From a virus (taxonomy: Duplodnaviria; Caudoviricetes), in IMG/VR virus record IMGVR_UViG_3300017766_003746, positions 1-59,307 of that record: 59,307 bases of DNA; one strand, written 5' to 3'. Within the stretch, counting starts at the first letter, position 1, and each line of letters begins with the position of its first letter. The notes beneath the pieces are model-generated. The model saw only the letters and a list, made by a program, of their open reading frames with translations. It did no database searches and was not told where the DNA came from. Shown here piece after piece: positions 1-59,307 of this stretch. The position numbers and the translations under genes were made by a program.

Positions 1-123
1 GGCGGGTGGTGACCGGCCCGCCGATTCTTCACCCGAGCGGCTGGGTTGAGCCAGGCAAGCGCACCGTGGTGATCGACGAACAAATGGACCTCCCGAGACT
101 TTCCCCATGAACACCGACCGACC
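1..123 (+). repeat. Terminal direct repeat, left copy (circular contig overlap)
   Basis: Bases 1-123 are identical to 59185-59307. Confidence 0.95.
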
Positions 124-565
124 AACCATCCCGTGCCGCTGCTGCAATGGCAGCGGGCGCGAAGCCCTTCCCCCCGAATACGCCGACACCATTGCCCTGA
201 TGCGAAAATTTTCGCATGGCGCGACCACGGCCGACCTGCTGGCCATGCCGATTCAGGCCATGGAGACGCGCACCGAACCCAACGCGCTGGCCATGCGCCT
301 GAACCGCATGGAGCGGTGGGGGCTGGTGATTCGCCACGGGAAGCGCGGCAAGCTGATTGTGTGGGGCCTTGGCGCGGCACTGATGCCCAAGGCCAAGCCG
401 TGCGCGTGCTGCGGCCACCGGCCCGAGTGGCGGCACAGCGGTGGCGGCGTGTGGCGGCTGGTGCACAGCAGCGACGCATGCCCCAACCGCGTGGTCGTGG
501 CCGACGTGACGCCCGCCAAGGTGGCACGCCAGTGGAACACCAACAGCTTCAGGCGCATCCCATGA
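107..565 (+). CDS. Hypothetical protein with Cys motifs and a possible winged-HTH
   Basis: CRCCNG and CACCG motifs; LAMRLNRMERWGLV..RGK resembles a wHTH; coupled to neighbours by ATGA overlaps. Confidence 0.6.
   Translation: MNTDRPTIPCRCCNGSGREALPPEYADTIALMRKFSHGATTADLLAMPIQAMETRTEPNALAMRLNRMERWGLVIRHGKRGKLIVWGLGAALMPKAKPCACCGHRPEWRHSGGGVWRLVHSSDACPNRVVVADVTPAKVARQWNTNSFRRIP
201..216. repeat. Palindrome A copy 1, TGCGAAAATTTTCGCA (inside CDS)
   Basis: Exact match read from sequence. Confidence 0.95.
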
Positions 566-1563
566 CCCAGCCGCTGACCATTCACCGCGGCGACTGCCGC
601 AAGGTGCTGCCGACGCTACCAACCGCCAGCGTCGATTGCGTGGTGACCTCGCCACCCTACTGGAACCTCCGCGACTACGGCACCGACGACCAGATCGGCC
701 GGGAGCCGACCGTCGGCGAATTCGTGGAAACCATGGTGGCGGTGTTCCGCGAAGTGCGCCGGGTGATGACGCCCACGGGCACCTTGTGGCTGAACCTCGG
801 CGACAGCTACGCCGCACAGGCCGGTGGCAGCCAAGGCAAGACCAGCCAGCGGGCAGGCCGACGCCACACCCAGCGCATGGAGACGAAAGGCGGGCTTCCC
901 CGCAAGAACATGGTGGGCGTGCCGTGGCGCGTGGCCTTCGCCCTTCAGGATGACGGGTGGATCCTGCGGCAAGACATCATTTGGAACAAACCCAACCCCA
1001 TGCCCGAGAGCGTGCGCGACCGTTGCACGAAGGCCCACGAATACATTTTCCTCCTGACCGCAAGCCCCCGCTACTACTTCGACGCGGCAGCCATCGAAGA
1101 GCAGGTGACCGGCAACGCGCACGCACGGGCACCGATGACCCATCAAGGCGACGCCCTTCCCTATCTGCTGGACGGCATCGAAGCCGCCGATGGCAAGGCC
1201 CGAGGCGTGAACCCCAAGGCGGAAATCGGCGGATTCAAGACGCGCCAGAATGCCAGCTTTTCGGCGGCCGTGGTCGACCTGGTGGAAAACCGAAACAAGC
1301 GGAGCGTGTGGACGGTGCCGACAACGCCGTTTCCCGGGGCCCACTTCGCGACTTTCCCGCCCGACCTGATCAGGCCATGCGTGCGGGCCGGATGCCCGGC
1401 CGGTGGCGTGGTGCTTGACCCCTTCGGCGGGAGCGGCACCACGGGCATGGTGGCCCTCGAGGAAGGCCGCAGGGCGGTGCTGATCGAGAGCAACCCCGAG
1501 TTTGCCGACATGGCGGCCGGCCGCGCCAACCCCGCAGCGATTCACCCCACCCTTGGCATCTGA
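562..1563 (+). CDS. DNA methyltransferase, N4-cytosine/N6-adenine, beta class
   Basis: VTSPPY catalytic motif, IIWNKPNPMPES, HFATFP and VLDPFGGSGTT SAM-binding motif; start moved to ATG 562. Confidence 0.93.
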   Translation: MTQPLTIHRGDCRKVLPTLPTASVDCVVTSPPYWNLRDYGTDDQIGREPTVGEFVETMVAVFREVRRVMTPTGTLWLNLGDSYAAQAGGSQGKTSQRAGRRHTQRMETKGGLPRKNMVGVPWRVAFALQDDGWILRQDIIWNKPNPMPESVRDRCTKAHEYIFLLTASPRYYFDAAAIEEQVTGNAHARAPMTHQGDALPYLLDGIEAADGKARGVNPKAEIGGFKTRQNASFSAAVVDLVENRNKRSVWTVPTTPFPGAHFATFPPDLIRPCVRAGCPAGGVVLDPFGGSGTTGMVALEEGRRAVLIESNPEFADMAAGRANPAAIHPTLGI

Positions 1564-2021
1564 TGTTTCACGAACGCTTCGCCATCACCACCGAACTGCG
1601 GGAGTGGACCGCCCGGCGACTGGCAGCCGCCAAGCGTGCCGTGCAACGCGAAGCCGACGCCATGGCGCTCTTCCCCGAGCTGCGGCGCTTCCACACTGAG
1701 GAAGAGCGGATGACCCAACAGGACGGCAACTACCTGCGACTCGCCGCGGCGCTTCGCAAGGGCAAGGCCAGGTGCTGGCGCGACTGCCGCCGGATCCTGC
1801 GGGAGCTGCCAGCCGACATCCGCGCCCGGGTGCTGGCCAAGTGGGAAACCCGCTACATGCCGGGAAGCCCCGAAAACCTGCATGCCACCATCCTGATGGA
1901 AGCTGGCGAGCCGCACACCAGCCGCCTGCGGGCCGAAGCCATCGCCAGGCTGATGGCCGAGCACCAGCCCGGCAACGGCCGCAGGAAGCGCCGGAAAAGG
2001 CGCGGCAAGGCGAGGAAATGA
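1563..2021 (+). CDS. Hypothetical protein
   Basis: Coupled to the MTase stop (TGATG); phage-like codon usage. Confidence 0.7.
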   Translation: MFHERFAITTELREWTARRLAAAKRAVQREADAMALFPELRRFHTEEERMTQQDGNYLRLAAALRKGKARCWRDCRRILRELPADIRARVLAKWETRYMPGSPENLHATILMEAGEPHTSRLRAEAIARLMAEHQPGNGRRKRRKRRGKARK

Positions 2022-2079
2022 GCCATCGCCCACCCGTTTGCGCTTGGCGAGGCCCACGGCGCTGGGTAAAGGGTTGGCC

Positions 2080-3438
2080 GTGCAACTCGAAATCCGAATG
2101 GTGCCGGTGGCGTGCCTGAACCCAGCCCCCTACAACCCCCGCAAAAAGCTGCGCCGCGGCGACCCCGAATACGAAGACATCGCCAACAGCATCCGCGAAT
2201 TCGGGCTGGTGCAAAACCTGGTGTGGAATGAGCGCACCGGCCACCTGGTCGGCGGCCACCAGCGGTTGACGGTGGCCCGCAACGAATTCAACGCCCACGA
2301 AATGCCGTGCGTGGTGGTGCAACTCGACGACGCGGCCGAAAAGCGCCTGAACATGATGCTGAACCGCATCGGGCAAGGCCTTTGGGACATGGGCAAGCTT
2401 TCCGAGCTGGTGCAAGGCCTGAACTCCGACGCCGTGGACGTCTACGGGCTGGGATTCACCGCCGCCGAAATTGAAGAGCTGCTGGGCACCAAGCCCAAGG
2501 CCACGAAGCGCGACCCCGACGACGAAGTGCTGCCCCCGAGCAAGCCGAAGACGCGCCCGGGCGACCTCTTCCAATTCGTGAGTGCCGACGGCCACCCCAC
2601 GCACTGGCTGCTTTGCGGCGACAGCACCGACCCGCACGACGTTGACCGGCTGATGAACGGCAACCGCGCACGCATCCTTTTCACCGACCCGCCCTACGGC
2701 GTGGACTACGACAACAGCCAGCGGGGCGACGGCCGCAAGGCCAAGGGCAAGATCGCCAACGACGCGCTGACCACCACCACGCTGGTGGACTTCCTGACCG
2801 CGTGTTTCCGCAACGCCCATGCCCACACCATGGGCGAGTGCGCCGCCTACGTGTTCCTCGCCAGCAAGTGCCACATCGAATTCGAAACGGCGCTGCGGGC
2901 GGCCGGGTGGGAAGTGCGGCAGCAACTGGTTTGGGCGAAGCACCTCGCGCTTTCGCGGGCGGATTACCACTGGGCGCATGAGCCCGCGCTCTATGCCGCC
3001 AAGGCGGGCAGCACCACGCCGTGGTTTGGCGACCGATGCCAGACAACGCTTTTTGCCGATGACCGGCCGCCCTTCGCCACGATGAAAAAAGACGAGCTGG
3101 TGGCGCTGCTGGAATCGATGACCAGCGCGGGCACCGTGTGGGATGAGAAGCGCGACCCCTCGAGCCAATACATTCACCCGACGCAAAAGCCGGTTTCGCT
3201 GGCCCGGCGGGCGATGCGAAACAGCACCCTGCCCCGTGACAACGTGCTGGACCTTTTCGGCGGCAGCGGCAGCACCCTGGTGGCGTGCGAAATCGACGGC
3301 CGCAACGCCTTCCTGATGGAGAAAGACCCCGGCTTTTGCGACGCCATCGTGCAACGCTACTTCGAAACCTTCGACGAAGTGCTGGTGATGAAGAACGGCG
3401 AGGAACTGAACCCCCTGACCTTTTGCCCGAATGAGTGA
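2080..3438 (+). CDS. ParB-like N-terminal domain fused to a DNA adenine methyltransferase
   Basis: LNPAPYNPRK..SIREFGLVQNLVWN..LVGGHQRL (ParB/Srx domain); FTDPPY, HPTQKPV, VLDLFGGSGST; start uncertain (GTG 2080 or ATG 2098). Confidence 0.9.
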   Translation: MQLEIRMVPVACLNPAPYNPRKKLRRGDPEYEDIANSIREFGLVQNLVWNERTGHLVGGHQRLTVARNEFNAHEMPCVVVQLDDAAEKRLNMMLNRIGQGLWDMGKLSELVQGLNSDAVDVYGLGFTAAEIEELLGTKPKATKRDPDDEVLPPSKPKTRPGDLFQFVSADGHPTHWLLCGDSTDPHDVDRLMNGNRARILFTDPPYGVDYDNSQRGDGRKAKGKIANDALTTTTLVDFLTACFRNAHAHTMGECAAYVFLASKCHIEFETALRAAGWEVRQQLVWAKHLALSRADYHWAHEPALYAAKAGSTTPWFGDRCQTTLFADDRPPFATMKKDELVALLESMTSAGTVWDEKRDPSSQYIHPTQKPVSLARRAMRNSTLPRDNVLDLFGGSGSTLVACEIDGRNAFLMEKDPGFCDAIVQRYFETFDEVLVMKNGEELNPLTFCPNE

Positions 3439-3712
3439 TCAAGACGACCTGGTGGAACGGCTGGCCGAAGCCGCCGCAGCACGGCTGGCCGAGCACTGCG
3501 ACAGCGTCGTGGTGATTGTGACCTACGCCCGCCCCGCCGAAGGCCCCGAGGGACCGCGCACGGGCATTTACAAGGCCGGGCGCGGCAACTTCTACGCCCA
3601 ACAGGGAAGCACTGCCGAGTGGCTGCGAAACAGCCGTGAGCAAACCGACTACCCGACGCCGGATCCCGGCGACGACGACGACGGCGAGCAGTGGAAGGGG
3701 GCCGAAGCATGA
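3431..3712 (+). CDS. Hypothetical protein
   Basis: Overlaps both neighbours within the operon. Confidence 0.65.
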   Translation: MSDQDDLVERLAEAAAARLAEHCDSVVVIVTYARPAEGPEGPRTGIYKAGRGNFYAQQGSTAEWLRNSREQTDYPTPDPGDDDDGEQWKGAEA

Positions 3713-4200
3713 GCAAGGGACGCGGCCGGCCGAGCAAGCTCACGCCCGAGATTCAGGACAAGATTTGCAACCTGATCCGGGCCGGGCACTACTTCAACAC
3801 CGCGGCAGCCGCTGCGGGGATCCACGAAGCGACCTTTCACGAATGGAAGGCCAAGGGCGAAACCGCGAAAAGCGGGCCATTCCGCGAATTCTGGATGGCC
3901 GTCAAGGAAGCCGAGAGCCAAAGCGAACTGCTGCTGGTCGACAAGATTCTGAAGGAAGGCGGGCCGAAGGGTGCGCTTGAAATCCTGAAGCGCCGTTTCC
4001 CCGAGCGATGGGGCGACAGGCACCGCCTCGAGCACAGCACCCCCAACGGCCCGATTGGCGTCCACGGCACGGGCACCGCCGCCGGTTCACCGGCCGTCAC
4101 GGTGGTGATCGGCGACAAGGCCGACGTGTGGCAAAGCAATGGCTACACCGAAGCCGAGACGCTGACCGAAGACGAGCTGGCCGCCATGAACCCCGACTGA
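3709..4200 (+). CDS. terS: Terminase small subunit (putative)
   Basis: GRPSKLTPE..HTH-like N-terminus; lies upstream of TerL. Confidence 0.7.
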   Translation: MSKGRGRPSKLTPEIQDKICNLIRAGHYFNTAAAAAGIHEATFHEWKAKGETAKSGPFREFWMAVKEAESQSELLLVDKILKEGGPKGALEILKRRFPERWGDRHRLEHSTPNGPIGVHGTGTAAGSPAVTVVIGDKADVWQSNGYTEAETLTEDELAAMNPD

Positions 4201-4454
4201 TGGCCAAGACCCGCAAGAAACTGGCAGCCCGACCGCCCGCACTGCCGAAGATGATCGGCAGCGAATGGGCAAACCGGAAAGCGTGCGAGCGCAAGCGCGG
4301 CTTCGACCTGAAGGTGAAGGCCGAAGTCGTGGCGCTGGCCATCATGAACCACAGGAACCGCAGGAAGCGCCCGGCATGGCCGCTGCGGGCCTACCACTGC
4401 CCCGTGTGCGGCAAGTGGCACCTGACCCACAAAGAGCAGATCCCAAGGGAATGA
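4200..4454 (+). CDS. Small Zn-finger protein
   Basis: RAYHCPVCGKWHLT motif, common in small phage proteins. Confidence 0.7.
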   Translation: MAKTRKKLAARPPALPKMIGSEWANRKACERKRGFDLKVKAEVVALAIMNHRNRRKRPAWPLRAYHCPVCGKWHLTHKEQIPRE

Positions 4455-5851
4455 GCGTGGCCCCGAGACATTCCGACCGCGTGGAATACCGCCTGCAGCC
4501 GCAGCAGGCGAAGGCCTTCACCGTGCCCGCCAACGAAATCCTTTACGGCGGGGCGGCCGGTGGCGGCAAAAGCCACTTGATGCGGATCGACGCCATTTAC
4601 TGGTGCCAGCAGGTGCCAGGGCTTCAGGCCTACATCTTCCGGCGCAACTACGGCGACTTGCGGCTGAACCACATGGAAGGCCCCACCAGCTTTCCCGAGC
4701 TGCTGGCCCCACTGATCAGGGCCGGGAAGTGCGAGATTGTGGCCGAGGAAATCCGCTTCGACAACGGCAGCAAGATCCACCTTTGCCACCTTCAATACAC
4801 GAAGAGCCTGCAAAAATACCAAGGGGCGGAAATCCACTGGCTGGGGATCGATGAGCTGACCCACTTCGAGGAAAAGCAATACCGCTACCTGCGGGGCCGG
4901 GTGCGCCTCGGCGGCCTGAAGGTGCCCGACGCCCTGAAGCACCGGCTGCCGCGCATCGTGTGCGGCACCAACCCCGGCGGGATCGGCCACAACTGGGTGA
5001 AACGCTGCTTCATCAAGCTGGGGCCCATGCGCGTGGTGCAAATGCCGAAAAAGGAAGGGAACATGCGCCGCGTGTTCATCCCCGCCAGGCTGGAAGACAA
5101 CCCGGCGCTGATGGCCAACGACCCGGACTACGAAAGCCGCCTCGAGGCCTTGGGCGACCCCCTGCTTGTGCGTGCCATGCGGGAAGGCGACTGGGACGTG
5201 GTGGCCGGGGCGATGTTCGGCGAGGCATGGCGCAAGAGCCGCCACGTGTGCAAGCCCTTCCCCATTCCGGTGGACTGGAAGGTCTGGCGCGGGGCCGACG
5301 ACGGCTACGCGGCACCGGCGGCCTGCTACTGGCTGGCAGAGAACCCGAACACCGGCACGATTTACGTGGTCGACGAACTCTACAAAACCGGGATGCTGCC
5401 CCACGACTACGCGCAACGGGTGCTGGAAAAGGACGGCAACCTCGAGCGCGAAGAAAACGGCGAAGCGGTGCTGAACACCGAACGGCTTGACGGCCTGATG
5501 GACGCCGCGGCATTCGCCAACACCGGGCAGAGCGACACCCCACGCGGGCCGCAGATCGTGAAGGCCGGGGCCAAGTTTCGGCCGGTCGAGAAATGGCCGG
5601 GATCCCGGGTGCACCGCGTGCAAGACTTCCACCGCCGACTTGGCACCAACGAACGCGACCCCGACAAGGGCCCCGGCATTGTGTTCTTCGACCGCTGCCG
5701 CAACGCCATCGAAACCATTCCCACGCTGCCACGCGACCCCAACAACATCGAAGACGTGGACACCGACGGCGACGACCACGCCTTCGACGGGGTTACGTAT
5801 GGGCTACAGTGGAAGTCACAAAAGGTGACAAGAAAGCGCGTGAATTCCTGA
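4451..5851 (+). CDS. terL: Terminase large subunit
   Basis: YGGAAGGGKS Walker A, GIDELTHF Walker B, GTNPGG coupling motif, C-terminal DDHAFDG nuclease motif. Confidence 0.95.
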   Translation: MSVAPRHSDRVEYRLQPQQAKAFTVPANEILYGGAAGGGKSHLMRIDAIYWCQQVPGLQAYIFRRNYGDLRLNHMEGPTSFPELLAPLIRAGKCEIVAEEIRFDNGSKIHLCHLQYTKSLQKYQGAEIHWLGIDELTHFEEKQYRYLRGRVRLGGLKVPDALKHRLPRIVCGTNPGGIGHNWVKRCFIKLGPMRVVQMPKKEGNMRRVFIPARLEDNPALMANDPDYESRLEALGDPLLVRAMREGDWDVVAGAMFGEAWRKSRHVCKPFPIPVDWKVWRGADDGYAAPAACYWLAENPNTGTIYVVDELYKTGMLPHDYAQRVLEKDGNLEREENGEAVLNTERLDGLMDAAAFANTGQSDTPRGPQIVKAGAKFRPVEKWPGSRVHRVQDFHRRLGTNERDPDKGPGIVFFDRCRNAIETIPTLPRDPNNIEDVDTDGDDHAFDGVTYGLQWKSQKVTRKRVNS

Positions 5852-5894
5852 AAACGCGCTCGCCTCGTTTGATGGATTGCGCTACGCTTGGCGG

Positions 5895-6395
5895 ATGCGA
5901 CCAACCATCATTTCAGACACGAAGCAGGTTTTCAACGGCATGGCCTACTACCTTTGCGGGCAATACTTCCAGCGCGATGGGGTGCGGCTTCACCGCGTGG
6001 TGTGGGAAGCGGCCAATGGCAGGCCGGTGCCAGACGGCTACCACGTGCACCACAGAGACGAAGACCGCTCCAACAACAACCCGGAAAACCTTCAACTGCT
6101 GGAAGGTGCCGAGCACGTAAGTGCGCACGGCAAGGCCAAGACCACGGATGCAGAGCGGGCGGCACGGTCGCGAAACGCCAGGCGGTTTGCCACACCCGCA
6201 AACCGCCTGATTCCAAGAGAGAAGCGCTCGGCAGCTTCGAAAGCCGGGTGGAACGGCCGCGAACCGATCAAGACCACGTGCCAAGAATGCGGCAGCCCAT
6301 TCGATTGCTATCGGCCGACGGTGGCCAAGTTTTGCAGCGCCGCATGCAGCCAGCGGGATCTTCGGAAACGCCGCAAAGCCGACCTGAAGAGCTGA
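5895..6395 (+). CDS. HNH endonuclease with C-terminal Zn finger
   Basis: LHRVVWE..HVHHRDEDRSNNNPENLQL; CQECG..FCSAAC. Confidence 0.9.
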   Translation: MRPTIISDTKQVFNGMAYYLCGQYFQRDGVRLHRVVWEAANGRPVPDGYHVHHRDEDRSNNNPENLQLLEGAEHVSAHGKAKTTDAERAARSRNARRFATPANRLIPREKRSAASKAGWNGREPIKTTCQECGSPFDCYRPTVAKFCSAACSQRDLRKRRKADLKS

Positions 6396-6411
6396 TGCGA
6401 AAATTTTCGCA
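6396..6411. repeat. Palindrome A copy 2 (abuts the HNH stop codon)
   Basis: TGCGAAAATTTTCGCA. Confidence 0.95.
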
Positions 6412-6476
6412 TGGCGTGGAAAAGCGCCGGAAAAGGCGCATTTCTCTTGACTCATTCGGCGCTTTGAGTCCAGAAA
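6396..6476 (+). promoter_or_regulatory. Composite promoter: palindrome A, 12 bp, motif B (6424-6439), then TTGACT (6447-6452)
   Basis: Near-identical to the module at 42872-42930; the -10 element is weak. Confidence 0.65.
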
Positions 6477-6482
6477 CACCGC

Positions 6483-6600
6483 GTGAACCGCCGGTGAACT
6501 TGTGGCAAAAGGCTTTCCCCGCTTCGCGGAGGGGTAAAAACCTTAGCCAATCGCCATTCCCGCGAGTTGGACCCCTGGTCTTCATGAGCGGTTCACACCA
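6483..6600 (+). ncRNA. Candidate structured ncRNA or 5' leader (four-way junction)
   Basis: GTGAACCGC (6483-6491) pairs with GCGGTTCAC (6588-6596); three internal hairpins; no credible ORF here. Confidence 0.5.
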
Positions 6601-6613
6601 ACCACCAAGACCG

Positions 6614-6775
6614 ATGACAACCATACGACGATTGATTGCCCGCTTTTTTCCGAAGAAAGCGCCAGCCCCCAAAGGCCCGCAGCCGCCAACGCATCCGAAT
6701 TGTCGGTGCACGGTGCTGCCCGATTACTTGCGCCGCCACATGGAAGCCCAAGACCGGGGGGACTTCCGGGCATGA
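6614..6775 (+). CDS. 53-aa protein carrying a MuF-type HPNCRC motif
   Basis: ATG after a C/A-rich leader; PPTHPNCRCTV; ATGA overlap with the ASCH gene. Confidence 0.55.
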   Translation: MTTIRRLIARFFPKKAPAPKGPQPPTHPNCRCTVLPDYLRRHMEAQDRGDFRA

Positions 6776-7269
6776 GCGATGCGAAAATTTTCGCATTCCG
6801 CGACCAGCAGCCCGAGGCCTGCGAACTGCGGGTGCTGACCGTGCGCGACCCGTGGGCGACCATGATCGCGGCCGGCCGCAAGCAGTGGGAAACCCGCACG
6901 CGGAAAACCCAGTTTCGCGGGTGGGTGGCCATTCACGCCGGTGTGGCCATGACCCGGCCGCAGATCGAGCTTGCCAAGCACTTGGGCTTGGATCCCCGCG
7001 ACCTCGCCACGGGGCGCGTGGTGGCCATTGCCGAGCTGGTGGCGACCATGCGCACGGTGGACATGGACGCCGCGAACTTTGGCAAGGGGATCAGCGACGA
7101 AGAGCGCCTGCTTGGCGACTACACGCCCGGCCGGTGGGCGTGGAACCTCCGCAGCGTGCAAGCCTTCCGTGGGCCGAAGCTGAAGGGCAAGCTTGGGCTC
7201 TGGAAGCCGACCGAAACCCAGCGTGCGCAAATTTTCGCATGCTACCGCCGCACCTTTTCCCAACACTGA
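6772..7269 (+). CDS. ASCH (PUA-like) domain protein
   Basis: LTVRDPWATMIAAGRKQWETR..RGWVAIHAG..KGKLGLW. Confidence 0.88.
   Translation: MSDAKIFAFRDQQPEACELRVLTVRDPWATMIAAGRKQWETRTRKTQFRGWVAIHAGVAMTRPQIELAKHLGLDPRDLATGRVVAIAELVATMRTVDMDAANFGKGISDEERLLGDYTPGRWAWNLRSVQAFRGPKLKGKLGLWKPTETQRAQIFACYRRTFSQH
6780..6795. repeat. Palindrome A copy 3 (ASCH N-terminal codons)
   Basis: TGCGAAAATTTTCGCA. Confidence 0.95.
7224..7239 (+). repeat. Palindrome A copy 4, C variant (ASCH C-terminal codons)
   Basis: TGCGCAAATTTTCGCA. Confidence 0.93.
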
Positions 7270-7270
7270 A

Positions 7271-7606
7271 ATGCCGACACCAACCGAAACCATCGAACAC
7301 GCCGCCAAGCGTGCCCGCGACGCCGCCGACGACTTCACGCTGCTGCATGGAGTAAAACCCAACGCCCTGATGGCCGGGCAACGCTACGTGGCCGCCATCG
7401 TGCAAGCCACCCAAACGCTGGGGATGCTTGGCCAGGCGAAGACCATCAACCAGTTGCTGCCCGAGTGCCCGAAGCTGAAGCAGCGCATGATTGGCGGCAT
7501 GCCCATCATCATTTCCAACCGCGACGACGACCACCTTGCCGCCGTGCTGGTGGGTGACCTCGCCATGCTGGAAGCCAGACCCCAACCCCAACCCGCAAAA
7601 CGATGA
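7271..7606 (+). CDS. Hypothetical protein
   Basis: ORF within operon, ATG 7271. Confidence 0.65.
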   Translation: MPTPTETIEHAAKRARDAADDFTLLHGVKPNALMAGQRYVAAIVQATQTLGMLGQAKTINQLLPECPKLKQRMIGGMPIIISNRDDDHLAAVLVGDLAMLEARPQPQPAKR

Positions 7607-8529
7607 TCCGACGACACAACACCATCAGCCTTGCCGCCATGCTGGCGGCCGTGGCCGCACCCGACTTTGCCGCAGAGCTGGAAGCCTCGAGCAAGGCCGT
7701 CAACCTTCACGTGGTGAAGATTCCGCAGGGCCTTGCCGTGGCCACCTACCACAACGCCAGCAGCCAAGAGACGGTGCGCATTTTCGTGCGCGACGCCGGG
7801 GTGATCGCCCGCGACCTGCCAGGCAAAGGCCCCACGAAATTCAGACTGACCCGCGTCGAGCCCGCCACGCCGGGCTTTCTGGAATGGTATGTTGACGGCC
7901 GGATCTGGCCCGACATCCGCCGCGAATACTACCGGCCCGAGCCGTGGGAAGTGCTGGCGTGGGGATGGAGCCCCGAGGCGGTCGAAAGCATTGCCGCCGG
8001 TGCGCTGGTGCTGCGGGAAATCGGCAAGGCGAGCTGCCGCGGCTGCGGCAAGCCCCACTGGCAGCACGAACGCGACGACGAACGCAAGGTTTGCGTCGAC
8101 TGCGACGGCAAGGAAGCGCCGAAGCTGCGGCCGAAGCAAGGCCGGTGGAATGGCGAGCCGTGCGAGGCCCTGCGGGGCACCGTGATCGTGGGCCACGTGG
8201 CAAGCCCGACCTGGTGGTGCGCCGGAATGGAAGGCCAGCGCCGCAAGTGCGTGCGAGTCGCGGCCGGCGGGGAAGTGTTCTTCCTCGATGACGAAGACGG
8301 GCGCGGCACCCTGAAGGTTTACGAACGCGGGGGCGGCCCCGACAGCTACCACGCGAGCATCCCCGTCGATGACCCGGGCACTTTCGAGCTGACCGACGAC
8401 GGGCCGCTTGAACCCGTGGAAACCGTGGCCGCCAAGGTGCTGCCGTTCATCGCCCCGCCGCGGACAGGCCGAAACGAGCTTTGCCCGTGCGGATCCGGCC
8501 AGAAATTCAAAAAGTGCTGCGGCCGATGA
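7603..8529 (+). CDS. Hypothetical protein with C-terminal SEC-C metal-binding motif
   Basis: GRNELCPCGSGQKFKKCCG; internal CxxC pairs. Confidence 0.85.
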   Translation: MIRRHNTISLAAMLAAVAAPDFAAELEASSKAVNLHVVKIPQGLAVATYHNASSQETVRIFVRDAGVIARDLPGKGPTKFRLTRVEPATPGFLEWYVDGRIWPDIRREYYRPEPWEVLAWGWSPEAVESIAAGALVLREIGKASCRGCGKPHWQHERDDERKVCVDCDGKEAPKLRPKQGRWNGEPCEALRGTVIVGHVASPTWWCAGMEGQRRKCVRVAAGGEVFFLDDEDGRGTLKVYERGGGPDSYHASIPVDDPGTFELTDDGPLEPVETVAAKVLPFIAPPRTGRNELCPCGSGQKFKKCCGR

Positions 8530-9380
8530 TTGCGAGCGAAGCAAACCGCGCCATCCTGCGGGCGCTATGGCACCGCCACTGCGAAGACGTGGCCGCCGCC
8601 GAAGTGAACGTGCCGACGGCCACGGGCAAGGGCGTGACGAGCCAGCGCATGGACTTTCTGGCCATTGCCCCGAGCTGGTCGAAACCCCGCGTGATCTGCT
8701 ACGAAGTGAAGGTGGACCGCCGCGACTTCGTGCATGATACGAAGTGGCAAGCCTACCTGAAGACGTGCCACGAATTGATTTTCGTCACCAAGGCCGGGGT
8801 GGCGACGCTGGCCGAGATTCCCGAGGAAGCCGGATGGCAGGAATTGAGCGCCAACGGCAAGGTGCTGATGACCCGCAAGAAAGCACCACGCCACAAGCTG
8901 GACGTGAACGTCGAAGCCGGGCTTTACAAGCACCTCCTGATGCGGATCGGCAAAAAGGGATTCGTGCCCAACCGCGAATTCTTTGAAGACTGGCTGCGCA
9001 CGAAGCGCGAAGAGCGCGTGCTCGGCCGCATGGTGGGCCGGGAGCTGGCCGTCACGGTGGCCGAGCGCCTGCGCACGATGAAACGCGACGTGGACGCCGC
9101 CAACGCCCGCAGCGAAAAGCTGGAAGGCATTCGCGAAACCCTGAAGGCGCTGGGGATCCCCAACCCCGACACGTGGGCCTTGCACCAGCTTTCCTATGGC
9201 TTGGAACGCGAGCTGAAGCGCCGCCTGCATGCACAGCAGATCAGCGGGGCGCTGGCGGAAGTGCCGCGCCTGAGTGACGAAATGAAGGCGCTGGCGCAAA
9301 ACCTCGGGCGCGTGGGCGACCTGCTGCGCAAGATCGACGACGCCGCCCGGGAGGAAGCCGAGCGCAACCCCGCCGCCTGA
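8526..9380 (+). CDS. MmcB-like PD-(D/E)xK nuclease-fold protein
   Basis: EV..RMDFLAI..CYEVKVDRRDF..D.KWQAY. Confidence 0.75.
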   Translation: MIASEANRAILRALWHRHCEDVAAAEVNVPTATGKGVTSQRMDFLAIAPSWSKPRVICYEVKVDRRDFVHDTKWQAYLKTCHELIFVTKAGVATLAEIPEEAGWQELSANGKVLMTRKKAPRHKLDVNVEAGLYKHLLMRIGKKGFVPNREFFEDWLRTKREERVLGRMVGRELAVTVAERLRTMKRDVDAANARSEKLEGIRETLKALGIPNPDTWALHQLSYGLERELKRRLHAQQISGALAEVPRLSDEMKALAQNLGRVGDLLRKIDDAAREEAERNPAA

Positions 9381-9382
9381 CC

Positions 9383-9712
9383 ATGCCCGTCGATTGGAGC
9401 CGATACCCCGACAACTGGCCCCGAGTGGTGCGCGTGATCCGCCGCCGCTCGGGGAACCGGTGCGAGTGGTGCCAGGCTGCCAACGGCGAGCCCCACCCGG
9501 TGACCGGCAGCCGCGTGGTGCTGACCACCGCCCACCTCGGCGAGCCCTACGCCATGGGGGCCGACAAGCACGACAAGCGCGACATCCGCGCCGAAAACTT
9601 GGCGCACCTTTGCCAGCGGTGCCACCTGAACCACGACCGCGAAGAACACCGTGTGAATGCTTCGCGCACAAGAGCCGAAAGGCAGGGCGCTGGCACGCCG
9701 CTGATGCTCTAA
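9383..9712 (+). CDS. HNH-like Zn-binding protein
   Basis: RCEWC..VLTTAHL..NLAHLCQRCHLNHD. Confidence 0.8.
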   Translation: MPVDWSRYPDNWPRVVRVIRRRSGNRCEWCQAANGEPHPVTGSRVVLTTAHLGEPYAMGADKHDKRDIRAENLAHLCQRCHLNHDREEHRVNASRTRAERQGAGTPLML

Positions 9713-9783
9713 AAATAAAGGCTCGCCAGAAACCGGCCAGCGTGTTAATAACCCGGCAACAACTTTCCCAACCCCACACCGAT

Positions 9784-10449
9784 ATGACCGACAACAACAA
9801 CCTGGTGGCGTTTCCCGCCACGATTCCACAAGAGGGCCACGAATGGGTGGCCGCATTCCGCCAGCCCGTGCCCATGCAAGGGATGGCCAACCTCTGCAAA
9901 GCCATTGCCGAGTGCTACGGCGAAGACGCGAAGATTTCACCCACGGGTGAATGGATCGCGGTTTCCGGCAAGCGCCCCGGCGAATTCAAGCCGACGACGC
10001 GGCCGGCGCGAAACTGGCGCGTCTGCGAAGTGCACCCGGAAGACGCCGACGACGGCGGGGTTTTCACGGCGATCACGCCCGAGCTGGCCGCCGCGGCGAT
10101 GCTGAAGCGCCACCCCAGCGTGGCCGACTTCGACCGCCTTTACGTGTGGCCCGACGGCGAAGCGCCAGGCCCCGACAACCTGCTTTTCGTGCCCACCAAG
10201 GCCCTGCAATTCGCCGAAGCTGCGATGGCCAAGAAAGTGCCCGAGGAAGAGGAACTGCCGCTGCGCAAATGCGACTGCGGGCAAAGCATGGAGTTTGACA
10301 GCGACGTGCACAGCAACGGGATCGGCGACTACTTCGTGAAGTGCCCGTGCTGCGGTGCCGAAAGCAGCCAGGTGCAATGCGAGGGCCGACGGCAGGCCGT
10401 TGAACGATGGAACGCCCGCACCATGAAAGGCCACGATTTCGAAGGATAA
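9784..10449 (+). CDS. Hypothetical protein with C-terminal Lar-like (restriction alleviation) Zn ribbon
   Basis: LRKCDCG..VKCPCCGA..AVERWNAR. Confidence 0.6.
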   Translation: MTDNNNLVAFPATIPQEGHEWVAAFRQPVPMQGMANLCKAIAECYGEDAKISPTGEWIAVSGKRPGEFKPTTRPARNWRVCEVHPEDADDGGVFTAITPELAAAAMLKRHPSVADFDRLYVWPDGEAPGPDNLLFVPTKALQFAEAAMAKKVPEEEELPLRKCDCGQSMEFDSDVHSNGIGDYFVKCPCCGAESSQVQCEGRRQAVERWNARTMKGHDFEG

Positions 10450-10471
10450 CCCCCAACCCCACACCAACCCC

Positions 10472-10963
10472 ATGAACTATCAGAAAACCATTGTCGGCGG
10501 GCGATTCACCCACGACCACGAACTGCGCTACACCCCGAAGGGCACCGCCGTGCTTTCCAACACCATCGCGGTGAACCGCACGGCCAAGGACGCCGCAGGC
10601 AACAAACAGGAATCCGTGACCTACTTCGACGTCAAGGCGTGGGGGCTGACTGCGGAAAACCTTCACAACTACACCGGCAAGGGCTCGCCGATTCTGGCCG
10701 AAATGCGGATGGAAAACGAGCGGTGGGAAGACAAGCAGACCGGCCAGCCGCGAAGCAAAAACGTCTTCGTGATTGAAACCTTCAGCTTCGTGGAAAGCGC
10801 CAAGGACGCCGCACAGCGCGGCGAGCAACGCCCGCGGGATGGACAGCAGCGCCAGCAGCCGCAAGGCCAGCCACAGGGCGGCCAGCCGCAGCGTGGCCAG
10901 CCACAAGGTGGCCAAACGGGATTCCAAGACACCTTCGACGAAGACGACGATATTCCCTTTTAG
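10472..10963 (+). CDS. ssb: Single-stranded DNA-binding protein
   Basis: ELRYTPKGTAV OB-fold, Q/G-rich linker, acidic tail DDDIPF. Confidence 0.95.
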   Translation: MNYQKTIVGGRFTHDHELRYTPKGTAVLSNTIAVNRTAKDAAGNKQESVTYFDVKAWGLTAENLHNYTGKGSPILAEMRMENERWEDKQTGQPRSKNVFVIETFSFVESAKDAAQRGEQRPRDGQQRQQPQGQPQGGQPQRGQPQGGQTGFQDTFDEDDDIPF

Positions 10964-11016
10964 AAAGGGACTTTTCACCTTGACCGGAAAAGACCCGGCG
11001 GCGATGCTGCGGCCCC

Positions 11017-11475
11017 ATGGATGACCTGAAAACATGCTTCAAATGCGGAGTTCCCAAACCACGATCCGAGTTCTACGCGCACAAGCGAATGGCAGACGGC
11101 CTTCTTGGAAAGTGCAAGGCGTGCACCAAAGCCGACACGGCCGCCAATGCGGCCCGCCAGATGGCCACCAACCCGCTTTTCCAGATCGTGGAAGGTGCCA
11201 GGCAACGGGCCAAGGCCGAGCGCCGACGGAAGGAAGGCAAGGCTTCACCAGTGAAGGCGGAAACCGTGAAGGCATGGCGGCAACGCAACCGCGAAAAGGT
11301 GCGTTGCCACAGCGCCGTGGCGAGGGCCATCAGATCCGGCAAGCTGGCGCGTGGGCCGTGCGAAGTGTGCGGCACCACCGACAACGTGCACGCACACCAC
11401 GACGACTACAGCAAGCCGCTGGAAGTGCGCTGGCTATGCGCCGCCCATCACAGCTACACGCACACCGACTTTTGA
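11017..11475 (+). CDS. HNH-like endonuclease / Zn-finger protein
   Basis: KTCFKCG..EFY..CKAC; CEVCG..HAHHDDYSKPLEVRWLC..HH. Confidence 0.8.
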   Translation: MDDLKTCFKCGVPKPRSEFYAHKRMADGLLGKCKACTKADTAANAARQMATNPLFQIVEGARQRAKAERRRKEGKASPVKAETVKAWRQRNREKVRCHSAVARAIRSGKLARGPCEVCGTTDNVHAHHDDYSKPLEVRWLCAAHHSYTHTDF

Positions 11476-11478
11476 CCG

Positions 11479-11763
11479 ATGGCCAGCAGCAAGCGAATCG
11501 ACAAGGTGCCCCGCGCCGTGCGGGAGCCGGAAAAATACGTGACCATCACCGGAGTGGCCGACCCCGTGCCGCTCCGGTTTGTGGGTGCCGCCTGCCCCGG
11601 ATGCGGGCGAGCGATTACCGACGGGGGCGCATTCCTGAACCATGAACGGAAAACCATTGAATTTTGGCGCTGCGCGTCGTGCGGTGGCTACGCTTTCGAG
11701 CCTTACCCCGAGATCCGGGCCGACCCGCCCGGCCACTGCGGAGCTGGCGCGACTGCTGGCTGA
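11479..11763 (+). CDS. Small Zn-ribbon protein
   Basis: CPGCG..CASCG. Confidence 0.55.
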   Translation: MASSKRIDKVPRAVREPEKYVTITGVADPVPLRFVGAACPGCGRAITDGGAFLNHERKTIEFWRCASCGGYAFEPYPEIRADPPGHCGAGATAG

Positions 11764-12073
11764 TGCCGCCGAAGCCGCCACGGGCGTTCCTGCATGGCAG
11801 GTGATGGGCCGTGGCAGGCCTGCGAAGGTGGCCATCGTGCGGCAAGTGATCTACTTCATTTTGCGGGAGTGCTGCGCGGCGACGTGGGAGGAAGCGGGGG
11901 CGGCATTCGACCGCGACCACGGCACGGCAATCCACGGCCACCGGGTGGTTTCCACCATGCTGAAGGTGGAAGCCGACGACAGCCACAGGCCCACGGCCGC
12001 GCTGATTCGAAACCTTTGCGCCGCCACCGAATTGCCGGTGCCGAAAGCGGCCGACGAAACGCCGGGCTTGTAA
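11642..12073 (+). CDS. DnaA domain IV-like HTH protein
   Basis: GRGR..VAIVRQVIYFILRE..EAGAAFDRDHGTAIHG matches the DnaA C-terminal signature (RDHTTV); start uncertain. Confidence 0.75.
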   Translation: MNGKPLNFGAARRAVATLSSLTPRSGPTRPATAELARLLADAAEAATGVPAWQVMGRGRPAKVAIVRQVIYFILRECCAATWEEAGAAFDRDHGTAIHGHRVVSTMLKVEADDSHRPTAALIRNLCAATELPVPKAADETPGL

Positions 12074-12116
12074 GAATGCCAGGGGCTTGTCATGGTGGCG
12101 CATCGCCCGCACCGCC

Positions 12117-13607
12117 ATGGCCGCCAAACCGAAAACCATCCCTTACACCGGAAAGCCCGCCAACGCCAAAAGCGCGGCGACATACCGGGCCGAGCATCCC
12201 GACTACGTGGCATCCCTTTCCCGATGGGAACGCATTCGCGACGTGGTGGGCGGATCCGACGCCGTGAAGGCCAAGGGCACCACCTACCTGCCCGCCCTGC
12301 ATGAGCAGGAATCGAAGGATTACGAACGCTTCAAGACGCGGGCCGTGTTCTTCAACGCGACCGGGCGCACCCTTTCCGCGCTGGTGGGCCTGCTGATGCG
12401 CAAGACCCCCGAGCTGGCCAACGACGACGCGCTGGCCGACTTCATGGCCGACGTGGACGTGCAAGGCACCGCCTTCAACGAATACGTGCGCACCGTGTGC
12501 GAGGAAATGAACGGGCCGGGCCACGGCGGCACCCTGATCGATTGGAGCGACGAAGAATCCCGCCCGTATTTCGCGCACTACCTTTCCGAAGACGTCACCA
12601 ACTGGAACGTCGAGCGACTGAACGGCCGCAACGTGCTGACCATGCTGACCCTGCGGGAAACCGGGCACACGCTGAACGCCACCACCCTCGAGCACGACGA
12701 AACCGAAACTTTCCGCGTGTTCCGGCTGATCGACGGCCGGGTGGAACTGGAAGTGACCGTCTGCATTTCCGGCGCTGAAAGCCGCAGCGAAACCAAGGAA
12801 CTGAAGCGCCGCGGCAAAGCCCTGCCCGCCATCCCCTTTGTGTTCCACACCCTGAAGGGAAACAAGCCGACCGTGTGCAAGCCGCCGCTGGAAGACATGG
12901 CGGAAATCAACCTTTCGCACTACCGCACCAGCGCGGACTTGGAAAACGGCCGCCACGTGGCCGGGCTTCCCACACCCTACGCTTTCGGCTTCGACCCCAA
13001 GGAAGACCTCACGATGGGCACCACGCATGCGTGGATTTCCGACAACACCGAAGCCAAGGTGGGCTTTCTGGAATTCACCGGCAGCGGCCTGACCGACCTC
13101 AAGGACGCGCTGAAGGAAAAGCAAGAGCAGATGGCCATCATGGGGGCCCGCATGATCGAGCCCCAAAAGAACGAAGCGGAAACCTTCGGCACGGTGAAGC
13201 TGCGGGCCGATGCCGAGCAAAGCACGCTGGTGAACGTCGCCGAAACCGCCAGCGCCACACTGAGCCTTTGCCTTCAGTGGGCAGCCTGGTGGATCGGCAC
13301 CGCGGCGACGCCACGCGACCTTGCCGAAAGCAACTACATCGTGCTTTCCACCGACTTCGTGGGCGCGAAGATGGACGGCCAGACCTTCACCGCGCTGGTG
13401 GGTGCCCTCCAGATGGGCGCGATTTCGTGGCCGACGTTCTTCTACAACCTGCAGCAAGGCGAGGTTTACAAGGACGGCTGGACAGAGGAAGACGAAGTGG
13501 ACGCCATGGCCAAGGCCCCGGTGCTTACCCCGCCGAAGAGCCCCGAGCCGAAGCCGGATCCGAACGCCGACCCAGGCAAGCAGGGCGGTGGCGCGGCCGG
13601 CGCGTGA
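12117..13607 (+). CDS. Portal protein (DUF4055-like)
   Basis: HPDY..YLP..Y.RFKTRAVFFNATGRT..PPLEDMAEINLSHYR.SAD; size and position before MuF. Confidence 0.88.
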   Translation: MAAKPKTIPYTGKPANAKSAATYRAEHPDYVASLSRWERIRDVVGGSDAVKAKGTTYLPALHEQESKDYERFKTRAVFFNATGRTLSALVGLLMRKTPELANDDALADFMADVDVQGTAFNEYVRTVCEEMNGPGHGGTLIDWSDEESRPYFAHYLSEDVTNWNVERLNGRNVLTMLTLRETGHTLNATTLEHDETETFRVFRLIDGRVELEVTVCISGAESRSETKELKRRGKALPAIPFVFHTLKGNKPTVCKPPLEDMAEINLSHYRTSADLENGRHVAGLPTPYAFGFDPKEDLTMGTTHAWISDNTEAKVGFLEFTGSGLTDLKDALKEKQEQMAIMGARMIEPQKNEAETFGTVKLRADAEQSTLVNVAETASATLSLCLQWAAWWIGTAATPRDLAESNYIVLSTDFVGAKMDGQTFTALVGALQMGAISWPTFFYNLQQGEVYKDGWTEEDEVDAMAKAPVLTPPKSPEPKPDPNADPGKQGGGAAGA

Positions 13608-13623
13608 TGCGCAAATTTTCGCA
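13608..13623 (+). repeat. Palindrome A copy 5, C variant (abuts the portal stop codon)
   Basis: TGCGCAAATTTTCGCA. Confidence 0.93.
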
Positions 13624-13634
13624 CCCCCTGACCG

Positions 13635-16600
13635 ATGGCCGACAACATCACCACCCAACTGGCCGATGAAGCCAAGGCGCACACCATTGACCTGCTGCGG
13701 ATCGAAGCGGGGATGCGCAAGCAGGTGGTTGGCATGCTGGAAGAGCTGGAAACCGACCTGCTGAAGCAACTGGCCAGCACCGACCTGACCACGGCCAAAA
13801 AGGAACGGCTTCAGGCCTTCCTCGAGCAAACCAGCGCCCAAGTTTCCAGCGCCTACAAGCAGATCGCCGACATTGGCGAGGCGAACCTCGAAAAGGTGGC
13901 GACGATTACCAGCAAGCAGACGGCCAAGAGCCTTGACGCCAGCCTGAAGGTGAACCTCGGCACCGTGCTTTCCCCGCAGCAACTGACCGCCATCGCACGC
14001 GGGCCGGTGGTCGAAGGCAGCCCCATGAAAGACTGGTGGGAAGGCCAAGACATTGCCGCGCAACGGCGCTTTCGCGGGGCGATTCAGCAAGGGCTTTTGC
14101 TGGGTGAAGACATGGCGGCCATTCAACGGCGCGTGCGCGGCACCAAGGCCAGCGGCTACAGCGACGGGGCGCTTTCGGTTTCCAAGCGCGAAGCCCAAGC
14201 CCTGACCCGCACCGCGGTGCAATCGGTGGCCAACCAAGCGAAGCTGGACACCCTGAAGGAAAACGACGACGTCGTGAAGGGCATCGAATGGGTGGCGACG
14301 CTGGACGCCCGCACCACGAAAACGTGCATGGCGCTGGACGGCAAGCAGTGGCGCTTGCCCGACCTGAAGCCCATCGGGCACGACAAGCAGTTTCCCGGGC
14401 CGGTGGCGCACTGGGGATGCCGCAGCACGCAAGTGGCGGTGACCTATTCGTGGGCCGAGCTGGCGAAAAAGAAGCTGGCCGCCAAAAAGGGCGCGACCTT
14501 CCAAGAGGCCTTCCAAAAGCGGCTGCAAGAGCAGGGATTCACGCCCGAGGAAGCCGCCAAGATCGAAGCCAACCAACGCGCCAGCATGGACGGCCAAGTT
14601 TCCGATTCCAAGGACTGGCAGGCGTGGCTGAAGGGCAAGGGCGACGAATTCGCACTCGAAAAGCTGGGCCCCGGGCGCTTCAAGCTTTGGAAGGAAGGCA
14701 AGCTGACCCTTTCCGACCTGACCGACCAGCAGGGCCGGGAGCTGACCCTTGCCGAGCTGGAAGCCGCAATCGACGGCGGCAAACCCGCGCCCGAGACTGA
14801 AGGCCGCACCTTCGACTTCAAGCCGTCGGGTGGCGTGCCGAGCTACACCGCCGCACAGGAAGCCGCCGCCAAGGTGGCCGTGATGGCAGAGCAGCAGCAG
14901 GCCGCCGCCGCGAAGCTGGCCGAATATAAGGCGACCGCCGAAGGCCAGACGCTGAAAAACAAGTGGGCGAAAAAGGTCGACAGCGAACTGGGGGACGCCC
15001 CGGCCGCTGACAAGGTGGCGTGGGTGGAAGCCAAGGCCGCCGAAGAGCAGGCGGCGAAGAGCAAGGCCAGCGTGCTTTCCACGGCCAAGAAAAAGCTGCT
15101 GGCGGGCGAGGCACCGACCCCGGCGCAACAAAAGCTGATCGACAGCCTCACGCCCGAGGAAAAGCAGAATTTCGACGAAGCGGTGGCCGACGCCAAGGGC
15201 GCGGTGGCCGCCAAGCTGGCCGAAGACAACGCCGCGCAAGAACTGAAGGCGATGGCAGCGACCGGGCACCCGCTGGAAAAGCAGGCCGCAGCAACCGCGC
15301 CGATGAACGGCGGCAGCGCCGTCGAGCAACTGGCATTCGCCAAGGCCGACGCCAGCAGCAAGGCGCTTTCGACCCTGCAGCAGATTGCCACGGTGCCCGA
15401 GGGCCAGACGCTGAAGCACAAGAGCCTTGCCCAACTGCTGGGGGTGAAAGACGTCCAGACCGGCGACGCGATGACCAAACTCGCGAGCCACCCCGAGCCG
15501 TTGGAACTGCTGAAGCAGGTGGAAACCACCGCCGCCGAAAAGCAGGCACAGGCGAGCGCCGCGGCGAAGATCAGCGGGGCGAAAAAGAAGTGGCTGGCCG
15601 GGGAGCCATTCACGGCCGCACAGCAAGCCGCATGGGACACGCTGGCACCAGAGCAGCAACAAAGCTACCTCGACACGTGGGCCGAGCTGAAGGCCAAGGC
15701 CGTGCCCACGGTGCCGCCAGCCGCAGCCGGTGGCCAGACGCTGACCGCGCCCGACATCACGCCGCACGGACCAACGAATCAAGATACGTTGATCCCGCCG
15801 CCCGACGGGCTGGTGAAGCTGCAAGACCTGAGTGGATCCACCAAGCCGATTCTGACCGAAGACCCGGTGACCGGCAAAAAGTGGGTGGTGAAGGATTCCA
15901 GCCGGGGCGGTGGTGGCCCTGACCACTTCCAGAGCGAAGCGCTCGCCGATGCCCTTTACCGGGCCGCCGGTGCCAACGTGCCCGCTTCCGCGGTGACGAT
16001 GAAGGGCAAGGCCGCCATCAAGGTGGCCGAATACCTGGAAGGCGGCCAAACCCTTGGCCAGTGGCAGCAGGGGAAGAGCAAGGCGGAAATCGACGCGATG
16101 AACCGCAAGCTTCAAGACCACTTCGTCACCGACGCGCTGCTGGCCAACTGGGACGTGGCGGGCCTTTCCAACGACAACATTCTGGTGCTGAAGGATGGCA
16201 CGCCGGTGCGGATCGACAACGGCGGGGCGCTTTTCTTCCGCGCCCAAGGCGGTGCCAAGAAACTGCCGCCGGAAGTGGCCGAGCTGAAGACGCTCCGCGA
16301 CGCCAGCCTGAACCCGCAGACTGCGAAAATTTTCGCAGGCATCACCCAAGACCAGATCAACAGCCAGATTTCCGACCTGGTGGCCCGCAAGGCGGCGATT
16401 CTGGACGCCGCGAAGATCGACCCCAAGGTGCAAGCCGCGCTGAAGGCCCGCCTCGAGTGGCTGGAAAAGCAACTGCCAGCCGATGCCCGGAAAACCCCGG
16501 CCGCCGACCTCGCGCCGGCCGCGCCAGGCCAGATTCCCGCCGACATCGCCAAGCGGCTGGACACCGGCAAGCGCGGGGCGGGCACCGCACTGGTGGGCGA

Positions 16601-18236
16601 CGGCGACGCCATCGAAGACCAGCAAATCGTCGTGTGGCGGGAGAAAAGCCCGGCCGGTGAAACGCTGGTGAAGATGGAAGCCGACCTGACCATTGAAGGG
16701 AGCAACCGCATCATGAAGGTGCTGGAAGCCGCGGGGATCGACACCGCCAGCAAAGGGGCCGCCTCGAGCCCCTACGCCGCGCCCAAGCCCGCGGGCATGC
16801 ACCCGGCTGATGACTACTGGTCGAAGATTGAGGCGGCAGCCAAGACGGTTTCCACGCACGCCGCCGACGGCAACTACAACGCGGCGACGCTGGCCAACTA
16901 CGAAGCCGCCAAGGTGGAACTGCTGAAGGCCGCCAACGACCCGGCCACGGCAGCGGATCCGCAAAAGGTGGCCATGCTGAAGCACTACGCCGACGCCGTG
17001 GCGAAGATCGACGCCGCCAAGGCCGCAGGCAAGGCACTGGTGAAAGGCGAGCTTTCCAGCTACGTGGTGCCGCCAGGCTGGAAGCCACCGACCGCCAAGG
17101 CGAAAGCCGCCGACGGCGATCTGGACGGGTGGGCCGTCACGCGGCTGGACCGCTTCGACTTCACGGTGAAGGAACTGAAGGGCGACATCCTGACCGACAC
17201 CGGAGTGGTGAACCGCACCGCCGACCATGGCCGGATTTTCCGCATTTCGAAAGGCCCGGTGGAAGTCACGGTGCTGGCCTACCGGGAAGACGCAACCACG
17301 GGATCGGGCAGCAAGCGGAGCATGCAAGGCACGCTGCGGGTGAACATCAAGGGCACCGACGACCCGGCCGCCATCGAAGCCGGGCTGCAAGCCATTCACA
17401 AGCTGGGGATCGATGCCGCGCCACCGACCGATGCGCAACGCGAACTGCTTTACCTCCACAAGGTGGTGGCGCTGCGGCGCGACAACACCGACACCACCTA
17501 CAGCGGGATCCTGAAGAACGCGGCGCTTTCCGACGCCCAAAAGGTCGATGCCGTGAAAGACTGGGCCGAAAAGAAATACGGCGTGACGCTTCCCCGCGAC
17601 AAGAGCGGCTGGGGCGATGCCTACAACCCCGAGGGCTACGCCCCGAGCAACGGCACCGGATACCGGCAATGGACGCGGTGGGACGTGCCACCGAAGGAAC
17701 GCGACAAGATCGTGAAGGGGAAGGTGCTTTTCCACGCGACCAGCGACATCGAACGCACGTTTCTGGCGTGGGTGGAAAACGGCGGCAACGCCACCACGAC
17801 CATGGACCGGCTGCGCACCGGGGTGGGCCTTTCGGCGACCGGCGGCGCGTCGAGCGACAGCGACATCAACGCCGGGGGCGGCGAATTCCTTTACACGAAC
17901 ACCACCACGAAGACGAAGGCCGACAAGCTGACCGGTTTTCAATTCAAGGGCAGGAACATTGCCCGGGTGGATATTCGCAGCGACATCGGCGACAGTTTCG
18001 GACGATGGGAAGCAGCCAACAGCCGCCGCGGCGAGCTGGCCGACATTGCGGCCCAAAGCGGCATTGGCATTTCGATCAACACCGGACTGTTGAAGAACGG
18101 CATCAACCTTTTCGACGAACTGGAAGTGCTGCGCACCGGCAGCGCCACCAAACGAGCCAGCATCATTTCCAAGCTGAAGGCCATGGGCTTCAGCACGTGG
18201 CCAGACGGCCGCAACCTTGAAGACGTGATCCAATGA
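13635..18236 (+). CDS. MuF/SPP1 gp7-like minor head protein with C-terminal effector extension (kinase-like domain plus unknown domain)
   Basis: EWVATLDARTT..C.ALDG..GPVAHWGCRS MuF core; later WVVK..SEALADALY..DALLANWD..DN..RIDNGG. Confidence 0.88.
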   Translation: MADNITTQLADEAKAHTIDLLRIEAGMRKQVVGMLEELETDLLKQLASTDLTTAKKERLQAFLEQTSAQVSSAYKQIADIGEANLEKVATITSKQTAKSLDASLKVNLGTVLSPQQLTAIARGPVVEGSPMKDWWEGQDIAAQRRFRGAIQQGLLLGEDMAAIQRRVRGTKASGYSDGALSVSKREAQALTRTAVQSVANQAKLDTLKENDDVVKGIEWVATLDARTTKTCMALDGKQWRLPDLKPIGHDKQFPGPVAHWGCRSTQVAVTYSWAELAKKKLAAKKGATFQEAFQKRLQEQGFTPEEAAKIEANQRASMDGQVSDSKDWQAWLKGKGDEFALEKLGPGRFKLWKEGKLTLSDLTDQQGRELTLAELEAAIDGGKPAPETEGRTFDFKPSGGVPSYTAAQEAAAKVAVMAEQQQAAAAKLAEYKATAEGQTLKNKWAKKVDSELGDAPAADKVAWVEAKAAEEQAAKSKASVLSTAKKKLLAGEAPTPAQQKLIDSLTPEEKQNFDEAVADAKGAVAAKLAEDNAAQELKAMAATGHPLEKQAAATAPMNGGSAVEQLAFAKADASSKALSTLQQIATVPEGQTLKHKSLAQLLGVKDVQTGDAMTKLASHPEPLELLKQVETTAAEKQAQASAAAKISGAKKKWLAGEPFTAAQQAAWDTLAPEQQQSYLDTWAELKAKAVPTVPPAAAGGQTLTAPDITPHGPTNQDTLIPPPDGLVKLQDLSGSTKPILTEDPVTGKKWVVKDSSRGGGGPDHFQSEALADALYRAAGANVPASAVTMKGKAAIKVAEYLEGGQTLGQWQQGKSKAEIDAMNRKLQDHFVTDALLANWDVAGLSNDNILVLKDGTPVRIDNGGALFFRAQGGAKKLPPEVAELKTLRDASLNPQTAKIFAGITQDQINSQISDLVARKAAILDAAKIDPKVQAALKARLEWLEKQLPADARKTPAADLAPAAPGQIPADIAKRLDTGKRGAGTALVGDGDAIEDQQIVVWREKSPAGETLVKMEADLTIEGSNRIMKVLEAAGIDTASKGAASSPYAAPKPAGMHPADDYWSKIEAAAKTVSTHAADGNYNAATLANYEAAKVELLKAANDPATAADPQKVAMLKHYADAVAKIDAAKAAGKALVKGELSSYVVPPGWKPPTAKAKAADGDLDGWAVTRLDRFDFTVKELKGDILTDTGVVNRTADHGRIFRISKGPVEVTVLAYREDATTGSGSKRSMQGTLRVNIKGTDDPAAIEAGLQAIHKLGIDAAPPTDAQRELLYLHKVVALRRDNTDTTYSGILKNAALSDAQKVDAVKDWAEKKYGVTLPRDKSGWGDAYNPEGYAPSNGTGYRQWTRWDVPPKERDKIVKGKVLFHATSDIERTFLAWVENGGNATTTMDRLRTGVGLSATGGASSDSDINAGGGEFLYTNTTTKTKADKLTGFQFKGRNIARVDIRSDIGDSFGRWEAANSRRGELADIAAQSGIGISINTGLLKNGINLFDELEVLRTGSATKRASIISKLKAMGFSTWPDGRNLEDVIQ
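16322..16337. repeat. Palindrome A copy 6 (deep inside the MuF CDS)
   Basis: CTGCGAAAATTTTCGCAG, an 18-bp perfect dyad. Confidence 0.95.
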
Positions 18237-18613
18237 AAGCGACCGACCCCGAAGCACTGAAGGCGCTGGCCAAGCTTGGCGCTGGCCATGCCGTGATCTA
18301 CCTCCCCGACAGCACCACGCCCGAGCCGGTGACCACCGCAGGCGAGTTTCGCGGCCGGCCGTTCTTCATGCTGGGGGACGTGGCCCACTGGATCCCGCCC
18401 GAGCTTGACGCCCGCGTGGGACCGCTGGCCGTGGCCTACTACGAAAAGGGGCGGCTGCGCTTCTACGTGACGCCCGTCACGGAAGCCGGGGAGATTCGCA
18501 CCGGGGCCGTGATTGACGCCATCGAAGACGCCCGCCAGGCACTGGAAGCCGGGCAGGGGATTGCCGCCGCCGTCGAGGCGCTGGACCCCCTCGGCGAATT
18601 TTCCGCAAAATAG
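18233..18613 (+). CDS. Hypothetical protein, candidate MuF immunity partner
   Basis: ATGA-coupled directly to the MuF stop; function inferred from position only. Confidence 0.6.
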   Translation: MKATDPEALKALAKLGAGHAVIYLPDSTTPEPVTTAGEFRGRPFFMLGDVAHWIPPELDARVGPLAVAYYEKGRLRFYVTPVTEAGEIRTGAVIDAIEDARQALEAGQGIAAAVEALDPLGEFSAK

Positions 18614-18616
18614 GTC

Positions 18617-18647
18617 TCGACATAGTGCCGGAAAAGGCGCATAACGT
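18617..18647 (+). promoter_or_regulatory. Putative promoter TCGACA-N17-CATAAC with motif B (18625-18640) in the spacer
   Basis: GTGCCGGAAAAGGCGC lies between the hexamers. Confidence 0.5.
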
Positions 18648-18653
18648 GCGCCG

Positions 18654-18911
18654 ATGACTGCAACGACGACACCAACGCCAGCACCGGCCAAGCTGAAGGA
18701 ATTCGGCTTTGAAACGGTGACCACCGCCACGATTGAACCCGACGCCGACAACGGCCTGCGCTGCGGCTTTGTGCTGCTGGTTTCCGGCACCTACAAGGTG
18801 CACGGCACCACCACCGAAGTCACCCGGGCACGCATTGCGAGCAACCCGAGCCGCGCCAAGGTCGAGGCCTACGCCAAGCGCCACGGCATCACCACCACCC
18901 CAACCGCCTGA
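18654..18911 (+). CDS. Hypothetical protein
   Basis: ORF after the putative promoter. Confidence 0.65.
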   Translation: MTATTTPTPAPAKLKEFGFETVTTATIEPDADNGLRCGFVLLVSGTYKVHGTTTEVTRARIASNPSRAKVEAYAKRHGITTTPTA

Positions 18912-18916
18912 ACGCC

Positions 18917-19324
18917 ATGTGGATTTTCAGCAAGCACGGTTTCTATTCGGTGACCCGCAGCCGCACGGTGAAGGGATTCATGCAAGTGCGGGCCCGCTGC
19001 CGCGGTGACCTCGAAAACCTGAAGCGCGAATTTGCGCTGACCGGCCAGATCATTGAAACGCCCGAAGCGGATTACCGCTGGCGGATCATGTGCCGCCCGA
19101 CCACGTGGGAAATGCTGGCGCTGAAGCTGGCGCAAGACGTGGACTATTCCAACTTCAAGGCCAGCGTGGGCGATGACCAGCACGACAAGCCGCTGATGCG
19201 TATCTGGCAGGCCATGCACGAATTCCAGATGGCCGACATCCGGCGCGAAGCCGCGCTGAAGCGCAAGCTGCCGCTCTTCGAAGGCGGATTTGACGAACCC
19301 GAACACCAACCCGCACACCGATGA
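18917..19324 (+). CDS. Phage hypothetical protein
   Basis: MWIF..GFYSV..VRAR..DY.WR..DYSNFK pattern, recalled from phage proteins. Confidence 0.75.
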   Translation: MWIFSKHGFYSVTRSRTVKGFMQVRARCRGDLENLKREFALTGQIIETPEADYRWRIMCRPTTWEMLALKLAQDVDYSNFKASVGDDQHDKPLMRIWQAMHEFQMADIRREAALKRKLPLFEGGFDEPEHQPAHR

Positions 19325-19629
19325 CCACCGTCCACAAATTCAAGATTGCCCCCAAGGTGAAGATGCCAACCGGGGCCGTGATTCTCAAGGTCGCTTACGA
19401 CTTCAACGAAGGGTGCGCCTGCATTTGGGCGCTGGTGGACACCAGCCAGCCGATGGAAACCCGCCATTTTGCGATGGCCAAGACCGGCGAGGAAATGGCA
19501 CCGGCCATTGCCGATTGCCCGCACCTTGACACGCTGGTGGCCGCCATTCCCGACGGCAAGGGCGGCGTGAAGACCATCGTCACCCACGTGTGGGAGGTGC
19601 CCAACTACCTGGTGAAGAAAAAGACCTGA
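19321..19629 (+). CDS. Hypothetical protein
   Basis: ATGA overlap; MPTGAVIL..IWALVD..HVWE. Confidence 0.7.
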   Translation: MTTVHKFKIAPKVKMPTGAVILKVAYDFNEGCACIWALVDTSQPMETRHFAMAKTGEEMAPAIADCPHLDTLVAAIPDGKGGVKTIVTHVWEVPNYLVKKKT

Positions 19630-19632
19630 TGC

Positions 19633-19771
19633 TTTCCCGGGCGCGTGGGACCGCCCGGAAAAATGCCCGTAAGGGGGCACACCACAGGCCCGGGGGAAAC
19701 TCCGGGCCTGATTGTTTTCCGGCCCTTAGTGCCGAAAATGGCTTGCCGATACCCGGCCGCATCGGGTAAGC
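19633..19771 (+). ncRNA. Intergenic multi-hairpin element upstream of the scaffold gene
   Basis: Consecutive hairpins, including CAGGCCCGGGG-GAAA-CTCCGGGCCTG (19685-19710). Confidence 0.35.
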
Positions 19772-19781
19772 ACCTCGCACC

Positions 19782-20549
19782 ATGCTGAAGTTCATTTACA
19801 CCAACCGCGACGAAATCCCCGATGCCCTTGCCGAGCACTACACCGAAAGCAACGGCAAGTGGGTGCTGAACTGCGAAGGGGCCGTGCCCAACGCCCGGCT
19901 GGAAGAGTTTCGCACCAACAACATCGAGCTGAAGAAAAAGCTGGAAGCCTTCGACGGAATCGACCCCGTGAAAGCCAAGGAACTGATGGCCAAAGCCGAC
20001 GAAATCGAATCGGCCAAGGTGAAGGGCGACGACGCGGTGAAGGAACTGGTCGAAAAGCGGGTGGCCAAGATGAAGGAAGAGCACGACCGCGAACTTGCGG
20101 GGATGCGCACCAAGCTGGAAACCACCGAACAACAACTGGCGGTGCGCACGATTGACGCGGCACTGATCGAGGCGGGCGCGGAATTCGGACTGCGCCAGAC
20201 CGCCCACGACGACGCCGTGGCCCGTGGCCGTTCGGTGTTCAAGCTGGAAGACGGCAAGCCCGTGGCCTACAAGGGCGAGGAAAAGCTTTACGGCAAGGAC
20301 GGCAGCCCGATGACCCCGCGGGAATACATCGAAAGCCTGACCAAAGCCGCGCCGCACCTTTTCGAGCCGAGCGAAGGCAGCGGTGCCGGTGGATCCGGTG
20401 CCGGTGGTGGCGGTGGCCGCATGCCCGAGGGCGGCAACCCATGGATGAAGGAAACCTTCAACCTGACCCGCCAGGCCCAAGTCATGAAGGCCGACCCCGC
20501 AGCCGCCAAACGGCTGGCAGCCAAGGCCGGGGTGCCGCTGAAGATTTGA
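19782..20549 (+). CDS. Capsid scaffolding protein
   Basis: Coiled-coil, PHLF..S.GSGA.G and NPW..ETFNLTRQ tail; lies between MuF and the major capsid gene. Confidence 0.8.
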   Translation: MLKFIYTNRDEIPDALAEHYTESNGKWVLNCEGAVPNARLEEFRTNNIELKKKLEAFDGIDPVKAKELMAKADEIESAKVKGDDAVKELVEKRVAKMKEEHDRELAGMRTKLETTEQQLAVRTIDAALIEAGAEFGLRQTAHDDAVARGRSVFKLEDGKPVAYKGEEKLYGKDGSPMTPREYIESLTKAAPHLFEPSEGSGAGGSGAGGGGGRMPEGGNPWMKETFNLTRQAQVMKADPAAAKRLAAKAGVPLKI

Positions 20550-20558
20550 TTTTCCAAA

Positions 20559-20633
20559 CGTAGGGAACGCAAACGGCGAGCGGGAAGGCTCATATCCTTC
20601 TGACAGCGTGTTCAATTCACGCCCCTGCAACCA
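20559..20633 (+). tRNA. tRNA-Met(CAT), initiator-like
   Basis: Cloverleaf: acceptor CGTAGGG/CCCTGCA, anticodon arm GAAGG-CTCATAT-CCTTC, T arm GCGTG-TTCAATT-CACGC, encoded A-CCA. Confidence 0.88.
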
Positions 20634-20696
20634 AGCTACCCCATAAAAACGAGGCCCGGGCGGTGCACTGCCCCGGGTGTGAGACGCAACCCCAAC

Positions 20697-20733
20697 AGCC
20701 TCGCCCGGCACGGATGACCGGGCGGGGCTTTTT
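20697..20733 (+). terminator. Intrinsic terminator after the tRNA
   Basis: AGCCTCGCCCGG/CCGGGCGGGGCT stem followed by a T-run. Confidence 0.75.
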
Positions 20734-20741
20734 CGTGCCGA

Positions 20742-20757
20742 TGCGAAAATTTTCGCA
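20742..20757. repeat. Palindrome A copy 7 (8 bp upstream of the capsid promoter -35)
   Basis: TGCGAAAATTTTCGCA. Confidence 0.95.
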
Positions 20758-20765
20758 TGGCGGAA

Positions 20766-20795
20766 TTGACGCGGCCGGCCGTGGCCTGCTATGAG
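20766..20795 (+). promoter_or_regulatory. Putative sigma70-type promoter of the major capsid gene
   Basis: TTGACG-N18-TATGAG with an extended TG. Confidence 0.55.
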
Positions 20796-20893
20796 TGCCC
20801 CCGAAGTCAATCAAGGTGTGCCAGGGGTGCACCGCAAGCGGCCCGGGGGGCAGCAGAGCGACACCAACCAACAAACCAACCATTCATCCAATT

Positions 20894-21910
20894 ATGGCCG
20901 AAACCAAAGTTTCTGACGTTGTGGTGCCGGAGCTTTTCCTGCCCTACATGATTCAACGCACCGCTGAACTTTCCGAGTTCATTTCCAGCGGTATTGTGGA
21001 AAGCGCCCCGCAGTTTGACGACATTGCCACCGAAGCAGGCGGCAAATTCGCGGACATGCCTTTCTGGAATGACCTCGACGGCGACGACGAAACCGTGGAA
21101 GACGACACCGACGCCACCGTCGGCAAGATCACCGCTTCCAAGGACGTTGCCCGCATGCACGTGCGCCAAAAGGCGTTCGGTGCGCACGACCTTGCCAAGA
21201 TCCTCTCCGGTGACGACCCGATGGCCGCCATTGCCGAGCTTCTGGCCAGCTACCGCGCCCGCCGGATCCAAGCCCACGTGATTGCCACCCTGAACGGCAT
21301 TTTCGGTGCCGCTTCGATGGCCAGCAACGTGCTGGACATTCACAAGGCCAGCGGCACGCCGGATTCCACCAACTACCTCAACGGGTTGAGCTTCATCAAC
21401 GCCACCCAGTTGATGGGTGACAGCAAGGCGAAGCTGACCGCGGTCCTGATGCACAGCGCCGTGGAAAGCCACCTGCGCAAGCTGGACCTGATCGACTACA
21501 TCCCCGATTCCGAGGGCAAGGAAATGCTTGCCGTGTTCCAAGGCAAGCGGGTGATTGTTGACGACGGATGCCCGGTGGAAACCATCGACGGCAAGCCGGT
21601 TTACAGCACCTTCCTCTTCGGCCAAGGCGCGATTGCCTACGGGCTGTCCCGCAAGAACGAAGTGCCCGAAGGCGCTGCCCCCGGCAGCACGTGGCAGCTT
21701 GAATTCGGCCGCAATTCGCTGGGCTCTTCCAGCCACCTGATCAACCGTTGGCGGATCATCATGCACCCGCGTGGTGTTCGCTGGATGGAAGCGAGCGTGG
21801 CGAAGAACAACCCCACGAACGCCGAAATCGCGACCGCCAGCAACTGGCAGCGCGTGTTCGAGCAAAAGAACGTGCGCATCGTGAAGGTGCGTCACAACGT
21901 GCTGTCCTGA
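20894..21910 (+). CDS. Major capsid protein
   Basis: TKVSDVVVPELF..MPFWNDL..DPMAAIA..MHSAV..VIVDD..HPRG pattern of phage coat proteins; about 338 aa. Confidence 0.9.
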   Translation: MAETKVSDVVVPELFLPYMIQRTAELSEFISSGIVESAPQFDDIATEAGGKFADMPFWNDLDGDDETVEDDTDATVGKITASKDVARMHVRQKAFGAHDLAKILSGDDPMAAIAELLASYRARRIQAHVIATLNGIFGAASMASNVLDIHKASGTPDSTNYLNGLSFINATQLMGDSKAKLTAVLMHSAVESHLRKLDLIDYIPDSEGKEMLAVFQGKRVIVDDGCPVETIDGKPVYSTFLFGQGAIAYGLSRKNEVPEGAAPGSTWQLEFGRNSLGSSSHLINRWRIIMHPRGVRWMEASVAKNNPTNAEIATASNWQRVFEQKNVRIVKVRHNVLS

Positions 21911-21925
21911 ACCTGAACCCCTACC

Positions 21926-21959
21926 GGGGGCGGTGCCAACCGGTGCCGCCCCCTTTTTT
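21926..21959 (+). terminator. Intrinsic terminator after the capsid gene
   Basis: GGGGGCGGTGCC/GGTGCCGCCCCC followed by TTTTTT. Confidence 0.8.
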
Positions 21960-21988
21960 CTGAAGCCTGAACCAACCATTTCCGAACC

Positions 21989-22624
21989 ATGAAAAGCCTC
22001 GCAATTTTTGCCGCCCTTGTGGCCGCCGGTGCTACCCACGGCCAAAACATCCTGACCTTCGCCGCAAACGTGGCCGACGGTGAAACCTTCACCATTGGCA
22101 CCGACGTTTTCGAGTTCACCACCGACAACACCCCGACCGCGGGCCGCCGCGCCGTGGACGTTTCCGGGGGCCTGACCAATTCCACGGTGCCGACCGCCGC
22201 CGCCGCCGCCATCAACAACGGGACCGCCTACAGCGCCGTCGTGGTGGGCACCAACGTGGTGGTTTTCCACGACACCCCGGGCATTTCCGTGGCGTGCTCG
22301 GAAACCATGGCGGGATCCGGCAACGCATGGGCCGCCGCCGCGCTTTACGGCCACACCAAGGCCACCGAAAGCCCGGCGATTCCCGTCCAGCAATCGCGTG
22401 CCGTTGTGGCCGCCGAAGTGACCGCCGGGCTTTTTGCCATGGTGTTCAATGGCGCGGTGCAATCGGCCGCCGTGCAAGTGCGAACCGCCGCCGGTGCCGT
22501 GAAGGCCTTCGACGGGGTGACCCGCATCAACGGCCGCGTGGTTTCCATTGACCTGAGCGGCAGCACCGACCTTGCGGCCACCGACGTGGTCACCATTACG
22601 GCAAAGCTTGCCGTCGTGGCCTGA
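21989..22624 (+). CDS. Putative head decoration / virion protein
   Basis: A/T/V/G-rich beta-type sequence directly after the capsid gene. Confidence 0.55.
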   Translation: MKSLAIFAALVAAGATHGQNILTFAANVADGETFTIGTDVFEFTTDNTPTAGRRAVDVSGGLTNSTVPTAAAAAINNGTAYSAVVVGTNVVVFHDTPGISVACSETMAGSGNAWAAAALYGHTKATESPAIPVQQSRAVVAAEVTAGLFAMVFNGAVQSAAVQVRTAAGAVKAFDGVTRINGRVVSIDLSGSTDLAATDVVTITAKLAVVA

Positions 22625-22643
22625 GCCTGATTCCATCGCGGCG

Positions 22644-23090
22644 ATGCAACCACTACCACAGCACCGCACTGAAGCAGGGATCCCATACGACGGCCGTTTT
22701 CCCACGAAGAAACGCCGACGTGCCCCGCTTGTGGACCTCGCCGCGATGGACGCCAAGGCGGCCGAAGAAAACGCCGCCCGCGAAGCCGAAGAGGCCGAGC
22801 GCCGGAAAGCCGAAGAGGCCGAGGAAGAGAAGCGACGCGAGCAAGCACGCCGCGAAGCCGACGAATACATCAACGGGCCAGCCAAGCCCGCGCCAGAGCC
22901 GGGCCCGACGCCCGAGCCGGTGAACGAAGCGCCCGCCGAAGGTGCCGGGCAAGACATTGCCGCCGCGCTGGCCGCTGGTGCCGCTGCCGAAGCCGCAGTG
23001 GCCGAGGAAGGTGCCGCCGCGGATCCCGCGCCGGCCGCGAAGCCGAAGCCAGCCAGAGCAACCAAGCAAGCGAAGGCCCCACAGGGATGA
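22644..23090 (+). CDS. Hypothetical A/E/P-rich protein
   Basis: Low-complexity ORF in the structural operon. Confidence 0.6.
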   Translation: MQPLPQHRTEAGIPYDGRFPTKKRRRAPLVDLAAMDAKAAEENAAREAEEAERRKAEEAEEEKRREQARREADEYINGPAKPAPEPGPTPEPVNEAPAEGAGQDIAAALAAGAAAEAAVAEEGAAADPAPAAKPKPARATKQAKAPQG

Positions 23091-23929
23091 GCTACCTCAT
23101 TGTCCCCAAGCTGGTCGAAACCACCGATCAGGAGGGGGACGAAGACTACTTCCTGAAGCGCCAGACGCTTTACGCATGGATCCTTGACCAGCGGCAAAAG
23201 AAGCGGCGCAAATGCCAGGAAGTGGAGCTTCCCCCCGACGGGATCCCGTTGCCGGAAACCCGGGCGCGGGTGGTTTCTGATGCCGGGCAGCAGTGGTTTG
23301 AATTCATGTGGGTTTCGCCCGAGCCGGTGCTTGGCAATGCCGCCGCCGGGTGGACCGACCTCGGCTACTACTGCCAACTCCGGGTGGACTACAGCAACGA
23401 CTTGGTGAATTGGAGCCCGGGCAAGTTTGTGGACGCGCCGGTCCCGCTGGTGGAACGGCCGGATGGCACGCGGGAAATCTGGTGCCGTGCGCTGAACCCC
23501 GTGAACGCGCAAATCAAGACCGGGGCGCTGGTGTGCGAAAGCACGGCCGCCGACGGCGACGCCCGCAACAACCCCATCACTTCGGTGAAACTGGGTGGAA
23601 CGCTGCTGGCGCTGCCGCGCTACCCCTACAGCATGCCCACAGCAGCCGCCAACCTTCAGGCCGACATCGTGGCAGCGGGATTCCCCGGCACGATTGTGAC
23701 GGCCACCAGCGCGACCGTGTGGCGCATTTCCGTGCCTACGGTGAACTACGTCTCGTATGCCGACACCAGCCGCGTGGGCTGGCCCGGCTACCTGGTGGCC
23801 GATATGTTCGGGCAGATGACCCAAACCGTCGACGGCCGCAGCTTTCAGGGCACCTTCGTGAACGCCGCTGGCGTGCCGATAAAAGACAAGGGTTTTGCCC
23901 GCCTTGTGATCACCCCCATCCTTCGTTGA
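23087..23929 (+). CDS. Hypothetical (virion-associated?) protein
   Basis: ATGA overlap; contains VDYSNDLVNW. Confidence 0.7.
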   Translation: MSYLIVPKLVETTDQEGDEDYFLKRQTLYAWILDQRQKKRRKCQEVELPPDGIPLPETRARVVSDAGQQWFEFMWVSPEPVLGNAAAGWTDLGYYCQLRVDYSNDLVNWSPGKFVDAPVPLVERPDGTREIWCRALNPVNAQIKTGALVCESTAADGDARNNPITSVKLGGTLLALPRYPYSMPTAAANLQADIVAAGFPGTIVTATSATVWRISVPTVNYVSYADTSRVGWPGYLVADMFGQMTQTVDGRSFQGTFVNAAGVPIKDKGFARLVITPILR

Positions 23930-23932
23930 ACC

Positions 23933-24577
23933 ATGACCCCGAGCCAAACCTACGTGAGATTTCCCGCCCCAGTGTTCCTTGCCCTACGGCCGCGCCAAGG
24001 CCCGCGCCCGCGTGTGGTCGCGCCAGGCGACACGCCGCAGCCGGAAGAGCCGCAAGAGGAAGAGCAGCGCATCATACGGGAGTTCAACGAACTGCCGTTG
24101 CACCTGCAATTCGACCCCATCCGGCGCTTCCTGCTGGCCTACCTCGCGCCCATTCCCGCGCCGCTGGTGCTTTACGGGCCCGAAGACTTTGTGGCGGCCA
24201 CCGCCGACACCATGGAAGACCACGCCGACAGGGTGCTGGCGCTTTGCGGCGATGATCCGGCCGCCGTGCTGCAACCCCTGATCGATGCCGACTTGCCGAT
24301 TTACTGGGAGCGCCCCGCGCCACCCAAGCGCGTGCCCCGGGCGATTGAGAACTGGCGGGCAAAAACCATCCTGAAGCTGATGGGCATGGACGGGGCCGCC
24401 GAAGCCGCTTTTGCCGGGCTGCCCGAGCAAGAGCGCGTGGTCGTGGAAACCGCGTGGAATCAAGGGGCCATGCTGCTGCGAAAAAACGCCGCGGTGAATG
24501 GCGTTGGTGCCGCGCTGGGGCTGACATCCGCACAGATTGACCAGTTGTTTATTGAAGCCGCGGCGCTGGTCGTGTAG
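23933..24577 (+). CDS. Hypothetical protein with a fibre-chaperone-like C-terminus
   Basis: ALGLTSAQIDQLFIEAA ending, as in phage fibre-associated proteins. Confidence 0.6.
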   Translation: MTPSQTYVRFPAPVFLALRPRQGPRPRVVAPGDTPQPEEPQEEEQRIIREFNELPLHLQFDPIRRFLLAYLAPIPAPLVLYGPEDFVAATADTMEDHADRVLALCGDDPAAVLQPLIDADLPIYWERPAPPKRVPRAIENWRAKTILKLMGMDGAAEAAFAGLPEQERVVVETAWNQGAMLLRKNAAVNGVGAALGLTSAQIDQLFIEAAALVV

Positions 24578-24587
24578 GAACACCGCC

Positions 24588-24749
24588 ATGGCCAGCAAGC
24601 GACCATCCAAACCGGTTTCCAAAGCCGCAAAGCCGAATGCGAAAATTTTCGCACCGGCCAATTCCCATCAGGTGCAAAGCTGGCACCTCCTGCAGGCCGG
24701 GAAGAAACGCCGCCTCGCCAACCAAGAACCGCCACCCGAAGAGCCATGA
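24588..24749 (+). CDS. Small basic hypothetical protein
   Basis: ATG 24588; ATGA overlap with the next gene. Confidence 0.45.
   Translation: MASKRPSKPVSKAAKPNAKIFAPANSHQVQSWHLLQAGKKRRLANQEPPPEEP
24638..24653. repeat. Palindrome A copy 8
   Basis: TGCGAAAATTTTCGCA. Confidence 0.95.
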
Positions 24750-24952
24750 TCGACGACACCGACCCGCAAGCCCCGATTGACGCCCCCGAGGAAGAGCCCG
24801 CGCCCATTCCCCTCGAGGAATTCCGCGCCCGCTTCGAAAAGACGTTTCAGTTTCGCGGCATCGACATCCCCGAAGTGACCGACGAATGGCTGGCCGAGCA
24901 ACGCGACGCCGGAATGAGCCCCATCGAAGCCTTCGAAACCTTCACCGCCTGA
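24746..24952 (+). CDS. Small acidic hypothetical protein
   Basis: ORF within operon. Confidence 0.6.
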   Translation: MIDDTDPQAPIDAPEEEPAPIPLEEFRARFEKTFQFRGIDIPEVTDEWLAEQRDAGMSPIEAFETFTA

Positions 24953-24956
24953 ACCC

Positions 24957-25517
24957 ATGGCCCTGACCCTTGTCGTTGAAACCGGAGCGGGCACCAACCC
25001 CGCCGCCAACACCTACGTTTCCCGCGCCGACGCCGACACCTACCACGAAGGGGTGATCGATGGCACCGCGTGGACCGATGAAACCGAAGGTGACCGCGAC
25101 AAGGCGCTGGCCCATGCCGCCCGGATCCTCGAGACGCAATTTCGTTGGAAGGGGCAGCGGAGCTTTCCCGCGCAACCGCTGGCATGGCCCCGCAGTGGCG
25201 TGATTTCCGACGGCGTGGTTTTCGAGGAAACCGACATGCCGAAGGCCATCAAGGACGCGCAATGCGAAATTGCCCGCGAACTGCTGGTGGCCGGTGCCTT
25301 CCAGACGCGGCCGGCCAACAGCGGCGGGGCCGACCAACTGGCCGCAATCGACCTCGGGCGCGGTGCCCTGAAGCTGGAATACCAAGACCAGAGCCCCACC
25401 GCCGCCAACAGCAACGCCGACAAAACGGTGGTTTCCCCCTACGTGGTGGCGCTGCTTCGCGATTTCGGATCCTACCAGCAAGGCGGCGACCGCATGGTGC
25501 GGGTGCGCCGCGCATAA
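24957..25517 (+). CDS. Head-tail adaptor (DnaT-like annotated family)
   Basis: LVVETG.G..ANTYVS.ADAD.YH..QPLAWPR..IKDAQCE.A. Confidence 0.8.
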   Translation: MALTLVVETGAGTNPAANTYVSRADADTYHEGVIDGTAWTDETEGDRDKALAHAARILETQFRWKGQRSFPAQPLAWPRSGVISDGVVFEETDMPKAIKDAQCEIARELLVAGAFQTRPANSGGADQLAAIDLGRGALKLEYQDQSPTAANSNADKTVVSPYVVALLRDFGSYQQGGDRMVRVRRA

Positions 25518-25526
25518 CCCACCGCC

Positions 25527-25907
25527 ATGGCCAGCATCCGCGCAACCGCCAGAAAAGCCACCCGGGCCGCCTTCGCAGCCGCTGGCGACGCGCTGATTTC
25601 GGCCACGCTGAAGCTTCAGCCGACCGTCGGGGCCTACGACCCGGCAACCGACACCCAGCCGACCACGTGGGGCTTCAACGCCACGCTGAAGGCGCTGGAA
25701 TTCGACGACGTGGAAGAGAAGCGGGACAGCGCCCCGGAAGACCGCATGCGGGTGTTCCTCTTCAAAGGTGAAGACCTGGTGGCCGCCGGTGCCGAGCTGC
25801 GCGGGGAGCAAGAGGGCGAAATCACGGTTGACGCTGCCAAGTGGAACGTGGTCAAGACCGAAACCGACCCCACGGGCAGCGTGTGGATGTTCTATTGCCG
25901 CCGCTGA
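25527..25907 (+). CDS. Head closure / head-tail joining protein
   Basis: YDPAT motif; size and position in the neck module. Confidence 0.65.
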   Translation: MASIRATARKATRAAFAAAGDALISATLKLQPTVGAYDPATDTQPTTWGFNATLKALEFDDVEEKRDSAPEDRMRVFLFKGEDLVAAGAELRGEQEGEITVDAAKWNVVKTETDPTGSVWMFYCRR

Positions 25908-25911
25908 AGCC

Positions 25912-26310
25912 ATGGCCAATTTCGGGATCCGAGAGCTTGGGCACTTCATGGATGACGTGGCCGAGCAACTGGACATCGCCGTCGAAGTGGTGGCGCGAAA
26001 GCTGACCATTGATGCGTGGGGCAAGCTGGTGAAACGCACGCCGGTGGACACCGGCCGGGCCCGGGCAAGCTGGGCCATTTCGGTTTCCGAGCCCTACTCG
26101 GGGCCGCCGCCGTTGCCAGGCCAGCACGGCATGCCGAGCGAACCCGGGGTGGCACAGATTGACGGCACCACCAGCATTTTCATCACCAGCAATTTGCCTT
26201 ACATGGAGGCGCTGGAAAACGGGCACAGCGGGCAGGCACCCAACGGCATGGTGCGCATCACCGTGGCCGAAATTGCGGCCGAAATTGACAGCTTGCTGGC
26301 GGATCTGTAG
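25912..26310 (+). CDS. HK97 gp10-like neck / tail completion protein
   Basis: TPVDTGRARASW..NLPY.EALENGHS.QAP.GMV. Confidence 0.85.
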   Translation: MANFGIRELGHFMDDVAEQLDIAVEVVARKLTIDAWGKLVKRTPVDTGRARASWAISVSEPYSGPPPLPGQHGMPSEPGVAQIDGTTSIFITSNLPYMEALENGHSGQAPNGMVRITVAEIAAEIDSLLADL

Positions 26311-26320
26311 AACGGTGGCC

Positions 26321-26740
26321 ATGGACACCGAAGCCACCCGAGCCGCAGTCACCGCGCTTTTCAAAGCCGGGTGGGTTGGAACGCTGGCCGCCAGCATCCC
26401 GGTGGAATACCCAAACCAGAAATTCAAGCAGCCGGAAAGCGGCCACTGGGGGCGGCTTTCGATGCAACTCGGCGACCGCGACAGCGTGGCGATTGGAGCC
26501 ACCCGCAAGCGGCAGATGGGCATCCTCACGCTGCAAATTTTCGCGCCCGAGGAAGCCGGGACTTCGACCGCCTACAAGGCCGCCGATTTGTTCGCCGACA
26601 TTGTGGACCTGAAGGCGCTGACACCGGCCACGGGGCTGGTGATCGAATTCGAATTGGCGGGCGTGGCTGGCCCATTTGAAAGCAAGGGATTTTCGCAGAT
26701 CAACGCACAGGTGGCTTTCCGCGTGGACAAGACCACCTGA
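26321..26740 (+). CDS. Tail terminator-like protein
   Basis: YPNQKF..GILTLQIFAP..G; immediately upstream of the tail tube gene. Confidence 0.7.
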   Translation: MDTEATRAAVTALFKAGWVGTLAASIPVEYPNQKFKQPESGHWGRLSMQLGDRDSVAIGATRKRQMGILTLQIFAPEEAGTSTAYKAADLFADIVDLKALTPATGLVIEFELAGVAGPFESKGFSQINAQVAFRVDKTT

Positions 26741-26777
26741 ATCCGATAAGAGCCACCCACCAACCGCACCCACCACC

Positions 26778-27959
26778 ATGGCAGACGCAAACTATTCGAG
26801 CATCGGCATCATCAAGGAAACTTCGTGGGGCGTGACCCCGAACACCCCGCGCCTGAAGGCGCTTCGCATCACCGGCGAAGACCTAAAGCACGAAAAGGAA
26901 ACCATTCAAAGCCAGGAAGTGCGCGACGACCGCCAAGTGGCCGACCTGGTGGAAGTGGGCGTGCAAGCCAGTGGCGGGGTTGAATTCGAATTGAGCTACG
27001 GCAGCTTCACCGATCTGATTGCCGCGGCGCTTTTCAACGCACCCGTGGCCATCAACGTGGCAGCCGTGACGGCCGACATCGTGGCCGGTGGCACCCAAAC
27101 CATGACCGGCGCGGCCGGCGACTTCGACCACGTGCCCGTGGGCGCAACCGTGAAGGTGGCCGGGCTGACCGCTACCGCCGACAACGGCCTGAAGCTGGTC
27201 GTGGCCAAGAGCAACGACGGCAGCGCTCTGACCTTCGCCCCCAACAGCTTCAGCATCGGCGAAACCGACGCCGAAGTGACGCTGACCGGCAGCCACCTCC
27301 GCAACGGCACCACGCGCTCGAGCTTCACGCTTGAACGCCGGGTGAAGACCGCAGCGGGAACCGATTTCTTCCAAACCTTCCTCGGGCAGGTGGTTGACGC
27401 GCTGACCCTGAACTTTGAAAGCAAGGCCATCGTGACCGGCGGCTTTACCTTCCTCGGCCGTTTCGGCGACGCAAGCAACGACAGCGTCGACGCCGCGGTG
27501 GCAGCCAGTGGCTACGACCCGGCGACCACCACGCCGGTGATGAACGCCACCAACAACATCGGCACCTTCCTTTTCGACAAGACGGCCAGCGCCGAAGCCC
27601 TGAAGAGCCTGACGTTGAACATCGCCAACGGCCTGCGGGGCAAGGACGCGATGGGCACCAAAGGCAACTTCGACATCGGCGTGGGCACCTTCGAATTGAC
27701 CGGCAACCTTTCCGCCTACTTCCAGAGCAATGCGCTCTATGAGAAGTATCTTGACCACAGCGACGTGGCCCTTTCGTGGCGGGTGACCGACGCGCTCGGC
27801 AACACCATTGTTTTCACGATTCCGCGCATGAAGCTGGGGACCGGCGAACCGAAGATCGAGGGACGCAACACCGACGTGATGGTGGCCAGCGACTGGACCG
27901 CCATCCTTGACCCGGTGACCGGCGCGACCTTCATCGTCGATTTCCACCCGGCCGCATAA
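26778..27959 (+). CDS. Major tail tube protein
   Basis: ETSWGVTP..SQEVRDDRQ..GGVEFELS..SFTLE..TGNLSAYF. Confidence 0.85.
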   Translation: MADANYSSIGIIKETSWGVTPNTPRLKALRITGEDLKHEKETIQSQEVRDDRQVADLVEVGVQASGGVEFELSYGSFTDLIAAALFNAPVAINVAAVTADIVAGGTQTMTGAAGDFDHVPVGATVKVAGLTATADNGLKLVVAKSNDGSALTFAPNSFSIGETDAEVTLTGSHLRNGTTRSSFTLERRVKTAAGTDFFQTFLGQVVDALTLNFESKAIVTGGFTFLGRFGDASNDSVDAAVAASGYDPATTTPVMNATNNIGTFLFDKTASAEALKSLTLNIANGLRGKDAMGTKGNFDIGVGTFELTGNLSAYFQSNALYEKYLDHSDVALSWRVTDALGNTIVFTIPRMKLGTGEPKIEGRNTDVMVASDWTAILDPVTGATFIVDFHPAA

Positions 27960-27974
27960 CCCAGCGCCAGGCCA

Positions 27975-27990
27975 TGCGCAAATTTTCGCA
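27975..27990 (+). repeat. Palindrome A copy 9, C variant
   Basis: TGCGCAAATTTTCGCA. Confidence 0.93.
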
Positions 27991-28020
27991 CCCCGTGGTT
28001 GACGGCCACGGGGTGCTTTT
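27988..28020 (+). terminator. Intrinsic terminator after the tail tube gene
   Basis: GCACCCCGTGG/CCACGGGGTGC followed by TTTT. Confidence 0.75.
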
Positions 28021-28050
28021 GTGAGAACACCAACCAACCCCAAAACACCG

Positions 28051-28443
28051 ATGGACCTGCAATCATTCAAGACCGACCCGAGCAAGCAAGATGGAACGTG
28101 GATCGAATACGGCGACGCCCGATTTCTGATCGCAAGCGCCCATTCCCCAGCCTACAAAAAGGCGCTTCGTGCCCGGGTTTCGAAGATCCCAGCGCACCTG
28201 CTGAAGAGCCAGCCGCAGCTTGCCGAAAAGGCCGCAGCCGACGTCATGGCCACGCACGTGCTGCTTGACTGGGAAGGCGTGACCGAAAACGGGAAACCGC
28301 TTGAACCCACCCCCGAGGCCCGCCGCGCCGCGCTGGACATTCCAGCCTTCAGCGACTGGGTGGCAGAGCAGGCGATGAACATCGCGAACTTCCAAGCCGA
28401 GGGCGAAGCCGACGACGCGGCAGCCTTGAAAAGCGACGCTTGA
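28051..28443 (+). CDS. Tail assembly chaperone (G-like)
   Basis: G.W..F.IA..VLLDWEGV; lies between tube and tape measure genes. Confidence 0.8.
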   Translation: MDLQSFKTDPSKQDGTWIEYGDARFLIASAHSPAYKKALRARVSKIPAHLLKSQPQLAEKAAADVMATHVLLDWEGVTENGKPLEPTPEARRAALDIPAFSDWVAEQAMNIANFQAEGEADDAAALKSDA

Positions 28444-28771
28444 GTGGGAACTCAAGTGGGGGGATTCCGAAGACTACCTTTGGACCGTTTACGAAGCCAG
28501 CGGGGTGCTGCCCGGCCCGCTGGAATCACGGCCGCCGCCCCTTCCCGAGCACCTGCAAGAGATTCTGGCGGCCTTTTGGCTGCTGACTGAAAGCAGGCCC
28601 GTGGGATGGGGCAGCGCCAGCGGAATCACGGCCGTGGACGTGCTGGCGGTGGCCGCCGCGTGGGGTTTCGAGCCAACCCGGTTTTTGGCTGTCATTCGCG
28701 AGTTGGATCGCGTATTTCTCGCGCACCTTCAGGAAGCTGCGAAGAAAGCCAGCAAGAACGGGGGAAAATGA
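28430..28771 (+). CDS. Tail assembly chaperone extension (T-like), probably reached by frameshift
   Basis: Frame open from 28430 with no ATG; AFWLLTESRP.G..I.ELDRVFL pattern. Confidence 0.65.
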   Translation, partial: KATLEWELKWGDSEDYLWTVYEASGVLPGPLESRPPPLPEHLQEILAAFWLLTESRPVGWGSASGITAVDVLAVAAAWGFEPTRFLAVIRELDRVFLAHLQEAAKKASKNGGK

Positions 28772-28783
28772 AGCACCACCACC

Positions 28784-31402
28784 ATGGCCGACATCCGCAC
28801 CATTGGCATCAAGTTTGACCCCGCCCCGGCAAAGCAGGGCGCGGCCGAAGCGAAAAAGGCCGTGCACGACATGGCCACCAGCGTCGACCGCGACCTGCAA
28901 AAAGTGGACGCCGCGGGGAAACAGACCGGCACCGCGATCAAGCAGGCCGGTGACAAGATCGAAGCCGCCGCCAAGGGCGCGGAACATGCCGTGGACCGCC
29001 TCGGCCGCAACGGTGGCATGGCGCGGATGGCAGCCGGTGCCCGCACCAGCGCCGGGCAGGTTTCCAACGGCGTGATTGACATGCTGGACACCTTCGGCCT
29101 GCTGGATTCCCGCATGGGCATGATGGTGCGCCGCGTGCAAAGCGGCATCAACAGCGTGGCCAACCTTCGGGGAGTTTTCGCCGCCGCCAGGCCTGCGATG
29201 GCAGGGACCGCCGCCACGGCCACCAGCGCGGGCGCTGCCATGGCGGAAGCCGGGGCGGGTGCTGCCACCATGGCCGGGGGCGTGGGAGCCGCGTCGGCGG
29301 GCATGGGGGCGCTTGGCACGGCCGCCGCGGTGGCACTGCCGATCATCATCGCGCTGGCCGCTGCGCTGGCTGGTGTGGCCGCAGTGGGCGCGGTGTTCGC
29401 TGCGCTGAAAGCCGGGATCCCGAAAGCCGCCGCATTCGAAGAGGCGGAAACCGGCATGGCGGTGCTGCTTGGAAGCTTCGACAAGGCGGCCGAGAAAATG
29501 GACGCCATCAAGAAATTTGCGGGCGCAACGCCATTCGAGAGCGCCGAAATGATTCAGGGAGCCCGCTACCTCGAGGTCTTCACCCAAGGCCTGCTGAACA
29601 ATGAAAAGGGCTGGACGCTGGTCGGCGACGCCGCGGCAGCCGCACAGCGCGACTTCGGCGAAGTGGCCATGTGGGTGGGCCGCACCTACGCCGCGCTCAA
29701 AGGTGGCCAGCCCATTGGCGAAGCCACCATGCGCCTGATGGAAATGGGCCTGATCACCCCGCAGGTGAAAGGTGCCATGGACAAGCTGGCCGAGAGCAGC
29801 AACGAAGGCGGGAAGAACTTCGCGCAAATTTGGGGCATCGCCGAAACCAGCCTGAAGCGGTTCACCGGCACCATGGCGCTGCAAAGCCAGACGTGGAACG
29901 GGCTGATGAGCAGCCTCCGCGACAACTGGAATCTGGCGCTTGCGGGATTCGCCGCGCCGGTGATGGACGCGCTCAAGCCCGCACTGGCTCAACTGGTGCA
30001 AATGGTGGCTGGGCTGATCCCCTACGCACAAGCATTCGGCCAGGCGCTGGCCGACGGCGTGACGGCCACCATTCAGATTTTCCGCAGCGGGCAGATTGCC
30101 GAGGCCCTGAAGCTGGGGCTGCTGGCGGCGTGGGAATTCGGCCGGGCCAACTTCGTCACCATGATGCTGCTGGCCTTCGAATTCGTGCTGAACCGACTGG
30201 TCGAAGGGCTGGTGAACGCCATCACGCTGCCGGTGCGCTTGTTTGCCAGCCTTTTCGGGTTGGCGGTGGACTTCGTGGGCAAGCTGCTGGAAGGCGACCT
30301 TTCCGGGGCCATGGAGACGGTCACCAAGTATTTCGGCGACCTCGGGGTTTCCGCCGTGAAGATGATGGCGGCCATGATTTACAACGCGCTCGGCAAGGCC
30401 TTCGTCGACGTGGTGAACGTGTTCCGCAACGCCATTTATGGGGTGTTGCAAAAGGCGGGCGACATCGCCAGCACCGTGCTGGTGAAAGCCGGGAAAGACC
30501 CGCTGGCCCCGATTGTGGCACCCGCGCCGGTGACATTCACGCCCATCGATACGAGCTTTGGCGCGATTCGCAAGGCGGCCAACAACAGCGTGGGCACCGG
30601 TGCCCGCGACGACTTCAGCGCGTTCATGGACAAGATGATCGCCGACGCAAAGGCCAGCCAACCGCCGAAGCCCGAGCTGCCGGCCGCGCCCACCATGGGC
30701 ACGGAAAACCTGCTGGGTGATGGCAAGGACAAGGGATCGTCCGGGGCCGAGAAAGCCGCCAAGGCCGTGAAAGAGCAGCAAACCGAAGTGCAACGCCTGA
30801 TGCAAGACTGGGGCGACCTCGGCAAGCAGATTGACCAAGTGGCGGCCGGATCGATTCAGGCGATTGCCGGGGGAATGACCGACGCGCTGACCGGCCTGAT
30901 CATGGGCACGAAGAGCGCCAAGCAGGCCTTCCAAGAAATGGCCACCAGCATCGTTTCGGACATCATCCGCATGATTCTGCAAATGCAGATTCAGCTTGCC
31001 CTTGCCGCGGCGCTGCGGGCCATGGGAGTGGCCGCCCCGGGCGTGGCGCACAGCGGTGGCACCGTGGGAGCCACGAACCTTTCGACGACCGGCACGCGCA
31101 CGGTGCTGCCGACCTACCACACCGGCGGGATGGCCACCAGCGAACAAACGGTGAAGGTGGAACGCGGCGAAAGCATCCTGACCCGGAAGCGGGCCAAAGA
31201 ACTGGAAATGGAGCTGGCAGCCCAACGCGGCGACCGCCAGCAAGGCCAGCGCCAAGGCAACGGCGAAGCCACCATCATCAACGTGTTCGACCGCAACGAA
31301 ATTGCCGACGCCGTGGTGGCCCGCCCCGACGCCGTGGTGAACGCCATCAGCCGCAGCTTGCCCGCCGTGCGGAAAATGATCATGAGTGGCAACCGCCTAT
31401 GA
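28784..31402 (+). CDS. Tail tape measure protein
   Basis: 872 aa, Ala-rich helical; FAGATPFE..QSQTWNGLMSSLRDN tape-measure motif. Confidence 0.9.
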   Translation: MADIRTIGIKFDPAPAKQGAAEAKKAVHDMATSVDRDLQKVDAAGKQTGTAIKQAGDKIEAAAKGAEHAVDRLGRNGGMARMAAGARTSAGQVSNGVIDMLDTFGLLDSRMGMMVRRVQSGINSVANLRGVFAAARPAMAGTAATATSAGAAMAEAGAGAATMAGGVGAASAGMGALGTAAAVALPIIIALAAALAGVAAVGAVFAALKAGIPKAAAFEEAETGMAVLLGSFDKAAEKMDAIKKFAGATPFESAEMIQGARYLEVFTQGLLNNEKGWTLVGDAAAAAQRDFGEVAMWVGRTYAALKGGQPIGEATMRLMEMGLITPQVKGAMDKLAESSNEGGKNFAQIWGIAETSLKRFTGTMALQSQTWNGLMSSLRDNWNLALAGFAAPVMDALKPALAQLVQMVAGLIPYAQAFGQALADGVTATIQIFRSGQIAEALKLGLLAAWEFGRANFVTMMLLAFEFVLNRLVEGLVNAITLPVRLFASLFGLAVDFVGKLLEGDLSGAMETVTKYFGDLGVSAVKMMAAMIYNALGKAFVDVVNVFRNAIYGVLQKAGDIASTVLVKAGKDPLAPIVAPAPVTFTPIDTSFGAIRKAANNSVGTGARDDFSAFMDKMIADAKASQPPKPELPAAPTMGTENLLGDGKDKGSSGAEKAAKAVKEQQTEVQRLMQDWGDLGKQIDQVAAGSIQAIAGGMTDALTGLIMGTKSAKQAFQEMATSIVSDIIRMILQMQIQLALAAALRAMGVAAPGVAHSGGTVGATNLSTTGTRTVLPTYHTGGMATSEQTVKVERGESILTRKRAKELEMELAAQRGDRQQGQRQGNGEATIINVFDRNEIADAVVARPDAVVNAISRSLPAVRKMIMSGNRL

Positions 31403-31971
31403 GCACGACGACCACCAACACCGCGCCCGAGCTGCTGGCCATCATGCCCGATTGGCAAGCCGGGGTGAAGCAGCGCACGGCCTACCGCACCGAAGTGGTG
31501 CGAAGCCGCAGCGGACTCGAGCAACGCACCCAGCACCGCCGCCGCCCGATTCTGGCCATGGAATACGTGGCGGCCGGGATCCACGATGCCGCGGCACGCA
31601 AGCGGCTGGAAGGTGTGGTGGCGCAATCGCGCAAACCCCTGCTGGTGCCGTGGTGGCCGAATGGTGCCAGGCTATTTCAGGACATGACCACCGAAACGTC
31701 GGCGCTGCTTGGCACCAACCCGATTGCCGACGACTGGGACCGCGACGGCTGGGTTTTCTTGTGGGATCGCAACACCGGGCAGGAATTCAGGCAACTGGCC
31801 AGCCGCGACGGCCGCACGCTGAACCTGACCGACACCGGCAGCCACCTGCTTTTCCCCGCCGGTGCCTTCGTGTTTCCGGTGCGCCTCGCCATCCGTGAAA
31901 AAAGCGACGCCGTGCTGAACCCCAACCGCCACCGCACCAACCCCGAAAGCCTGAGTTTCCGCACCCTATGA
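31399..31971 (+). CDS. Distal tail-type protein
   Basis: PDW..Y.TEV..SRSG.EQR..RRRP; follows the tape measure gene. Confidence 0.6.
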   Translation: MSTTTTNTAPELLAIMPDWQAGVKQRTAYRTEVVRSRSGLEQRTQHRRRPILAMEYVAAGIHDAAARKRLEGVVAQSRKPLLVPWWPNGARLFQDMTTETSALLGTNPIADDWDRDGWVFLWDRNTGQEFRQLASRDGRTLNLTDTGSHLLFPAGAFVFPVRLAIREKSDAVLNPNRHRTNPESLSFRTL

Positions 31972-33596
31972 GCTTGATTGCCTACGAAGTGCTCACTTTC
32001 CAGCCGGACTTCAGCGAAGTGCCGCAGCTTGGGATTGAAGACGACCGCGACGTCGTGCAAAGCCCCGGCGGCCGGGCATTCGTGGCGTGGGCGGATCGCA
32101 CCGACCGCGTGGCGCGTTTCGCCTTCCAGACCAAAACCGCCGAAGAATGGCGGATCCTGCGGGAATTCTTCGACCGCATCGGGGGCCGTGCCGCCGCGTT
32201 TTACCTGCCGAGCTGGCAGCACGATTTCGAGCTGGCGGCCAATGCCGCGGCGGGATCCTCACAACTGCGGCTGGCGGGCCACTGGTTTGCCGACAACGTG
32301 ACCGAAAACCGGCCCGACACGCTGGGGCGGGTGATTTTCGCGCTGAACCACCTCGGGCAGTTTTCCACGCACCTGGTGGCCAGCTTTGGCGAAGACGGGG
32401 CCGACGACGTGGTGGCATTGCTGGATCCGATCACCAACCCAATGGAAGCGGGCCGCACGATGGTGGGTTTCTGTTACCTTGCCAGGCTGACCGAAGATAC
32501 CATCGAAAGCGAGCATTTAAGCCCGGATCATGCACGAATGATTCTTGGCTTCAGGAACGTGACCCAAACCCGCCGGGTCAACCAAACCGAAAGCGCCGAA
32601 GGTTCAGTGGTGGGTAATATGAACCGAAACGAAGACGTCCGCGCCACGGATGAAGACCCGATTTACACTGACCCATCGGTGAGTTCAGCCATTGGACCGT
32701 TTCAATATGGCGTGCCACAGGGCGACAATTACCAATCCGAATGGACAGCCTCTCTTAACAGGATCGACAACACGGTGACGCTTCGTGGCACCGCTTACGA
32801 TGCCCCGGAACTGCTTTACAACGCACCAGCGCCAGCGGATCAGATAGCCCTGACCTTTGATGCCGGTGGCCGTGAAATTCTTGCTTGGGATCGGAATGGA
32901 AAGGTGACCGTCGCATGGTTTGGCCCCACCCCGACTTACAAGACTTTCGACGGATTCAGCCCCGTAGCTTACAACACCTATGCCATCGACAGCACCGTTG
33001 ATGCGGGAACTGCGACCATTGCCGTCTTCTATTTGAGAGAGAAAGACGCGACGATTTACTGCCGAATCGCCAGCGAAAATTTCACCATTGAGCACAGATA
33101 CTGCAAAAGCCCATTGGCTCCCCTTTATTTGCACGCGGCGCGCCGCAGAAATGGGCAGCTTCAAATTGTTGGGATCGATACCGGGCACCGGTTGGCCATT
33201 TGGCGAAGCCAAACCTATGTTACGCCGCTGGAAATTCAGGCCTTGTCCGTAAACGTGGGTGACGTTGAAGGCTTATACTACCCCATCGCTGTGGACGTGC
33301 CAATTCCAGACGAGATTGCCACAACGACCATTGTTTCTGGCAGCATCGAGTTTGCTGAAATTCGGGTTGTTGGAACGATTCCCGACGATTCAGGGACTAC
33401 TTCGCTGATTCCTTCCATTTCCGGCGACTATGTTCTGGCCCGAATTACAGGCGAGATTCCTGACGATTCCGGGACCGTGTCCTTGACCGCAAATGCCAGC
33501 CTGCTTTATGCCTTGACGGCCATCAGGCCGGGAGATGCAGAGGAAGATTCTGGAACCGTTTCCATCCAACCAATAACAGGAACCTACAGCACATGA
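31968..33596 (+). CDS. Tail/baseplate protein with lower-GC C-terminal half
   Basis: FFDRIGGRAAAFYLPSW; C-terminal IPDDSGT repeats. Confidence 0.65.
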   Translation: MSLIAYEVLTFQPDFSEVPQLGIEDDRDVVQSPGGRAFVAWADRTDRVARFAFQTKTAEEWRILREFFDRIGGRAAAFYLPSWQHDFELAANAAAGSSQLRLAGHWFADNVTENRPDTLGRVIFALNHLGQFSTHLVASFGEDGADDVVALLDPITNPMEAGRTMVGFCYLARLTEDTIESEHLSPDHARMILGFRNVTQTRRVNQTESAEGSVVGNMNRNEDVRATDEDPIYTDPSVSSAIGPFQYGVPQGDNYQSEWTASLNRIDNTVTLRGTAYDAPELLYNAPAPADQIALTFDAGGREILAWDRNGKVTVAWFGPTPTYKTFDGFSPVAYNTYAIDSTVDAGTATIAVFYLREKDATIYCRIASENFTIEHRYCKSPLAPLYLHAARRRNGQLQIVGIDTGHRLAIWRSQTYVTPLEIQALSVNVGDVEGLYYPIAVDVPIPDEIATTTIVSGSIEFAEIRVVGTIPDDSGTTSLIPSISGDYVLARITGEIPDDSGTVSLTANASLLYALTAIRPGDAEEDSGTVSIQPITGTYST

Positions 33597-35230
33597 GAAA
33601 GCACCCCAAAAGCCTTACTGGAACCATTGAGGCAAAGGCATCGGCCCAAGGATTCTACAGTTACCGCGTGATGAATAGCGATGGCTCCCCCGCATGCGAT
33701 TGGATTCAACAAAAAAACCTTCTTCTGCCAGCAGGATTAGCGGCGAGCCCAAGTTTTTGGGCGTCATTGCTTGGAGCTTGTCATGCCGGGACCGGTGCAA
33801 CGGCCAATTCTGCGGCGTTGGACGGGACTTTTTCGCAGACTGGATCCACCGTTACGCGCACCGGAGGGGCGGGAACTTTTGTAAGCGGAAACGTTGGAGA
33901 TTTCATCAAATTTGCTTCGGGGGAACGCGCAAGGATTGTGACGTTCACCAACAGCGTCACGGTTCAGGTGGACAGAAGCCAGGAAGTGGCATCGGCAGCG
34001 ATTACCGTTTACGATTGCTCGAGGCTTTACCTTGACACGTGGGTCAAAGCAACCACGACCACTGACGCAACTGCTGGCTTCAATGGTAATTCATACACCA
34101 CTGAAACCGGCACTTTCAGGGTTTGGAAGACCTTCAACCAATCGGCAGAGACGGTTTCAAGAACCTACACGGAAATAGGGATTTCGCCTTCTACCGGAGG
34201 CACTTCCACGACCACGCTTTTAAGTAGGCTGCTTTTGGAATCACCAGTGAACGTGCTGCCTGACCAATTCCTTCAGGTGCGCTTCGATTTGGTGGTCAAT
34301 ACTGGAAACTACAGGACTTCAGCCGCTATACCGTTGACCATCACCGGTTGGCCTTACCCATACCAAATCCAGAGCATTACCAGCAACGGGACTTACTGGG
34401 ATGTTGTGGTGGGTGCTGCCTGCAGTAGCCACTACGCGGTGGGCCGCCCAATTATTATTTCCGGAGCCTTGCCCGCTTCAACCGTAATTTCGAGCATTTC
34501 GAGCACCAGCACGGAATTCACGGTGAACAGCACGGGACACGGCAAAAGCATTGGCGACACCGTCGTGATCGCGTCTTCAAGCCAAGCCGGATACAACGGA
34601 ACATGGGTGGTTGCAACCGTTCCAAACGCCAACAGCTTCACCGTTACAAGCGCCATCAATCTTGGGGCTGCCACTGGTGGCACCGTGCGGCTTGCAACCC
34701 CTGCAACCTGGTATAACGGAACCCACACTATTGCCAGCTTCCCAAACAGCACCACGATTCGGATCACAAATTCCAATTCGATTGCCGCGGCCGGCTTGGC
34801 CGGGACCGTGACCAATTCGGTGGCGGCACAGGCCATCATTGTTGGCCAAAGTTGCACTGCCGGGCAGCCCTCAATCCTTGATTTTGCTACAGGAGGAACG
34901 GCAATACAAAACAAGGCCACGGTCGCCGTGATTGCTGAAGCCAACCTGATGACGGGCTTGGTGCATGGAACCTCACCATCCGCGCCAACCAATGTTGGCA
35001 CAGCCGCAGGAACAACCGGAGCTTATGACGCAAATTTGCTTGAACAGGAAATGGTGATGACTTTGGCGACATCGGCGGCCAACAACCAGACCATCCGGCA
35101 ACTTGCCATCGGCAATTTTTCGCAGCCAACAGGCAAGCTGATTATTACGTTTGATGAGCGCCAGCGAAAGGACAATGGATACATTTTGACCTTGAAATAC
35201 AAGATCAAGTGGGAACCCGATTTGAACTGA
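33593..35230 (+). CDS. Putative receptor-binding / tail fibre protein
   Basis: T/S/G-rich with repeated beta modules (HG..GDTV.I..YNGTW.V..NSFT); lower GC. Confidence 0.6.
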   Translation: MRKHPKSLTGTIEAKASAQGFYSYRVMNSDGSPACDWIQQKNLLLPAGLAASPSFWASLLGACHAGTGATANSAALDGTFSQTGSTVTRTGGAGTFVSGNVGDFIKFASGERARIVTFTNSVTVQVDRSQEVASAAITVYDCSRLYLDTWVKATTTTDATAGFNGNSYTTETGTFRVWKTFNQSAETVSRTYTEIGISPSTGGTSTTTLLSRLLLESPVNVLPDQFLQVRFDLVVNTGNYRTSAAIPLTITGWPYPYQIQSITSNGTYWDVVVGAACSSHYAVGRPIIISGALPASTVISSISSTSTEFTVNSTGHGKSIGDTVVIASSSQAGYNGTWVVATVPNANSFTVTSAINLGAATGGTVRLATPATWYNGTHTIASFPNSTTIRITNSNSIAAAGLAGTVTNSVAAQAIIVGQSCTAGQPSILDFATGGTAIQNKATVAVIAEANLMTGLVHGTSPSAPTNVGTAAGTTGAYDANLLEQEMVMTLATSAANNQTIRQLAIGNFSQPTGKLIITFDERQRKDNGYILTLKYKIKWEPDLN

Positions 35231-35234
35231 TGCC

Positions 35235-36137
35235 ATGCCGGATCCCAACACACTGGTGGGCGACGACAGCCGCCCGAACACCCGGCCGATTTATTGCTAC
35301 ATCGTCCAGCAACTGGACGTGACCGACGCGCCGCCGCTTTTCCTTACGCAATACGACGGGGAAGTGACCATCGGCAACCTGCCCGATGCCTACGGGGCCG
35401 ACAGCCCGCAGATTTTCACGCCGGTGAACATCGGGCACGGTGCCATCACGCGGGAAGGAAGCTTCGATAAGACCACCTTCGAAATTCGGGCGCTGACCGA
35501 AGACATGGCCGGGCTTTCGCGCTACGCGCTGACCGGTGCGGTCCCGCGGGTGCAAGTGGACGTGGTGAAGGTGAACCCCGGGCCGGTGATCGCCGGGGAA
35601 ACGGCCGGGTGGAACAACGACTGCATCGTGGTGCAAAGCGGGCTGATGAGCAGCTTTGGGTTTCAGGGCTTCACCGTGGTTGTGGAATGCGTGCCGCCGC
35701 CGCTTTTCAGTGGCCACGAAGTGCCGCGCTGCCGATTCACTCGCACGTGCAACCACGTGCTCTATGGCCCCGCGTGCCGCGTGGACCCCGGCGACTACGA
35801 GCTGGCGACCAACATCCTCGAGCTTCAGCCAGGGCAACGCAAAGTGACGCTTCAGCGAACCCACCCGGAAGACCCAGGCAACTACTTCAGGCAAGGGGTG
35901 GCCCTTCACCAGCCCACCGGCCTGCGGTTGGCAATTTTCAAAAGTGAAATCGTGGGCGGAAACACCGTGCTGAAGCTTCACCAGTGGAATCCCGACATGG
36001 AAGTGGGCGACGTCGTTGTGGCGCGGGCCGGGTGCAAGCACACCTTCGCCGAGTGCAAGGCGAAATTCGACAACGCCAAAAACTTCGGTGGATTCAGCAC
36101 GGTCCCGAACAAAAACCCCACCGTGCACGGCATCTGA
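35235..36137 (+). CDS. Baseplate hub protein, DUF2163/BR0599 (GTA-like) family
   Basis: C.H.LY.P.C and GCKHTFAECKAKFDNAKNFGGF. Confidence 0.85.
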   Translation: MPDPNTLVGDDSRPNTRPIYCYIVQQLDVTDAPPLFLTQYDGEVTIGNLPDAYGADSPQIFTPVNIGHGAITREGSFDKTTFEIRALTEDMAGLSRYALTGAVPRVQVDVVKVNPGPVIAGETAGWNNDCIVVQSGLMSSFGFQGFTVVVECVPPPLFSGHEVPRCRFTRTCNHVLYGPACRVDPGDYELATNILELQPGQRKVTLQRTHPEDPGNYFRQGVALHQPTGLRLAIFKSEIVGGNTVLKLHQWNPDMEVGDVVVARAGCKHTFAECKAKFDNAKNFGGFSTVPNKNPTVHGI

Positions 36138-36637
36138 TGGACCCATGCGCAAATTTTCGCACGTTGTGGACTCCCGAGGCTGAAGCCGCGGCGGTGGCCT
36201 GCTGCGAGTCCTTCAGGGGAACCCGCCACATGCAACGCCGGGCGATTCCCGGCCGGGGTGTGGATTGTGTGCAATTCGTGGTGGCAGTGGCTCAAGCCGC
36301 CGGGATCCTGCCAGAATTCCGCTGGCCGCAATACCGGCAAGACATCGGTTTTCACCTGAACCGAAACCAGCTTGGCGACCTGATGCGGGCGGTTTTCGTG
36401 GCCGAGCTGGTGGACCTCGAGACATGGGAGCCAGCGACCGGCGACGTCGGGATTTTCCGGTGTGGCCGCACCAGCAACCATTGCGGCATTGTCGTGGCTG
36501 GCCGTTTCTGGCACGTGACCACCACGGCACCGGTGCACGACACCGCCATCAGGGCCGTGCGCGGCAGCTTGCAAGAGGTGGTGCGCTTTACCGGGGCAGG
36601 CCTGCGGGCGGATCCCCAGCAACTGAAAACGACATGA
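36137..36637 (+). CDS. NlpC/P60 tail-associated peptidase
   Basis: GVDCVQFV catalytic Cys and NHCGIV His. Confidence 0.85.
   Translation: MDPCANFRTLWTPEAEAAAVACCESFRGTRHMQRRAIPGRGVDCVQFVVAVAQAAGILPEFRWPQYRQDIGFHLNRNQLGDLMRAVFVAELVDLETWEPATGDVGIFRCGRTSNHCGIVVAGRFWHVTTTAPVHDTAIRAVRGSLQEVVRFTGAGLRADPQQLKTT
36146..36161 (+). repeat. Palindrome A copy 10, C variant (NlpC N-terminal codons)
   Basis: TGCGCAAATTTTCGCA. Confidence 0.93.
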
Positions 36638-39321
36638 GCAAGAACACGTGGATCAGCGTCGGGGTGGGCATTGTGGCCGCAGCCGTGGGTTTCTTCACCT
36701 TCGGCACGGGCTACGCCGCGCTCTTTGCCTTCAGCCTTGGAGCCACCGCCACTTCGCTGGTGCTTGGCCCGAGCGAACAAAAGGGCAATGGCGCACTGCG
36801 GCCCGATGAATTCCAGATGAACCAAAGCGCCGAAGACATCACGGTGCCGGTGATTTTCGGCACCAGCCGGGTGGCGGCCAACTTCATTTTCGTGGACTTC
36901 GACAACTTCGAAAGCGAAGCCATCTATCAGGAAGCGCAAGGCGGCAAGGGTGGGGGCGGCAGTGAAAAGCAGCAAGTGGGCTACACCTACACCGTGCCTC
37001 TTTCCTATGGCCTTTGCATGGGTGAAATCGACCGGCTGCGGCGCGTGATTTCAAGCCCGGGGCTGGACGTGTGGAAGAAATTTCCCGACGAAGGGCTGGC
37101 CTTCACCAGCGGGCCGGAAACATTCGATTGCGAGTTTGTGAAGGAAGATGGCGACATCACCTACAAGGAAGGCGGCACGTGCACCTTTTACCCGGGAGGT
37201 GCCAATCAGGGCAGCAACCTGACCACCGAAGACGACAACCACCGGCATTTTTGCTGGGTGGACTTTCCGGTCTACACCATGACCGGGAGCGCCGCGCCCC
37301 GCAGCCTGCTTTTCGAAATCACCCGCATGCCGCAGGTGCTTGACGACGACGGCGACCCCATCGCCAGCTTTCCGGTGCGAGCCGCGGAAGACGACACGGT
37401 GGCCGAATGGCTGGACGCCAACCCCGCGGCCGTTGCGTGGGAAGTGCTGCAAAACCCGATTTGGGGCAAGGGGGCAAGCGTGGCCGACCTGGACGTCGAA
37501 AGCTTCCGCACGGCCGCCAACTACTACCAGCGCAAGCGGATCGGGATCAGCACCGCGATGGGCCGCACCAGCCTGAACGAATTCATGGGCAGGCTGCGCG
37601 ACATCTTCGGCCTTTGGGTCTGGTGGGACGGCAGCAAGATGCGGTGCCGCTGCATTCACGACCGCGACAACGCCTACGCCATCCGCACCCGGATCACGGC
37701 CGAAGACGTGGTGGGCAGCCCTTCCTTCAACCGCCCGAGCTTGTCGGGCACCTACAACGAACTCCGGCTGGAATTCACCAACCGGGAAAGCAACTGGCAG
37801 CGGGAAGTTGCCACGGCCATGGACTTGGCCCACGTGGAAACCATCGAAGGGGTGCGCACGCAATCGATTGACGCCGCCGAAATTGGCACCCGCCGGGCGG
37901 CCGAGCTGCTGGCCCATGCGATGCTTCGGCAAATCGCTTACCCCGGCGCGGCGTGCACGCTGCGGCTGCGGCGCACCTACAGCGGACTTCAGCCGGGCAG
38001 CTTCGTGGAACTGGTGTGGGACGAATGGCGGGAAAGCGGCGCGGCGACGACCTACTGGCGCGTCGTTTCAGTGGTTGACGACGATCAGGGCACCGAAGGC
38101 CTGACCGTGAACCTTGCCGAAGACATTTACGCCACGGCCCGCGACGGCGAAGTGGGAGGCTTCGACGAACCCATCCCGACGATTGACGAAGACGACCCGC
38201 TGGAAACCGACGACCTCAACGACGGCGACCTTTTCGGCGACCGCAGCGTGGGCAGCCTTTCCCCAGTGTTCCTTTGGGAGCCCAACTCATGGGCCAGCCA
38301 GCTTTCGCGCCGCATTCTCGTGGCCCCCACCCGCGAAAAACGCTACGTGCAAAGCGTTTCGCTGGCGTGGCGAAAATACGGCGACAGCCAGACCACCAGC
38401 CTCGGCACTTCGAAGGTGCTGCCGATCAACGGCAAGCTTGCATCGGCAATTTCGGCCAACGGGCCGCTGATGAACCGCGGGGCCGCTTACGAATTCCAAG
38501 TGGAGCTTTACCACGCGGATCAGGCCGCCCGCTTCGAAGGTGCCACGGGCCTGGTGCAAGACGACGCCGACGACTTCGCGGAGCTGCTGCGCAAGCTTCA
38601 GGCGGTGGCCTTGATTGATGGCGAAATTTTCCGCATTGGATGGGCCGAAGAAACCTCGCCGGGAATCCTGACGGTGCGCACCTACATGCGCGGGGAGCTT
38701 GGAAGCAGCAGGGCCGCCCACGCGCTGAATGCACCGGTGCTTTTCTTCGCCACGTTTTCGCCTTCGGTGTTCACCGATGCGACGGGGATCCCGACCACGC
38801 AAAAGGTGGTGGTGACCTTGAAGGCCAACAGCACGGTTTCGCTGATTTCAGGCGAGGAAGTGACCACCATCGAAGCCCCCGAAGACGGGCTGGGGATCAA
38901 ATTCGACGGCACCAGCGTGAAGCCATTCGCGCCCGAGCTGGTAAGCGCCACCCGGGTGGGCACCACGTGGACGGTGCGGATCCGCCCACGGGTGAACAAC
39001 GGCGCGGGATTCCGTGCCAACATCGAAGACGACCTGACCAACTACGTCACCAGCCTTTCGGGATTGGATTTGAAGGCACAGAAAAGCAGCGGCGGGGCAG
39101 CCGTGACGGTGCCCGCTGGCACTTCCTTCAACAGCCCGCCCTTCGACATGCCCACCGGCATTTCGGTCGACAAGCTGGACTGGCAGGCCGACGACGGCAG
39201 CGCGGCCGGCGGCATCATCAAGCTGGTGGTGACCTTTGACAGCAACCCCGCCAGCCTGAAAATTTGGGGCGTGCGAAATGGCTTCCAAAGCCCTACAAGC
39301 CTCGACATCCCGCAACCGTAA
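36634..39321 (+). CDS. Tail tip / central fibre protein (GTA-like)
   Basis: VPVIFGT.RV..GGKGGGG..DANPA..YNELRLEF..RGELGS. Confidence 0.85.
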   Translation: MSKNTWISVGVGIVAAAVGFFTFGTGYAALFAFSLGATATSLVLGPSEQKGNGALRPDEFQMNQSAEDITVPVIFGTSRVAANFIFVDFDNFESEAIYQEAQGGKGGGGSEKQQVGYTYTVPLSYGLCMGEIDRLRRVISSPGLDVWKKFPDEGLAFTSGPETFDCEFVKEDGDITYKEGGTCTFYPGGANQGSNLTTEDDNHRHFCWVDFPVYTMTGSAAPRSLLFEITRMPQVLDDDGDPIASFPVRAAEDDTVAEWLDANPAAVAWEVLQNPIWGKGASVADLDVESFRTAANYYQRKRIGISTAMGRTSLNEFMGRLRDIFGLWVWWDGSKMRCRCIHDRDNAYAIRTRITAEDVVGSPSFNRPSLSGTYNELRLEFTNRESNWQREVATAMDLAHVETIEGVRTQSIDAAEIGTRRAAELLAHAMLRQIAYPGAACTLRLRRTYSGLQPGSFVELVWDEWRESGAATTYWRVVSVVDDDQGTEGLTVNLAEDIYATARDGEVGGFDEPIPTIDEDDPLETDDLNDGDLFGDRSVGSLSPVFLWEPNSWASQLSRRILVAPTREKRYVQSVSLAWRKYGDSQTTSLGTSKVLPINGKLASAISANGPLMNRGAAYEFQVELYHADQAARFEGATGLVQDDADDFAELLRKLQAVALIDGEIFRIGWAEETSPGILTVRTYMRGELGSSRAAHALNAPVLFFATFSPSVFTDATGIPTTQKVVVTLKANSTVSLISGEEVTTIEAPEDGLGIKFDGTSVKPFAPELVSATRVGTTWTVRIRPRVNNGAGFRANIEDDLTNYVTSLSGLDLKAQKSSGGAAVTVPAGTSFNSPPFDMPTGISVDKLDWQADDGSAAGGIIKLVVTFDSNPASLKIWGVRNGFQSPTSLDIPQP

Positions 39322-39333
39322 ACCACCACCACC

Positions 39334-39813
39334 ATGGCACTGCTTCCAACCACTGGACTCGAAAACCACCCCGTCGGCACCACCGGCCTGAACGGCATCA
39401 TCAACGGCAACTGGGAAACGCTGGAAGCCATTTTCCTGCCGTTGGCAAGTGCCACCACCGCGGGGCGTGTTTCGTGGAACCCGAGCACCAAGAAATTCAG
39501 CCTGCGGGCTGCGCTGGCGGCCATCACCTACAGCGGCACTCCGGTGTTGAACATGGGCGGGGCCGTAACCCAAACGCTGGCGCTGACCGGCAACGCGACT
39601 TTCACCACCACCGGCCTGATTGCGGGCGGCGACCTCCGCGTGGTGATCGCGGCCGACGCGAGCCTGCGCACGCTGGCGTGGCCAGGCGGTTGGAAGTGGA
39701 TCGGCGGCACAGCCCCGGCGAACATTGCCGCGAACAAAACCGGCATCCTCGAGCTGATTTCCACCAGCGACGCCGACAGCGGGGTGATTGCGAAGTGGAC
39801 CGTTGAACCATGA
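39334..39813 (+). CDS. Tail fibre-like small protein
   Basis: NGNWETL..LTGNATF..RTLAWP..WIGGTAP. Confidence 0.6.
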   Translation: MALLPTTGLENHPVGTTGLNGIINGNWETLEAIFLPLASATTAGRVSWNPSTKKFSLRAALAAITYSGTPVLNMGGAVTQTLALTGNATFTTTGLIAGGDLRVVIAADASLRTLAWPGGWKWIGGTAPANIAANKTGILELISTSDADSGVIAKWTVEP

Positions 39814-40715
39814 TCGAGCAACTACACGCCACGAAGCTGCGGCTGGCCCGTGAAACGGCCACCGGCAGCGGCAGCCCGTCGGGGGATTGGATCAGCCCGC
39901 CGACGACCGCCGCGGCGTGCACCCGCGATTTCGTGCAAACCGCGCAACGGCAAGACGCATTCCGGCAGCTACGCGACCGCCAAGTGGTGGCCGAAAGCTG
40001 GACGGTGCGAAGCAGCCACGAAATCGGGCTTGGCTGGCTGCAATGGCTGCTGCTTCCCCACCTGACCGACCGGGGCGCGGGAGTTTACACGCTGGACCCC
40101 GAAGCCGAAGGCCCCACCTTCGTGCTGGACACCGAAACCCAGCAAGGGCACCGCGCCCGCTTCCAAGGCCTGAAGCTGATCGAAATCCAACTGATTTTCG
40201 AAGAGGCCCGGGTGATTCGCATGGATTGCCAATGGGTGGGATTGCGGCGCGTGGTGCCAGGCACGGCGCTGCCCGGTGCGGCCACGGAATTCAGCGGCGG
40301 GGTGATTGCCACCTTCACGGCCGACGCCGCGGCAACCACCGGCGCGTGGGATGCCAGCCCGAGGGACACCCAGCGGGTGACCGGCCACGGTGCGCAAGTT
40401 TTCCTGCAGCGCGACATTGCCGCCGCCGACTACGGGCCCGACGGGATCCCCGAGGCACACACCCGGGGCGCGTGGCGGATTGTGGGTGAACTTTACATGC
40501 CCGAGACACCGGGGATCACCGACACCGCGTTTTCCGACGACTGGGCGGGCAAACTCGCATTCTGGTTTGGCGCTGGCACCCCGCACCTGCGGATGAACAA
40601 CGCCCACGGCTTCGTGACCGACGACGACCTGAAGGGCTACGACTTCCGGGTGCGCCGCCTCGTTTTCGAGGGGAAAAGCGACGAAAGGCGGGCGCTGATG
40701 GAATTCAGGGCGTGA
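39810..40715 (+). CDS. Second tail-tube-like protein (divergent paralogue)
   Basis: Colinear motif similarity to 26778-27959, judged by eye. Confidence 0.5.
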   Translation: MIEQLHATKLRLARETATGSGSPSGDWISPPTTAAACTRDFVQTAQRQDAFRQLRDRQVVAESWTVRSSHEIGLGWLQWLLLPHLTDRGAGVYTLDPEAEGPTFVLDTETQQGHRARFQGLKLIEIQLIFEEARVIRMDCQWVGLRRVVPGTALPGAATEFSGGVIATFTADAAATTGAWDASPRDTQRVTGHGAQVFLQRDIAAADYGPDGIPEAHTRGAWRIVGELYMPETPGITDTAFSDDWAGKLAFWFGAGTPHLRMNNAHGFVTDDDLKGYDFRVRRLVFEGKSDERRALMEFRA

Positions 40716-40745
40716 CACGTTGTCGGCGGCCATTTAGATGCGGGC

Positions 40746-41405
40746 ATGCGCAATCTCCTGACCGCCCTGCTGGCCGTGCTGCTGGCTTCATGCGCCAACA
40801 CCCCGAAGACCGGCCCGGCGCTGCCACGGCCGCCGCAGGCCGCCCCAGTGGCCCCGCTGGTGGACCGGGCACAAAGCGACAGCGCCGCCGCCCGGGAAAC
40901 CGCCGCGAAGCTGGAAACCAAGGTCGACGACTTGCACCGCGACACCGCGACCTTGAAAACGGGGATCGCAGCGGCAACCGCTGAAGCCGACCGGCTGCGC
41001 AAGCAGAAAGCCGCGACCGAAGCAGAGCTGGACGGCCTTTGGCGGATGCTGACAAACGAGCAAGAGCGGGCCGCCGCGCTTTTCCGCGAAGTGGAAGCCA
41101 GCAAGGCCCTTGCCGACCAGCACAGGCAACAACGACTGATTGCCGAAAAGCGCCTCGAGGAACTGGCAAAAGCCGCGACCGCCGCCGACGCCGAAGTGGC
41201 GACCCTGCGGCAGCAGCACGACGCCATGACGGGGCAGATCGAAGCCGCCAGGCGAACCGAAGCCGACCTTTCCGCGAAGCTTGCCAAGGCCGAGAAAGGC
41301 GCGGCCGTGGCGGCATTCATCAAGGGCACCGTGGCGCTGGTGGCCATTGGCTTCCTGCTGCTGAAACTTCTCCCCCTGCTGGCCGCCAGACTGCGGCCAT
41401 TCTGA
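40746..41405 (+). CDS. Spanin-like lipoprotein with unimolecular topology
   Basis: Lipobox LLASC, coiled coil, C-terminal TM helix; adjacent to holin and endolysin. Confidence 0.7.
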   Translation: MRNLLTALLAVLLASCANTPKTGPALPRPPQAAPVAPLVDRAQSDSAAARETAAKLETKVDDLHRDTATLKTGIAAATAEADRLRKQKAATEAELDGLWRMLTNEQERAAALFREVEASKALADQHRQQRLIAEKRLEELAKAATAADAEVATLRQQHDAMTGQIEAARRTEADLSAKLAKAEKGAAVAAFIKGTVALVAIGFLLLKLLPLLAARLRPF

Positions 41406-41432
41406 CCAACCCCAACACCCCAAACCGACGAC

Positions 41433-41801
41433 ATGAACAACTCGTTTCTGAAAACCCTCGCCACCAACTGGCGCGACCTGCTGGCCTTCGTGCTGATTGG
41501 CATCGGCATTGCCATGATTGGCGGCGTGATCGATTTCGCGGCCGGCCGCTATGCCGACAACGGATTTGCCCGCCTGATCCTTCCCCCGCTTGCCAACTAC
41601 CTGCAAGGGTTTTCCCGCTTCATGGGGGCGAGCATCACCGCCACGTTTTTGTGGATGCTGCTTTGGCCGACTGTGAACCGCTACGGCAACCACAATTTCG
41701 CCGACGGGTGGAACGCGCTTTCCCCGGCCGCCCGGTTCTTCACCTACGTGGGCTTGATCGGCGTCGCGCTGATTGCCGCCGCCATTTGCTTTGCCGCATG
41801 A
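41433..41801 (+). CDS. Holin (three predicted TM helices)
   Basis: Hydrophobic segments; ATGA overlap with the endolysin. Confidence 0.65.
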   Translation: MNNSFLKTLATNWRDLLAFVLIGIGIAMIGGVIDFAAGRYADNGFARLILPPLANYLQGFSRFMGASITATFLWMLLWPTVNRYGNHNFADGWNALSPAARFFTYVGLIGVALIAAAICFAA

Positions 41802-42472
41802 AGACCCTGCTTGCGTTTTTCGCCGCGCTTTGGAGCGGGCAGGCCAACACCCTGCCCGCCGGTGACATGCGCATCAGCCCCGAAAGCCGGGAGCTGATTC
41901 TCTACTACGAAACCGGCGGGCAAGGCTATTACCAAGCCAAGCTTCAGCGGCCGACGGTGCCACCTGGTGCCAGCGGGATCACCATCGGCATCGGCTACGA
42001 CTTGGGCTACAACACCCCGAGCCAGATCCGCGCCGACTGGGGCGGCGTGCTGCCAGCGCCGCAGGTGGATCGATTGGCGGGCGTGGCGGGCCGCACCGGT
42101 GCAAATGCCCGTGCTGCGCTTTCCCGCGTTCGTGATATTGTGATCCCATGGGAAGCCGCCGTGAAAGTTTACGAAGGCAAGACGGTGCCGAGATTCGCGG
42201 CACTGACCGTGAAGGCCTACCCGGGGATCCTCGCGACGCCACCGGACATTCAAGGGGTGATGCTTTCCACCAGTTTCAACCGTGGAACGGCTTTCAGCCC
42301 TTACGAGCGCCGCAAGGAACTGGTGTGGACCCGCGACGACATCCGGGCCGCCAGGCTGGCGAAGCTGCCCGACTACCAACTCTCCATGCGCCGCTTGTGG
42401 CCGACCATTCGGGGCCTGCAAAAACGCTACGCTGCGCATGCGGGACTCATGCAAAAAGCACTGGACCAATGA
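41798..42472 (+). CDS. Endolysin (lysozyme/pesticin-like) with N-terminal signal-like peptide
   Basis: YYE.GG..SGITIGIGYDLG..S.SFNRG; MKTLLAFFAALWSGQA. Confidence 0.8.
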   Translation: MKTLLAFFAALWSGQANTLPAGDMRISPESRELILYYETGGQGYYQAKLQRPTVPPGASGITIGIGYDLGYNTPSQIRADWGGVLPAPQVDRLAGVAGRTGANARAALSRVRDIVIPWEAAVKVYEGKTVPRFAALTVKAYPGILATPPDIQGVMLSTSFNRGTAFSPYERRKELVWTRDDIRAARLAKLPDYQLSMRRLWPTIRGLQKRYAAHAGLMQKALDQ

Positions 42473-42867
42473 CCTTGCCCGCCAAAAACACCACCAGCAC
42501 CAGCAACGCCGCCCGATTCGCCAGCTTGGAAGCCCAAGTGGGCGCGATTTCCACCACGTTGGAAGACTTCGTGACGGAATCGAAGGAATACCGGCTGCGG
42601 GCCGAGCGCAACGAAAGCCAGATTTGGGCAGCCATCAAAGAGCAGGGCGACAACCTGAACCGGGCCGTCGAGCGATTGAGCAACAACGGGCGGATTTCGT
42701 GGGGAATGATTGTTTCCACGGGCGGCTTCATTCTGGCGCTGGTGGGTGCTGGTGCCGCGGTGAACCACGCGATGAACGAAGCACGCATCAAGCAGGTGGA
42801 AATCCGGCAAGAATTCATGGCGAAGGAACTCGACCGCCACTACGAAGACTTGCGGGCGAGGAAGTGA
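42469..42867 (+). CDS. Membrane protein (coiled coil plus one TM helix), lysis-associated
   Basis: ATGA overlap; WGMIVSTGGFILALVGAGAAV. Confidence 0.65.
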   Translation: MTLPAKNTTSTSNAARFASLEAQVGAISTTLEDFVTESKEYRLRAERNESQIWAAIKEQGDNLNRAVERLSNNGRISWGMIVSTGGFILALVGAGAAVNHAMNEARIKQVEIRQEFMAKELDRHYEDLRARK

Positions 42868-42871
42868 CCGA

Positions 42872-42887
42872 TGCGAAAATTTTCGCA
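42872..42887. repeat. Palindrome A copy 11
   Basis: TGCGAAAATTTTCGCA. Confidence 0.95.
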
Positions 42888-42954
42888 TGGCGTGGAAAAG
42901 TGCCGAAAAAGGCGCAAATGAGTCTTGACGGGTGGCGGGGTTTCGGGCCAGATT
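42872..42954 (+). promoter_or_regulatory. Composite promoter of the replication block: A, 12 bp, motif B (42900-42915), then TTGACG (42925-42930)
   Basis: Same module as at 6396 and 55079. Confidence 0.65.
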
Positions 42955-42963
42955 CGGCCCGCT

Positions 42964-43686
42964 ATGACACCACAACCGATTGACCAGATTCTGGCACTGC
43001 CCGACAAGGCGGTGGTTTACTGCTTCGAAGGCCAAGTCACCAAGGCATTCAAGCGAAGCGACGGCACCAACGCGCAAGGGCCATGGAGCATTGAAAGCTT
43101 CCTCCTGAAAGACGCCACGGGGGCCGAAATCAAGCTGATGCTGAAAGACAGCGACCCCGCGGGCTGGCAGCCCGGCACCGCGGTGCGCCTCGAGGCATGG
43201 AAGGGCGACAAGGGGTTTTCCGGCCTTTACGCCGCCGACGACGAATACAAGGGCGAAGTGCGCCGGATCCTGCGGGCCACGAAGACGTGCACCATCACGT
43301 TGCTGAATGGCGGCCAACAGCACGCGCCACAGCAGGCCGCACCCCAGCAGCAGGCCCAAGCGCCGCAGCAACGGCCACAAGGCCAGCAGCAGCCGCCACA
43401 GCAGCAGCAACCGCCACGCCAGCAAACCACCGCGCCGGCCGCGACCGATGAAGATCGGGAAGCCCGCAAGGCGCTGAACGATGCCAAGCGCACGATTCTG
43501 CAAATCACCAACTTGCACCTGCTTTGCGCCAAGGTGGTGGAAACCGTCGAGGCCCCGGCCTTCAAGAAAGCCACCGGGCACGACATGACCGAAGGCCAGC
43601 GCCAAGGTGCCACCGCCAGCGTGTTCATCGAATCGTGCAAAAAGGGGCTGGTGCACGCCATGCCAACCACCCCGCTGGAAGCCTGA
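42964..43686 (+). CDS. OB-fold ssDNA-binding-like protein with Gln-rich linker
   Basis: EGQVTKAF..W..FLLKDATG.EIKL resembles RPA-type OB folds. Confidence 0.55.
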   Translation: MTPQPIDQILALPDKAVVYCFEGQVTKAFKRSDGTNAQGPWSIESFLLKDATGAEIKLMLKDSDPAGWQPGTAVRLEAWKGDKGFSGLYAADDEYKGEVRRILRATKTCTITLLNGGQQHAPQQAAPQQQAQAPQQRPQGQQQPPQQQQPPRQQTTAPAATDEDREARKALNDAKRTILQITNLHLLCAKVVETVEAPAFKKATGHDMTEGQRQGATASVFIESCKKGLVHAMPTTPLEA

Positions 43687-43713
43687 ACCCCAACCCCAAA
43701 CTTTTCCCACATC

Positions 43714-45846
43714 ATGACGACCAACAACACCGCCGCACCGGCCGCCCGCATCAGCGTGGTGGATTTCACGAACATCAAAGGATGCACCGCCAGGCACGAA
43801 CTGCCCGAGCTGGTGGCCATCGTAGCGCCCAACGGCATGGGCAAAACCGCGATTTCCGACGCGCTGCAACTGGCCTTGACCGGGAGCCACGCCGACTTCG
43901 GCAAGCAGGGCAAGGCGCTGATGGCGCTGGCCAGTGGCCCGGCCATGGACGTGGCCGCCACGCTGACCGACGGCCGCAAGATCGCCCGAAGCTGGCGCAT
44001 GGATGCCAAGGGCAGCGTGAAGGCGACCGCAGACGAGCCCGAGGGCTGGCCATCGGCCGACGTTTCCATGACGTTCAACCCGCGCACCTTCGTGGCGCTG
44101 AATGATCGCGAGCGGGTGGCCACGCTGCTGCGCTTGGCAGGCCAGACGACGCCGACCACGGCGAGCGTGGAAGCCCTGCGGGACATCCTCGAGGAAAAGG
44201 CCACGGGTGCCAAGCGCGTGACGCTTTCCGACTTGGATCCATTCGGCCCGAAGATGGCCGACGCCGGGACATTCGTCGAAGCCGCCGAAAGCGAGCTGGT
44301 GGAAGCCCGCAAAGCCCACAAGCGCGACATCACGCGGCTGGAAGCAGCCGTGAAAGGGTTGGAAGACGCCGCCCGGGGATCGACCGCACCCACAAAGGTC
44401 GAAGCCGCCGAAGTGGAAGCCATCGCCGCCGAAGTGCAAAAGCTGGCTTCAGAGCACGCCCGGCTTTCCGAGCGCCACAGGGCCGCCGCACGCCTTCGCC
44501 AGCGCGTGGCCGAGATTGGCACCGCCCCCGAGTGGACCGAAGACGACGACGCGGCACTGGTGCGCGTGACCGAAGACTTGCGGAAGCTGACCGAAGCAGA
44601 GCAGGCCGAGCAAGCCGACCGCATGGCGCTGCGCAACGTCCTCGCGCAAGGCCCCGAGCCCGAGGAAGTGGCCGAAGCCAACGAACGCCTCGCCACGGCA
44701 CTGCCCGACAAGCCGGAAATGGAACCCGCAGCGATTGCCGCGGGGATCCGCGAAGCCGAAGACGAACTGGCCACCGCCCGCGTGCGCATCACCGACTTGG
44801 AAGCCGAAGTGGCGAAGCTGAACGGCCAACTTGGCATGGAGTGCTGCCCGACCTGCGGCGCGGCCGGCGACGACCTCAAGGCCCGCTTGGCGGAAACGCT
44901 TCAGCCCTACCTTGAAACCGCGGTGATCCGCCTCGGCAACAACCGCCAGCGCGAAATCGACGCCACCAAGCGCATTGCCGAGCTGAAGACCATCGGCCAA
45001 GGCTGGCACGACTACGACGCCGCGGTGAAGGCCTGCGAGGAAGCCCGGGAGATTCTGGACCGCGACGAACGGGTGGAACGCGACGCCGCCGAAATTCGCG
45101 CCCGGATCGATGCCCGCGCCGCTGAATTCGTGGACCCGGCCACCAACAGCCGACCCAACCGGCAAGAGCTGGAAAGCCAGCACGCCGACCTTCAGCGCCG
45201 CAGCTCAAACGCCCGCGCCCTGAAAGAACTTGGCGACGTGCCAACCGCCGACGAAGTCGACGCGCTGATGCGGCTGGTGGGCGAAAACGAGCACGCCCGC
45301 GGTGCCAAGGAAGCGGAGCTGCGCACGCTGAAGGAAGGGCTTCGCGTGTGGCAGGAATTCGGGGCACAGGAAACCCACATCACGCGGATGCGCGAAGAGC
45401 TGGAAGACGCCAGGCGCAAACTGGAAACCACCGAAGAGCTGATCACCGCCACGCGGGCCGCCGGTGCCGACCTTGCCGCGGCGATTGCCGGGCCGATTGG
45501 CGAGGGCCTGCGATTCTTCACCGACGGGGTGCTGCCCGGTGCCGTGAAGGTTGACGCCGCGCTGGGGATCTTCCTCGAGACGGCAGAGCGTGGCTTGCGG
45601 CCATTCGATGCCTTCAGCGGATCCGAAAAAGCGGTGGTGGGTTTCGCCTTGGCGGCCACGCTGGCGGCGCACACGCCGCTGAAGATCGCGCTGCTTGACG
45701 AAGCCAGCACGATGGACCGCGCACGGAAAACCGCCTTCCTGCAACGGGTGGCCGAAGCCGTGGAAACCGGCCGCCTCGCGCAAGCCGTGGTGATCGACCA
45801 CGACGTGGCAGCCTACGCCGCACCATGGCAAACGATTTCCCTCTGA
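43714..45846 (+). CDS. Rad50/SbcC-like SMC-family ATPase
   Basis: APNGMGKT Walker A, coiled coil with CPTC zinc hook, FSGSEK signature, LLDE Walker B. Confidence 0.9.
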   Translation: MTTNNTAAPAARISVVDFTNIKGCTARHELPELVAIVAPNGMGKTAISDALQLALTGSHADFGKQGKALMALASGPAMDVAATLTDGRKIARSWRMDAKGSVKATADEPEGWPSADVSMTFNPRTFVALNDRERVATLLRLAGQTTPTTASVEALRDILEEKATGAKRVTLSDLDPFGPKMADAGTFVEAAESELVEARKAHKRDITRLEAAVKGLEDAARGSTAPTKVEAAEVEAIAAEVQKLASEHARLSERHRAAARLRQRVAEIGTAPEWTEDDDAALVRVTEDLRKLTEAEQAEQADRMALRNVLAQGPEPEEVAEANERLATALPDKPEMEPAAIAAGIREAEDELATARVRITDLEAEVAKLNGQLGMECCPTCGAAGDDLKARLAETLQPYLETAVIRLGNNRQREIDATKRIAELKTIGQGWHDYDAAVKACEEAREILDRDERVERDAAEIRARIDARAAEFVDPATNSRPNRQELESQHADLQRRSSNARALKELGDVPTADEVDALMRLVGENEHARGAKEAELRTLKEGLRVWQEFGAQETHITRMREELEDARRKLETTEELITATRAAGADLAAAIAGPIGEGLRFFTDGVLPGAVKVDAALGIFLETAERGLRPFDAFSGSEKAVVGFALAATLAAHTPLKIALLDEASTMDRARKTAFLQRVAEAVETGRLAQAVVIDHDVAAYAAPWQTISL

Positions 45847-45856
45847 TGGGGGGAAG

Positions 45857-45887
45857 GTCGCCCGGGAAACCGGGCGCGGATTGAAAC
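45857..45887 (+). CRISPR. Solitary type I-C-like CRISPR repeat, unit 1
   Basis: GTCGCCCGGGAAACCGGGCGCGGATTGAAAC: GTCGC start, 7-bp hairpin, GGATTGAAAC end. Confidence 0.8.
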
Positions 45888-45919
45888 AAACCCTCTGAAT
45901 GGAGGCCGGTGCATAGCAA

Positions 45920-45935
45920 TGCGAAAATTTTCGCA
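45920..45935. repeat. Palindrome A copy 12
   Basis: TGCGAAAATTTTCGCA. Confidence 0.95.
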
Positions 45936-45945
45936 TGCCCGTTTG

Positions 45946-45984
45946 GGGCGGGGATTCTTCGGGATTCCCGCCCTTTTTCTTTTT
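45946..45984 (+). terminator. Intrinsic terminator with UUCG loop
   Basis: GGGCGGGGATTC-TTCG-GGATTCCCGCCC followed by TTTTTCTTTTT. Confidence 0.85.
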
Positions 45985-46036
45985 GTGCCGGAAATGGCAC
46001 TTTTTCACTTGTCAAGGTAAGTGTTCCCCCTACGCT
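45985..46036 (+). promoter_or_regulatory. Motif B (45985-46000) plus promoter TTGTCA-N16-TACGCT
   Basis: GTGCCGGAAATGGCAC ends 8 bp before the -35. Confidence 0.65.
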
Positions 46037-46044
46037 TGGCCCCG

Positions 46045-47589
46045 ATGCAACTCACCGATGAGCAAGTGAAGGTGCGGGACAGCGAAGGCCACCTGGTGGT
46101 CGTCACCGCAAGGGCAGGTAGCGGGAAAACCGCCACCATGGTGCAACGGATCCGCGCCGAAATTGAGCGTGGAACCAACCCGCGAATGATTGCGGCCATC
46201 ACCTACACGGTGACCGCGGCACGCGAACTTCAGCACCGGCTTGGCTGCGAGCTGGGGCACTGCGGCACGCTTCACGGCTACGTGATGCGATGCCTTCAGG
46301 TGGACCCCGCGACCATCGCCGACGAAGACGAAGTGGCCGAGCTGGCGAAGCAGGCCTGCGGGGCGCTGAACATTCGCGGGCTGACCAACAAAGGGCTGCT
46401 GCGGGCCATGGAAGACGTGGTCGAACACCCGGGCGACATCGGCGTGGCGCTGCGCTACGTGCGGGCCGAGCTGAAGGCCCGGGGCCGCACCACGTTTTCG
46501 CTGGTGCTGCGGGAGTTTCACGAATGCCTGATGCGAGGCGAGCACCGCCAGAAATTCGCGTTGCTGGTGGTCGATGAAGCGCAAGACACCGCGCCCATCG
46601 ATGCCGAGATTTTCGAGGCGATGGACGCCGACAAGCGGATTTTCATCGGCGACCCGCACCAAGCGATTTTCGGCTTTCGCGGGTGCACGGATCGGTTTTT
46701 CCGCAAGATGGCACGCAAGGCCAGCGACTACCTGCCACTTTCCACCACCTTCAGGTGCCGCCGGGCGATCTGCGACGCCGCCAACGCGCTGCTGCAAGGC
46801 GGGCCGGTCACGATGATGCGGAGCATTCACGCCGACGGCGACGGCTACATCGAGGCGCTGCGCTACCGCAACGAAGCCGAAGAGCTGAAGGGCATTCTCG
46901 CGTGGGCGAAGCAGTGCAACGGCACCCGCGCCGTGCTTTGCCGCTACAACGCCGACGTGGCCCGCGTGGGCGCGTGGCTGCTGGCCAACGGCATGAAGGT
47001 GCGCATGCGCCGTGCCGAGCCCGACAAGCTGCTGGTGGCCGCCCTGCGGCTGCTGGCGAGCAAGCGCGACGCCAACCTGCTGGCCGCCCTGCGGAGTGAA
47101 CTCGGCGAGCGTGCGGCAAAGCTGCCGCTGGTGGCCGATGCCGACGCCGTCGAGCTGCTGGCGCGAAGCGTGCGCGATGGCATGGGAAGCGTGCCGGCCG
47201 CGCTGAACATGCTCGGGGTGCCCGCCGAAGTGGCAGCCGATGCCGCGCCCGAGAGCGTGACCGTTTTCGAGGCGCTGGAAGCTTCCCTGCGGGGCGAGCG
47301 CCCGGGCGAAGCCGACGGCACCGAAGTGGTGGTGGGAACCGTGCACAGCGCGAAGGGGCGCGAATTCGACGACGTGCTGGTGGCGAGCTGCTACGCGCCA
47401 GGCAAGACCGCGGATCCCGACGAAGAGGCGCGGATTTTCTACGTGGCCATCACCCGGGCGAGAAACACCGCCACCGTGACCTTTGCCGACCGCCGGATTG
47501 ACCCGCGCACCATGGCGGAAACCGAAGGAACCCCCAGCCCATTCATCGCCGCGGCGAACATCGAAACCACCGAAGACAAGCACGCATGA
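46045..47589 (+). CDS. UvrD/Rep-family SF1 helicase
   Basis: ARAGSGKT, VDEAQD, GDPHQAIFGFRG, TVHSAKGREF, FYVAITRA. Confidence 0.92.
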   Translation: MQLTDEQVKVRDSEGHLVVVTARAGSGKTATMVQRIRAEIERGTNPRMIAAITYTVTAARELQHRLGCELGHCGTLHGYVMRCLQVDPATIADEDEVAELAKQACGALNIRGLTNKGLLRAMEDVVEHPGDIGVALRYVRAELKARGRTTFSLVLREFHECLMRGEHRQKFALLVVDEAQDTAPIDAEIFEAMDADKRIFIGDPHQAIFGFRGCTDRFFRKMARKASDYLPLSTTFRCRRAICDAANALLQGGPVTMMRSIHADGDGYIEALRYRNEAEELKGILAWAKQCNGTRAVLCRYNADVARVGAWLLANGMKVRMRRAEPDKLLVAALRLLASKRDANLLAALRSELGERAAKLPLVADADAVELLARSVRDGMGSVPAALNMLGVPAEVAADAAPESVTVFEALEASLRGERPGEADGTEVVVGTVHSAKGREFDDVLVASCYAPGKTADPDEEARIFYVAITRARNTATVTFADRRIDPRTMAETEGTPSPFIAAANIETTEDKHA

Positions 47590-48374
47590 GCGACCGCATT
47601 TTTCAAAACATGGATGGCATCAACGCCATTTTCATTCACAGCAGCGTGGACGATGCGGGCCTTGACCCGTTCGCATTTCGGGTGCTGATGCATCTGAGCC
47701 GACGCGCAAACCACAAGGGCATGGCATGGCCGGGCATTGAAAGCATGGTGGAGACTACCGGCATCAGTGAACGCCGGATCCGCGAAGCCCTTCGAGAATT
47801 GGAGCGCCGGAAAATGCTTGTGACCACCCAAGCGCCGGGGAAGGGCAACCGGAATTTTTATGAACTTACGGCCGCCAGCGAGTGGATTTTAGAACCGGCA
47901 CCACGTGCCGATTCGGAAGAATGCGGCACCACGTGCCGATTGGAACCGGCACCACGTGCCGATTCCTCTACTAGAGAAGGAAATCCAAGTGAAGGATATC
48001 CAGAAAAGGCGCAAGCGCCTGCTTCTTTGGGTAGAAATTCTAAAAAGTTTTTAGCGCCGGAAGCATGCGCCGCGATTCTGGACGAACTGGGGGACACCTT
48101 CAAAGCCCACCCGGTGTTTTGCCTGCGGCTGGGTGAATTCGTGGCCGAGCGATTCAAGACCCGCCGGGTGATGACCGAAGAGGCCGCCCACCGGTTGGCG
48201 GTGAAATTCGCGAAGCACGACCCCGAGACATGCGCCACGGCGCTGGAAACGAGTTTGGATCGCGGATGGACCGGGGTTTTCCCCGAAAGCGTGAAGGGTG
48301 ACCGCCGGGGATCGAGCGGGCCGCACCTGAGTGCGCAAGCAACCTTGGGAGATTGGGGGTTTGGCGAAGCATGA
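47586..48374 (+). CDS. Replication initiator (N-terminal wHTH)
   Basis: AWPGIESM..TGISERRI..LRELE; internal iterons; followed by a DnaC-like gene. Confidence 0.8.
   Translation: MSDRIFQNMDGINAIFIHSSVDDAGLDPFAFRVLMHLSRRANHKGMAWPGIESMVETTGISERRIREALRELERRKMLVTTQAPGKGNRNFYELTAASEWILEPAPRADSEECGTTCRLEPAPRADSSTREGNPSEGYPEKAQAPASLGRNSKKFLAPEACAAILDELGDTFKAHPVFCLRLGEFVAERFKTRRVMTEEAAHRLAVKFAKHDPETCATALETSLDRGWTGVFPESVKGDRRGSSGPHLSAQATLGDWGFGEA
47896..47964 (+). repeat. Three 18-bp iterons CGGCACCACGTGCCGATT (probable origin)
   Basis: Copies at 47896, 47924 and 47947, followed by an AT-richer tract to about 48055. Confidence 0.85.
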
Positions 48375-49054
48375 ACCTGACCGACCCCACCCGCTGCATG
48401 CTTTGCAGCAAGCCCCACCTGCAAACCGAAGAGCACCCGACATGCCCCGAGTGCGAGGCCTTGCCCGAGATTGACACCAGCGCCGACGAAGAGCGCCGGA
48501 ATCGCGAGCGTGCCGAAGCCAGGGAACGCCTTTGGCAAACGAAGGTGCCCCGGGAATACCGCAACACCGAACTGGCGAAGCTTCCGACCCGTGCGGCCGA
48601 GCTTTTCCCACGGGTTGGCAACTGGGATTTCGCGACCGGCAAAGGCCTGACCCTGATCGGGCCGACCGGCCACGGGAAAACCCGGCTGGCGGTGCGGGCG
48701 ATGAAAAGCGCCTTCGACCGCGGGGCCCGAGTGGAAATCCTGCGGTGCGCCGAAGTGCGCATGGAACTTTGGGAAAGCTTCGCGGCTGCCAGCAAGCTGG
48801 TGGCCCGTGCGAGCAAGCCCGACGTGCTGCTGCTGGATGACCTCGGGCAAGGTGCGAAGAGCGAACAAATCGACGAAGTGACCTTGGCCATCCTCGAGGC
48901 GCGAACCGCCGAAGGCCGCCCGACCCTGACAACCACGCAATTCAACGACACCCGACTGATCGAACGATTTTACAGGCCCGAAACCGGCGAAGCCATTGTG
49001 CGCCGCGTGGGCCAGCAATTCGCCACCATCCTCAACCTGACCCCAAAGCCATGA
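48371..49054 (+). CDS. DnaC/IstB-like AAA+ helicase loader
   Basis: GPTGHGKT, LLLDDLG, PTLTTTQ. Confidence 0.88.
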   Translation: MNLTDPTRCMLCSKPHLQTEEHPTCPECEALPEIDTSADEERRNRERAEARERLWQTKVPREYRNTELAKLPTRAAELFPRVGNWDFATGKGLTLIGPTGHGKTRLAVRAMKSAFDRGARVEILRCAEVRMELWESFAAASKLVARASKPDVLLLDDLGQGAKSEQIDEVTLAILEARTAEGRPTLTTTQFNDTRLIERFYRPETGEAIVRRVGQQFATILNLTPKP

Positions 49055-49419
49055 CACCAAACGCCCGTGCGAAAATTTTCGCATCCCTGATTCTTTCCGT
49101 GCCGCTGCCAGCTTCCGCGCTGGTGCTGATTGCCATCGGCCCGCCATTCCCTGAAGGGTTTTTCGTAGCGTGCGCGGCTTTCACCACCGTGCTGGCGCTG
49201 GCGCTTGCCGGTGCCCGCGACTTCGACGGGATCCGCCGCGACTTCCACGGCGGTGCGCCAGCCTACTGGGTGCCGTGCACGGTGTGGCTGCTGGCGTGCA
49301 TCTTTGCCGCTGCCGCCGGGTGGCTGCCGATGGCCGTCACGCTGGTGCGCTGGGTGGTTTTTTCGGCTGGGGCGCTGCATGCGCTTGCGGATTTCGGGTG
49401 CCGTGTCAAAAACCGCTGA
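49051..49419 (+). CDS. Membrane protein
   Basis: Three to four hydrophobic segments. Confidence 0.65.
   Translation: MTPNARAKIFASLILSVPLPASALVLIAIGPPFPEGFFVACAAFTTVLALALAGARDFDGIRRDFHGGAPAYWVPCTVWLLACIFAAAAGWLPMAVTLVRWVVFSAGALHALADFGCRVKNR
49068..49083. repeat. Palindrome A copy 13 (inside CDS)
   Basis: TGCGAAAATTTTCGCA. Confidence 0.95.
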
Positions 49420-49422
49420 TCC

Positions 49423-49980
49423 ATGAACACCCTGACACCAGACGAAACCGCCATCATGCACGACGTTGGCACCCTTATGGTGCGCACCATGGCGCTTGCC
49501 GCCCTGAAGCGCGACGAAGTGCGGATCGACAGCCGGGACATGCTCGGCCGGCCGCGCCACGTGCGAGTGAACATCAACGCCGACCCCGACGACGTGCCGC
49601 TGATTCTTGGCGGCCGTGGCACCAACGCCAAGACGGTGCGCGAACTCGCGGCGCTGGCGTGCCCTGCGGGTGCCTACATCGATTTGCACCTGGTGACCGC
49701 CGAAGAGGCGGGCGAGCGCCAGCCGCGTGATTTCGGCGACAGCACGGAATTGCCGCCCGACCTGGTGCGCGACATCGCCGACGTGGTGGCCCGCTGGCAC
49801 TTGGCGCTTGGCGACGACATGCCGGTGGTGCGCCACGAAGCAACGCCGCGCTGCGACATCTGGCTGGTGCAAGGCCGGAACATTCCGGGCAGCGCCATGG
49901 GGAGCCTACGAAGGCTGATCGGGTGGGCCTGCAAGGTGCGTGGCCGCAACGGATTTGTGGAATGGGAAAACCCACGCTGA
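49423..49980 (+). CDS. KhpA-like KH-domain RNA-binding protein
   Basis: DEVRID..NADPDDVPLILGGRGTNAKTVREL parallels KhpA D.GKVIGK.GR.AKAIRTL. Confidence 0.6.
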   Translation: MNTLTPDETAIMHDVGTLMVRTMALAALKRDEVRIDSRDMLGRPRHVRVNINADPDDVPLILGGRGTNAKTVRELAALACPAGAYIDLHLVTAEEAGERQPRDFGDSTELPPDLVRDIADVVARWHLALGDDMPVVRHEATPRCDIWLVQGRNIPGSAMGSLRRLIGWACKVRGRNGFVEWENPR

Positions 49981-50369
49981 ACACCCTGACCCGTGGTCGC
50001 CTGACCGCCTACCCGCACGACAACGTGCTGCGGTGGCGCGTGCAATCCAACAGCCGCCCCGACATCGAACACGTGGTGGACCTCGGCACGTGGCACGGCA
50101 ACGGTTCATGCAGTTGCGAGCACTTCGAATTCCGGTTGGCACCGTTGCTTCGCGACGGCATCGGCCGGGCGGGAAAGGCGACCCGCTGCGGCCACATCAT
50201 GGTGGCGCGTGAAGCCTTCGCCAACCACATGATTCAGATCCTGAGTGCGAAGGCCGCAGAGCTGGCCCGAGCCACCGAACCTTGCCCCGAGTGCCAGGGC
50301 GATGCCGAAGACATCGAAGGCAACCCCTGCCCGTGCTGCGAAGGTGCGGGGGCTATTTCAGCAGCATGA
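49962..50369 (+). CDS. SWIM-type Zn-finger protein
   Basis: CSCEHF..CGHI plus CPECQG..CPCCEG. Confidence 0.7.
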   Translation: MGKPTLNTLTRGRLTAYPHDNVLRWRVQSNSRPDIEHVVDLGTWHGNGSCSCEHFEFRLAPLLRDGIGRAGKATRCGHIMVAREAFANHMIQILSAKAAELARATEPCPECQGDAEDIEGNPCPCCEGAGAISAA

Positions 50370-50385
50370 TGCGCAAATTTTCGCA
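50370..50385 (+). repeat. Palindrome A copy 14, C variant (abuts a stop codon)
   Basis: TGCGCAAATTTTCGCA. Confidence 0.93.
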
Positions 50386-50396
50386 CCCCCACGACC

Positions 50397-50882
50397 ATGG
50401 CCGGAAAAAACAATGGAACCGCGTTTGAACGCGACCTGCAGACGATCTTCGACGCCTACCTTTCCCAAGGCCGGGCAAAAATTCACAAGGTGGATCCGCC
50501 CACGAAGGTGCTCGGCAGGAAGGTGCTTTTCCTGCCCAACGACTGGCTGGACTTCGCGGGCACGTGGACCGAACGCGGGGGCCGTGCGCTGGTGATCGAG
50601 GCGAAGACCACCCAAGAACCGACGCTGCCCCTCGGCGGTGAACGCGGGCTGACAAAAACCCAGTGGAACAACGCCATGGACTGGCAGCGGGCCGGTGCCG
50701 TGGTGCTGCTGCTTTGGGAATTCCGGGGCGAAATCCGGGTGACCACGCCCGCCATGGCGATGGCTGCTTGCCGCGAAAATGAGCGCAAAAGCCTGCGGTG
50801 GTGCGACGCCCACAAACTGCCCGTCGGCCATGGGTGGGTGAGATTTGACCCACTGACATGGGCAGCACGCTTGACAGACTGA
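50397..50882 (+). CDS. RecU-like Holliday junction resolvase
   Basis: GTAFE..Y..A.IHK..P..DFAG..IEAKTT. Confidence 0.8.
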   Translation: MAGKNNGTAFERDLQTIFDAYLSQGRAKIHKVDPPTKVLGRKVLFLPNDWLDFAGTWTERGGRALVIEAKTTQEPTLPLGGERGLTKTQWNNAMDWQRAGAVVLLLWEFRGEIRVTTPAMAMAACRENERKSLRWCDAHKLPVGHGWVRFDPLTWAARLTD

Positions 50883-50905
50883 CCGAAACGGGCCACAAAA
50901 GGCGC

Positions 50906-51199
50906 ATGGACACTCCAACGACCCCCAAGGAACTGAGCGACACCCAGCTTGCACCGCTGGTTGCATGGGCGCATTCCAACCGCGGCGCGATTGGCCGGAT
51001 CGCTGAACGCATGGCCAAAAAGAGCGGCCAAGCCGTGAACCGCCACATGGTGGGCCGGTGGCTTGCCCAAGAGCCTGACAAGCGGATCCAGCCGAGCCAC
51101 GGCTACGCGCTACTCATGGCCGACGTGGTGGCCGAGCTGCAAGACGAAGACCGCCAGCTTGATGCCGAGCGCCGCCGCACGGAACCCGCGCACGCCTGA
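50906..51199 (+). CDS. Small HTH-like protein, candidate regulator
   Basis: GAIGRIAERM..VNRHMVGRWL..P resembles Cro/XRE folds; preceded by TTGACA (50871) and a motif-B variant. Confidence 0.5.
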   Translation: MDTPTTPKELSDTQLAPLVAWAHSNRGAIGRIAERMAKKSGQAVNRHMVGRWLAQEPDKRIQPSHGYALLMADVVAELQDEDRQLDAERRRTEPAHA

Positions 51200-51234
51200 T
51201 TTTCCCAACCACCCCCAACCCCAAAACGACGACA

Positions 51235-52263
51235 ATGCAAGACCACCCGATTGCGGGACTTTTCCCGCTGATTCCCGATGCCGAGCTGCAAGAGCTGGCC
51301 GAATCCATCCAACGAAGCGGACAGCGCGACGACATCGTGCTTTTCGAAGGCAAGATCCTTGACGGCCGCAACCGCTTTCGAGCGTGCGGCATTGCCGGGG
51401 TGAAGCCGCGCACCCGGGTTTTCGACCCGAAGAAAGACGGGCCGAGCCCGCTCCGCTTCGTGCTGGACCTCAACCTTTCCCGCCGCCACCTGAGCACCAG
51501 CCAACGCGCCGCGATTGCGGCCGAAAGCCTGAAGATCATGGAAAGCATGGCGAAGGCCGCAGCGGGTGCCAGCGCCACGCCGACGAAGCCCGCCCAGCTG
51601 AAGGCCTACGACCCGAGCGAAGCCGCCGACGAAGAGGGCGAAGCCGTGGTGACCGGGCCGACGGTGCCCCAGGCTGAAGCCATCGTCGAAGCCGGGAACC
51701 CCGACGACGACGTGCTGCCGGAAGACCGGCCGGAAGAAACCAAGCCGACGGTGGCAGAAACCGCGGCATCCATGGGCGTTTCCAAGCGGAGCGTCGAGCA
51801 CGCCAAGGGCCTGACCCCCGAGCACCTCGAGGAAGTGAAGAGCGGCAAGAAAACGCTTCACGCCGCCAAGCAGGAAGAGGAAGCCGAAAAGCTGAAGGCA
51901 CAGCGCAAGGAAGCCATCAAGCGCGTGGCCAAGGTGTGCGGGAAGGAATTCGCCGACGCCATGGCCCGCAACACCATCCTGAAGACCGTGAAGGAACTGG
52001 CGGCATTCCTCGCGTTGGATGACGACCAGATGCGGGCCGTTCAACCGCTGGTTTCGACCGGCTGGAAGGTGAAGAAAGCCCTTGCCCACGCGCTGGACGC
52101 CATCACCGGCGACAGCACGATTTCCGACCTCCTGAACAAAGCCATCGCGGCCGGCGGCGATGAATTCACCGTGGTGGTGAATGGCTGGGAAGTGACCGCC
52201 ATCAACGTGGGAGCCAGCCACAACAGCGACGGCACCCCGGCGAAGAACCCCGCGAAAAAGTGA
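51235..52263 (+). CDS. ParB/Spo0J-like protein with HTH
   Basis: LAESIQ..G.RD.I..ILDGRNRFRAC..NL.RRHL..SQRA; VAETAASMGVSKRSVEHAK HTH. Confidence 0.85.
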   Translation: MQDHPIAGLFPLIPDAELQELAESIQRSGQRDDIVLFEGKILDGRNRFRACGIAGVKPRTRVFDPKKDGPSPLRFVLDLNLSRRHLSTSQRAAIAAESLKIMESMAKAAAGASATPTKPAQLKAYDPSEAADEEGEAVVTGPTVPQAEAIVEAGNPDDDVLPEDRPEETKPTVAETAASMGVSKRSVEHAKGLTPEHLEEVKSGKKTLHAAKQEEEAEKLKAQRKEAIKRVAKVCGKEFADAMARNTILKTVKELAAFLALDDDQMRAVQPLVSTGWKVKKALAHALDAITGDSTISDLLNKAIAAGGDEFTVVVNGWEVTAINVGASHNSDGTPAKNPAKK

Positions 52264-52269
52264 CACCTT

Positions 52270-52300
52270 GTCGCCCGGGCGACCGGGCGCGGATAGAAAC
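52270..52300 (+). CRISPR. Solitary type I-C-like CRISPR repeat, unit 2
   Basis: GTCGCCCGGGCGACCGGGCGCGGATAGAAAC, 28/31 identical to unit 1. Confidence 0.72.
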
Positions 52301-52324
52301 GAAAACCACCAACGCACCAACACC

Positions 52325-52591
52325 ATGCCGAAAGCCACCACCGCCAAGAAAGCCGCCCGCCGCCGCAAAGTGATTTGCCGCGCCCTGACCTGCAACGTGC
52401 CGACCAAAAGCGCGAAATGGGATGCGCTCATGAGATTGAGCACGCCCGAGCTGAAGAACCTGCTTCGTGCCGCCGGGATCGGGATCCCGAAGGAAAAAGC
52501 CGCCATGGCCGACCGCCTTGCCGAGCATGAAGCCGTGGCGGTGGCCGTGACGACCGAAGCGGTCGTATTCGGCCGACCCGGCGCGAAATGA
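52325..52591 (+). CDS. Small basic hypothetical protein
   Basis: ATG after a C/A-rich leader, 24 nt after repeat unit 2. Confidence 0.65.
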   Translation: MPKATTAKKAARRRKVICRALTCNVPTKSAKWDALMRLSTPELKNLLRAAGIGIPKEKAAMADRLAEHEAVAVAVTTEAVVFGRPGAK

Positions 52592-52633
52592 TTCCTGAAG
52601 CCGCCCATTCCGGGGGGGATCGGCGGCAAGGAA

Positions 52634-52673
52634 AAGCGCCCCGGGTGGGAGACTGCCCGGGGCGCTTGATTTT
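52634..52673 (+). terminator. Probable intrinsic terminator
   Basis: AAGCGCCCCGGGTGG-GAGA-CTGCCCGGGGCGCTT followed by GATTTT. Confidence 0.6.
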
Positions 52674-52700
52674 CCCCCAACCTGATGACCAGCCAAGACG

Positions 52701-54344
52701 ATGAAATTTACCCTCCGAGACTACCAGCAGCAGTTTTGCCGCGCCGTTGTGAACGCCTTCACCGTGGGCGCTGAAGGCCAAGGCCCGTTTGACAGGGTGC
52801 TGGGTGTGGCCGCCACAGGGGCGGGAAAAACCATCATGGCCGCCGCGCTGGTGTGGTGGATCACACGCCACCCGCGCCGCACCGGCCGGGTGCTGATGCT
52901 GGCCGACACCGACGAGCTGGTGCAGCAGGCCGCCGACAAGATTCTGGCGTCCACGGGGCTGATTCCCGACATCGAAAAGGCCGCCAGCATGGCCGACCTC
53001 GCCAGCGCCGTGGTGGTGGGCAGCATTCAGACCTTGAGCCGCCGCCTCGAGCGATGGCCCGCGGATCAATTCGACCTGGTGATTGCCGACGAAGCGCACC
53101 TTTCAATGGCCCGCAACTGGCAAAAGGTGCTGAAGCACTTCGGCGACGGTGGCGCGTGGGTGCTGGGGATCACCGCCACCCCCGAGCGCGGCGACGGGCA
53201 AAAGCTGATGCGCTACTATGAGCACATAGCCGCCGAAATTGGCCTTTTCGACCTGATCAACCGCGGGCACTTGGCACCCATCACCGTGCAAGTGTGCCCG
53301 CTGCAAATCGATTGCACGAAGCTGGCCAGCAAGACTTCGGGGCTGAACAAAGGCGACTTCGACGACGGCGAGCTGGAAGAGGCAATCGAGCCTTACCTCG
53401 AGGCCATTATTGACGAATGGCACACACACGCCGCCGACCGCAAGACCCTGATTTTTCACCCGAGCATCCGCGCCAGCCAGAAATTCACGGAAATGCTGCA
53501 AGCCCGAGGGGTGGCAGCCGCCCACGTTTCCGGGCAATCGAAAGACCGCAAGGCCGTGCTGAAGGCCTACGAAGAGGGGCGTTTTCAGGTGCTGAACAAC
53601 GCACAGCTTTTGACGAAGGGCTACGACTGCCCGGACATTGCATGCGTGATCAACCTGCGGCCGACGAAGAGCCGCACCCAGTATCTGCAAATGGTGGGCC
53701 GGGGCACGCGCACCGCGCCGGGGAAAACCGATTGCCTGCTACTGGACTTCCTTTGGCAATTCCAAGAGCTTGGCATCATGCGGCCGGCCGCGCTGGTGGC
53801 CAAGGGTGACGAGCACGAAGCCGCGGTGGCCAGTGTCATGGAACGTGGCAAGCGCCTGACCCTCGGCGAAGCCAGCGAAGAGGCCGAGCGGGAACGCGAA
53901 CAACTGATCATCCGCCAACTGAAGCGGGCGGCCGAGCGTGGGGGCCGCCAGGTTTACGACGCCCGGGTGCTGGGTGCCGTGCTTCACCAACCCGAGCTGA
54001 TCGACTACGAACCACGGGCGAAGTGGGAAAAGCTGCCGCTGACCCCGGGCCAGCGCCGGTTTCTGGAAAACAACGGGATCGACCCCGGCACCGTGCGCGG
54101 GCTCGGCCACGGCGCGAAGATCATGCACACGCTGGCCAACCGCAGGAACCACGGCATGGCCACGCCCAAGCAGGTGGCGGCCCTTGCCATGGCCGACGTG
54201 CCACAGCCGCACCAAATGACCTTCAGCAGCGCCTTGGAGCGCCTGCAAGCCCTGATCGACGCCGCGCCAGCCGAAGGGCTGGAAGCACCGGCGAAGGCCT
54301 ACAGCGGGCCAGCCGTGGCGCGTGGCGTGCGAATCGATGATTGA
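52701..54344 (+). CDS. SF2 DEAH-box helicase
   Basis: LRDYQ, ATGAGKT, DEAH, TATPER, QMVGRGTR. Confidence 0.93.
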   Translation: MKFTLRDYQQQFCRAVVNAFTVGAEGQGPFDRVLGVAATGAGKTIMAAALVWWITRHPRRTGRVLMLADTDELVQQAADKILASTGLIPDIEKAASMADLASAVVVGSIQTLSRRLERWPADQFDLVIADEAHLSMARNWQKVLKHFGDGGAWVLGITATPERGDGQKLMRYYEHIAAEIGLFDLINRGHLAPITVQVCPLQIDCTKLASKTSGLNKGDFDDGELEEAIEPYLEAIIDEWHTHAADRKTLIFHPSIRASQKFTEMLQARGVAAAHVSGQSKDRKAVLKAYEEGRFQVLNNAQLLTKGYDCPDIACVINLRPTKSRTQYLQMVGRGTRTAPGKTDCLLLDFLWQFQELGIMRPAALVAKGDEHEAAVASVMERGKRLTLGEASEEAEREREQLIIRQLKRAAERGGRQVYDARVLGAVLHQPELIDYEPRAKWEKLPLTPGQRRFLENNGIDPGTVRGLGHGAKIMHTLANRRNHGMATPKQVAALAMADVPQPHQMTFSSALERLQALIDAAPAEGLEAPAKAYSGPAVARGVRIDD

Positions 54345-54347
54345 ACG

Positions 54348-54581
54348 ATGACACCCCCCGAAATCATGCACACGCCAGACGACCACAAGGAAGACGGCAC
54401 CCCCGTTTTCGATTCCATCCAATGGGAACGCCCGATGGAACTGCAACACGCGCTGATGGCAGGCACCATGCCGGTGCCCTGCTGGATCCGCATCGGCCGC
54501 ACCTGCATGCGGATCACCACCGAAGACGTGCAAGCAGTGTGCCGCGGCATCCTGCTTTCCAGCCTGATGCGTGCCGAATGA
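54348..54581 (+). CDS. Hypothetical protein
   Basis: ORF within operon. Confidence 0.55.
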   Translation: MTPPEIMHTPDDHKEDGTPVFDSIQWERPMELQHALMAGTMPVPCWIRIGRTCMRITTEDVQAVCRGILLSSLMRAE

Positions 54582-54775
54582 CCGCTGAAGAGCCAGTGCC
54601 AGGCCCCCACAACGTGGAGATTCAAGACATCCCCGGCCACTGGGATTCCGTTTTCGTGGCCGACGACCTGGTGGAAGCCGCACGGGTGGCTTCCTACATC
54701 GTGAAGCGCGACTGGCGGGTGCGGCAAGACGAACGCCGCGTGCGCATCCTTGCAGCCGACGGCCGCGAATGGTAA
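54578..54775 (+). CDS. Hypothetical protein
   Basis: ATGA overlap. Confidence 0.55.
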   Translation: MTAEEPVPGPHNVEIQDIPGHWDSVFVADDLVEAARVASYIVKRDWRVRQDERRVRILAADGREW

Positions 54776-54784
54776 AGCGTGGGC

Positions 54785-55078
54785 ATGAACCACGACAGCG
54801 TGCCACTGGTGATCTTCGAAACTGGCGAAGAGGCCGTGAAACACGGGCCGGGCGGCGCATCGTGGGCCGACGACGAAGGCCACCTTTTCGTGATGATTCC
54901 GGGCACTGGGCCGCACCTTGACGCCATCCCCGTGACCCGCGACCAGCAACGGGCACAAACCGAAGCCCGCACGTGGCTTCTGACCGGCGACCGCATGAAG
55001 CCCACGCTTCACCCGAGCTTGCACGTGCCAGACCGGTGGCATGGATGGCTGCGCGACGGCCATCTGGTTTCCTGCTGA
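54785..55078 (+). CDS. DUF6527-like protein
   Basis: W.LTGD..KPTL.PSL..WHGWLRDG; family name recalled, not searched. Confidence 0.55.
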   Translation: MNHDSVPLVIFETGEEAVKHGPGGASWADDEGHLFVMIPGTGPHLDAIPVTRDQQRAQTEARTWLLTGDRMKPTLHPSLHVPDRWHGWLRDGHLVSC

Positions 55079-55094
55079 TGCGAAAATTTTCGCA
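55079..55094. repeat. Palindrome A copy 15 (abuts a stop codon)
   Basis: TGCGAAAATTTTCGCA. Confidence 0.95.
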
Positions 55095-55160
55095 CGAAAA
55101 AGAAAAGTGCCGAAAAAGGCACAAAAGGGATTGACACAATCACCGGGGCCGGTTATTGAT
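55079..55160 (+). promoter_or_regulatory. Composite early promoter: A, 12 bp, motif B (55107-55122), then TTGACA-N17-TATTGA
   Basis: Consensus -35 at 55131-55136 with an A-rich upstream region. Confidence 0.75.
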
Positions 55161-55169
55161 TGCGCCGTG

Positions 55170-55406
55170 ATGAGTGCAACGACGACACCCGACCCGGCAA
55201 AAGCAGCGGCACAGCAGGCCGCCAAAAAGGCATTGGAACTGATCGAGCAAGCCCAAACGCTGCTTTACCAAGCCGCGCAAGTTGCGTGCCCCCTGCAAGG
55301 GTGGGCCGACCAGTGGACTTTGATCGGCGACCACGCCGACGCCACCAAGGCGCTTTGGCACCGGGTGAACGATGCTCCACGACCGATTGGACACGACGGT
55401 TTTTGA
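55170..55406 (+). CDS. Hypothetical protein (first early gene)
   Basis: ATG about 10 nt after the -10. Confidence 0.65.
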   Translation: MSATTTPDPAKAAAQQAAKKALELIEQAQTLLYQAAQVACPLQGWADQWTLIGDHADATKALWHRVNDAPRPIGHDGF

Positions 55407-55482
55407 TTTCCCCAACCACCCCCCGGAACAAAGCCCGGGCGTGCCAGCCCCCCGAACACGCCCGGGCAACTCCTTTCCCACG

Positions 55483-55743
55483 ATGAAGACCACCCCGACA
55501 GTTGCCCAAGCCGAAGCCATGCTGATGGCACAGGAAAGCGGCACCGACACCCTGAACCGCCATCAAGGCGGATTGTGGGCACCACCCACGGCGCTGCTGG
55601 ACGGCACCGGGCAGCCCGTCGAGCACTGCGGCACGCCCACGGTGCTGGCGATGATCCGCAAGGGGCTGGTGCACGTGACGGCGACCAGCCGCAACCGCCT
55701 CGGGGAATTCCCCACCCAAGTGAAGCTGACCCCTCTCCCGTAA
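55483..55743 (+). CDS. Hypothetical protein
   Basis: ATG after a hairpin leader. Confidence 0.6.
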   Translation: MKTTPTVAQAEAMLMAQESGTDTLNRHQGGLWAPPTALLDGTGQPVEHCGTPTVLAMIRKGLVHVTATSRNRLGEFPTQVKLTPLP

Positions 55744-55750
55744 ACCAACA

Positions 55751-56419
55751 ATGAAAACGCACCAACAAATGCAAGAAGCCACCCTGATGGAAAACCCACT
55801 GGTGGCACTCCAAACCCGAGACGAAAACGGCGGCCGGAACGCTTGGCGAACCGACCGCGTGTTTATTGACGACGACGAAGCCGAGGCTTTCCTCGCGCCC
55901 CAGCGGCACCGATACCCGGAAGCCGACAAGGACGTGAACTGGAAGCTTTACGCCATCCCCGCAGCGGGATCGCTGGCCACCATCGTGAAGGAAGCCCGCG
56001 ACGAAGCGGAAGCCGCCGCCAACTTCGAAGCCGAAACCGAAGGCATGGAAGTGGAAGTGGCCACGCCCGTGGCGGTGATCGGTAGCGGTGGCCGTGTGGC
56101 CGTGCCCGCTGAAGGCCAGCAGCCGGATCCGTTCGACCGCCAGCCCGAAGAAACGCCGAAGGCCCCCGAGTTTTCGGCGGATGACCGCGGCAACGTCGTG
56201 GACTTCTACGACGCCGAAGGCGAGCCGGTGGGCAAGATCGACCGCGAAGCCGAAGTGGACGGCGTGCCCGACCGCAAGACGTTCGAAGCCTACCACAGCG
56301 CGGAAGCCCTCGAGGCATGGATGCGTGCCAACGGCTACGGCGAAGAGCTGGACGAAATCCGCGCCGGATACCCGAAGGCCGAGCCCACCGAAGGCACCGA
56401 AGCCGCCCCCCAAGGCTGA
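55751..56419 (+). CDS. Acidic hypothetical protein
   Basis: E/D-rich 222-aa ORF. Confidence 0.7.
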   Translation: MKTHQQMQEATLMENPLVALQTRDENGGRNAWRTDRVFIDDDEAEAFLAPQRHRYPEADKDVNWKLYAIPAAGSLATIVKEARDEAEAAANFEAETEGMEVEVATPVAVIGSGGRVAVPAEGQQPDPFDRQPEETPKAPEFSADDRGNVVDFYDAEGEPVGKIDREAEVDGVPDRKTFEAYHSAEALEAWMRANGYGEELDEIRAGYPKAEPTEGTEAAPQG

Positions 56420-56482
56420 ACCCAAACCCGCCCGGCGGCGTGATCCCCCCGCAGCGCCGCCGGGCAACCCCTTTCCCAACCG

Positions 56483-57328
56483 ATGACACCGACGACAACA
56501 CCGCAAGACCTGGTGCAACACCCAGCGAACCGCCGCGACCCACGCGACATCACGTTTCCCGTGAAATTCCGCAACACCTACCCGGGCAAGTGCGGGGGAT
56601 TCTACGCATGGGTCAAGGAACTGGCCCAAACCCTGACCGAAGCCACGCCACCCGACCGCACGGGGATCCTTCAGCACCATGGCTTTTGGCATTTCAACTG
56701 GCGGGGACTGACCGTGCGCATCGCGCCGCACCAGCAGCCCGGCACCATGGTGGTGGTGCTTGAACGCAACCTGAAGCGCCCCGAGTGGAAGCAAGCCCAC
56801 GGGCGCACCACTGGCGGGGGATTCAAAGCCCGCACGTGGAAGCGCCTGCAGGCGGCCACGGCGCTGGCGTTCAATTCGCAGATTTACACCCGCGCCAACG
56901 GCGAAGACGGGAACAACAACACCAGCATCATGATTTCCGCGCCGGCCGCGCTGCGATGGATGGAAGGCCTTGTGGCCAACTACCGGGCGGTCCCCAACTG
57001 CTTCAAGATGACCGACGACGAAAAGGCCCGACTGAAGGCCGTCGACGAATGGGCCCGCGGCGTTTCCGAAGTGGTGAACCGCCGGTGCCGCCCACCCTAT
57101 GCCGAGTATCACCGGATCGACGCCGCCACCGCCGAAGTGGGAGCTGGCCCGCTGAAAGGCGAGACGATCACCATCAAGGGCCGGATTTTCAACCCGGCCG
57201 ACTACCCGGCCGACCAAAGGGCCGATGCCTTCCAAGCCGCCATCACGCGGATTTTCAACACCGCCGAAACCTACTTCCCCGAAGGCAAGCAGATCGGCAT
57301 CACCCTGACCCCAAGCCCCGAGAAATGA
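56483..57328 (+). CDS. Hypothetical protein
   Basis: 281-aa ORF after a hairpin leader. Confidence 0.7.
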   Translation: MTPTTTPQDLVQHPANRRDPRDITFPVKFRNTYPGKCGGFYAWVKELAQTLTEATPPDRTGILQHHGFWHFNWRGLTVRIAPHQQPGTMVVVLERNLKRPEWKQAHGRTTGGGFKARTWKRLQAATALAFNSQIYTRANGEDGNNNTSIMISAPAALRWMEGLVANYRAVPNCFKMTDDEKARLKAVDEWARGVSEVVNRRCRPPYAEYHRIDAATAEVGAGPLKGETITIKGRIFNPADYPADQRADAFQAAITRIFNTAETYFPEGKQIGITLTPSPEK

Positions 57329-58185
57329 CCACGACCACACCAGACATCCAAGCCGAAGCATTCAACGCCAGGGTGAAGCCCGGCGAGTGGATCCGCTACC
57401 GCGAAATCAAGGGCGAAGGCCCCGGCAAACTCTACAAGACCCGGGCGCAAGCCTACGTGATGAGCGGCCACAGCGCCGTGGTGCACCTGCATGGCAAAAG
57501 CGGGTGCGTGCACGTCGACCACTGCGACTTCGTGCAAGATCAGGAAGCCGCGGCACAGCACGCCATTCAGGAGCTGGCCAAGGCCGCAGCCGAAGGGAAG
57601 CCCGCACCGATTGCCGCCAACACGATGAAGGCCAGAACCTACCAACTTCCGCCACCGCTTTACATTGGCGGCGAATTCAGAAGAGACGGCAATCTGATTT
57701 ACAACCTGCAAGAGACGGGCGACCCGAGGCACCCATACGAAAACGACGTCACGCTGAACGTGGTGGCACACCACCTGCCACGGGAAACGCAAGACGCCAT
57801 TGTCGATTCCATGGTGAACGCTGCAAACGCTGCATTTTGCCCAAGTGCTGCAAAGCACCCAGCCGACTACCTACTTGCCAGCGTGAAGCACTCGAACACC
57901 GGCGACCCGCTGGTGGCATGGTGGCGACCCGAGGGGCGCGGATACACCACCAGACTTTCGGAAGCTGGCACCTTCACCCATTCGGAAGCACTGGGCCACG
58001 AATACAGCAGCAACGCCACCGTTGCCATACGACTGAGCGACCTCGGGCACAGGATGGCAATCAACAGCGAAACCGACCCTGAAGCCGACGGGGATCAATA
58101 CCCATTCACGGGAAGCAACAAAAGGTTTCTGGAAACCCTGCTGGCTAATAGCTGCGAACGAAGGGGAATCAAGCCATGCCTTTGA
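57325..58185 (+). CDS. Hypothetical multi-module protein
   Basis: ATGA overlap; FNARVKPG..TRAQAYVMSGHSAVV and WWRPEGRGYTTRLSEAG modules. Confidence 0.7.
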   Translation: MTTTTPDIQAEAFNARVKPGEWIRYREIKGEGPGKLYKTRAQAYVMSGHSAVVHLHGKSGCVHVDHCDFVQDQEAAAQHAIQELAKAAAEGKPAPIAANTMKARTYQLPPPLYIGGEFRRDGNLIYNLQETGDPRHPYENDVTLNVVAHHLPRETQDAIVDSMVNAANAAFCPSAAKHPADYLLASVKHSNTGDPLVAWWRPEGRGYTTRLSEAGTFTHSEALGHEYSSNATVAIRLSDLGHRMAINSETDPEADGDQYPFTGSNKRFLETLLANSCERRGIKPCL

Positions 58186-58225
58186 AACAAACGGCCGAGC
58201 CACCGGCCGCGAAAACGCCCGACCC

Positions 58226-58564
58226 ATGATCACCTTCGAAGACGGTCCCGCCAAGGGTGAAGCCCTGACACTGGCACGCGCCCCGTTCCTGCTTCGCGTG
58301 GTGATCGATGCCGACGGCAAGGTCGATGGGCTGGACCAACTGACCGACAAACCCAGCGCCACCGAAGCCGTGCACGTTTACCGCCGCATCGGCAGCGCGG
58401 GCACCGCCCACGTGGACCGACGCGACCCCAAGACAGGACGCCGCACGGGCCATTGGATGGCCTTCGCGAAATACCGCCTCGCACGGATCCAACCCGACGA
58501 CCACGCCGCCAGGCACACCGACGCATGGCAGCAGTGGGCAACCACCAACGCCAAAAACGCATGA
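58226..58564 (+). CDS. Hypothetical protein
   Basis: F.DGPA.G N-terminus; ATGA overlap with the next gene. Confidence 0.65.
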   Translation: MITFEDGPAKGEALTLARAPFLLRVVIDADGKVDGLDQLTDKPSATEAVHVYRRIGSAGTAHVDRRDPKTGRRTGHWMAFAKYRLARIQPDDHAARHTDAWQQWATTNAKNA

Positions 58565-58944
58565 AGCCAAGACGCATTCAACTGCAACGCCGCAAGGGCT
58601 GGAAGAAACCCGAAAACACCGTGGTGGTTTCCCGCCCGAGCCAGTGGGGCAACCCCTACGTGGCAGAGCCCGCACCGGCCGGTGGCTGGCTGGTGGCCGT
58701 CGTGGGCGACCGCAAGACCGACGCCCGGGTGAATGACATCGCCCGGGAGATAAACGCCACAGCACCGTGGCCGAGCCGCGCCGCAGCCGTTCGAGCGGCC
58801 GTCGAGGCCTTCCGACGCTACCACGACAACGAACTTTCCCGCCAAAGTGCGCGGAAACACCTCGGCGGGTGCAACCTCGCATGCTGGTGCCCCATGGGCA
58901 GCCCGTGCCACGCCGACGTGCTGCTGAAAATCGCCAACGACTGA
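58561..58944 (+). CDS. DUF4326 family protein
   Basis: V.RPSQWGNPY..L.G.NLACWC..CHADVLL. Confidence 0.85.
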   Translation: MKPRRIQLQRRKGWKKPENTVVVSRPSQWGNPYVAEPAPAGGWLVAVVGDRKTDARVNDIAREINATAPWPSRAAAVRAAVEAFRRYHDNELSRQSARKHLGGCNLACWCPMGSPCHADVLLKIAND

Positions 58945-58955
58945 ACTCCAACGAC

Positions 58956-59294
58956 ATGCAGAAAACGCCCATTATTCCGAAACGCACCACAGGCCGAATT
59001 CCCCGAGCCGCTGGCGGTAGAAATGCAGGCCGCCTGGCCGCCGCAGAAATTCCGGCCGCCCCGAAGCCCGCGCCGACCATCTGGCCGGATGGGGGGATTG
59101 GCCACCCCTGCGGGCACGAAAGCAGTTTCTTCGACGGGTGCCGAGCCACCGACGTTTTCGGCTGCCCGACTTGCGGGCTCCGCTGGCGGGTGGTGACCGG
59201 CCCGCCGATTCTTCACCCGAGCGGCTGGGTTGAGCCAGGCAAGCGCACCGTGGTGATCGACGAACAAATGGACCTCCCGAGACTTTCCCCATGA
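58956..59294 (+). CDS. Hypothetical Zn-ribbon protein (3' end duplicated at 1-110)
   Basis: PCGH..CPTCG; ATGA overlap with the ORF starting at 107. Confidence 0.6.
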   Translation: MQKTPIIPKRTTGRIPRAAGGRNAGRLAAAEIPAAPKPAPTIWPDGGIGHPCGHESSFFDGCRATDVFGCPTCGLRWRVVTGPPILHPSGWVEPGKRTVVIDEQMDLPRLSP

Positions 59295-59307
59295 ACACCG
59301 ACCGACC
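59185..59307 (+). repeat. Terminal direct repeat, right copy
   Basis: Identical to 1-123. Confidence 0.95.

Follow-up and report, generated by a model that had tools for sequence, protein, structure and literature searches.

A dispersed 16-bp palindrome under selection as DNA in a tailed-phage genome, and its candidate phage-encoded readers

The window, the whole 59,307-nt stretch of DNA analysed, is a complete record of an uncultivated virus with all called genes on the + strand. It was predicted to carry a 16-bp palindrome, TGCG[A/C]AAATTTTCGCA (P1), as part of a whole-genome protein-binding system.

Occurrence and placement of P1

The motif scan returned 15 matches, at all of the predicted starts, and none of 100 dinucleotide-preserving shuffles gave any (chance expectation 0). 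Ten match on both strands and so are perfect dyads; the other five, with an A-to-C change at position 5 (C5 variants), match on the + strand only. Whilst these counts agree with the original prediction, its emphasis on the change lying always on the + strand is weak, because a single shared orientation of five asymmetric copies has a two-sided chance of 1 in 16 and the mirror variant (T-to-G at position 12) is also present in a relative, G002. Allowing up to three mismatches brought in just one extra P1-like site, at 38620, so that P1 is without a halo of degenerate copies; it is also AT-rich relative to its surroundings, as had been noted, since G+C stands at 62-68% along most of the genome. 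P1 is not a host repeat: among the matches listed (at least 120 loci), the exact 16-mer occurs in unrelated bacteria as single, scattered copies. Of 2.9 million viral contigs four carry it, three of the four being relatives; this count excludes the record of the window itself, which the scan may have left out.

Nine of the 15 copies are fully intergenic, in a genome of which noncoding DNA makes up 6.0% (P=3.7e-8); membership of coding sequences is taken from our own gene calls, cross-checked with relatives. Their neighbours are stop codons, terminators and a repeated promoter-like cassette. Four copies abut a TGA stop, as predicted: the perfect dyad at 6396..6411 (following an HNH gene; its counterpart in the relative G001 lies directly after TerL), the C5 variant at 13608..13623 (+), which takes up the greater part of the 27 bp separating the portal gene from the MuF-fusion gene, the C5 variant at 50370..50385 (+), upstream of a run of resolvase, gp50858 and gp51235 genes, and the perfect dyad at 55079..55094. 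A further perfect dyad, at 42872..42887, lies 4 bp past a stop. Terminator-like hairpins adjoin the perfect dyad at 20742..20757, which is just 3' of one and 8 bp ahead of a TTGACG box that precedes gene 20894-21910; the C5 variant at 27975..27990 (+), whose final three bases start the stem of a strong hairpin (27988-28016); and the perfect dyad at 45920..45935, which is followed by a hairpin (45945-45974). The remaining intergenic dyad, at 24638..24653, is perfect and lies within a 168-bp gap (24578-24745).

The copies at 6396, 42872 and 55079 each form the first element of a cassette in which P1 is followed by a second inverted repeat, P2 (GYGCC-N6-GGCRC), and a TTGAC box (TTGACA at 55079). 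At 6424..6439 P2 stands 12 bp after P1 and ~7-9 bp before the box; other P2 copies are at 1988, 18625, 42900, 45985 (to 46000, beyond the hairpin at 45945-45974) and 55107. The TTGAC boxes were identified by eye, and scanning with a sigma-70 pattern gave no consensus promoter beside any P1 site. From P1 to the promoter-like box the distance is variable, sometimes with a terminator in between.

Six copies lie inside coding sequences, rather than the seven originally predicted; the seventh, 24638, is counted as intergenic because its 70-codon ORF has a stop in G001. They do use all three reading frames, as was claimed: RKFSH at 201..216 (perfect, within CDS 107-565), CANFR at 36146..36161 (C5, +, codons 4-8 of a gene whose start is probably ATG 36137), and AKIFA or AQIFA at the other four. 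The latter comprise the perfect dyads at 6780..6795 (codons 3-8 of gene 6772-7269), 16322..16337 (deep within the 1533-aa MuF-fusion gene) and 49068..49083 (codons 6-11 of gene 49051-49419), all AKIFA, and the C5 variant at 7224..7239 (+, AQIFA) in gene 6772-7269. Of these six, three lie in the opening 11 codons of their gene and one in the final 15.

Conservation of P1 and of the palindromes of distant relatives

Comparison at orthologous positions bore the prediction out. All 15 sites are kept in G001 (~89% identical), including 201; in G002 (~75% identical) six are in the same place (amongst them 16322 and 20742, the latter identical in both relatives), one, the counterpart of 36146, is shifted ~70 bp downstream within its gene, and two are additional. 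Flanking DNA around P1 has diverged by 18-31%: the window and G001 differ at 4 of 240 motif bases versus 319 of 1800 flanking bases, and the window and G002 at 8 of 96 versus 224 of 720. Twelve of the 16 positions (2-4, 6-11 and 13-15), including the AAATTT spacer, are invariant in all 39 sites. At the counterpart of 49068, G002 retains the peptide RAKI with the DNA motif absent. P1 is therefore under strong selection as DNA and not as peptide, as the sites kept amid diverging flanks and their intergenic placement indicate, and the core proposal of a whole-genome protein-binding system is well supported on the same grounds.

More distant syntenic relatives have palindromes of their own, dispersed or single, in or near a gene pair encoding a gp50858-like and a ParB-like protein. 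In all ten lineages with the ParB-like gene, which were found via these genes themselves or their neighbour, a palindrome of 12-18 bp, perfect or nearly so, is present inside the pair or within ~1 kb of it. It immediately precedes the ParB-like gene in L233 and L318, immediately follows it in G006 and G007, lies within the linker of that gene in L317, L319 and L243, and is upstream of the small helix-turn-helix (HTH) gene in L234; in the window clade the nearest P1 is 50370, which is ~850 bp ahead of the ParB-like gene. Four relatives recovered with a helicase marker (L324-L327), which lack a ParB-like gene in the 10 kb on either side, have no dispersed palindrome. L234, L243 and L319 have both genes and a single site in 14-21 kb, indicating that a grid is not obligatory. 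The sites are placed between genes, specific to the phage lineage and always found at the gene pair.

Candidate readers of P1

The product of 51235..52263 (+), gp51235, is the most likely reader of P1. It is ParB/Spo0J-like, with a ParB N-domain (G44-R-N-R-F-R-A50), an acidic linker, an HTH and a C-terminal dimer domain; it matched the PHROG family of ParB-like partition proteins at 1e-11, and its profile matched Spo0J (1VZ0) across N-domain and HTH alike (E 2.3e-6). All seven Foldseek matches at E<=0.001, and most of those ranked next, are to Spo0J, ParB-CTP, Noc and KorB structures, with the KorB matches weak (ranks 23 and 30). A homodimer model of residues 168-330 scored 0.46, the best of three controls scoring 0.00, with at least 97% of contacts agreeing between runs and partner pLDDT of at least 75; scores at least that high were obtained for 20 of 30 proteins known from structures as same-chain pairs and for one of 23 known as single chains, counts that hold only roughly here because our own alignment was used.

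In nine of the ten lineages the ParB-like gene is immediately preceded by one for a small probable HTH protein (..AVNRHMVGRWL..), gp50858 (50858..51199, +), which is the second candidate reader of P1, or a candidate reader of P2. It is the same ORF, with an earlier start, as the gp50906 of the original prediction, which had named both proteins as possible binders, and these two remain the best. Its HTH assignment is weak: Pfam HTH matches were obtained for four of nine family members (best E 1.2e-4), all below curated cut-offs, and its best Foldseek match has E 2.1. The third protein proposed, the DnaA-C-like HTH protein gp11642, fared less well, having no BLASTP match in G005, G006 or G007, all of which keep dispersed palindromes.

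The motif class shifts by lineage along with the DNA-reading segments of both proteins. Almost the same half-site, TGCG[A/C]AA, is shared by the window clade, L233 and G005, where the ParB-like recognition helices differ (SKRSVEHAK, SRRSLVTAT and SLRTMNAAE, respectively) and the gp50858 helix VNRHMVGRWL is identical, in proteins only 38-41% identical overall, a pattern that fits gp50858 better. Similarly, IARHTVSRWL accompanies CGCC-N4-GGCG arms in L317, L318 and L319, and R-Q-M-V accompanies ACCGCAA arms in G006 and L234. It is accordingly conceivable, if rather doubtful, that gp50858 reads P1 as a Cro/KorA-like dimer and serves as a repressor across the genome or as a stoperator-type roadblock, with the ParB-like protein reading another site (e.g. 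P2) or nothing sequence-specific. Against this, ParB-like segments such as G-K-K-[TS] likewise track motif class, and G007 has eight dispersed sites and the ParB-like gene whilst a gp50858 homologue was not detected there. As the two genes are adjacent and co-inherited, covariation over ten lineages cannot separate them.

Explanations that need no phage-encoded reader appear less probable still. The original prediction also entertained coupling to a host CRP, FNR or Rex regulator, tying phage expression to host physiology; ten of the 15 copies have the geometry TGCGA-N6-TCGCA, which we take to resemble CRP-S sites, and some lie upstream of TTGAC boxes. However, the spacer is fixed rather than the N6 of a CRP-type site, the copies are near-identical rather than degenerate, their distance to the boxes is not fixed, no bacterial genome among the matches listed exceeds a single copy of the 16-mer, and the motif changes among related phages in step with phage proteins, so that this proposal is unsupported and improbable, although a host factor with a degenerate regulon may be the reader. 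A hairpin in RNA or single-stranded DNA, serving as a processing site, stability element or weak terminator, is very unlikely. Any palindrome can fold, three copies touch terminator-like hairpins and, with all genes on one strand, every copy is transcribed in one sense; but positions 5 and 12 vary independently (A/T in 24 sites, C/T in 11, and T/T, A/G, C/G and C/A in one each), leaving 14 of 39 sites unpaired there and only one compensated, as would suit a dimeric reader of double-stranded DNA, sequence rather than pairing alone is conserved, no T-run follows P1, and the palindromes of G005 and G006 allow stems of just ~4 bp. Least credible, and already disfavoured, is a functionless selfish or neutral repeat spread by recombination: the P1-P2-TTGAC cassette has indeed been gained or lost among relatives (G002 position 5243 versus window 18614-18716), but conservation of the motif far exceeds that of its flanks, intragenic copies are retained in three frames, most copies are intergenic, and parallel palindrome systems occur in lineages only ~30-60% identical in protein.

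Comparison with known systems and a possible mode of action

The arrangement of gp51235 and gp50858 resembles that of KorB and KorA of plasmid RK2, in which a ParB-family HTH protein with a small HTH partner acts at identical short palindromic operators (OB and OA) spread over a ~60-kb replicon at variable distance from promoters. RK2 has 12 OB sites. KorB is described as a CTP-dependent sliding clamp effecting long-range silencing (PMC11790492); its operator, with the OB core TTTAGCGGCTAAA, is unrelated to P1. The present replicon also differs in being a tailed phage that gives no hint of being maintained as a plasmid, in which CTP use and repression are putative. Chromosomal ParB-parS and Noc-NBS systems likewise have 14-16 bp palindromes read by a ParB-fold HTH, gp51235 aligns to Spo0J in both domains, and parS lies within or beside parB, as do the linker palindromes of L243, L317 and L319; the 15 sites of the window are, however, spread evenly over 59 kb and not clustered near an origin, and P1 is presumably unrelated in sequence to the parS consensus. 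No IncC/ParA-like partner, integrase or CI-type immunity repressor was found among the products scanned, roughly 60 of ~75, which sets this phage apart from RK2 and ParB-parS and also from Cluster A mycobacteriophages (L5, Bxb1). The stoperators of the latter are dozens of dispersed repressor sites, often in short intergenic gaps, that halt elongation (PMC9283540); unlike the dyad P1, they are asymmetric and oriented with transcription, and the protein that binds them is the immunity repressor, a monomer, of a temperate phage.

Of the cases described, the closest is that of the Cluster O mycobacteriophages (e.g. Corndog), for which PMC4351075 reports more than 30 genome-wide copies of an invariant 17-bp inverted repeat, TGTTCGG-N3-CCGAACA, about one third of them in coding regions and many close to gene starts, and compares them with the Cluster A stoperators. 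Its authors expected the binder to be a dimer and did not explain what the repeat does. They describe the phages as not obviously temperate and as having a protein with a ParB-like domain, for which they proposed no link to the repeat (PMC4351075). In Corndog gp90 we found that the ParB_N domain precedes a stretch resembling an HTH, for which the HTH alignment was not significant (E 0.1). These phages are otherwise unrelated, with an actinobacterial host, a prolate head, genes on both strands and an unrelated motif.

The explanation that we favour, tentatively and at somewhat short of even odds, is that the P1 copies are double-stranded DNA sites for a dimeric phage-encoded protein, most likely gp51235 and possibly with gp50858; the binder's identity, its use of CTP and its effect on transcription are steps that we infer. 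On this reading gp51235, perhaps jointly with gp50858, would bind P1 as a dimer at sites that lie mostly at the borders of genes and transcription units, past stops, beside terminators and at variable distance from TTGAC boxes. The bound protein might block or insulate against read-through, or P1 might load a sliding clamp that reaches promoters; either way it would control transcription along the entire one-directional genome.

Genomic setting of the palindrome

The 16-bp palindrome TGCG[A/C]AAATTTTCGCA (P1) occurs at exactly 15 positions in the window, ten of them perfect dyads and five carrying an A-to-C change at position 5 (the C5 variant), all on the + strand, as the original prediction had listed. 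No match was found in 100 shuffled genomes, and allowing up to three mismatches added one extra site, indicating that the copies are almost identical and have no degenerate halo. Nine of the 15 are fully intergenic in a genome of which 6.0% is noncoding (binomial P=3.7e-8), and the four said to abut a TGA stop do so (6396, 13608, 50370 and 55079). Six copies, rather than the seven previously counted, lie in coding sequences, where the expected use of all three frames was borne out: three fall in the opening 11 codons of their genes (6780, 36146, 49068), one within the last 15 codons (7224) and two deep inside genes (201, 16322). Three copies touch a terminator-like hairpin, situated just upstream of 20742 and just downstream of 27975 and of 45920, and that at 20742 has a TTGACG box 8 bp away. 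A sigma-70 consensus scan gave no promoter adjoining any P1 copy, TTGAC boxes being identified by eye. As the sites stand beside stops and terminators, and at no fixed distance from promoter elements, P1 marks the borders of transcription units.

The whole IMG/VR record (59,307 bp, ~64% G+C) is bounded by 123-bp direct terminal repeats. All of its ~75 genes were placed on the + strand by a simple caller based on codon bias. Products assigned from Pfam and PHROGs comprise small and large terminase subunits, an HNH endonuclease, SSB, portal, a 1533-aa MuF-fusion head protein, tape measure and tail proteins, an SbcC-like ATPase, a UvrD-like helicase, an O-like replication initiator, a DnaC-like loader, a Holliday-junction resolvase, a ParB-like protein and a ResIII helicase. 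Two N6/N4 DNA methyltransferases are encoded at 562-1563 and 2080-3438, the second fused to a ParB_N domain; together with the ParB-like protein gp51235 (51235-52263, + strand), the phage thus has a ParB_N domain in two proteins, each time with a different partner domain. A scan of ~60 of the ~75 products, the other ~15 being small or structural ORFs, found no integrase, CI-type repressor, ParA, RNA polymerase or sigma factor.

No close cultured relative was found: megablast with positions 1-20000 returned one 123-bp methylase match, the large terminase (TerL) is less than 46% identical to that of any cultured phage, and in the cultured-phage search gp51235 gave N-domain matches alone (27-28% coverage, six records). 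Near-identical DNA is present in freshwater, wastewater and drinking-water metagenomes (15 studies), with no RNA data set listed among the matches, and the exact P1 16-mer occurs in four other contigs among 2.9 million viral contigs, three of which are relatives. The close relatives are G001 (59.5 kb, complete, ~89% identical to the window), G002 (41.7 kb, ~75% identical, spanning window 13.6-55.1 kb) and G003, which matches the window across the same stretch as part of G002.

Several variable regions were observed in these comparisons. The HNH endonuclease gene (Pfam HNH_3, 5895-6395) lies between TerL and P1 copy 6396; it is missing from G001, where P1 directly follows TerL, and a homing-type gene seems to have been inserted or lost there recently. 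The stretch 31968-35230, of low G+C (0.57 vs ~0.64) and containing two large tail-end ORFs, is ~65% identical to G001 and G002, compared with 75-90% for the rest of the genome; it is probably a host-recognition module that has been exchanged. Three direct repeats of GGCACCACGTGCCGATT (47897-47964) within the gene for the O-like replication initiator (47586-48374) have the usual appearance of origin iterons, and 47591-48038 is swapped for other sequence in public contigs of near-identical strains. Contigs of near-identical strains from two metagenome runs also lack 53 bp just upstream of P1 45920 (45850-45907), and 55186-55404 is replaced in one metagenome run, just after the 55079 copy; these two spots flank cassettes of the kind described below, and the P1 motif is retained.

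Conservation of the sites and the second repeat

Conservation at orthologous positions in relatives, the absence of which the original prediction had named as refuting it, is evident in G001, with a P1 site at 15 of 15 places and four differences in 240 motif bases against 319 in 1800 flanking bases. In G002 six sites are in place and one (36146) has moved ~70 bp within the same gene; 45920 and 49068 are absent, two extra sites are present, and the stretch opposite window 24638 is unaligned. Here the motif differs at 8 of 96 bases and the flank at 224 of 720. Across the 39 sites of these three genomes, positions 2-4, 6-11 and 13-15 are invariant, variation being confined to positions 1, 5, 12 and 16. 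At 49068 the peptide RAKI is kept in G002 by different codons with the motif gone, indicating that DNA, and not peptide, is selected where the site exists. Contigs from four DNA runs show ~10 differences in 36050-36220, none within the motif at 36146-36161 (among 40 of 667 differences listed). The P1 grid is real, and few cases of DNA-level selection detectable by a scan are as clear. This retention of the motif against diverging flanks upholds, as far as sequence comparison allows, the general proposal of a genome-wide protein-binding grid; a reader for P1, and an effect on transcription, we infer.

The shifted site can be followed within one gene (36137-36637, after 35235-36137). In the window and in G001, P1 near the start forms the codons C-A/E-N-F-R; in G002 (around 21668) the motif lies ~70 bp further on, where the window sequence is degenerate and encodes C-E-S-F-R, such that the site has shifted between two similar peptide stretches.

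Whether P1 acts as nucleic-acid structure or as a binding site can be judged from positions 5 and 12, which would pair in a hairpin. These are A/T in 24 of the 39 sites, C/T in 11, and T/T, A/G, C/A and C/G in one each, leaving 14 unpaired and one with a compensating double change. The sequence itself, including the AAATTT centre, is kept; no T-run follows the motif, and the terminator scan did not list P1 itself. An intrinsic terminator or RNA hairpin was rejected on these grounds, and the unpaired positions, conserved sequence and missing T-run are together the signature of a dimeric reader of duplex DNA, i.e. a symmetric protein dimer that would contact two half-sites TGCG[A/C]AAA. An extended -10 promoter (TGnGAAAAT), considered by eye, was set aside: it would lose its key A in the C5 variants and in the all-C form of the marine contig L233, and no P1 site gave a sigma-70 consensus in the scan. 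The ~60 products scanned included no phage RNA polymerase or sigma factor. Recognition by a host factor we regard as improbable. The half-sites TGCGA-N6-TCGCA of CRP-S do fit 10 of the 15 copies, but the spacer is the same in all 39 sites and the distance to promoters varies, so that the suggested coupling to a host CRP-family regulator finds no support: this does not look like a CRP-type regulon. The exact 16-mer was found in bacterial genomes as single copies, among the matches listed, which argues against a host repeat. We consider the remaining readings of P1 less probable still than a host factor.

P1 is accompanied at some sites by a second inverted repeat, P2 (GYGCC-N6-GGCRC), located at 1988-2003, 6424-6439, 18625-18640, 42900-42915, 45985-46000 and 55107-55122. 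Four copies lie ~7-9 bp upstream of TTGAC-like boxes, and at 6396, 42872 and 55079 the elements form a cassette of P1, 12 bp, P2, ~7-9 bp and TTGAC. The full cassette also occurs at G002 5243, where the window has P2 alone, and a terminator separates P1 from P2 at window 45920 and G002 28510. Between the window and G001 the P2 arms are kept and the 6-nt centre varies, that of 45985 being reverse-complemented in G001 (GGAAAT vs ATTTCC). Single GCGCC-armed P2 copies were seen in L233 and in the distant relative G005. In G007 (62,992 bp), another distant relative, a second 16-bp palindrome, TGCGCACGCGTGCGCA, was counted four times. In at least one place (near 14210-14260) it stands ~22 bp away from the main palindrome, the two being separated by a shared ACACTGTTGG stretch, an arrangement of two palindromes comparable to P1-P2.

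Distant lineages and the candidate readers

Distant relatives, recruited via gp51235 homologues and homologues of the helicase next to it, share gene order and have proteins that are 30-60% identical, and each has its own palindrome. These are TGCGCAAATTTGCGCA in L233 (seven copies in 21 kb), T[A/G]CGCAAAATTGCG[C/T]A in G005 (six in 58 kb), GGGGCAAATTTGCCCC in G007 (eight in 63 kb), AGCGCCCGCGGGCGCT in L318 (three in 21.5 kb), AGCGCCAGCTGGCGC in L317 (two), ACCGCAATTGCGGT in G006 (two in 26 kb) and, as single copies, ACCGCAAATTTGCGGT in L234, GCGTCAGTACTGACGC in L243 and CCTCGCCACGTGGCGAGG in L319. Five of the seven L233 copies occupy ~55-bp spacers that separate a stop codon from the following start, and one of these five is immediately downstream of a TTGACA-N17-CACAAT pair. 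Certain slots recur. One directly follows TerL in G001 and G005, its counterpart in the window coming after the inserted HNH gene; a second is upstream of the 42964 homologue, in the window as in G005; a third separates the SbcC-like from the UvrD-like gene in the window and G007. In 10 of 10 lineages a palindrome lies within ~1 kb of, or inside, the gene pair encoding gp51235 and its small neighbour gp50858 (50858-51199, + strand), for a chance rate of ~0.015 perfect 16-bp palindromes per kb (1000 x 4^-8). The pair belongs to a block conserved across lineages (Zn-ribbon protein, resolvase, gp50858, gp51235, helicase), of which G007 has no detectable homologue of the Zn-ribbon protein or gp50858. 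Tandem or closely spaced direct repeats were also noted, namely GCAGCATACCTAG four times in L319 (13393-13445), GTAGTCAGAAGA three times in L316 (5753-5835) and L317 (15446-15530), and GCGCGGACTTGAGC ~11 times in L323, which probably represent origin iterons or a different repeat system.

The 342-residue gp51235 comprises a ParB N-domain, an acidic disordered linker, an HTH and a C-terminal domain with helices and a beta-hairpin. Its single sequence gave no match to Pfam. The family profile matches the N-domain of Thermus Spo0J (1VZ0) over residues 43-124 and is collinear with it through the HTH (profile positions 144-189 to Spo0J residues 135-180), helices being modelled at 173-202, and the arginine patch GxxRxxA (G44-R-N-R-F-R-A50) shows little or no variation among 22 homologues. 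With Foldseek, all seven matches at E<=0.001, and most of those ranked next, are Spo0J, ParB-CTP, Noc and KorB structures. By these alignments and predicted folds gp51235 is clearly a ParB/Spo0J homologue, in agreement with its original designation as ParB-like. Modelling of residues 168-330 as a homodimer scored 0.46 (best of three controls 0.00), with a symmetric interface at residues 290-325, at least 97% contact agreement between runs and pLDDT of at least 75. The score passes the mark set for such models, which is reached by 20 of 30 proteins solved as one-chain pairs and 1 of 23 solved as single chains, counts that hold roughly here, where our own alignment was used. The model supports a putative pairing through the C-terminal domain.

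The neighbouring gp50858, which had been named gp50906 from a later start, is a helical protein of 113 residues with a conserved ..G-x-I-x-x-L...S-G-E-x-V-x-R-H-M-V-x-R-W-L.. segment. Its family matches Pfam HTH domains weakly (four of nine members to HTH_Tnp_Tc3_2, best E 1.2e-4); the model has pLDDT 82, and Foldseek returned no significant match, the best (E above 2) being HTH domains of Xre, POU, HipB and Aca1 type.

Evidence on which of the two reads P1 is split. That gp51235 does so is, judged from sequence, a possibility to which we give slightly less than an even chance. A reader in gp50858, which we think rather unlikely, would account for the fact that its recognition helix is identical in three lineages sharing the TGCG[A/C]AA half-site, where the helix of the ParB-like protein differs. 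However, a second DNA-facing segment of gp51235, G-K-K-[TS], also tracks the motif class, the palindrome lies inside the ParB-like gene in three lineages, and G007 has a full grid with no detectable gp50858 homologue. A grid with some sites far inside genes and with varying distances to promoters, moreover, suits a loader of ParB/KorB type better than a classical operator. The DnaA-C HTH protein gp11642, also put forward originally, was dropped as a candidate, having no BLASTP match in G005, G006 or G007. P2 would be a natural candidate for the site of whichever of gp51235 and gp50858 does not read P1.

Comparison with known systems and wider meaning

In its workings the arrangement would most resemble KorB/KorA of plasmid RK2, where KorB is a CTP clamp of the ParB family whose identical operators are scattered, and is locked at promoters by a small HTH partner (PMC11790492). 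Of the features of such a regulon, the window has a grid of candidate operators and a ParB-family protein, and a putative partner, gp50858, is present with its HTH fold weakly supported. In appearance the closest counterpart of P1 is the set of 17-bp dyad repeats in Cluster O mycobacteriophages, for which the authors describe more than 30 invariant copies, one third in genes, predict a dimeric binder, leave the function of the repeat unknown, and mention a ParB-like domain protein (PMC4351075). The window, with 15 copies, six in coding sequences, and invariant arms, fits the Cluster O type, a descriptive class of repeats that are not tied to promoters (PMC4351075). The gp90 protein of Corndog, a Cluster O phage, has a ParB_N domain, and its match to the gp51235 profile was not significant. 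Cluster A stoperators, in contrast, are asymmetric, oriented with transcription and bound by an immunity repressor, whereas 10 of 15 P1 copies are perfect dyads and G002 holds a mirror variant; given these symmetric sites, and no immunity repressor or integrase among ~60 products, P1 does not appear to be a stoperator system. Nor, with no ParA among the ~60 of ~75 products scanned, does it appear to be a ParABS partition locus. The phage ParBs associated with 5mYOX, described as having no DNA-binding domain (bioRxiv 10.1101/2025.08.14.668559), were also set aside, as gp51235 has such a domain and no dioxygenase was seen in the window. Searches for phage ParB and dispersed palindromes, in literature other than subscription journals and supplementary files, found no paper on the P1 system or this phage group, and the P1 core was absent from it as a text string.

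To our knowledge, phage genomes with dispersed, invariant dyad repeats have been described, of which stoperators are the one kind to have been explained, and the P1 grid belongs to this known, poorly understood kind of phage feature. The window adds relatives at graded distances that show selection of the sites at DNA level, turnover of sites inside one and the same slot, be it intergenic or genic, motifs that differ by lineage, and a pair of neighbouring phage genes that follow the motif, one a clear ParB/Spo0J homologue. ParB-CTP clamps have recently been recognised as a class of transcription regulators (KorB, VirB, BisD). If gp51235 reads P1, this class would extend to tailed phages without a partition function, and the P1 case would show how one parS-like site can grow into a whole-genome grid.

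More broadly, and as a tentative proposal that we think possible but doubtful, widespread uncultivated siphovirus-like phages of freshwater, wastewater and marine habitats may carry a KorA/KorB-like module of a small HTH protein and a ParB-fold clamp. A single parS-like site at the gene pair would have multiplied in several lineages, up to 15 per 59 kb, so that the ParB-like protein might be loaded at each operon border, coating or gating the whole phage chromosome during infection and providing global control or protection independent of partition. If this is true, the orphan 17-bp repeats in the Cluster O mycobacteriophages could be accounted for in the same way.

Follow-up and report, generated by a model that had tools for sequence, protein, structure and literature searches.

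The window, that is, the whole stretch of 59,307 nucleotides analysed here, is a complete 59-kb phage genome with 123-bp terminal repeats. On its plus strand, 43714..45846 encodes an SMC/SbcC-like ATPase of 710 amino acids (Pfam SMC_N and AAA_23, both below cut-off; PHROG 1499/77). Ten nucleotides (45847-45856) separate the TGA stop codon of this gene (45844-45846) from SRU1 (GTCGCCCGGGAAACCGGGCGCGGATTGAAAC; 45857..45887, plus strand), a 31-nt element that seems to be a mimic of a type I-C CRISPR repeat, as judged from the window sequence, Rfam, its fold and natural repeats. In SRU1, a 2-nt 5' overhang (GT) leads into a 7-bp stem (CGCCCGG/CCGGGCG) closed by a GAAA loop, and the tail of 11 nt reads CGGATTGAAAC. 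On its 3' side lie a 31-nt linker on the same strand (45888..45918), part of which folds as a small hairpin, the 18-bp palindrome ATGCGAAAATTTTCGCAT (45919..45936, no strand assigned) and an intrinsic terminator that closes the operon (45945..45984, plus strand). The stem-loop of the terminator (45945-45974) has 13 pairs, 8 of them GC, with a TTCG loop, and the T-run extends to about 45984. The first-pass annotation had described a repeat-like unit 10 nt past the SbcC-like stop, then 31 nt, a palindrome and a UUCG terminator, and all of these coordinates were confirmed. Upstream, a module of the palindrome, a GC hairpin and TTGACG (42871..42960, plus strand) is the likely promoter of a two-gene operon ending with SRU1; the consensus scan found no sigma-70 site. 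Similar modules are located at 6395, 45919, and 55078.

A second copy of the repeat, SRU2 (52270..52300, plus strand), is 6,413 nt away from SRU1, with genes between them. It differs from SRU1 by three mismatches, two in the loop and one in the tail: the stem is the same, the loop is GCGA, and the tail is CGGATAGAAAC. SRU2 starts 6 nt past the stop codon of a ParB-like protein of 342 amino acids (51235..52263, plus strand; PHROG 21315/4715) and ends 24 nt 5' of the ATG at 52325, which starts an 88-residue protein without family assignment (52325..52591, plus strand). This start codon is conserved in three phages, and a longer TTG-started frame running through SRU2 is not conserved in the closest relative, G001, when the frames are read by eye. 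At three mismatches or fewer, the window holds two SRU1-like matches, against 0.00 expected from 100 shuffles. A GGATTGAAAC-like sequence recurs at three further sites of the window, none of which has a hairpin; one of them, at 55128, is inside a promoter module.

No partial repeat was found in the window 3' of SRU1 or SRU2, nor any CRISPR array or mini-array in the sense of two or more regularly spaced repeats flanking a spacer. A tblastn search with six Cas proteins gave no type I-C cas homologue in the window (best E 0.12), so that the earlier statement that cas genes and an array are absent still holds. The repeat had also been called solitary. It does stand outside any array, but the copy at 52270-52300 had been missed. 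No acr-like gene was recognised among 10 neighbouring ORFs by means of Pfam and PHROG, used without an Acr-specific library. The consensus scan did not reveal a recognisable promoter belonging to either SRU1 or SRU2, and both appear to be embedded in long mRNAs.

Both units have the layout 2 / 7 bp / 4 / 7 bp / 11, and the hairpin is present in the centroid fold. The characterised Cas5c substrates described in PMC8524198 are given as 2 / 7 / 5 / 11; the layout is the same, but the loop is 4 nt here and 5 nt there. According to the same source, Cas5c recognises the cut site, the base of the stem and the downstream nucleotides, and not the loop or the 5' overhang. The predicted Cas5c cut falls after 45876 in SRU1 and after 52289 in SRU2. 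The stem and tail of SRU1 are letter-identical to those of array repeats of the 37-nt class, for example the Thiobacillus-type repeat GCAT-CGCCCGG-CCTCACGG-CCGGGCG-CGGATTGAAAC. The natural I-C repeats compared (Thiobacillus, Nitrosospira, Rhodoferax, Chromatiaceae and others; L005-L124) share with the phage units the 7-bp lower stem, the 11-nt tail in its C-GGATTGAAAC form and the strand logic. They differ in being 33-35 nt from stem to end, in having two or three extra stem pairs and other loops, and in forming arrays of period 71-72. The phage unit, in contrast, is a solitary element trimmed to 29 nt, or to 31 nt when the GT overhang is counted. No repeat as short as the phage unit was seen: all 93 arrays among the matches listed have 33-35 nt, against 29 nt. 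The array sample comprises at least 120 loci and was retrieved by a pattern derived from the phage unit. A covariance model built from the natural repeats was rejected, because the repeats had been fetched with this unit-derived pattern and its score would be circular.

The cas content of these loci agrees with type I-C. In the NCBIfam comparison, locus L032 gave Cas5c at 204.9 bits (cut-off 85), Cas8c at 593.9 bits (218.65) and Cas7c at 365.2 bits (182.25), and locus L072 gave Cas7c at 307.2 bits and Cas1c at 483.5 bits (cut-off 385). By tblastn, 47 of the 93 array loci listed (each at most 8 kb) have cas matches, and 26 of the 93 have matches to Cas5c, Cas8c or Cas7c. The Rfam family CRISPR-DR9, searched against the whole 59 kb, matches exactly SRU1 (29.6 bits, E 0.013) and SRU2 (24.5 bits, E 0.43) and nothing else CRISPR-like. 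Neither reaches the gathering score of 45 bits, because the loop is shorter and a gap of 2 nt lies at the 5' end. The same family matches SRU1 of G001 (30.5 bits, E 0.0068). Assignment of the putative repeat mimics to type I-C is thus supported, as had been proposed at first, by a stem and tail identical to repeats beside I-C cas operons and by the Cas5c substrate geometry.

G001, whose amino acid identity to the window phage is 79% for the SbcC-like protein, 89% for the ParB-like protein and 91% for the helicase, carries both units at the same sites. Over the 29 stem-to-tail positions, both units are identical in the two phages except for one loop base of SRU1, where the loop of G001 is GCAA. 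The flanks of the units contain indels, and the mean column identity of the region is 82%. This conservation from stem to tail may be read as selection. The three loops, GAAA, GCAA, and GCGA, are all G-N-R-A and presumably belong to the GNRA class.

In the more distant relative G002 (60%, 68%, and 76% identity for the SbcC-like protein, helicase and ParB-like protein, respectively), the intergenic spacer 3' of the SbcC-like gene keeps the terminator, hairpin and promoter, and SRU1 is absent. At the SRU2 site there is no recognisable unit; GACAGAAAC is present there without a hairpin. This means that part of the SRU2 tail could be ancestral leader sequence, and it is also possible that the G002 site holds an eroded remnant of the unit. 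No CRISPR-like Rfam match was obtained in G002 at E up to 1. Judging from these genomes, the units seem to be accessory elements that are present together or absent together among relatives. A helicase search for farther relatives returned only G001; G002 was found via the ParB-like protein.

Beyond these phages, the exact unit, with 3-5 free bases allowed in the loop, gave no match in 185,579 species genomes and none in two metagenome scans, and within the viral contig collection it occurs only in the sister phage G001. Short-loop variants of this repeat are also found on other viral contigs of that collection. Those of L129 and L130 are right behind promoter-like hexamers, and one contig has a tandem pair.

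The first-pass annotation had taken the repeat, the 31-nt segment, the dyad and the terminator as one dedicated element, and this is not supported by the comparison. The segment 3' of SRU1 is not conserved: it has 31 nt in the window phage against 20 diverged nucleotides in G001, and its repeat-proximal end differs, the window phage having an extra 9-10 nt directly after the handle. The dyad is a motif of the promoter modules. It occurs in 13-14 copies in the window, mostly away from the SRUs, and strict copies number 14 in the window phage (G000), 11 in G001 and 2 in G002, as for a genome-wide regulatory motif. The terminator is common to the window, G001 and G002, and together with the downstream promoter it exists in G002 without the repeat.

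These differences bear on the possibility that SRU1 is a viral crRNA-like guide (Cracr/crlRNA) loaded into the type I-C Cascade of the host. A Cas5c cut after 45876 would free an RNA made of the 11-nt handle and a spacer-like segment with the palindrome hairpin at its end; through partial pairing at a TTC or TTA PAM, this RNA would shut down a promoter of the host (that of cas, creT or another defence system) or target a competitor. The arrangement does resemble the described cases in having one repeat-like element, a spacer-like stretch and a hairpin. Host I-C single-repeat SRUs are reported in 10.1101/2024.12.27.630466 to yield crlRNAs of 48-50 nt with an 11-nt handle and a 3' end in the loop of a downstream hairpin, and in the window phage the stretch between 45877 and the palindrome loop measures 51 nt. 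Viral Cracrs against I-C, and type I-F viral Cracrs with spacers shorter than those of host RNAs, are reported in 10.1101/2024.10.29.618823. The palindrome at 45919-45936 could serve incidentally as a 3' hairpin. The predicted RNA of 51 nt compares with 48-50 nt for the host crlRNAs; by our own count, the corresponding length in G001 is about 40 nt.

However, the PAM-proximal end of such a guide would be wholly different between the window phage and G001, and its segment would be 31 nt in one and 20 nt in the other. A seed match to a PAM-flanked promoter, which marks the Cracrs and crlRNAs described in the two reports, was not found here; the mark would be 9 or more PAM-proximal matches to a promoter of cas, creT or a defence gene, or to a crlRNA of the host. 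TTC followed by 9 nt (position 6 free) of the window SRU1 and SRU2 segments had no match in a sample of approximately 890 kb that consists for the most part of I-C array loci and lies outside the host's own cas locus. The same scan with the G001 SRU1 segment gave 2 matches, a chance-level count. Neither the window genome nor the phage collection nor these approximately 890 kb contained a longer match of the 31-nt segment, and no protospacer was found in support of the earlier idea of a guide. Furthermore, the supposed 3' hairpin is the repeated motif described above, and no hairpin follows SRU2, which leads into a coding start. A guide function seems unlikely. The viral CRISPR mini-arrays described in PMC11656645 are likewise comparable in that a host-type repeat is carried by a virus without cas genes, but in the window no spacer is flanked by a second repeat, and related viruses are not matched.

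The position of the units just behind stop codons raises the question of a role in the RNA metabolism of the phage. The hairpins might protect 3' ends with a GNRA cap, or serve as processing sites for host Cas5c or another RNase that uncouple the cistrons, any effect on CRISPR being secondary. Both units are 6-10 nt past stop codons inside operons and not behind promoters, their loops always follow the G-N-R-A rule, and by our own reading the gene after SRU2 has no visible Shine-Dalgarno sequence. A stabilising hairpin, however, needs no 11-nt CRISPR tail, and this tail is letter-perfect in SRU1 and has one change in SRU2 across two phages. G002 has the same genes without the units, and it would be surprising for core gene expression to rely on a dispensable host nuclease. 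We consider such a role distinctly unlikely. A related idea is that the units in their operons may turn host Cas5c into an mRNA-processing enzyme of the phage, an immunity sensor coupled to sequestration. After cleavage, the SbcC-like and ParB-like messages would end in a hairpin with a GNRA cap, and the RNA downstream of the cut would begin with a CRISPR 5' handle. This would rewire early phage expression, and would do so specifically where the type I-C system of the host is active. This idea is, in our estimation, quite improbable.

The units might also be decaying or neutral remnants of captured host repeats, or sites acting at the DNA level, for instance in recombination with host arrays, without any RNA function. 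Integration into arrays was an early suggestion for SRUs, as mentioned in PMC10651486. The SRU2 tail change is unseen in the sampled arrays (the variant GGATAGAAAC behind this stem occurs in 0 of 401 sampled genomes from the order of G003), and G002 may hold an eroded trace. On the other hand, each of the two copies has kept its stem-to-tail sequence in two phages with surroundings that are about 18% different, and the stems are shortened in an orderly manner to the canonical 7 bp, which is not random degradation. The phage also has terminal repeats. Of such remnants or DNA sites we think very little likelihood is left.

The units are best compared with the RNA anti-CRISPRs and SRUs treated in PMC10651486. 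SRUs of viruses go back to Faure et al. 2019 as cited there, and the SRUfinder survey of IMG/VR3 reported in that article yielded 2,103 viral SRUs at a bit score of at least 41.1 against a repeat database. As described there, viral SRUs are intergenic repeat-like units without a partner repeat or cas genes, and this is also the case here, in the same kind of database. SRU1 and SRU2 are intergenic, virus-borne and without neighbouring repeats or cas genes, and both fit this definition of SRU/Racr candidates. Many of the viral SRUs in that account are directly behind a predicted promoter, as are L129 and L130, whereas SRU1 and SRU2 are not. The viral record of the window may already be in the SRU list of that study.

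The nearest characterised case is RacrIC1, a type I-C RNA anti-CRISPR from a Bifidobacterium pseudocatenulatum prophage (Camara-Wilpert et al. 2023, PMC10651486). By that report, RacrIC1 is 11 nt 3' of acrIC5, is co-transcribed with it, and alone rescues a phage targeted by I-C. Like the units here, it is a lone I-C repeat mimic carried by a phage, on an element without cas genes or an array, and its distance of 11 nt from the stop codon of a protein gene is close to the 10 and 6 nt found here. There are differences as well. Co-transcription was demonstrated for RacrIC1 and is expected for the window units. The upstream gene encodes AcrIC5 in the one case and an SbcC-like ATPase and a ParB-like protein in the other. 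The window phage has two dispersed copies, unlike RacrIC1 as it is described. The window units belong to the proteobacterial CGCCCGG...CGGATTGAAAC repeat group, RacrIC1 being compared by its description and not by its sequence. Finally, the function of RacrIC1 was demonstrated, and that of the window units is predicted.

The Racr-like decoy suggested earlier seems to be the best-fitting known mechanism, by analogy with RacrIC1 and its place 11 nt behind a co-transcribed gene (PMC10651486). We therefore favour, with a fair measure of doubt, the view that SRU1 and SRU2 are Racr-type RNA anti-CRISPR decoys that mimic I-C repeats and are co-transcribed with early genes, like RacrIC1. It is based on the mimicry of sequence and structure, the conservation, the gene context and the presence and absence among relatives observed above. 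Each unit would be transcribed within an early replication and recombination operon, SRU1 in the 3' untranslated region of the SbcC-like gene before the terminator and SRU2 between the ParB-like and 88-residue protein genes. In a host with type I-C, Cas5c would read the base of the stem and the 11-nt tail, cut after 45876 and 52289, and remain bound to the tail, which would now be a 5' handle. Cas7c and Cas8c would then assemble on a phage RNA that guides nowhere, and the phage-targeting crRNAs of the host would be left with fewer Cas subunits. A non-targeting crRNA is also reported to lower interference through competition (PMC10651486). Two points count against this view: in the same report, the inhibitory part of RacrIF1 is upstream of the cut and its action is Cas6f-dependent, and RacrIF1 is a small RNA, whereas the window units would be embedded in long mRNAs.

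The spacer searches bear on the host of such decoys. Among 1,859 spacers from the 120 I-C loci listed, none matched the window better than over 17 nt at 100%, and when parts of relatives (L001-L004) were added, the longest was 20 nt at 95% (L004); both are at chance level, and nothing in them shows that the window phage meets I-C immunity. DNA searches of 40000-59307 against 5 and 222 genomes gave short weak matches only; these searches are insensitive to spacers, the larger one having scored two candidates per genome. For the terminase, identity to phages of many genera does not exceed 46%, and the SbcC-like protein had no match in the phage collection.

Counter-defence by phage decoys of this type is recently described and already validated elsewhere. 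Because the SRU/Racr kind has been described and validated, with one type I-C case in the account of PMC10651486, the present finding adds to known biology without altering it. Should the units prove functional, an uncultured lytic-type phage would be the source of RNA anti-CRISPRs that act on the proteobacterial branch of type I-C with 37-nt repeats, a branch common in Thiobacillus, nitrifiers and purple sulfur bacteria. What the natural trimming has left, namely the 7-bp stem, the GNRA loop and the 11-nt tail, suggests which minimal element Cas5c reads, and such an element could help in the design of small I-C inhibitors or processing tags. The two operon-embedded copies, jointly present or absent in relatives, would offer a clean natural comparison for what the decoy is worth to the phage.

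The SbcC-like ORF (43714-45846, + strand), which has PHROG "SbcC-like" matches as well as SMC_N and AAA_23 matches that are both below the Pfam cut-offs, ends with the TGA stop codon at 45844-45846. Ten nucleotides downstream is SRU1, a repeat unit at 45857-45887 (+ strand; GTCGCCCGGGAAACCGGGCGCGGATTGAAAC). It is followed by a 31-nt segment, the palindrome ATGCGAAAATTTTCGCAT at 45919-45936, and a terminator hairpin at 45945-45984 (+ strand) having 13 pairs, a TTCG loop, and a T-run. The first-pass annotation had described this series of elements accurately to the base. In the centroid fold of the region, the repeat, a small linker hairpin, the palindrome, and the terminator form four separate hairpins. 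The last of these is the strongest + strand terminator-like site within 42.5-53 kb, where the same scan gave two weaker + strand sites. SRU1 seems to close an operon that starts at about 42.9 kb.

The repeat had been regarded as solitary. SRU1 indeed has no neighboring repeat; however, a second copy in the genome had been overlooked. This copy, SRU2 (GTCGCCCGGGCGACCGGGCGCGGATAGAAAC), was found at 52270-52300 by a search of the window allowing up to 3 mismatches, for which 0.00 matches are expected by chance. SRU2 is 6 nt past the stop codon of the ParB-like ORF (51235-52263, + strand) and 24 nt ahead of the ATG of an 88-aa ORF (52325-52591); it is located inside the next operon, between these two genes. 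A longer frame starting with TTG would run through SRU2. Because the sister phage G001, a close relative, has no start codon there, SRU2 is taken as non-coding on this reading of the frames. It should be mentioned that the 88-aa ORF has a basic N-terminus, no visible Shine-Dalgarno sequence, and no family match in Pfam or PHROGs, and that all three related phages keep it, even the one in which the repeat unit is missing. Three other GGATTGAAAC-like sites in the window have no hairpin.

Both units can be parsed into a CGCCCGG/CCGGGCG stem of 7 bp with a 4-nt loop, preceded by a 2-nt overhang and ending in an 11-nt tail. For characterized Cas5c substrates, PMC8524198 gives overhangs of 2 and 11 nt on either side of a 7-nt stem with a 5-nt loop. 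An Rfam search over the whole window placed CRISPR-DR9 at exactly the positions of SRU1 and SRU2, with 29.6 and 24.5 bits (E values of 0.013 and 0.43), both below the gathering score of 45 bits. The exact unit is absent from 185,579 species genomes. A relaxed pattern, with the same stem, any loop of 3-10 nt, and the same GGATTGAAAC, gave at least 120 loci. Arrays with a period of 71-72 account for 93 of the loci listed, and the length from the stem to the end is 33-35 nt in all 93. Among the listed loci with three or more copies, there are 56 distinct predominant repeats, many of which have the form GCAT-CGCCCGG-CCTCACGG-CCGGGCG-CGGATTGAAAC. The lower stem and the 11-nt tail of these GCAT-type repeats are the same as those of the phage unit, whereas the array repeats have two more stem pairs. 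NCBIfam models matched Cas5c, Cas8c, Cas7c, and Cas4 beside one array (L032, Nitrosospira), and Cas8c (partial, below the cut-off), Cas7c, Cas4, Cas1c, and Cas2 beside another (L072, Thiobacillus). When these proteins were used in tblastn over up to 8 kb per locus, cas matches were found in 47 and effector-gene matches in 26 of the 93 listed array loci. The shared stem and tail and the I-C genes beside the arrays, together with the geometry, therefore support the type I-C assignment made earlier, with the caveat that the arrays were retrieved with a pattern derived from the unit itself. The window has no I-C cas homologue (the best tblastn E value was 0.12), as had also been stated. The phage units are a trimmed repeat, which keeps the parts that Cas5c reportedly reads and has a tetraloop in place of the upper stem.

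The window, 59,307 bp long, is a whole virus record rated 100% complete, with direct terminal repeats of 123 bp. Its GC content is about 64%, its likely genes are nearly all on the + strand, and no tRNA genes were found in it. The terminase shares no more than 46% identity with its counterparts in cultured phages from many genera, which means that the phage is uncultured. Two adjoining + strand ORFs of 542 and 545 aa (31968-35230) lie in the one stretch of low GC content in the genome (0.557 versus about 0.64) and may be exchanged host-recognition genes.

G001, an IMG/VR contig of 59,519 bp, shows amino acid identities of 79% (SbcC-like), 89% (ParB-like), and 91% (helicase). Both units are present at the same two sites. 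Only one loop base is changed in SRU1 (GAAA to GCAA), and only the first overhang base in SRU2, while the alignment around the units has an average column identity of 82%, with indels beside the units. The three loop sequences observed, GAAA, GCAA, and GCGA, belong to the G-N-R-A class. Chance resemblance was also considered and is negligible, given the two-block identity and the conservation. That the units are remnants or act at the DNA level is very improbable.

The more distant relative G002 (41.7 kb, 80% complete; 60%, 68%, and 76% identity for the SbcC-like, helicase, and ParB-like proteins) has no unit within 3 mismatches and no CRISPR-like Rfam match anywhere in these 41.7 kb. Its SbcC-helicase spacer retains GCATAGCA, the terminator, a small GC hairpin, and a promoter-like stretch, and both the unit and the palindrome are missing. 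In the spacer 3' of the ParB-like gene, the leader and the start of the 88-aa gene are kept, and GACAGAAAC is present without a hairpin, for which either erosion of a unit or ancestry of this state could account.

The 31-nt segment after SRU1 had been described as spacer-length and as a possible part of a guide. In G001, this segment is 20 nt and alignable only in the palindrome-side half; the window has an extra 9-10 nt straight after the repeat tail, exactly at the type I seed position. Matches longer than 12 nt to it were absent from the rest of the window, from about 890 kb of retrieved loci, and from the phage collection; TTC followed by the initial 9 nt, with position 6 left free, gave 0 matches for the window's segments. 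A guide-type RNA (crlRNA or Cracr) was considered as a rival reading. Host I-C solitary units with one repeat-like element are reported to give 48-50-nt crlRNAs ending in a downstream hairpin loop (10.1101/2024.12.27.630466), and viral versions (Cracrs) are reported for I-C (10.1101/2024.10.29.618823). The geometry fits in the window phage, where the stretch between 45877 and the palindrome loop measures 51 nt. However, the seed region differs in G001, and no target was found in the sequences searched, outside of which lie the promoters of the real host. A guide function of the unit is considered unlikely.

The 18-bp palindrome RTGCGMAAATTTTCGCAY has 14 strict copies in the window (200, 6395, 6779, 7223, 13607, 20741, 24637, 27974, 36145, 42871, 45919, 49067, 50369, and 55078), 11 in G001, and 2 in G002. 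It is mostly intergenic, often overlaps a TGA stop codon, and is probably an operator or signal of a phage regulator. At 6395, 42871, 45919, and 55078, a GYGCCG-loop-GGCRC hairpin comes after it, and then a promoter-like -35 hexamer (TTGACT, TTGACG, TTGTCA, and TTGACA, respectively). We infer from this arrangement that these sites may be promoter modules; a consensus promoter scan found none. The dyad and the terminator had been assigned to the repeat unit, which disagrees with the recurrence of the palindrome and with the retention of the terminator in G002 without a unit. In view of the palindrome copies and the putative modules, everything past 45918 is part of the junction of two operons rather than of the repeat.

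Phage-borne solitary repeat units have been reported to be RNA anti-CRISPRs (PMC10651486). As described there, Cas6f cuts RacrIF1, on which an aberrant complex of Cas6f and Cas7f then nucleates, and interference is also weakened when a non-targeting crRNA competes. RacrIC1, located 11 nt behind acrIC5 and co-transcribed, is reported to rescue a type I-C-targeted phage alone (PMC10651486). The present units, 10 and 6 nt behind a stop codon, are placed similarly and are therefore taken as Racr-type decoys, a role that by this analogy is fairly likely for SRU1 and SRU2. The units would be transcribed together with early genes. Host Cas5c might cut after 45876 and 52289 and remain on the 11-nt handle, and Cas7c and Cas8c might be pulled onto the phage RNA. 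Several points count against a decoy. No I-C spacer from the at least 120 loci, as listed, matches the phage, a consensus scan gave no own promoter for either unit, and the Rfam scores of both are sub-threshold. The SRU2 tail variant behind this stem was found in 0 of 401 sampled genomes. Furthermore, the inhibitory half of RacrIF1 is reported to be the upstream one (PMC10651486). A role of the units in the stability or processing of phage RNA is quite improbable.

Loops of 3-6 nt were seen at eight listed loci (L007, L015, L022, L027, L044, L061, L065, and L071), all eight being single occurrences, not arrays. The relaxed pattern was also found in seven viral contigs. One of them, L134, is a real array; in L129 and L130, a short unit is directly behind promoter-like hexamers. 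From the single short-loop loci and the viral cases, it follows that trimmed lone I-C-like units recur on mobile and chromosomal DNA.

Six proteobacterial genomes (L022:5142-5261(+), L027, L044, L061, L065, and L071; Thiomonas, Halochromatium, two Thiocystis, and two MAGs) share a conserved element of about 110 nt, in which promoter-like hexamers (TTGAAA...GATAAT) precede a hairpin that is itself conserved (CACGGAAG...CTTCCGTG) and, after it, a short-loop I-C-like repeat with GGATTGAAAC at its end. The element has different neighboring genes in each genome, and no Rfam family was matched at the gathering score. It could represent a family of Racr/crlRNA genes, either chromosomal or carried by prophages. 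Single I-C-like units also occur directly upstream of housekeeping genes, named here from their first residues: at L007:6046-6074(-), the tail AGGATTGAAAC directly adjoins the ATG that starts a peptide-deformylase-like ORF, for which it could also act as the ribosome-binding site, and at L005:1663-1697(+), a full-length repeat precedes an EF-Tu-like gene start. In the viral contig L133 (IMGVR_UViG_3300034358_000028; 8442-8560), two short-loop I-C-like units are arranged in tandem at a distance of 53 nt. Behind them, just ahead of a gene start, partial tails recur in a stutter (repeated GATTGAAAC pieces), and the whole arrangement resembles a decoy in multiple copies. At L130:5537-5720 (IMGVR_UViG_2831813989_000001), the short unit precedes three copies of another repeat, about 28 nt long (CCTCAGATTGCCGTCAGGCGTTGAGCAC-like), which may be a second type of repeat sharing its transcript.

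Units of the solitary-repeat/Racr kind are already known and have been reviewed (PMC11656645). The SRUfinder survey is stated to have taken in IMG/VR3 (PMC10651486), and the present phage record may already be listed in it. The present analysis adds the second copy and the location of the units within operons, downstream of genes other than acr. It also adds that the units are trimmed in an orderly way to the 7-bp/GNRA/11-nt core found in the I-C branch with 37-nt repeats, and that the relatives carry either both units or neither. In an otherwise syntenic backbone, this last pattern looks like that of an accessory, host-dependent function.

Follow-up and report, generated by a model that had tools for sequence, protein, structure and literature searches.

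We regard it as somewhat probable that a 31-nt element at positions 52270 to 52300 of this phage genome (U2) was copied from a type I-C CRISPR array as a solitary repeat unit, the second of two in the genome, and that it is a RacrIC-like candidate RNA anti-CRISPR that would be co-transcribed within an operon. U2 has the exact build of a type I-C repeat, is truly solitary, lies in sense orientation between two genes and is far better conserved than its flanks.

The window, by which we mean the whole stretch of 59,307 nt analysed here, is a complete 59-kb siphovirus-like phage genome. The IMG/VR record of 59,307 bp has 123-bp direct terminal repeats and an estimated completeness of 100%, and the whole-phage G+C content is 63.8%. 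All plausible genes lie on the plus strand, as do 61 of 61 naive ORF calls. PHROG matches include two DNA methyltransferases, the large terminase, head morphogenesis proteins, the tape measure and tail proteins. The two methyltransferase genes, at 133-1563 and 2038-3438, likely have anti-restriction functions; one of them is fused to a ParB-like N-terminal domain. The phage lineage is uncultured and comes from freshwater and wastewater. A search of INPHARED phages gave a single match, a 148-nt helicase stretch, and IMG/VR yielded three relatives with the helicase and two with the small gene behind U2. The region from about 42.9 to 55 kb is a replication and recombination module with genes for an SbcC/SMC-like protein, a UvrD-like helicase, a Holliday-junction resolvase, a ParB-like protein and a DEAD/ResIII helicase. 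The two units and the features around them are listed here.

45857..45887, plus strand: U1, solitary type I-C-like repeat unit with a GAAA loop and the canonical handle (CGGATTGAAAC)
45945..45974, plus strand: terminator-like hairpin about 60 nt past U1, with 13 pairs and a T-run
50365..50390, plus strand: nearest copy upstream of U2 of an 18-nt palindrome, a possible operon start
51235..52263, plus strand: ParB-like ORF of 342 aa upstream of U2 (phrog_21315, 3.8e-21; phrog_4715, ParB-like partition protein, 1e-11)
52270..52300, plus strand: U2, solitary type I-C-like repeat unit with a GT overhang, 7-bp stem, GCGA loop and handle (CGGATAGAAAC)
52301..52324, plus strand: 24-nt C/A-rich leader of the 88-aa ORF without a Shine-Dalgarno (SD) motif; a similar leader without a repeat is found in the relative G003
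52325..52591, plus strand: 88-aa basic protein with a predicted SAP-like helix-extended-helix core (from homologues, profile search and AlphaFold)
52636..52673, plus strand: intrinsic terminator-like hairpin that would close the operon (-35.1 kcal/mol), followed by a U-tract (UUGAUUUU)

Both units are intergenic, on the sense strand of the replication module and 6.4 kb apart. They agree at 28 of 31 bases, the same count that a sequence-only reading of this DNA had given, and U1 is the only other match to U2 in the window at three or fewer mismatches; 100 dinucleotide shuffles produced 0 matches to the U2 31-mer at that limit. That reading had also described how the units differ, and every change is where it said: loop positions 11 and 12 (GAAA to GCGA, both of them GNRA loops) and handle position 26 (T to A), with the 7-bp stem CGCCCGG/CCGGGCG identical in both. 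Each unit folds as 2 + 7 + 4 + 7 + 11 nt at -16.3 kcal/mol, with z-scores of -2.7 to -2.8. The surroundings of U2 are likewise as reported. The stop codon of the ParB-like gene (TGA, 52261-52263) is followed by 6 nt (CACCTT), U2, another 24 nt and the ATG of the 88-aa ORF at 52325, behind which comes the terminator. U1 begins 10 nt past the stop of the SbcC/SMC-like gene and stands before a terminator. Outside the 31 nt the flanks of U1 and U2 have nothing in common. Hence, what the two places share is exactly one CRISPR repeat.

U2 is not coding; a TTG-initiated 107-aa frame that runs through it is not kept in the relative G001 and was rejected. The label "ParB-like" for the upstream gene stands in PHROGs (phrog_4715 at E 1e-11) and finds no backing in Pfam, where the protein matched 0 families at E<=0.01. 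Around U1 there is a direct repeat, CCCTCTGA(T/AT)GG, on both sides of the unit (45838-45848 and 45891-45902), which takes in the upstream stop codon. It may be an insertion scar. The second copy is absent from G001, and an exact 8-mer repeat of this kind was equalled or bettered at 192 of 5000 random places, which makes it a weak signal.

The type I-C repeat consists of a 2-nt 5' overhang, a 7-bp stem and an 11-nt 3' overhang (PMC8524198), and this is also the build of U1 and U2. The ends of U1, 5' GTCGCC and 3' GGCGCGGATTGAAAC, are identical in the repeats of the arrays that we found: one on a metagenome contig with 49 matches, one on an IMG/VR contig with 126 repeats and one in Thiocystis minor (G002, contig C155). 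The last lies about 4 kb downstream of a Cas8c/Csd1 gene (Cas_Csd1, 582 bits), on the same strand, and the phage units face the same way as the cas genes and the array in this genome. The phage units resemble the repeats of this cas8c-side array in their length of 31 nt, the GT overhang, a 7-bp G+C stem, a 4-nt loop and the handle CGGATTGAAAC, which U1 matches at 11 of 11 bases and U2 at 10 of 11. Unlike the array repeats, they are solitary, have other inner stem bases and a GNRA loop instead of UCAC, and U2 has an A at handle base 6. What separates U1 from the 49-match array is the loop and a flip of the innermost base pair from C-G to G-C, and nothing else. The best Rfam family of both units is CRISPR-DR9, with scores of 29.6 bits for U1 and 24.5 bits for U2 against a gathering score of 45; at the gathering threshold neither unit has a match in Rfam. 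There is good support in these comparisons for both units being type I-C-like. An array with exactly the stem of the phage units was found neither in one genome per species for 185,579 species, nor in JGI metagenome contigs, nor in 301 genomes of the Thiocystis order.

Single units with the same handle also occur on six further IMG/VR contigs. Two contigs with similar flanks each carry one solitary I-C-like unit (L027 6161-6191, minus strand; L034 4431-4461, plus strand), and between the stems of these two units there is one compensatory change, C-G to G-C, and another from G-U to G-C. On an unrelated viral contig there is a solitary unit with the handle variant of U2, GGATAGAAAC (L033 7867-7897). 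We compared the loops of the window units and of L018, L019, L027, L034, L033, L006, L030 and L035 with those of the arrays L025, L029/L031 and L012. The loops of lone units with this handle are GNRA (4 of 4 in the phage lineage, plus GUGA in contigs from sequencing runs), UUCG (2), CUUG (2) and UCGC (2); in the arrays the loop is UCAC in 3 of 3. Extra-stable tetraloops (GNRA, UUCG and CUUG) are present in 8 of 10 hairpin-forming solitary units and 0 of 3 arrays, a sample that is small and was selected by pattern. Judging from these loops, lone repeats seem to trade the UCAC of the arrays for extra-stable tetraloops. If this is true, the pattern would be the mark of repeats adapted to folding inside long mRNAs, and it could be a simple sequence mark that separates functional solitary repeats from array debris.

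In the relative G001 (59,519 bp) both units are present where the window has them, each with 30 of 31 bases unchanged. The adjoining non-coding stretches keep 2 of 9, 18 of 24, 7 of 13 and 16 of 31 positions; pooled, the units keep 60 of 62 positions and the non-coding flanks 43 of 77 (Fisher p 1e-8). The units are also better conserved than the neighbouring coding DNA (221 of 267 positions of the 88-aa ORF are kept), and the spacing of unit, 24 nt and ATG is exactly preserved. Four of 24 sequencing runs were examined, as assembled contigs. Three DNA runs, which belong to three studies (wastewater, freshwater and aquatic), have contigs with U2; its only internal change, at 52280 in the loop (position 11), is a C to T that two of the three runs show. 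In all, U2 is kept in five sampled genomes or populations (the window, G001, X2, X3 and X4).

The loops seen in the phage lineage are GAAA, GCAA, GCGA and GUGA, all of the GNRA class. Six substitutions are seen among the units: three at position 11 and one each at 1, 12 and 26. They lie in the loop, the 5' overhang and one handle base. None of the six falls on the 14 stem bases or on G10 and A13 of the loop, which has a chance of 0.013, calculated from few events that are not independent. For BhaCas5c, changes in the loop and the 5' overhang did not inhibit processing and mutations in the 3' overhang can inhibit it (PMC8524198). T26A apart, the substitution pattern fits a constraint for recognition by Cas5c. 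Selection on RNA structure had been suggested from the differences between U1 and U2; the wider substitution pattern agrees, as it fits a hairpin constraint.

G003, a more distant relative (41.7 kb, 80% complete), has synteny with the window and an 89-aa homologue of the small gene, and it has neither unit. Its leader contains AGAAAC without a repeat, and A26 of U2 could be a relic of a junction rather than a selected change. At the place of U2 there is another, nested hairpin in this genome, with CCCGGG arms around a TCGCG/CGCGA stem (L007 2865-2915); a search of Rfam with the intergenic region, this hairpin included, gave no match and nothing CRISPR-like. In G004 a different 90-aa ORF occupies the slot between the ParB-like and helicase genes. 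Hence, this slot is variable. The linkage of repeat and gene, which the sequence-only reading pointed to as a check, holds in two of the three phages with the gene and breaks in G003, where the gene is found without the units. It follows that the 88-aa gene and the repeat are not obligately linked.

U2 would be transcribed within an operon that runs from the resolvase through a 113-aa ORF, the ParB-like gene, U2 and the 88-aa ORF to the terminator. U1 would stand at the end of the transcription unit before it. The hairpin at 52636-52673 has compensatory changes in both G001 and G003; a consensus terminator scan omitted it because its loop exceeds the limit of the scan. The 18-nt palindrome (ATGCGAAAATTTTCGCAT and close variants) has 13 intergenic copies in the genome, at 196, 6391, 6775, 13603, 20737, 24633, 27970, 36141, 42867, 45915, 49063, 50365 and 55074, often beside short G+C hairpins. 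Two of the copies end about 10 nt ahead of ATGs at 13635 and 50397, and the motif is probably a phage promoter or operator. Between 45000 and 55500 a scan found 0 sigma-70-like promoters, and the sigma-70 consensus may not be that of the host. Hence, it is operon logic only that speaks for transcription of the units. One selection criterion for Racr candidates was a promoter no more than 250 bp upstream, and transcription of RacrIC1 comes from the promoter of the gene ahead of it (PMC10651486). The predicted probability of the stem in its context is 0.87-0.99 for U1. For U2, whose hairpin competes with other folds, it varies with the context: 0.23 over one stretch of 121 nt, 0.78-0.84 over other stretches. 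One run (X14), labelled RNA-Seq and flagged "probably DNA", has a 190-nt contig over 52298-52485; assembled contigs cannot show RNA ends, so this contig is no evidence of processing or expression of U2.

Translation of the 88-aa ORF can be considered separately from the repeat. An SD-like word stands at only 6 of the 61 naive ORF starts. Gene starts of the non-SD type are found throughout the genome, for example at 51210-51234, 43689-43713 and 10447-10471, with C/A-rich leaders such as CCCCAACCCC or CACCAAC. Starts that lack SD motifs and C/A-rich leaders hint at a host with non-SD initiation. The leader of the 88-aa ORF is like those of other genes of the phage; hence its translation signals are independent of the repeat.

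The 88-aa gene is a real gene, as judged from nine homologues with 47-95% identity. Its product is basic, with a pI of 10.55 and 18 K+R versus 7 D+E. Its family profile, run against 1.84 billion representatives, found 54 matches at E<=0.001, among them longer multi-SAP proteins, which match the 88-aa family in three to six tandem stretches; five of the seven longer proteins scanned have strong Pfam SAP repeats (E 1.7e-35 to 1.2e-63). The 88-aa protein itself, compared directly with Pfam SAP (PF02037), reaches 14.3 bits (E 0.032) against a cut-off of 23.9 bits. Its AlphaFold model has a mean pLDDT of 60, with three helices (residues 28-67) at 75-83 and low values in the rest. Foldseek with this model returned nothing at E<=0.001; several of the top-ranked chains are SAP domains, all with E above 1. 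In a profile search of PDB sequences the best match of the family is the C-terminal region of Ku70, at E 0.078. We read the product as a small, basic, SAP-like nucleic-acid binder, which is a prediction. There was no Acr among the 186 Foldseek matches of the model at E<=10, and the PDB profile search gave no likeness to a solved Acr, with no match below E 0.078. The ORF has no match in PHROGs and two sub-threshold matches only in Pfam (PADR1_N and SAP). The ORF therefore carries no sign of an Acr in these searches, a result with which a new Acr would also be compatible.

The best partial match to the repeat within 200 nt on either side is 16/31 for U2 and 19/31 for U1. These values are inside the genome-wide null and below the SRUFinder limit for solitary units, a flank identity below 70% (PMC10651486). 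There are no further copies of the handle in the window, and the other two of four handle matches are at chance level. It is very improbable, in our view, that the handle of U2 and the sequence downstream of it form a crRNA-like guide, be it a Cracr (crlRNA) or a "one-repeat homing cassette", that sends the host Cascade to the host cas promoter or to sibling phages without the insert. Viral crlRNAs, type I-C examples included, have been described (Liu et al., bioRxiv 10.1101/2024.10.29.618823), and the likeness is real in that a phage-borne, repeat-derived RNA is directed against the host's own Cas proteins. However, in crlRNAs as described in that preprint a spacer with a match to a host cas or toxin promoter is flanked at either end by repeat-like sequence, and the phage units, unlike these, have no second repeat and no conserved spacer; repeats flanking a short spacer were found at neither U1 nor U2. 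Not even a degenerate second repeat is present within 200 nt, and what comes after U2 is the phage's own leader and the start of an ORF. After U1 the window and G001 are identical at 16 of 31 columns, with 11 gaps. This sequence has diverged, hence no guide is conserved. The type I-C PAM is TTC. In G003, the one relative without repeats, TGACA (U2 site) and GAG (U1 site) precede the homologous sequence instead. A different use of U2, and the main idea of the sequence-only reading, would be that of a cis-acting switch, in which cutting or binding by Cas5c at U2 alters expression of the 88-aa gene and the phage senses an active I-C system. With Cas5c staying on the handle and Cas7 taking up 6 nt per subunit, four Cas7 would fill the 24-nt leader as far as the ATG. 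The gene would then more likely be repressed, or uncoupled from the cistron upstream, than activated. [quoted passage not shown] Against this, G003 has the gene and a similar leader with no repeat, and the product is SAP-like and without likeness to Acrs. U1 has no gene behind it, only a terminator, and a role in gene control is thus not needed to explain the units. We consider the switch unlikely. The more specific proposal of the sequence-only reading, a dedicated CRISPR-sensing leader for an Acr, finds no support here: the gene lacks the repeat in G003, has a C/A-rich leader of its own, and encodes a SAP-like protein that resembles neither Acrs nor any annotated PHROG.

One could also argue that the units have no present CRISPR role. 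U2 could be a hairpin that protects or processes mRNA 3' ends between cistrons, a site of DNA recombination, or what an illegitimate recombination event with an array of the host has left behind. Both units stand close behind stop codons (6 nt for U2, 10 nt for U1), as protective hairpins do, and a solitary copy with the same stem lies among housekeeping genes in Thiocystis minor. In addition, AGAAAC is present in the repeat-less leader of G003, and the 3' end of U2 together with T26A may represent a microhomology junction. What a plain structural hairpin leaves unexplained, however, is that the unpaired handle is conserved: the 11-nt handle and the GT overhang would be needless for it, yet 10 or 11 of the 11 handle bases are kept and agree with those of true arrays. 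Both units also end exactly at the borders of a CRISPR repeat, share no flanks and are better conserved than neighbouring coding DNA. An explanation outside CRISPR is not likely, then, though it deserves some weight. The switch and an RNA decoy can coexist, and they can be combined in one scheme: U1 and U2 would be matched sponges for Cas proteins in early operons, and U2 would also be a sensor, with Cas7 polymerising, once Cas5c has cut and holds the handle, over the 24-nt leader and the mRNA of the SAP-like gene (about 290 nt). This would soak up Cascade and, only where the I-C system of the cell is active, silence that gene or uncouple it. This combined scheme seems to us decidedly unlikely.

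In our search for a host, an exact scan of one genome per species for 185,579 species gave a single copy, which is solitary, chromosomal and not part of a prophage, in Thiocystis minor. A scan of 301 genomes of the Thiocystis order at two or fewer mismatches matched 1 of 301, and this was the same copy. It has the stem of the phage units and a CUUG loop (L006 1364-1394, G002:C65) and lies between the gene for an EF-hand protein and cytochrome c genes, far from the cas locus; it may be a crRNA-like regulator of the host or an orphan. JGI metagenome contigs gave 0 matches to the exact stem pattern, and a second metagenome scan with the inner base pair freed gave two arrays. Of 230 spacers from seven loci (L025, L026, L029, L031, L032, L010 and L012), 0 match the phage. 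One of them has a 20-nt partial match, and no ungapped match reached 22/32; a separate comparison of spacers with the phage gave only matches of 19 nt or less.

The RNA decoy remains our preferred reading of U2, and the "second Racr" that the sequence-only reading had named as an alternative is the best fit to published precedent. RacrIC1 lies 11 nt past acrIC5, shares one bicistronic RNA with it and inhibits a type I-C system, and the effect of RacrIF1, which depends on its dose, comes from drawing Cas proteins into a subcomplex that is aberrant (PMC10651486). On this model, Cas5c (Cas5d) of the host would bind the base of the U2 hairpin and the handle and cut after the stem, at a site predicted between 52289 and 52290. 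Cas5c would then stay on the 11-nt handle, and Cas7 and other parts of Cascade would load onto phage RNA that is not a guide. The I-C proteins of the host would in this way be drawn off real crRNAs early in infection. U2 would owe its place before the 88-aa gene to an insertion in the accessory slot, variable in content, that separates the ParB-like gene from the helicase gene, and there would be no dedicated partnership between U2 and the 88-aa gene. Several results speak against the decoy: no array with exactly this stem and no spacer that matches the phage turned up in the sets searched, the Rfam scores stay below gathering, no sigma-70-like promoter is predicted nearby, the U2 hairpin has competing folds, T26A lies in the 3' overhang, and G003 has neither unit.

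The likeness to RacrIC1 of a Bifidobacterium pseudocatenulatum prophage (Camara-Wilpert et al. 2023, PMC10651486) consists of a single sense I-C repeat a few nt past an upstream stop codon, on a polycistronic RNA, which for U2 is presumed from the operon. Unlike RacrIC1 as described in that paper, U2 has a ParB-like gene and not a known acr upstream, and a further gene downstream on the same putative transcript. The phage also has two units 6.4 kb apart, and its units are candidates predicted from the sequence. The same survey, which included IMG/VR3, describes 2,103 viral solitary repeat units (SRUs). Like the SRUs that SRUFinder selects there, U1 and U2 are intergenic, match a CRISPR repeat and have no partial repeat in their flanks; unlike these, no database repeat with the stem of the phage units was found.

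The principle of a phage RNA decoy was published in 2023, and the lone repeats described here are most likely another example of it and not a new type of switch. If U2 is active, it would add one more natural example to the type I-C RNA anti-CRISPRs, and this from a phage lineage of freshwater and wastewater that is uncultured. Two features stand out: one genome carries two separate units with different handles, and one of them is placed between two cistrons.
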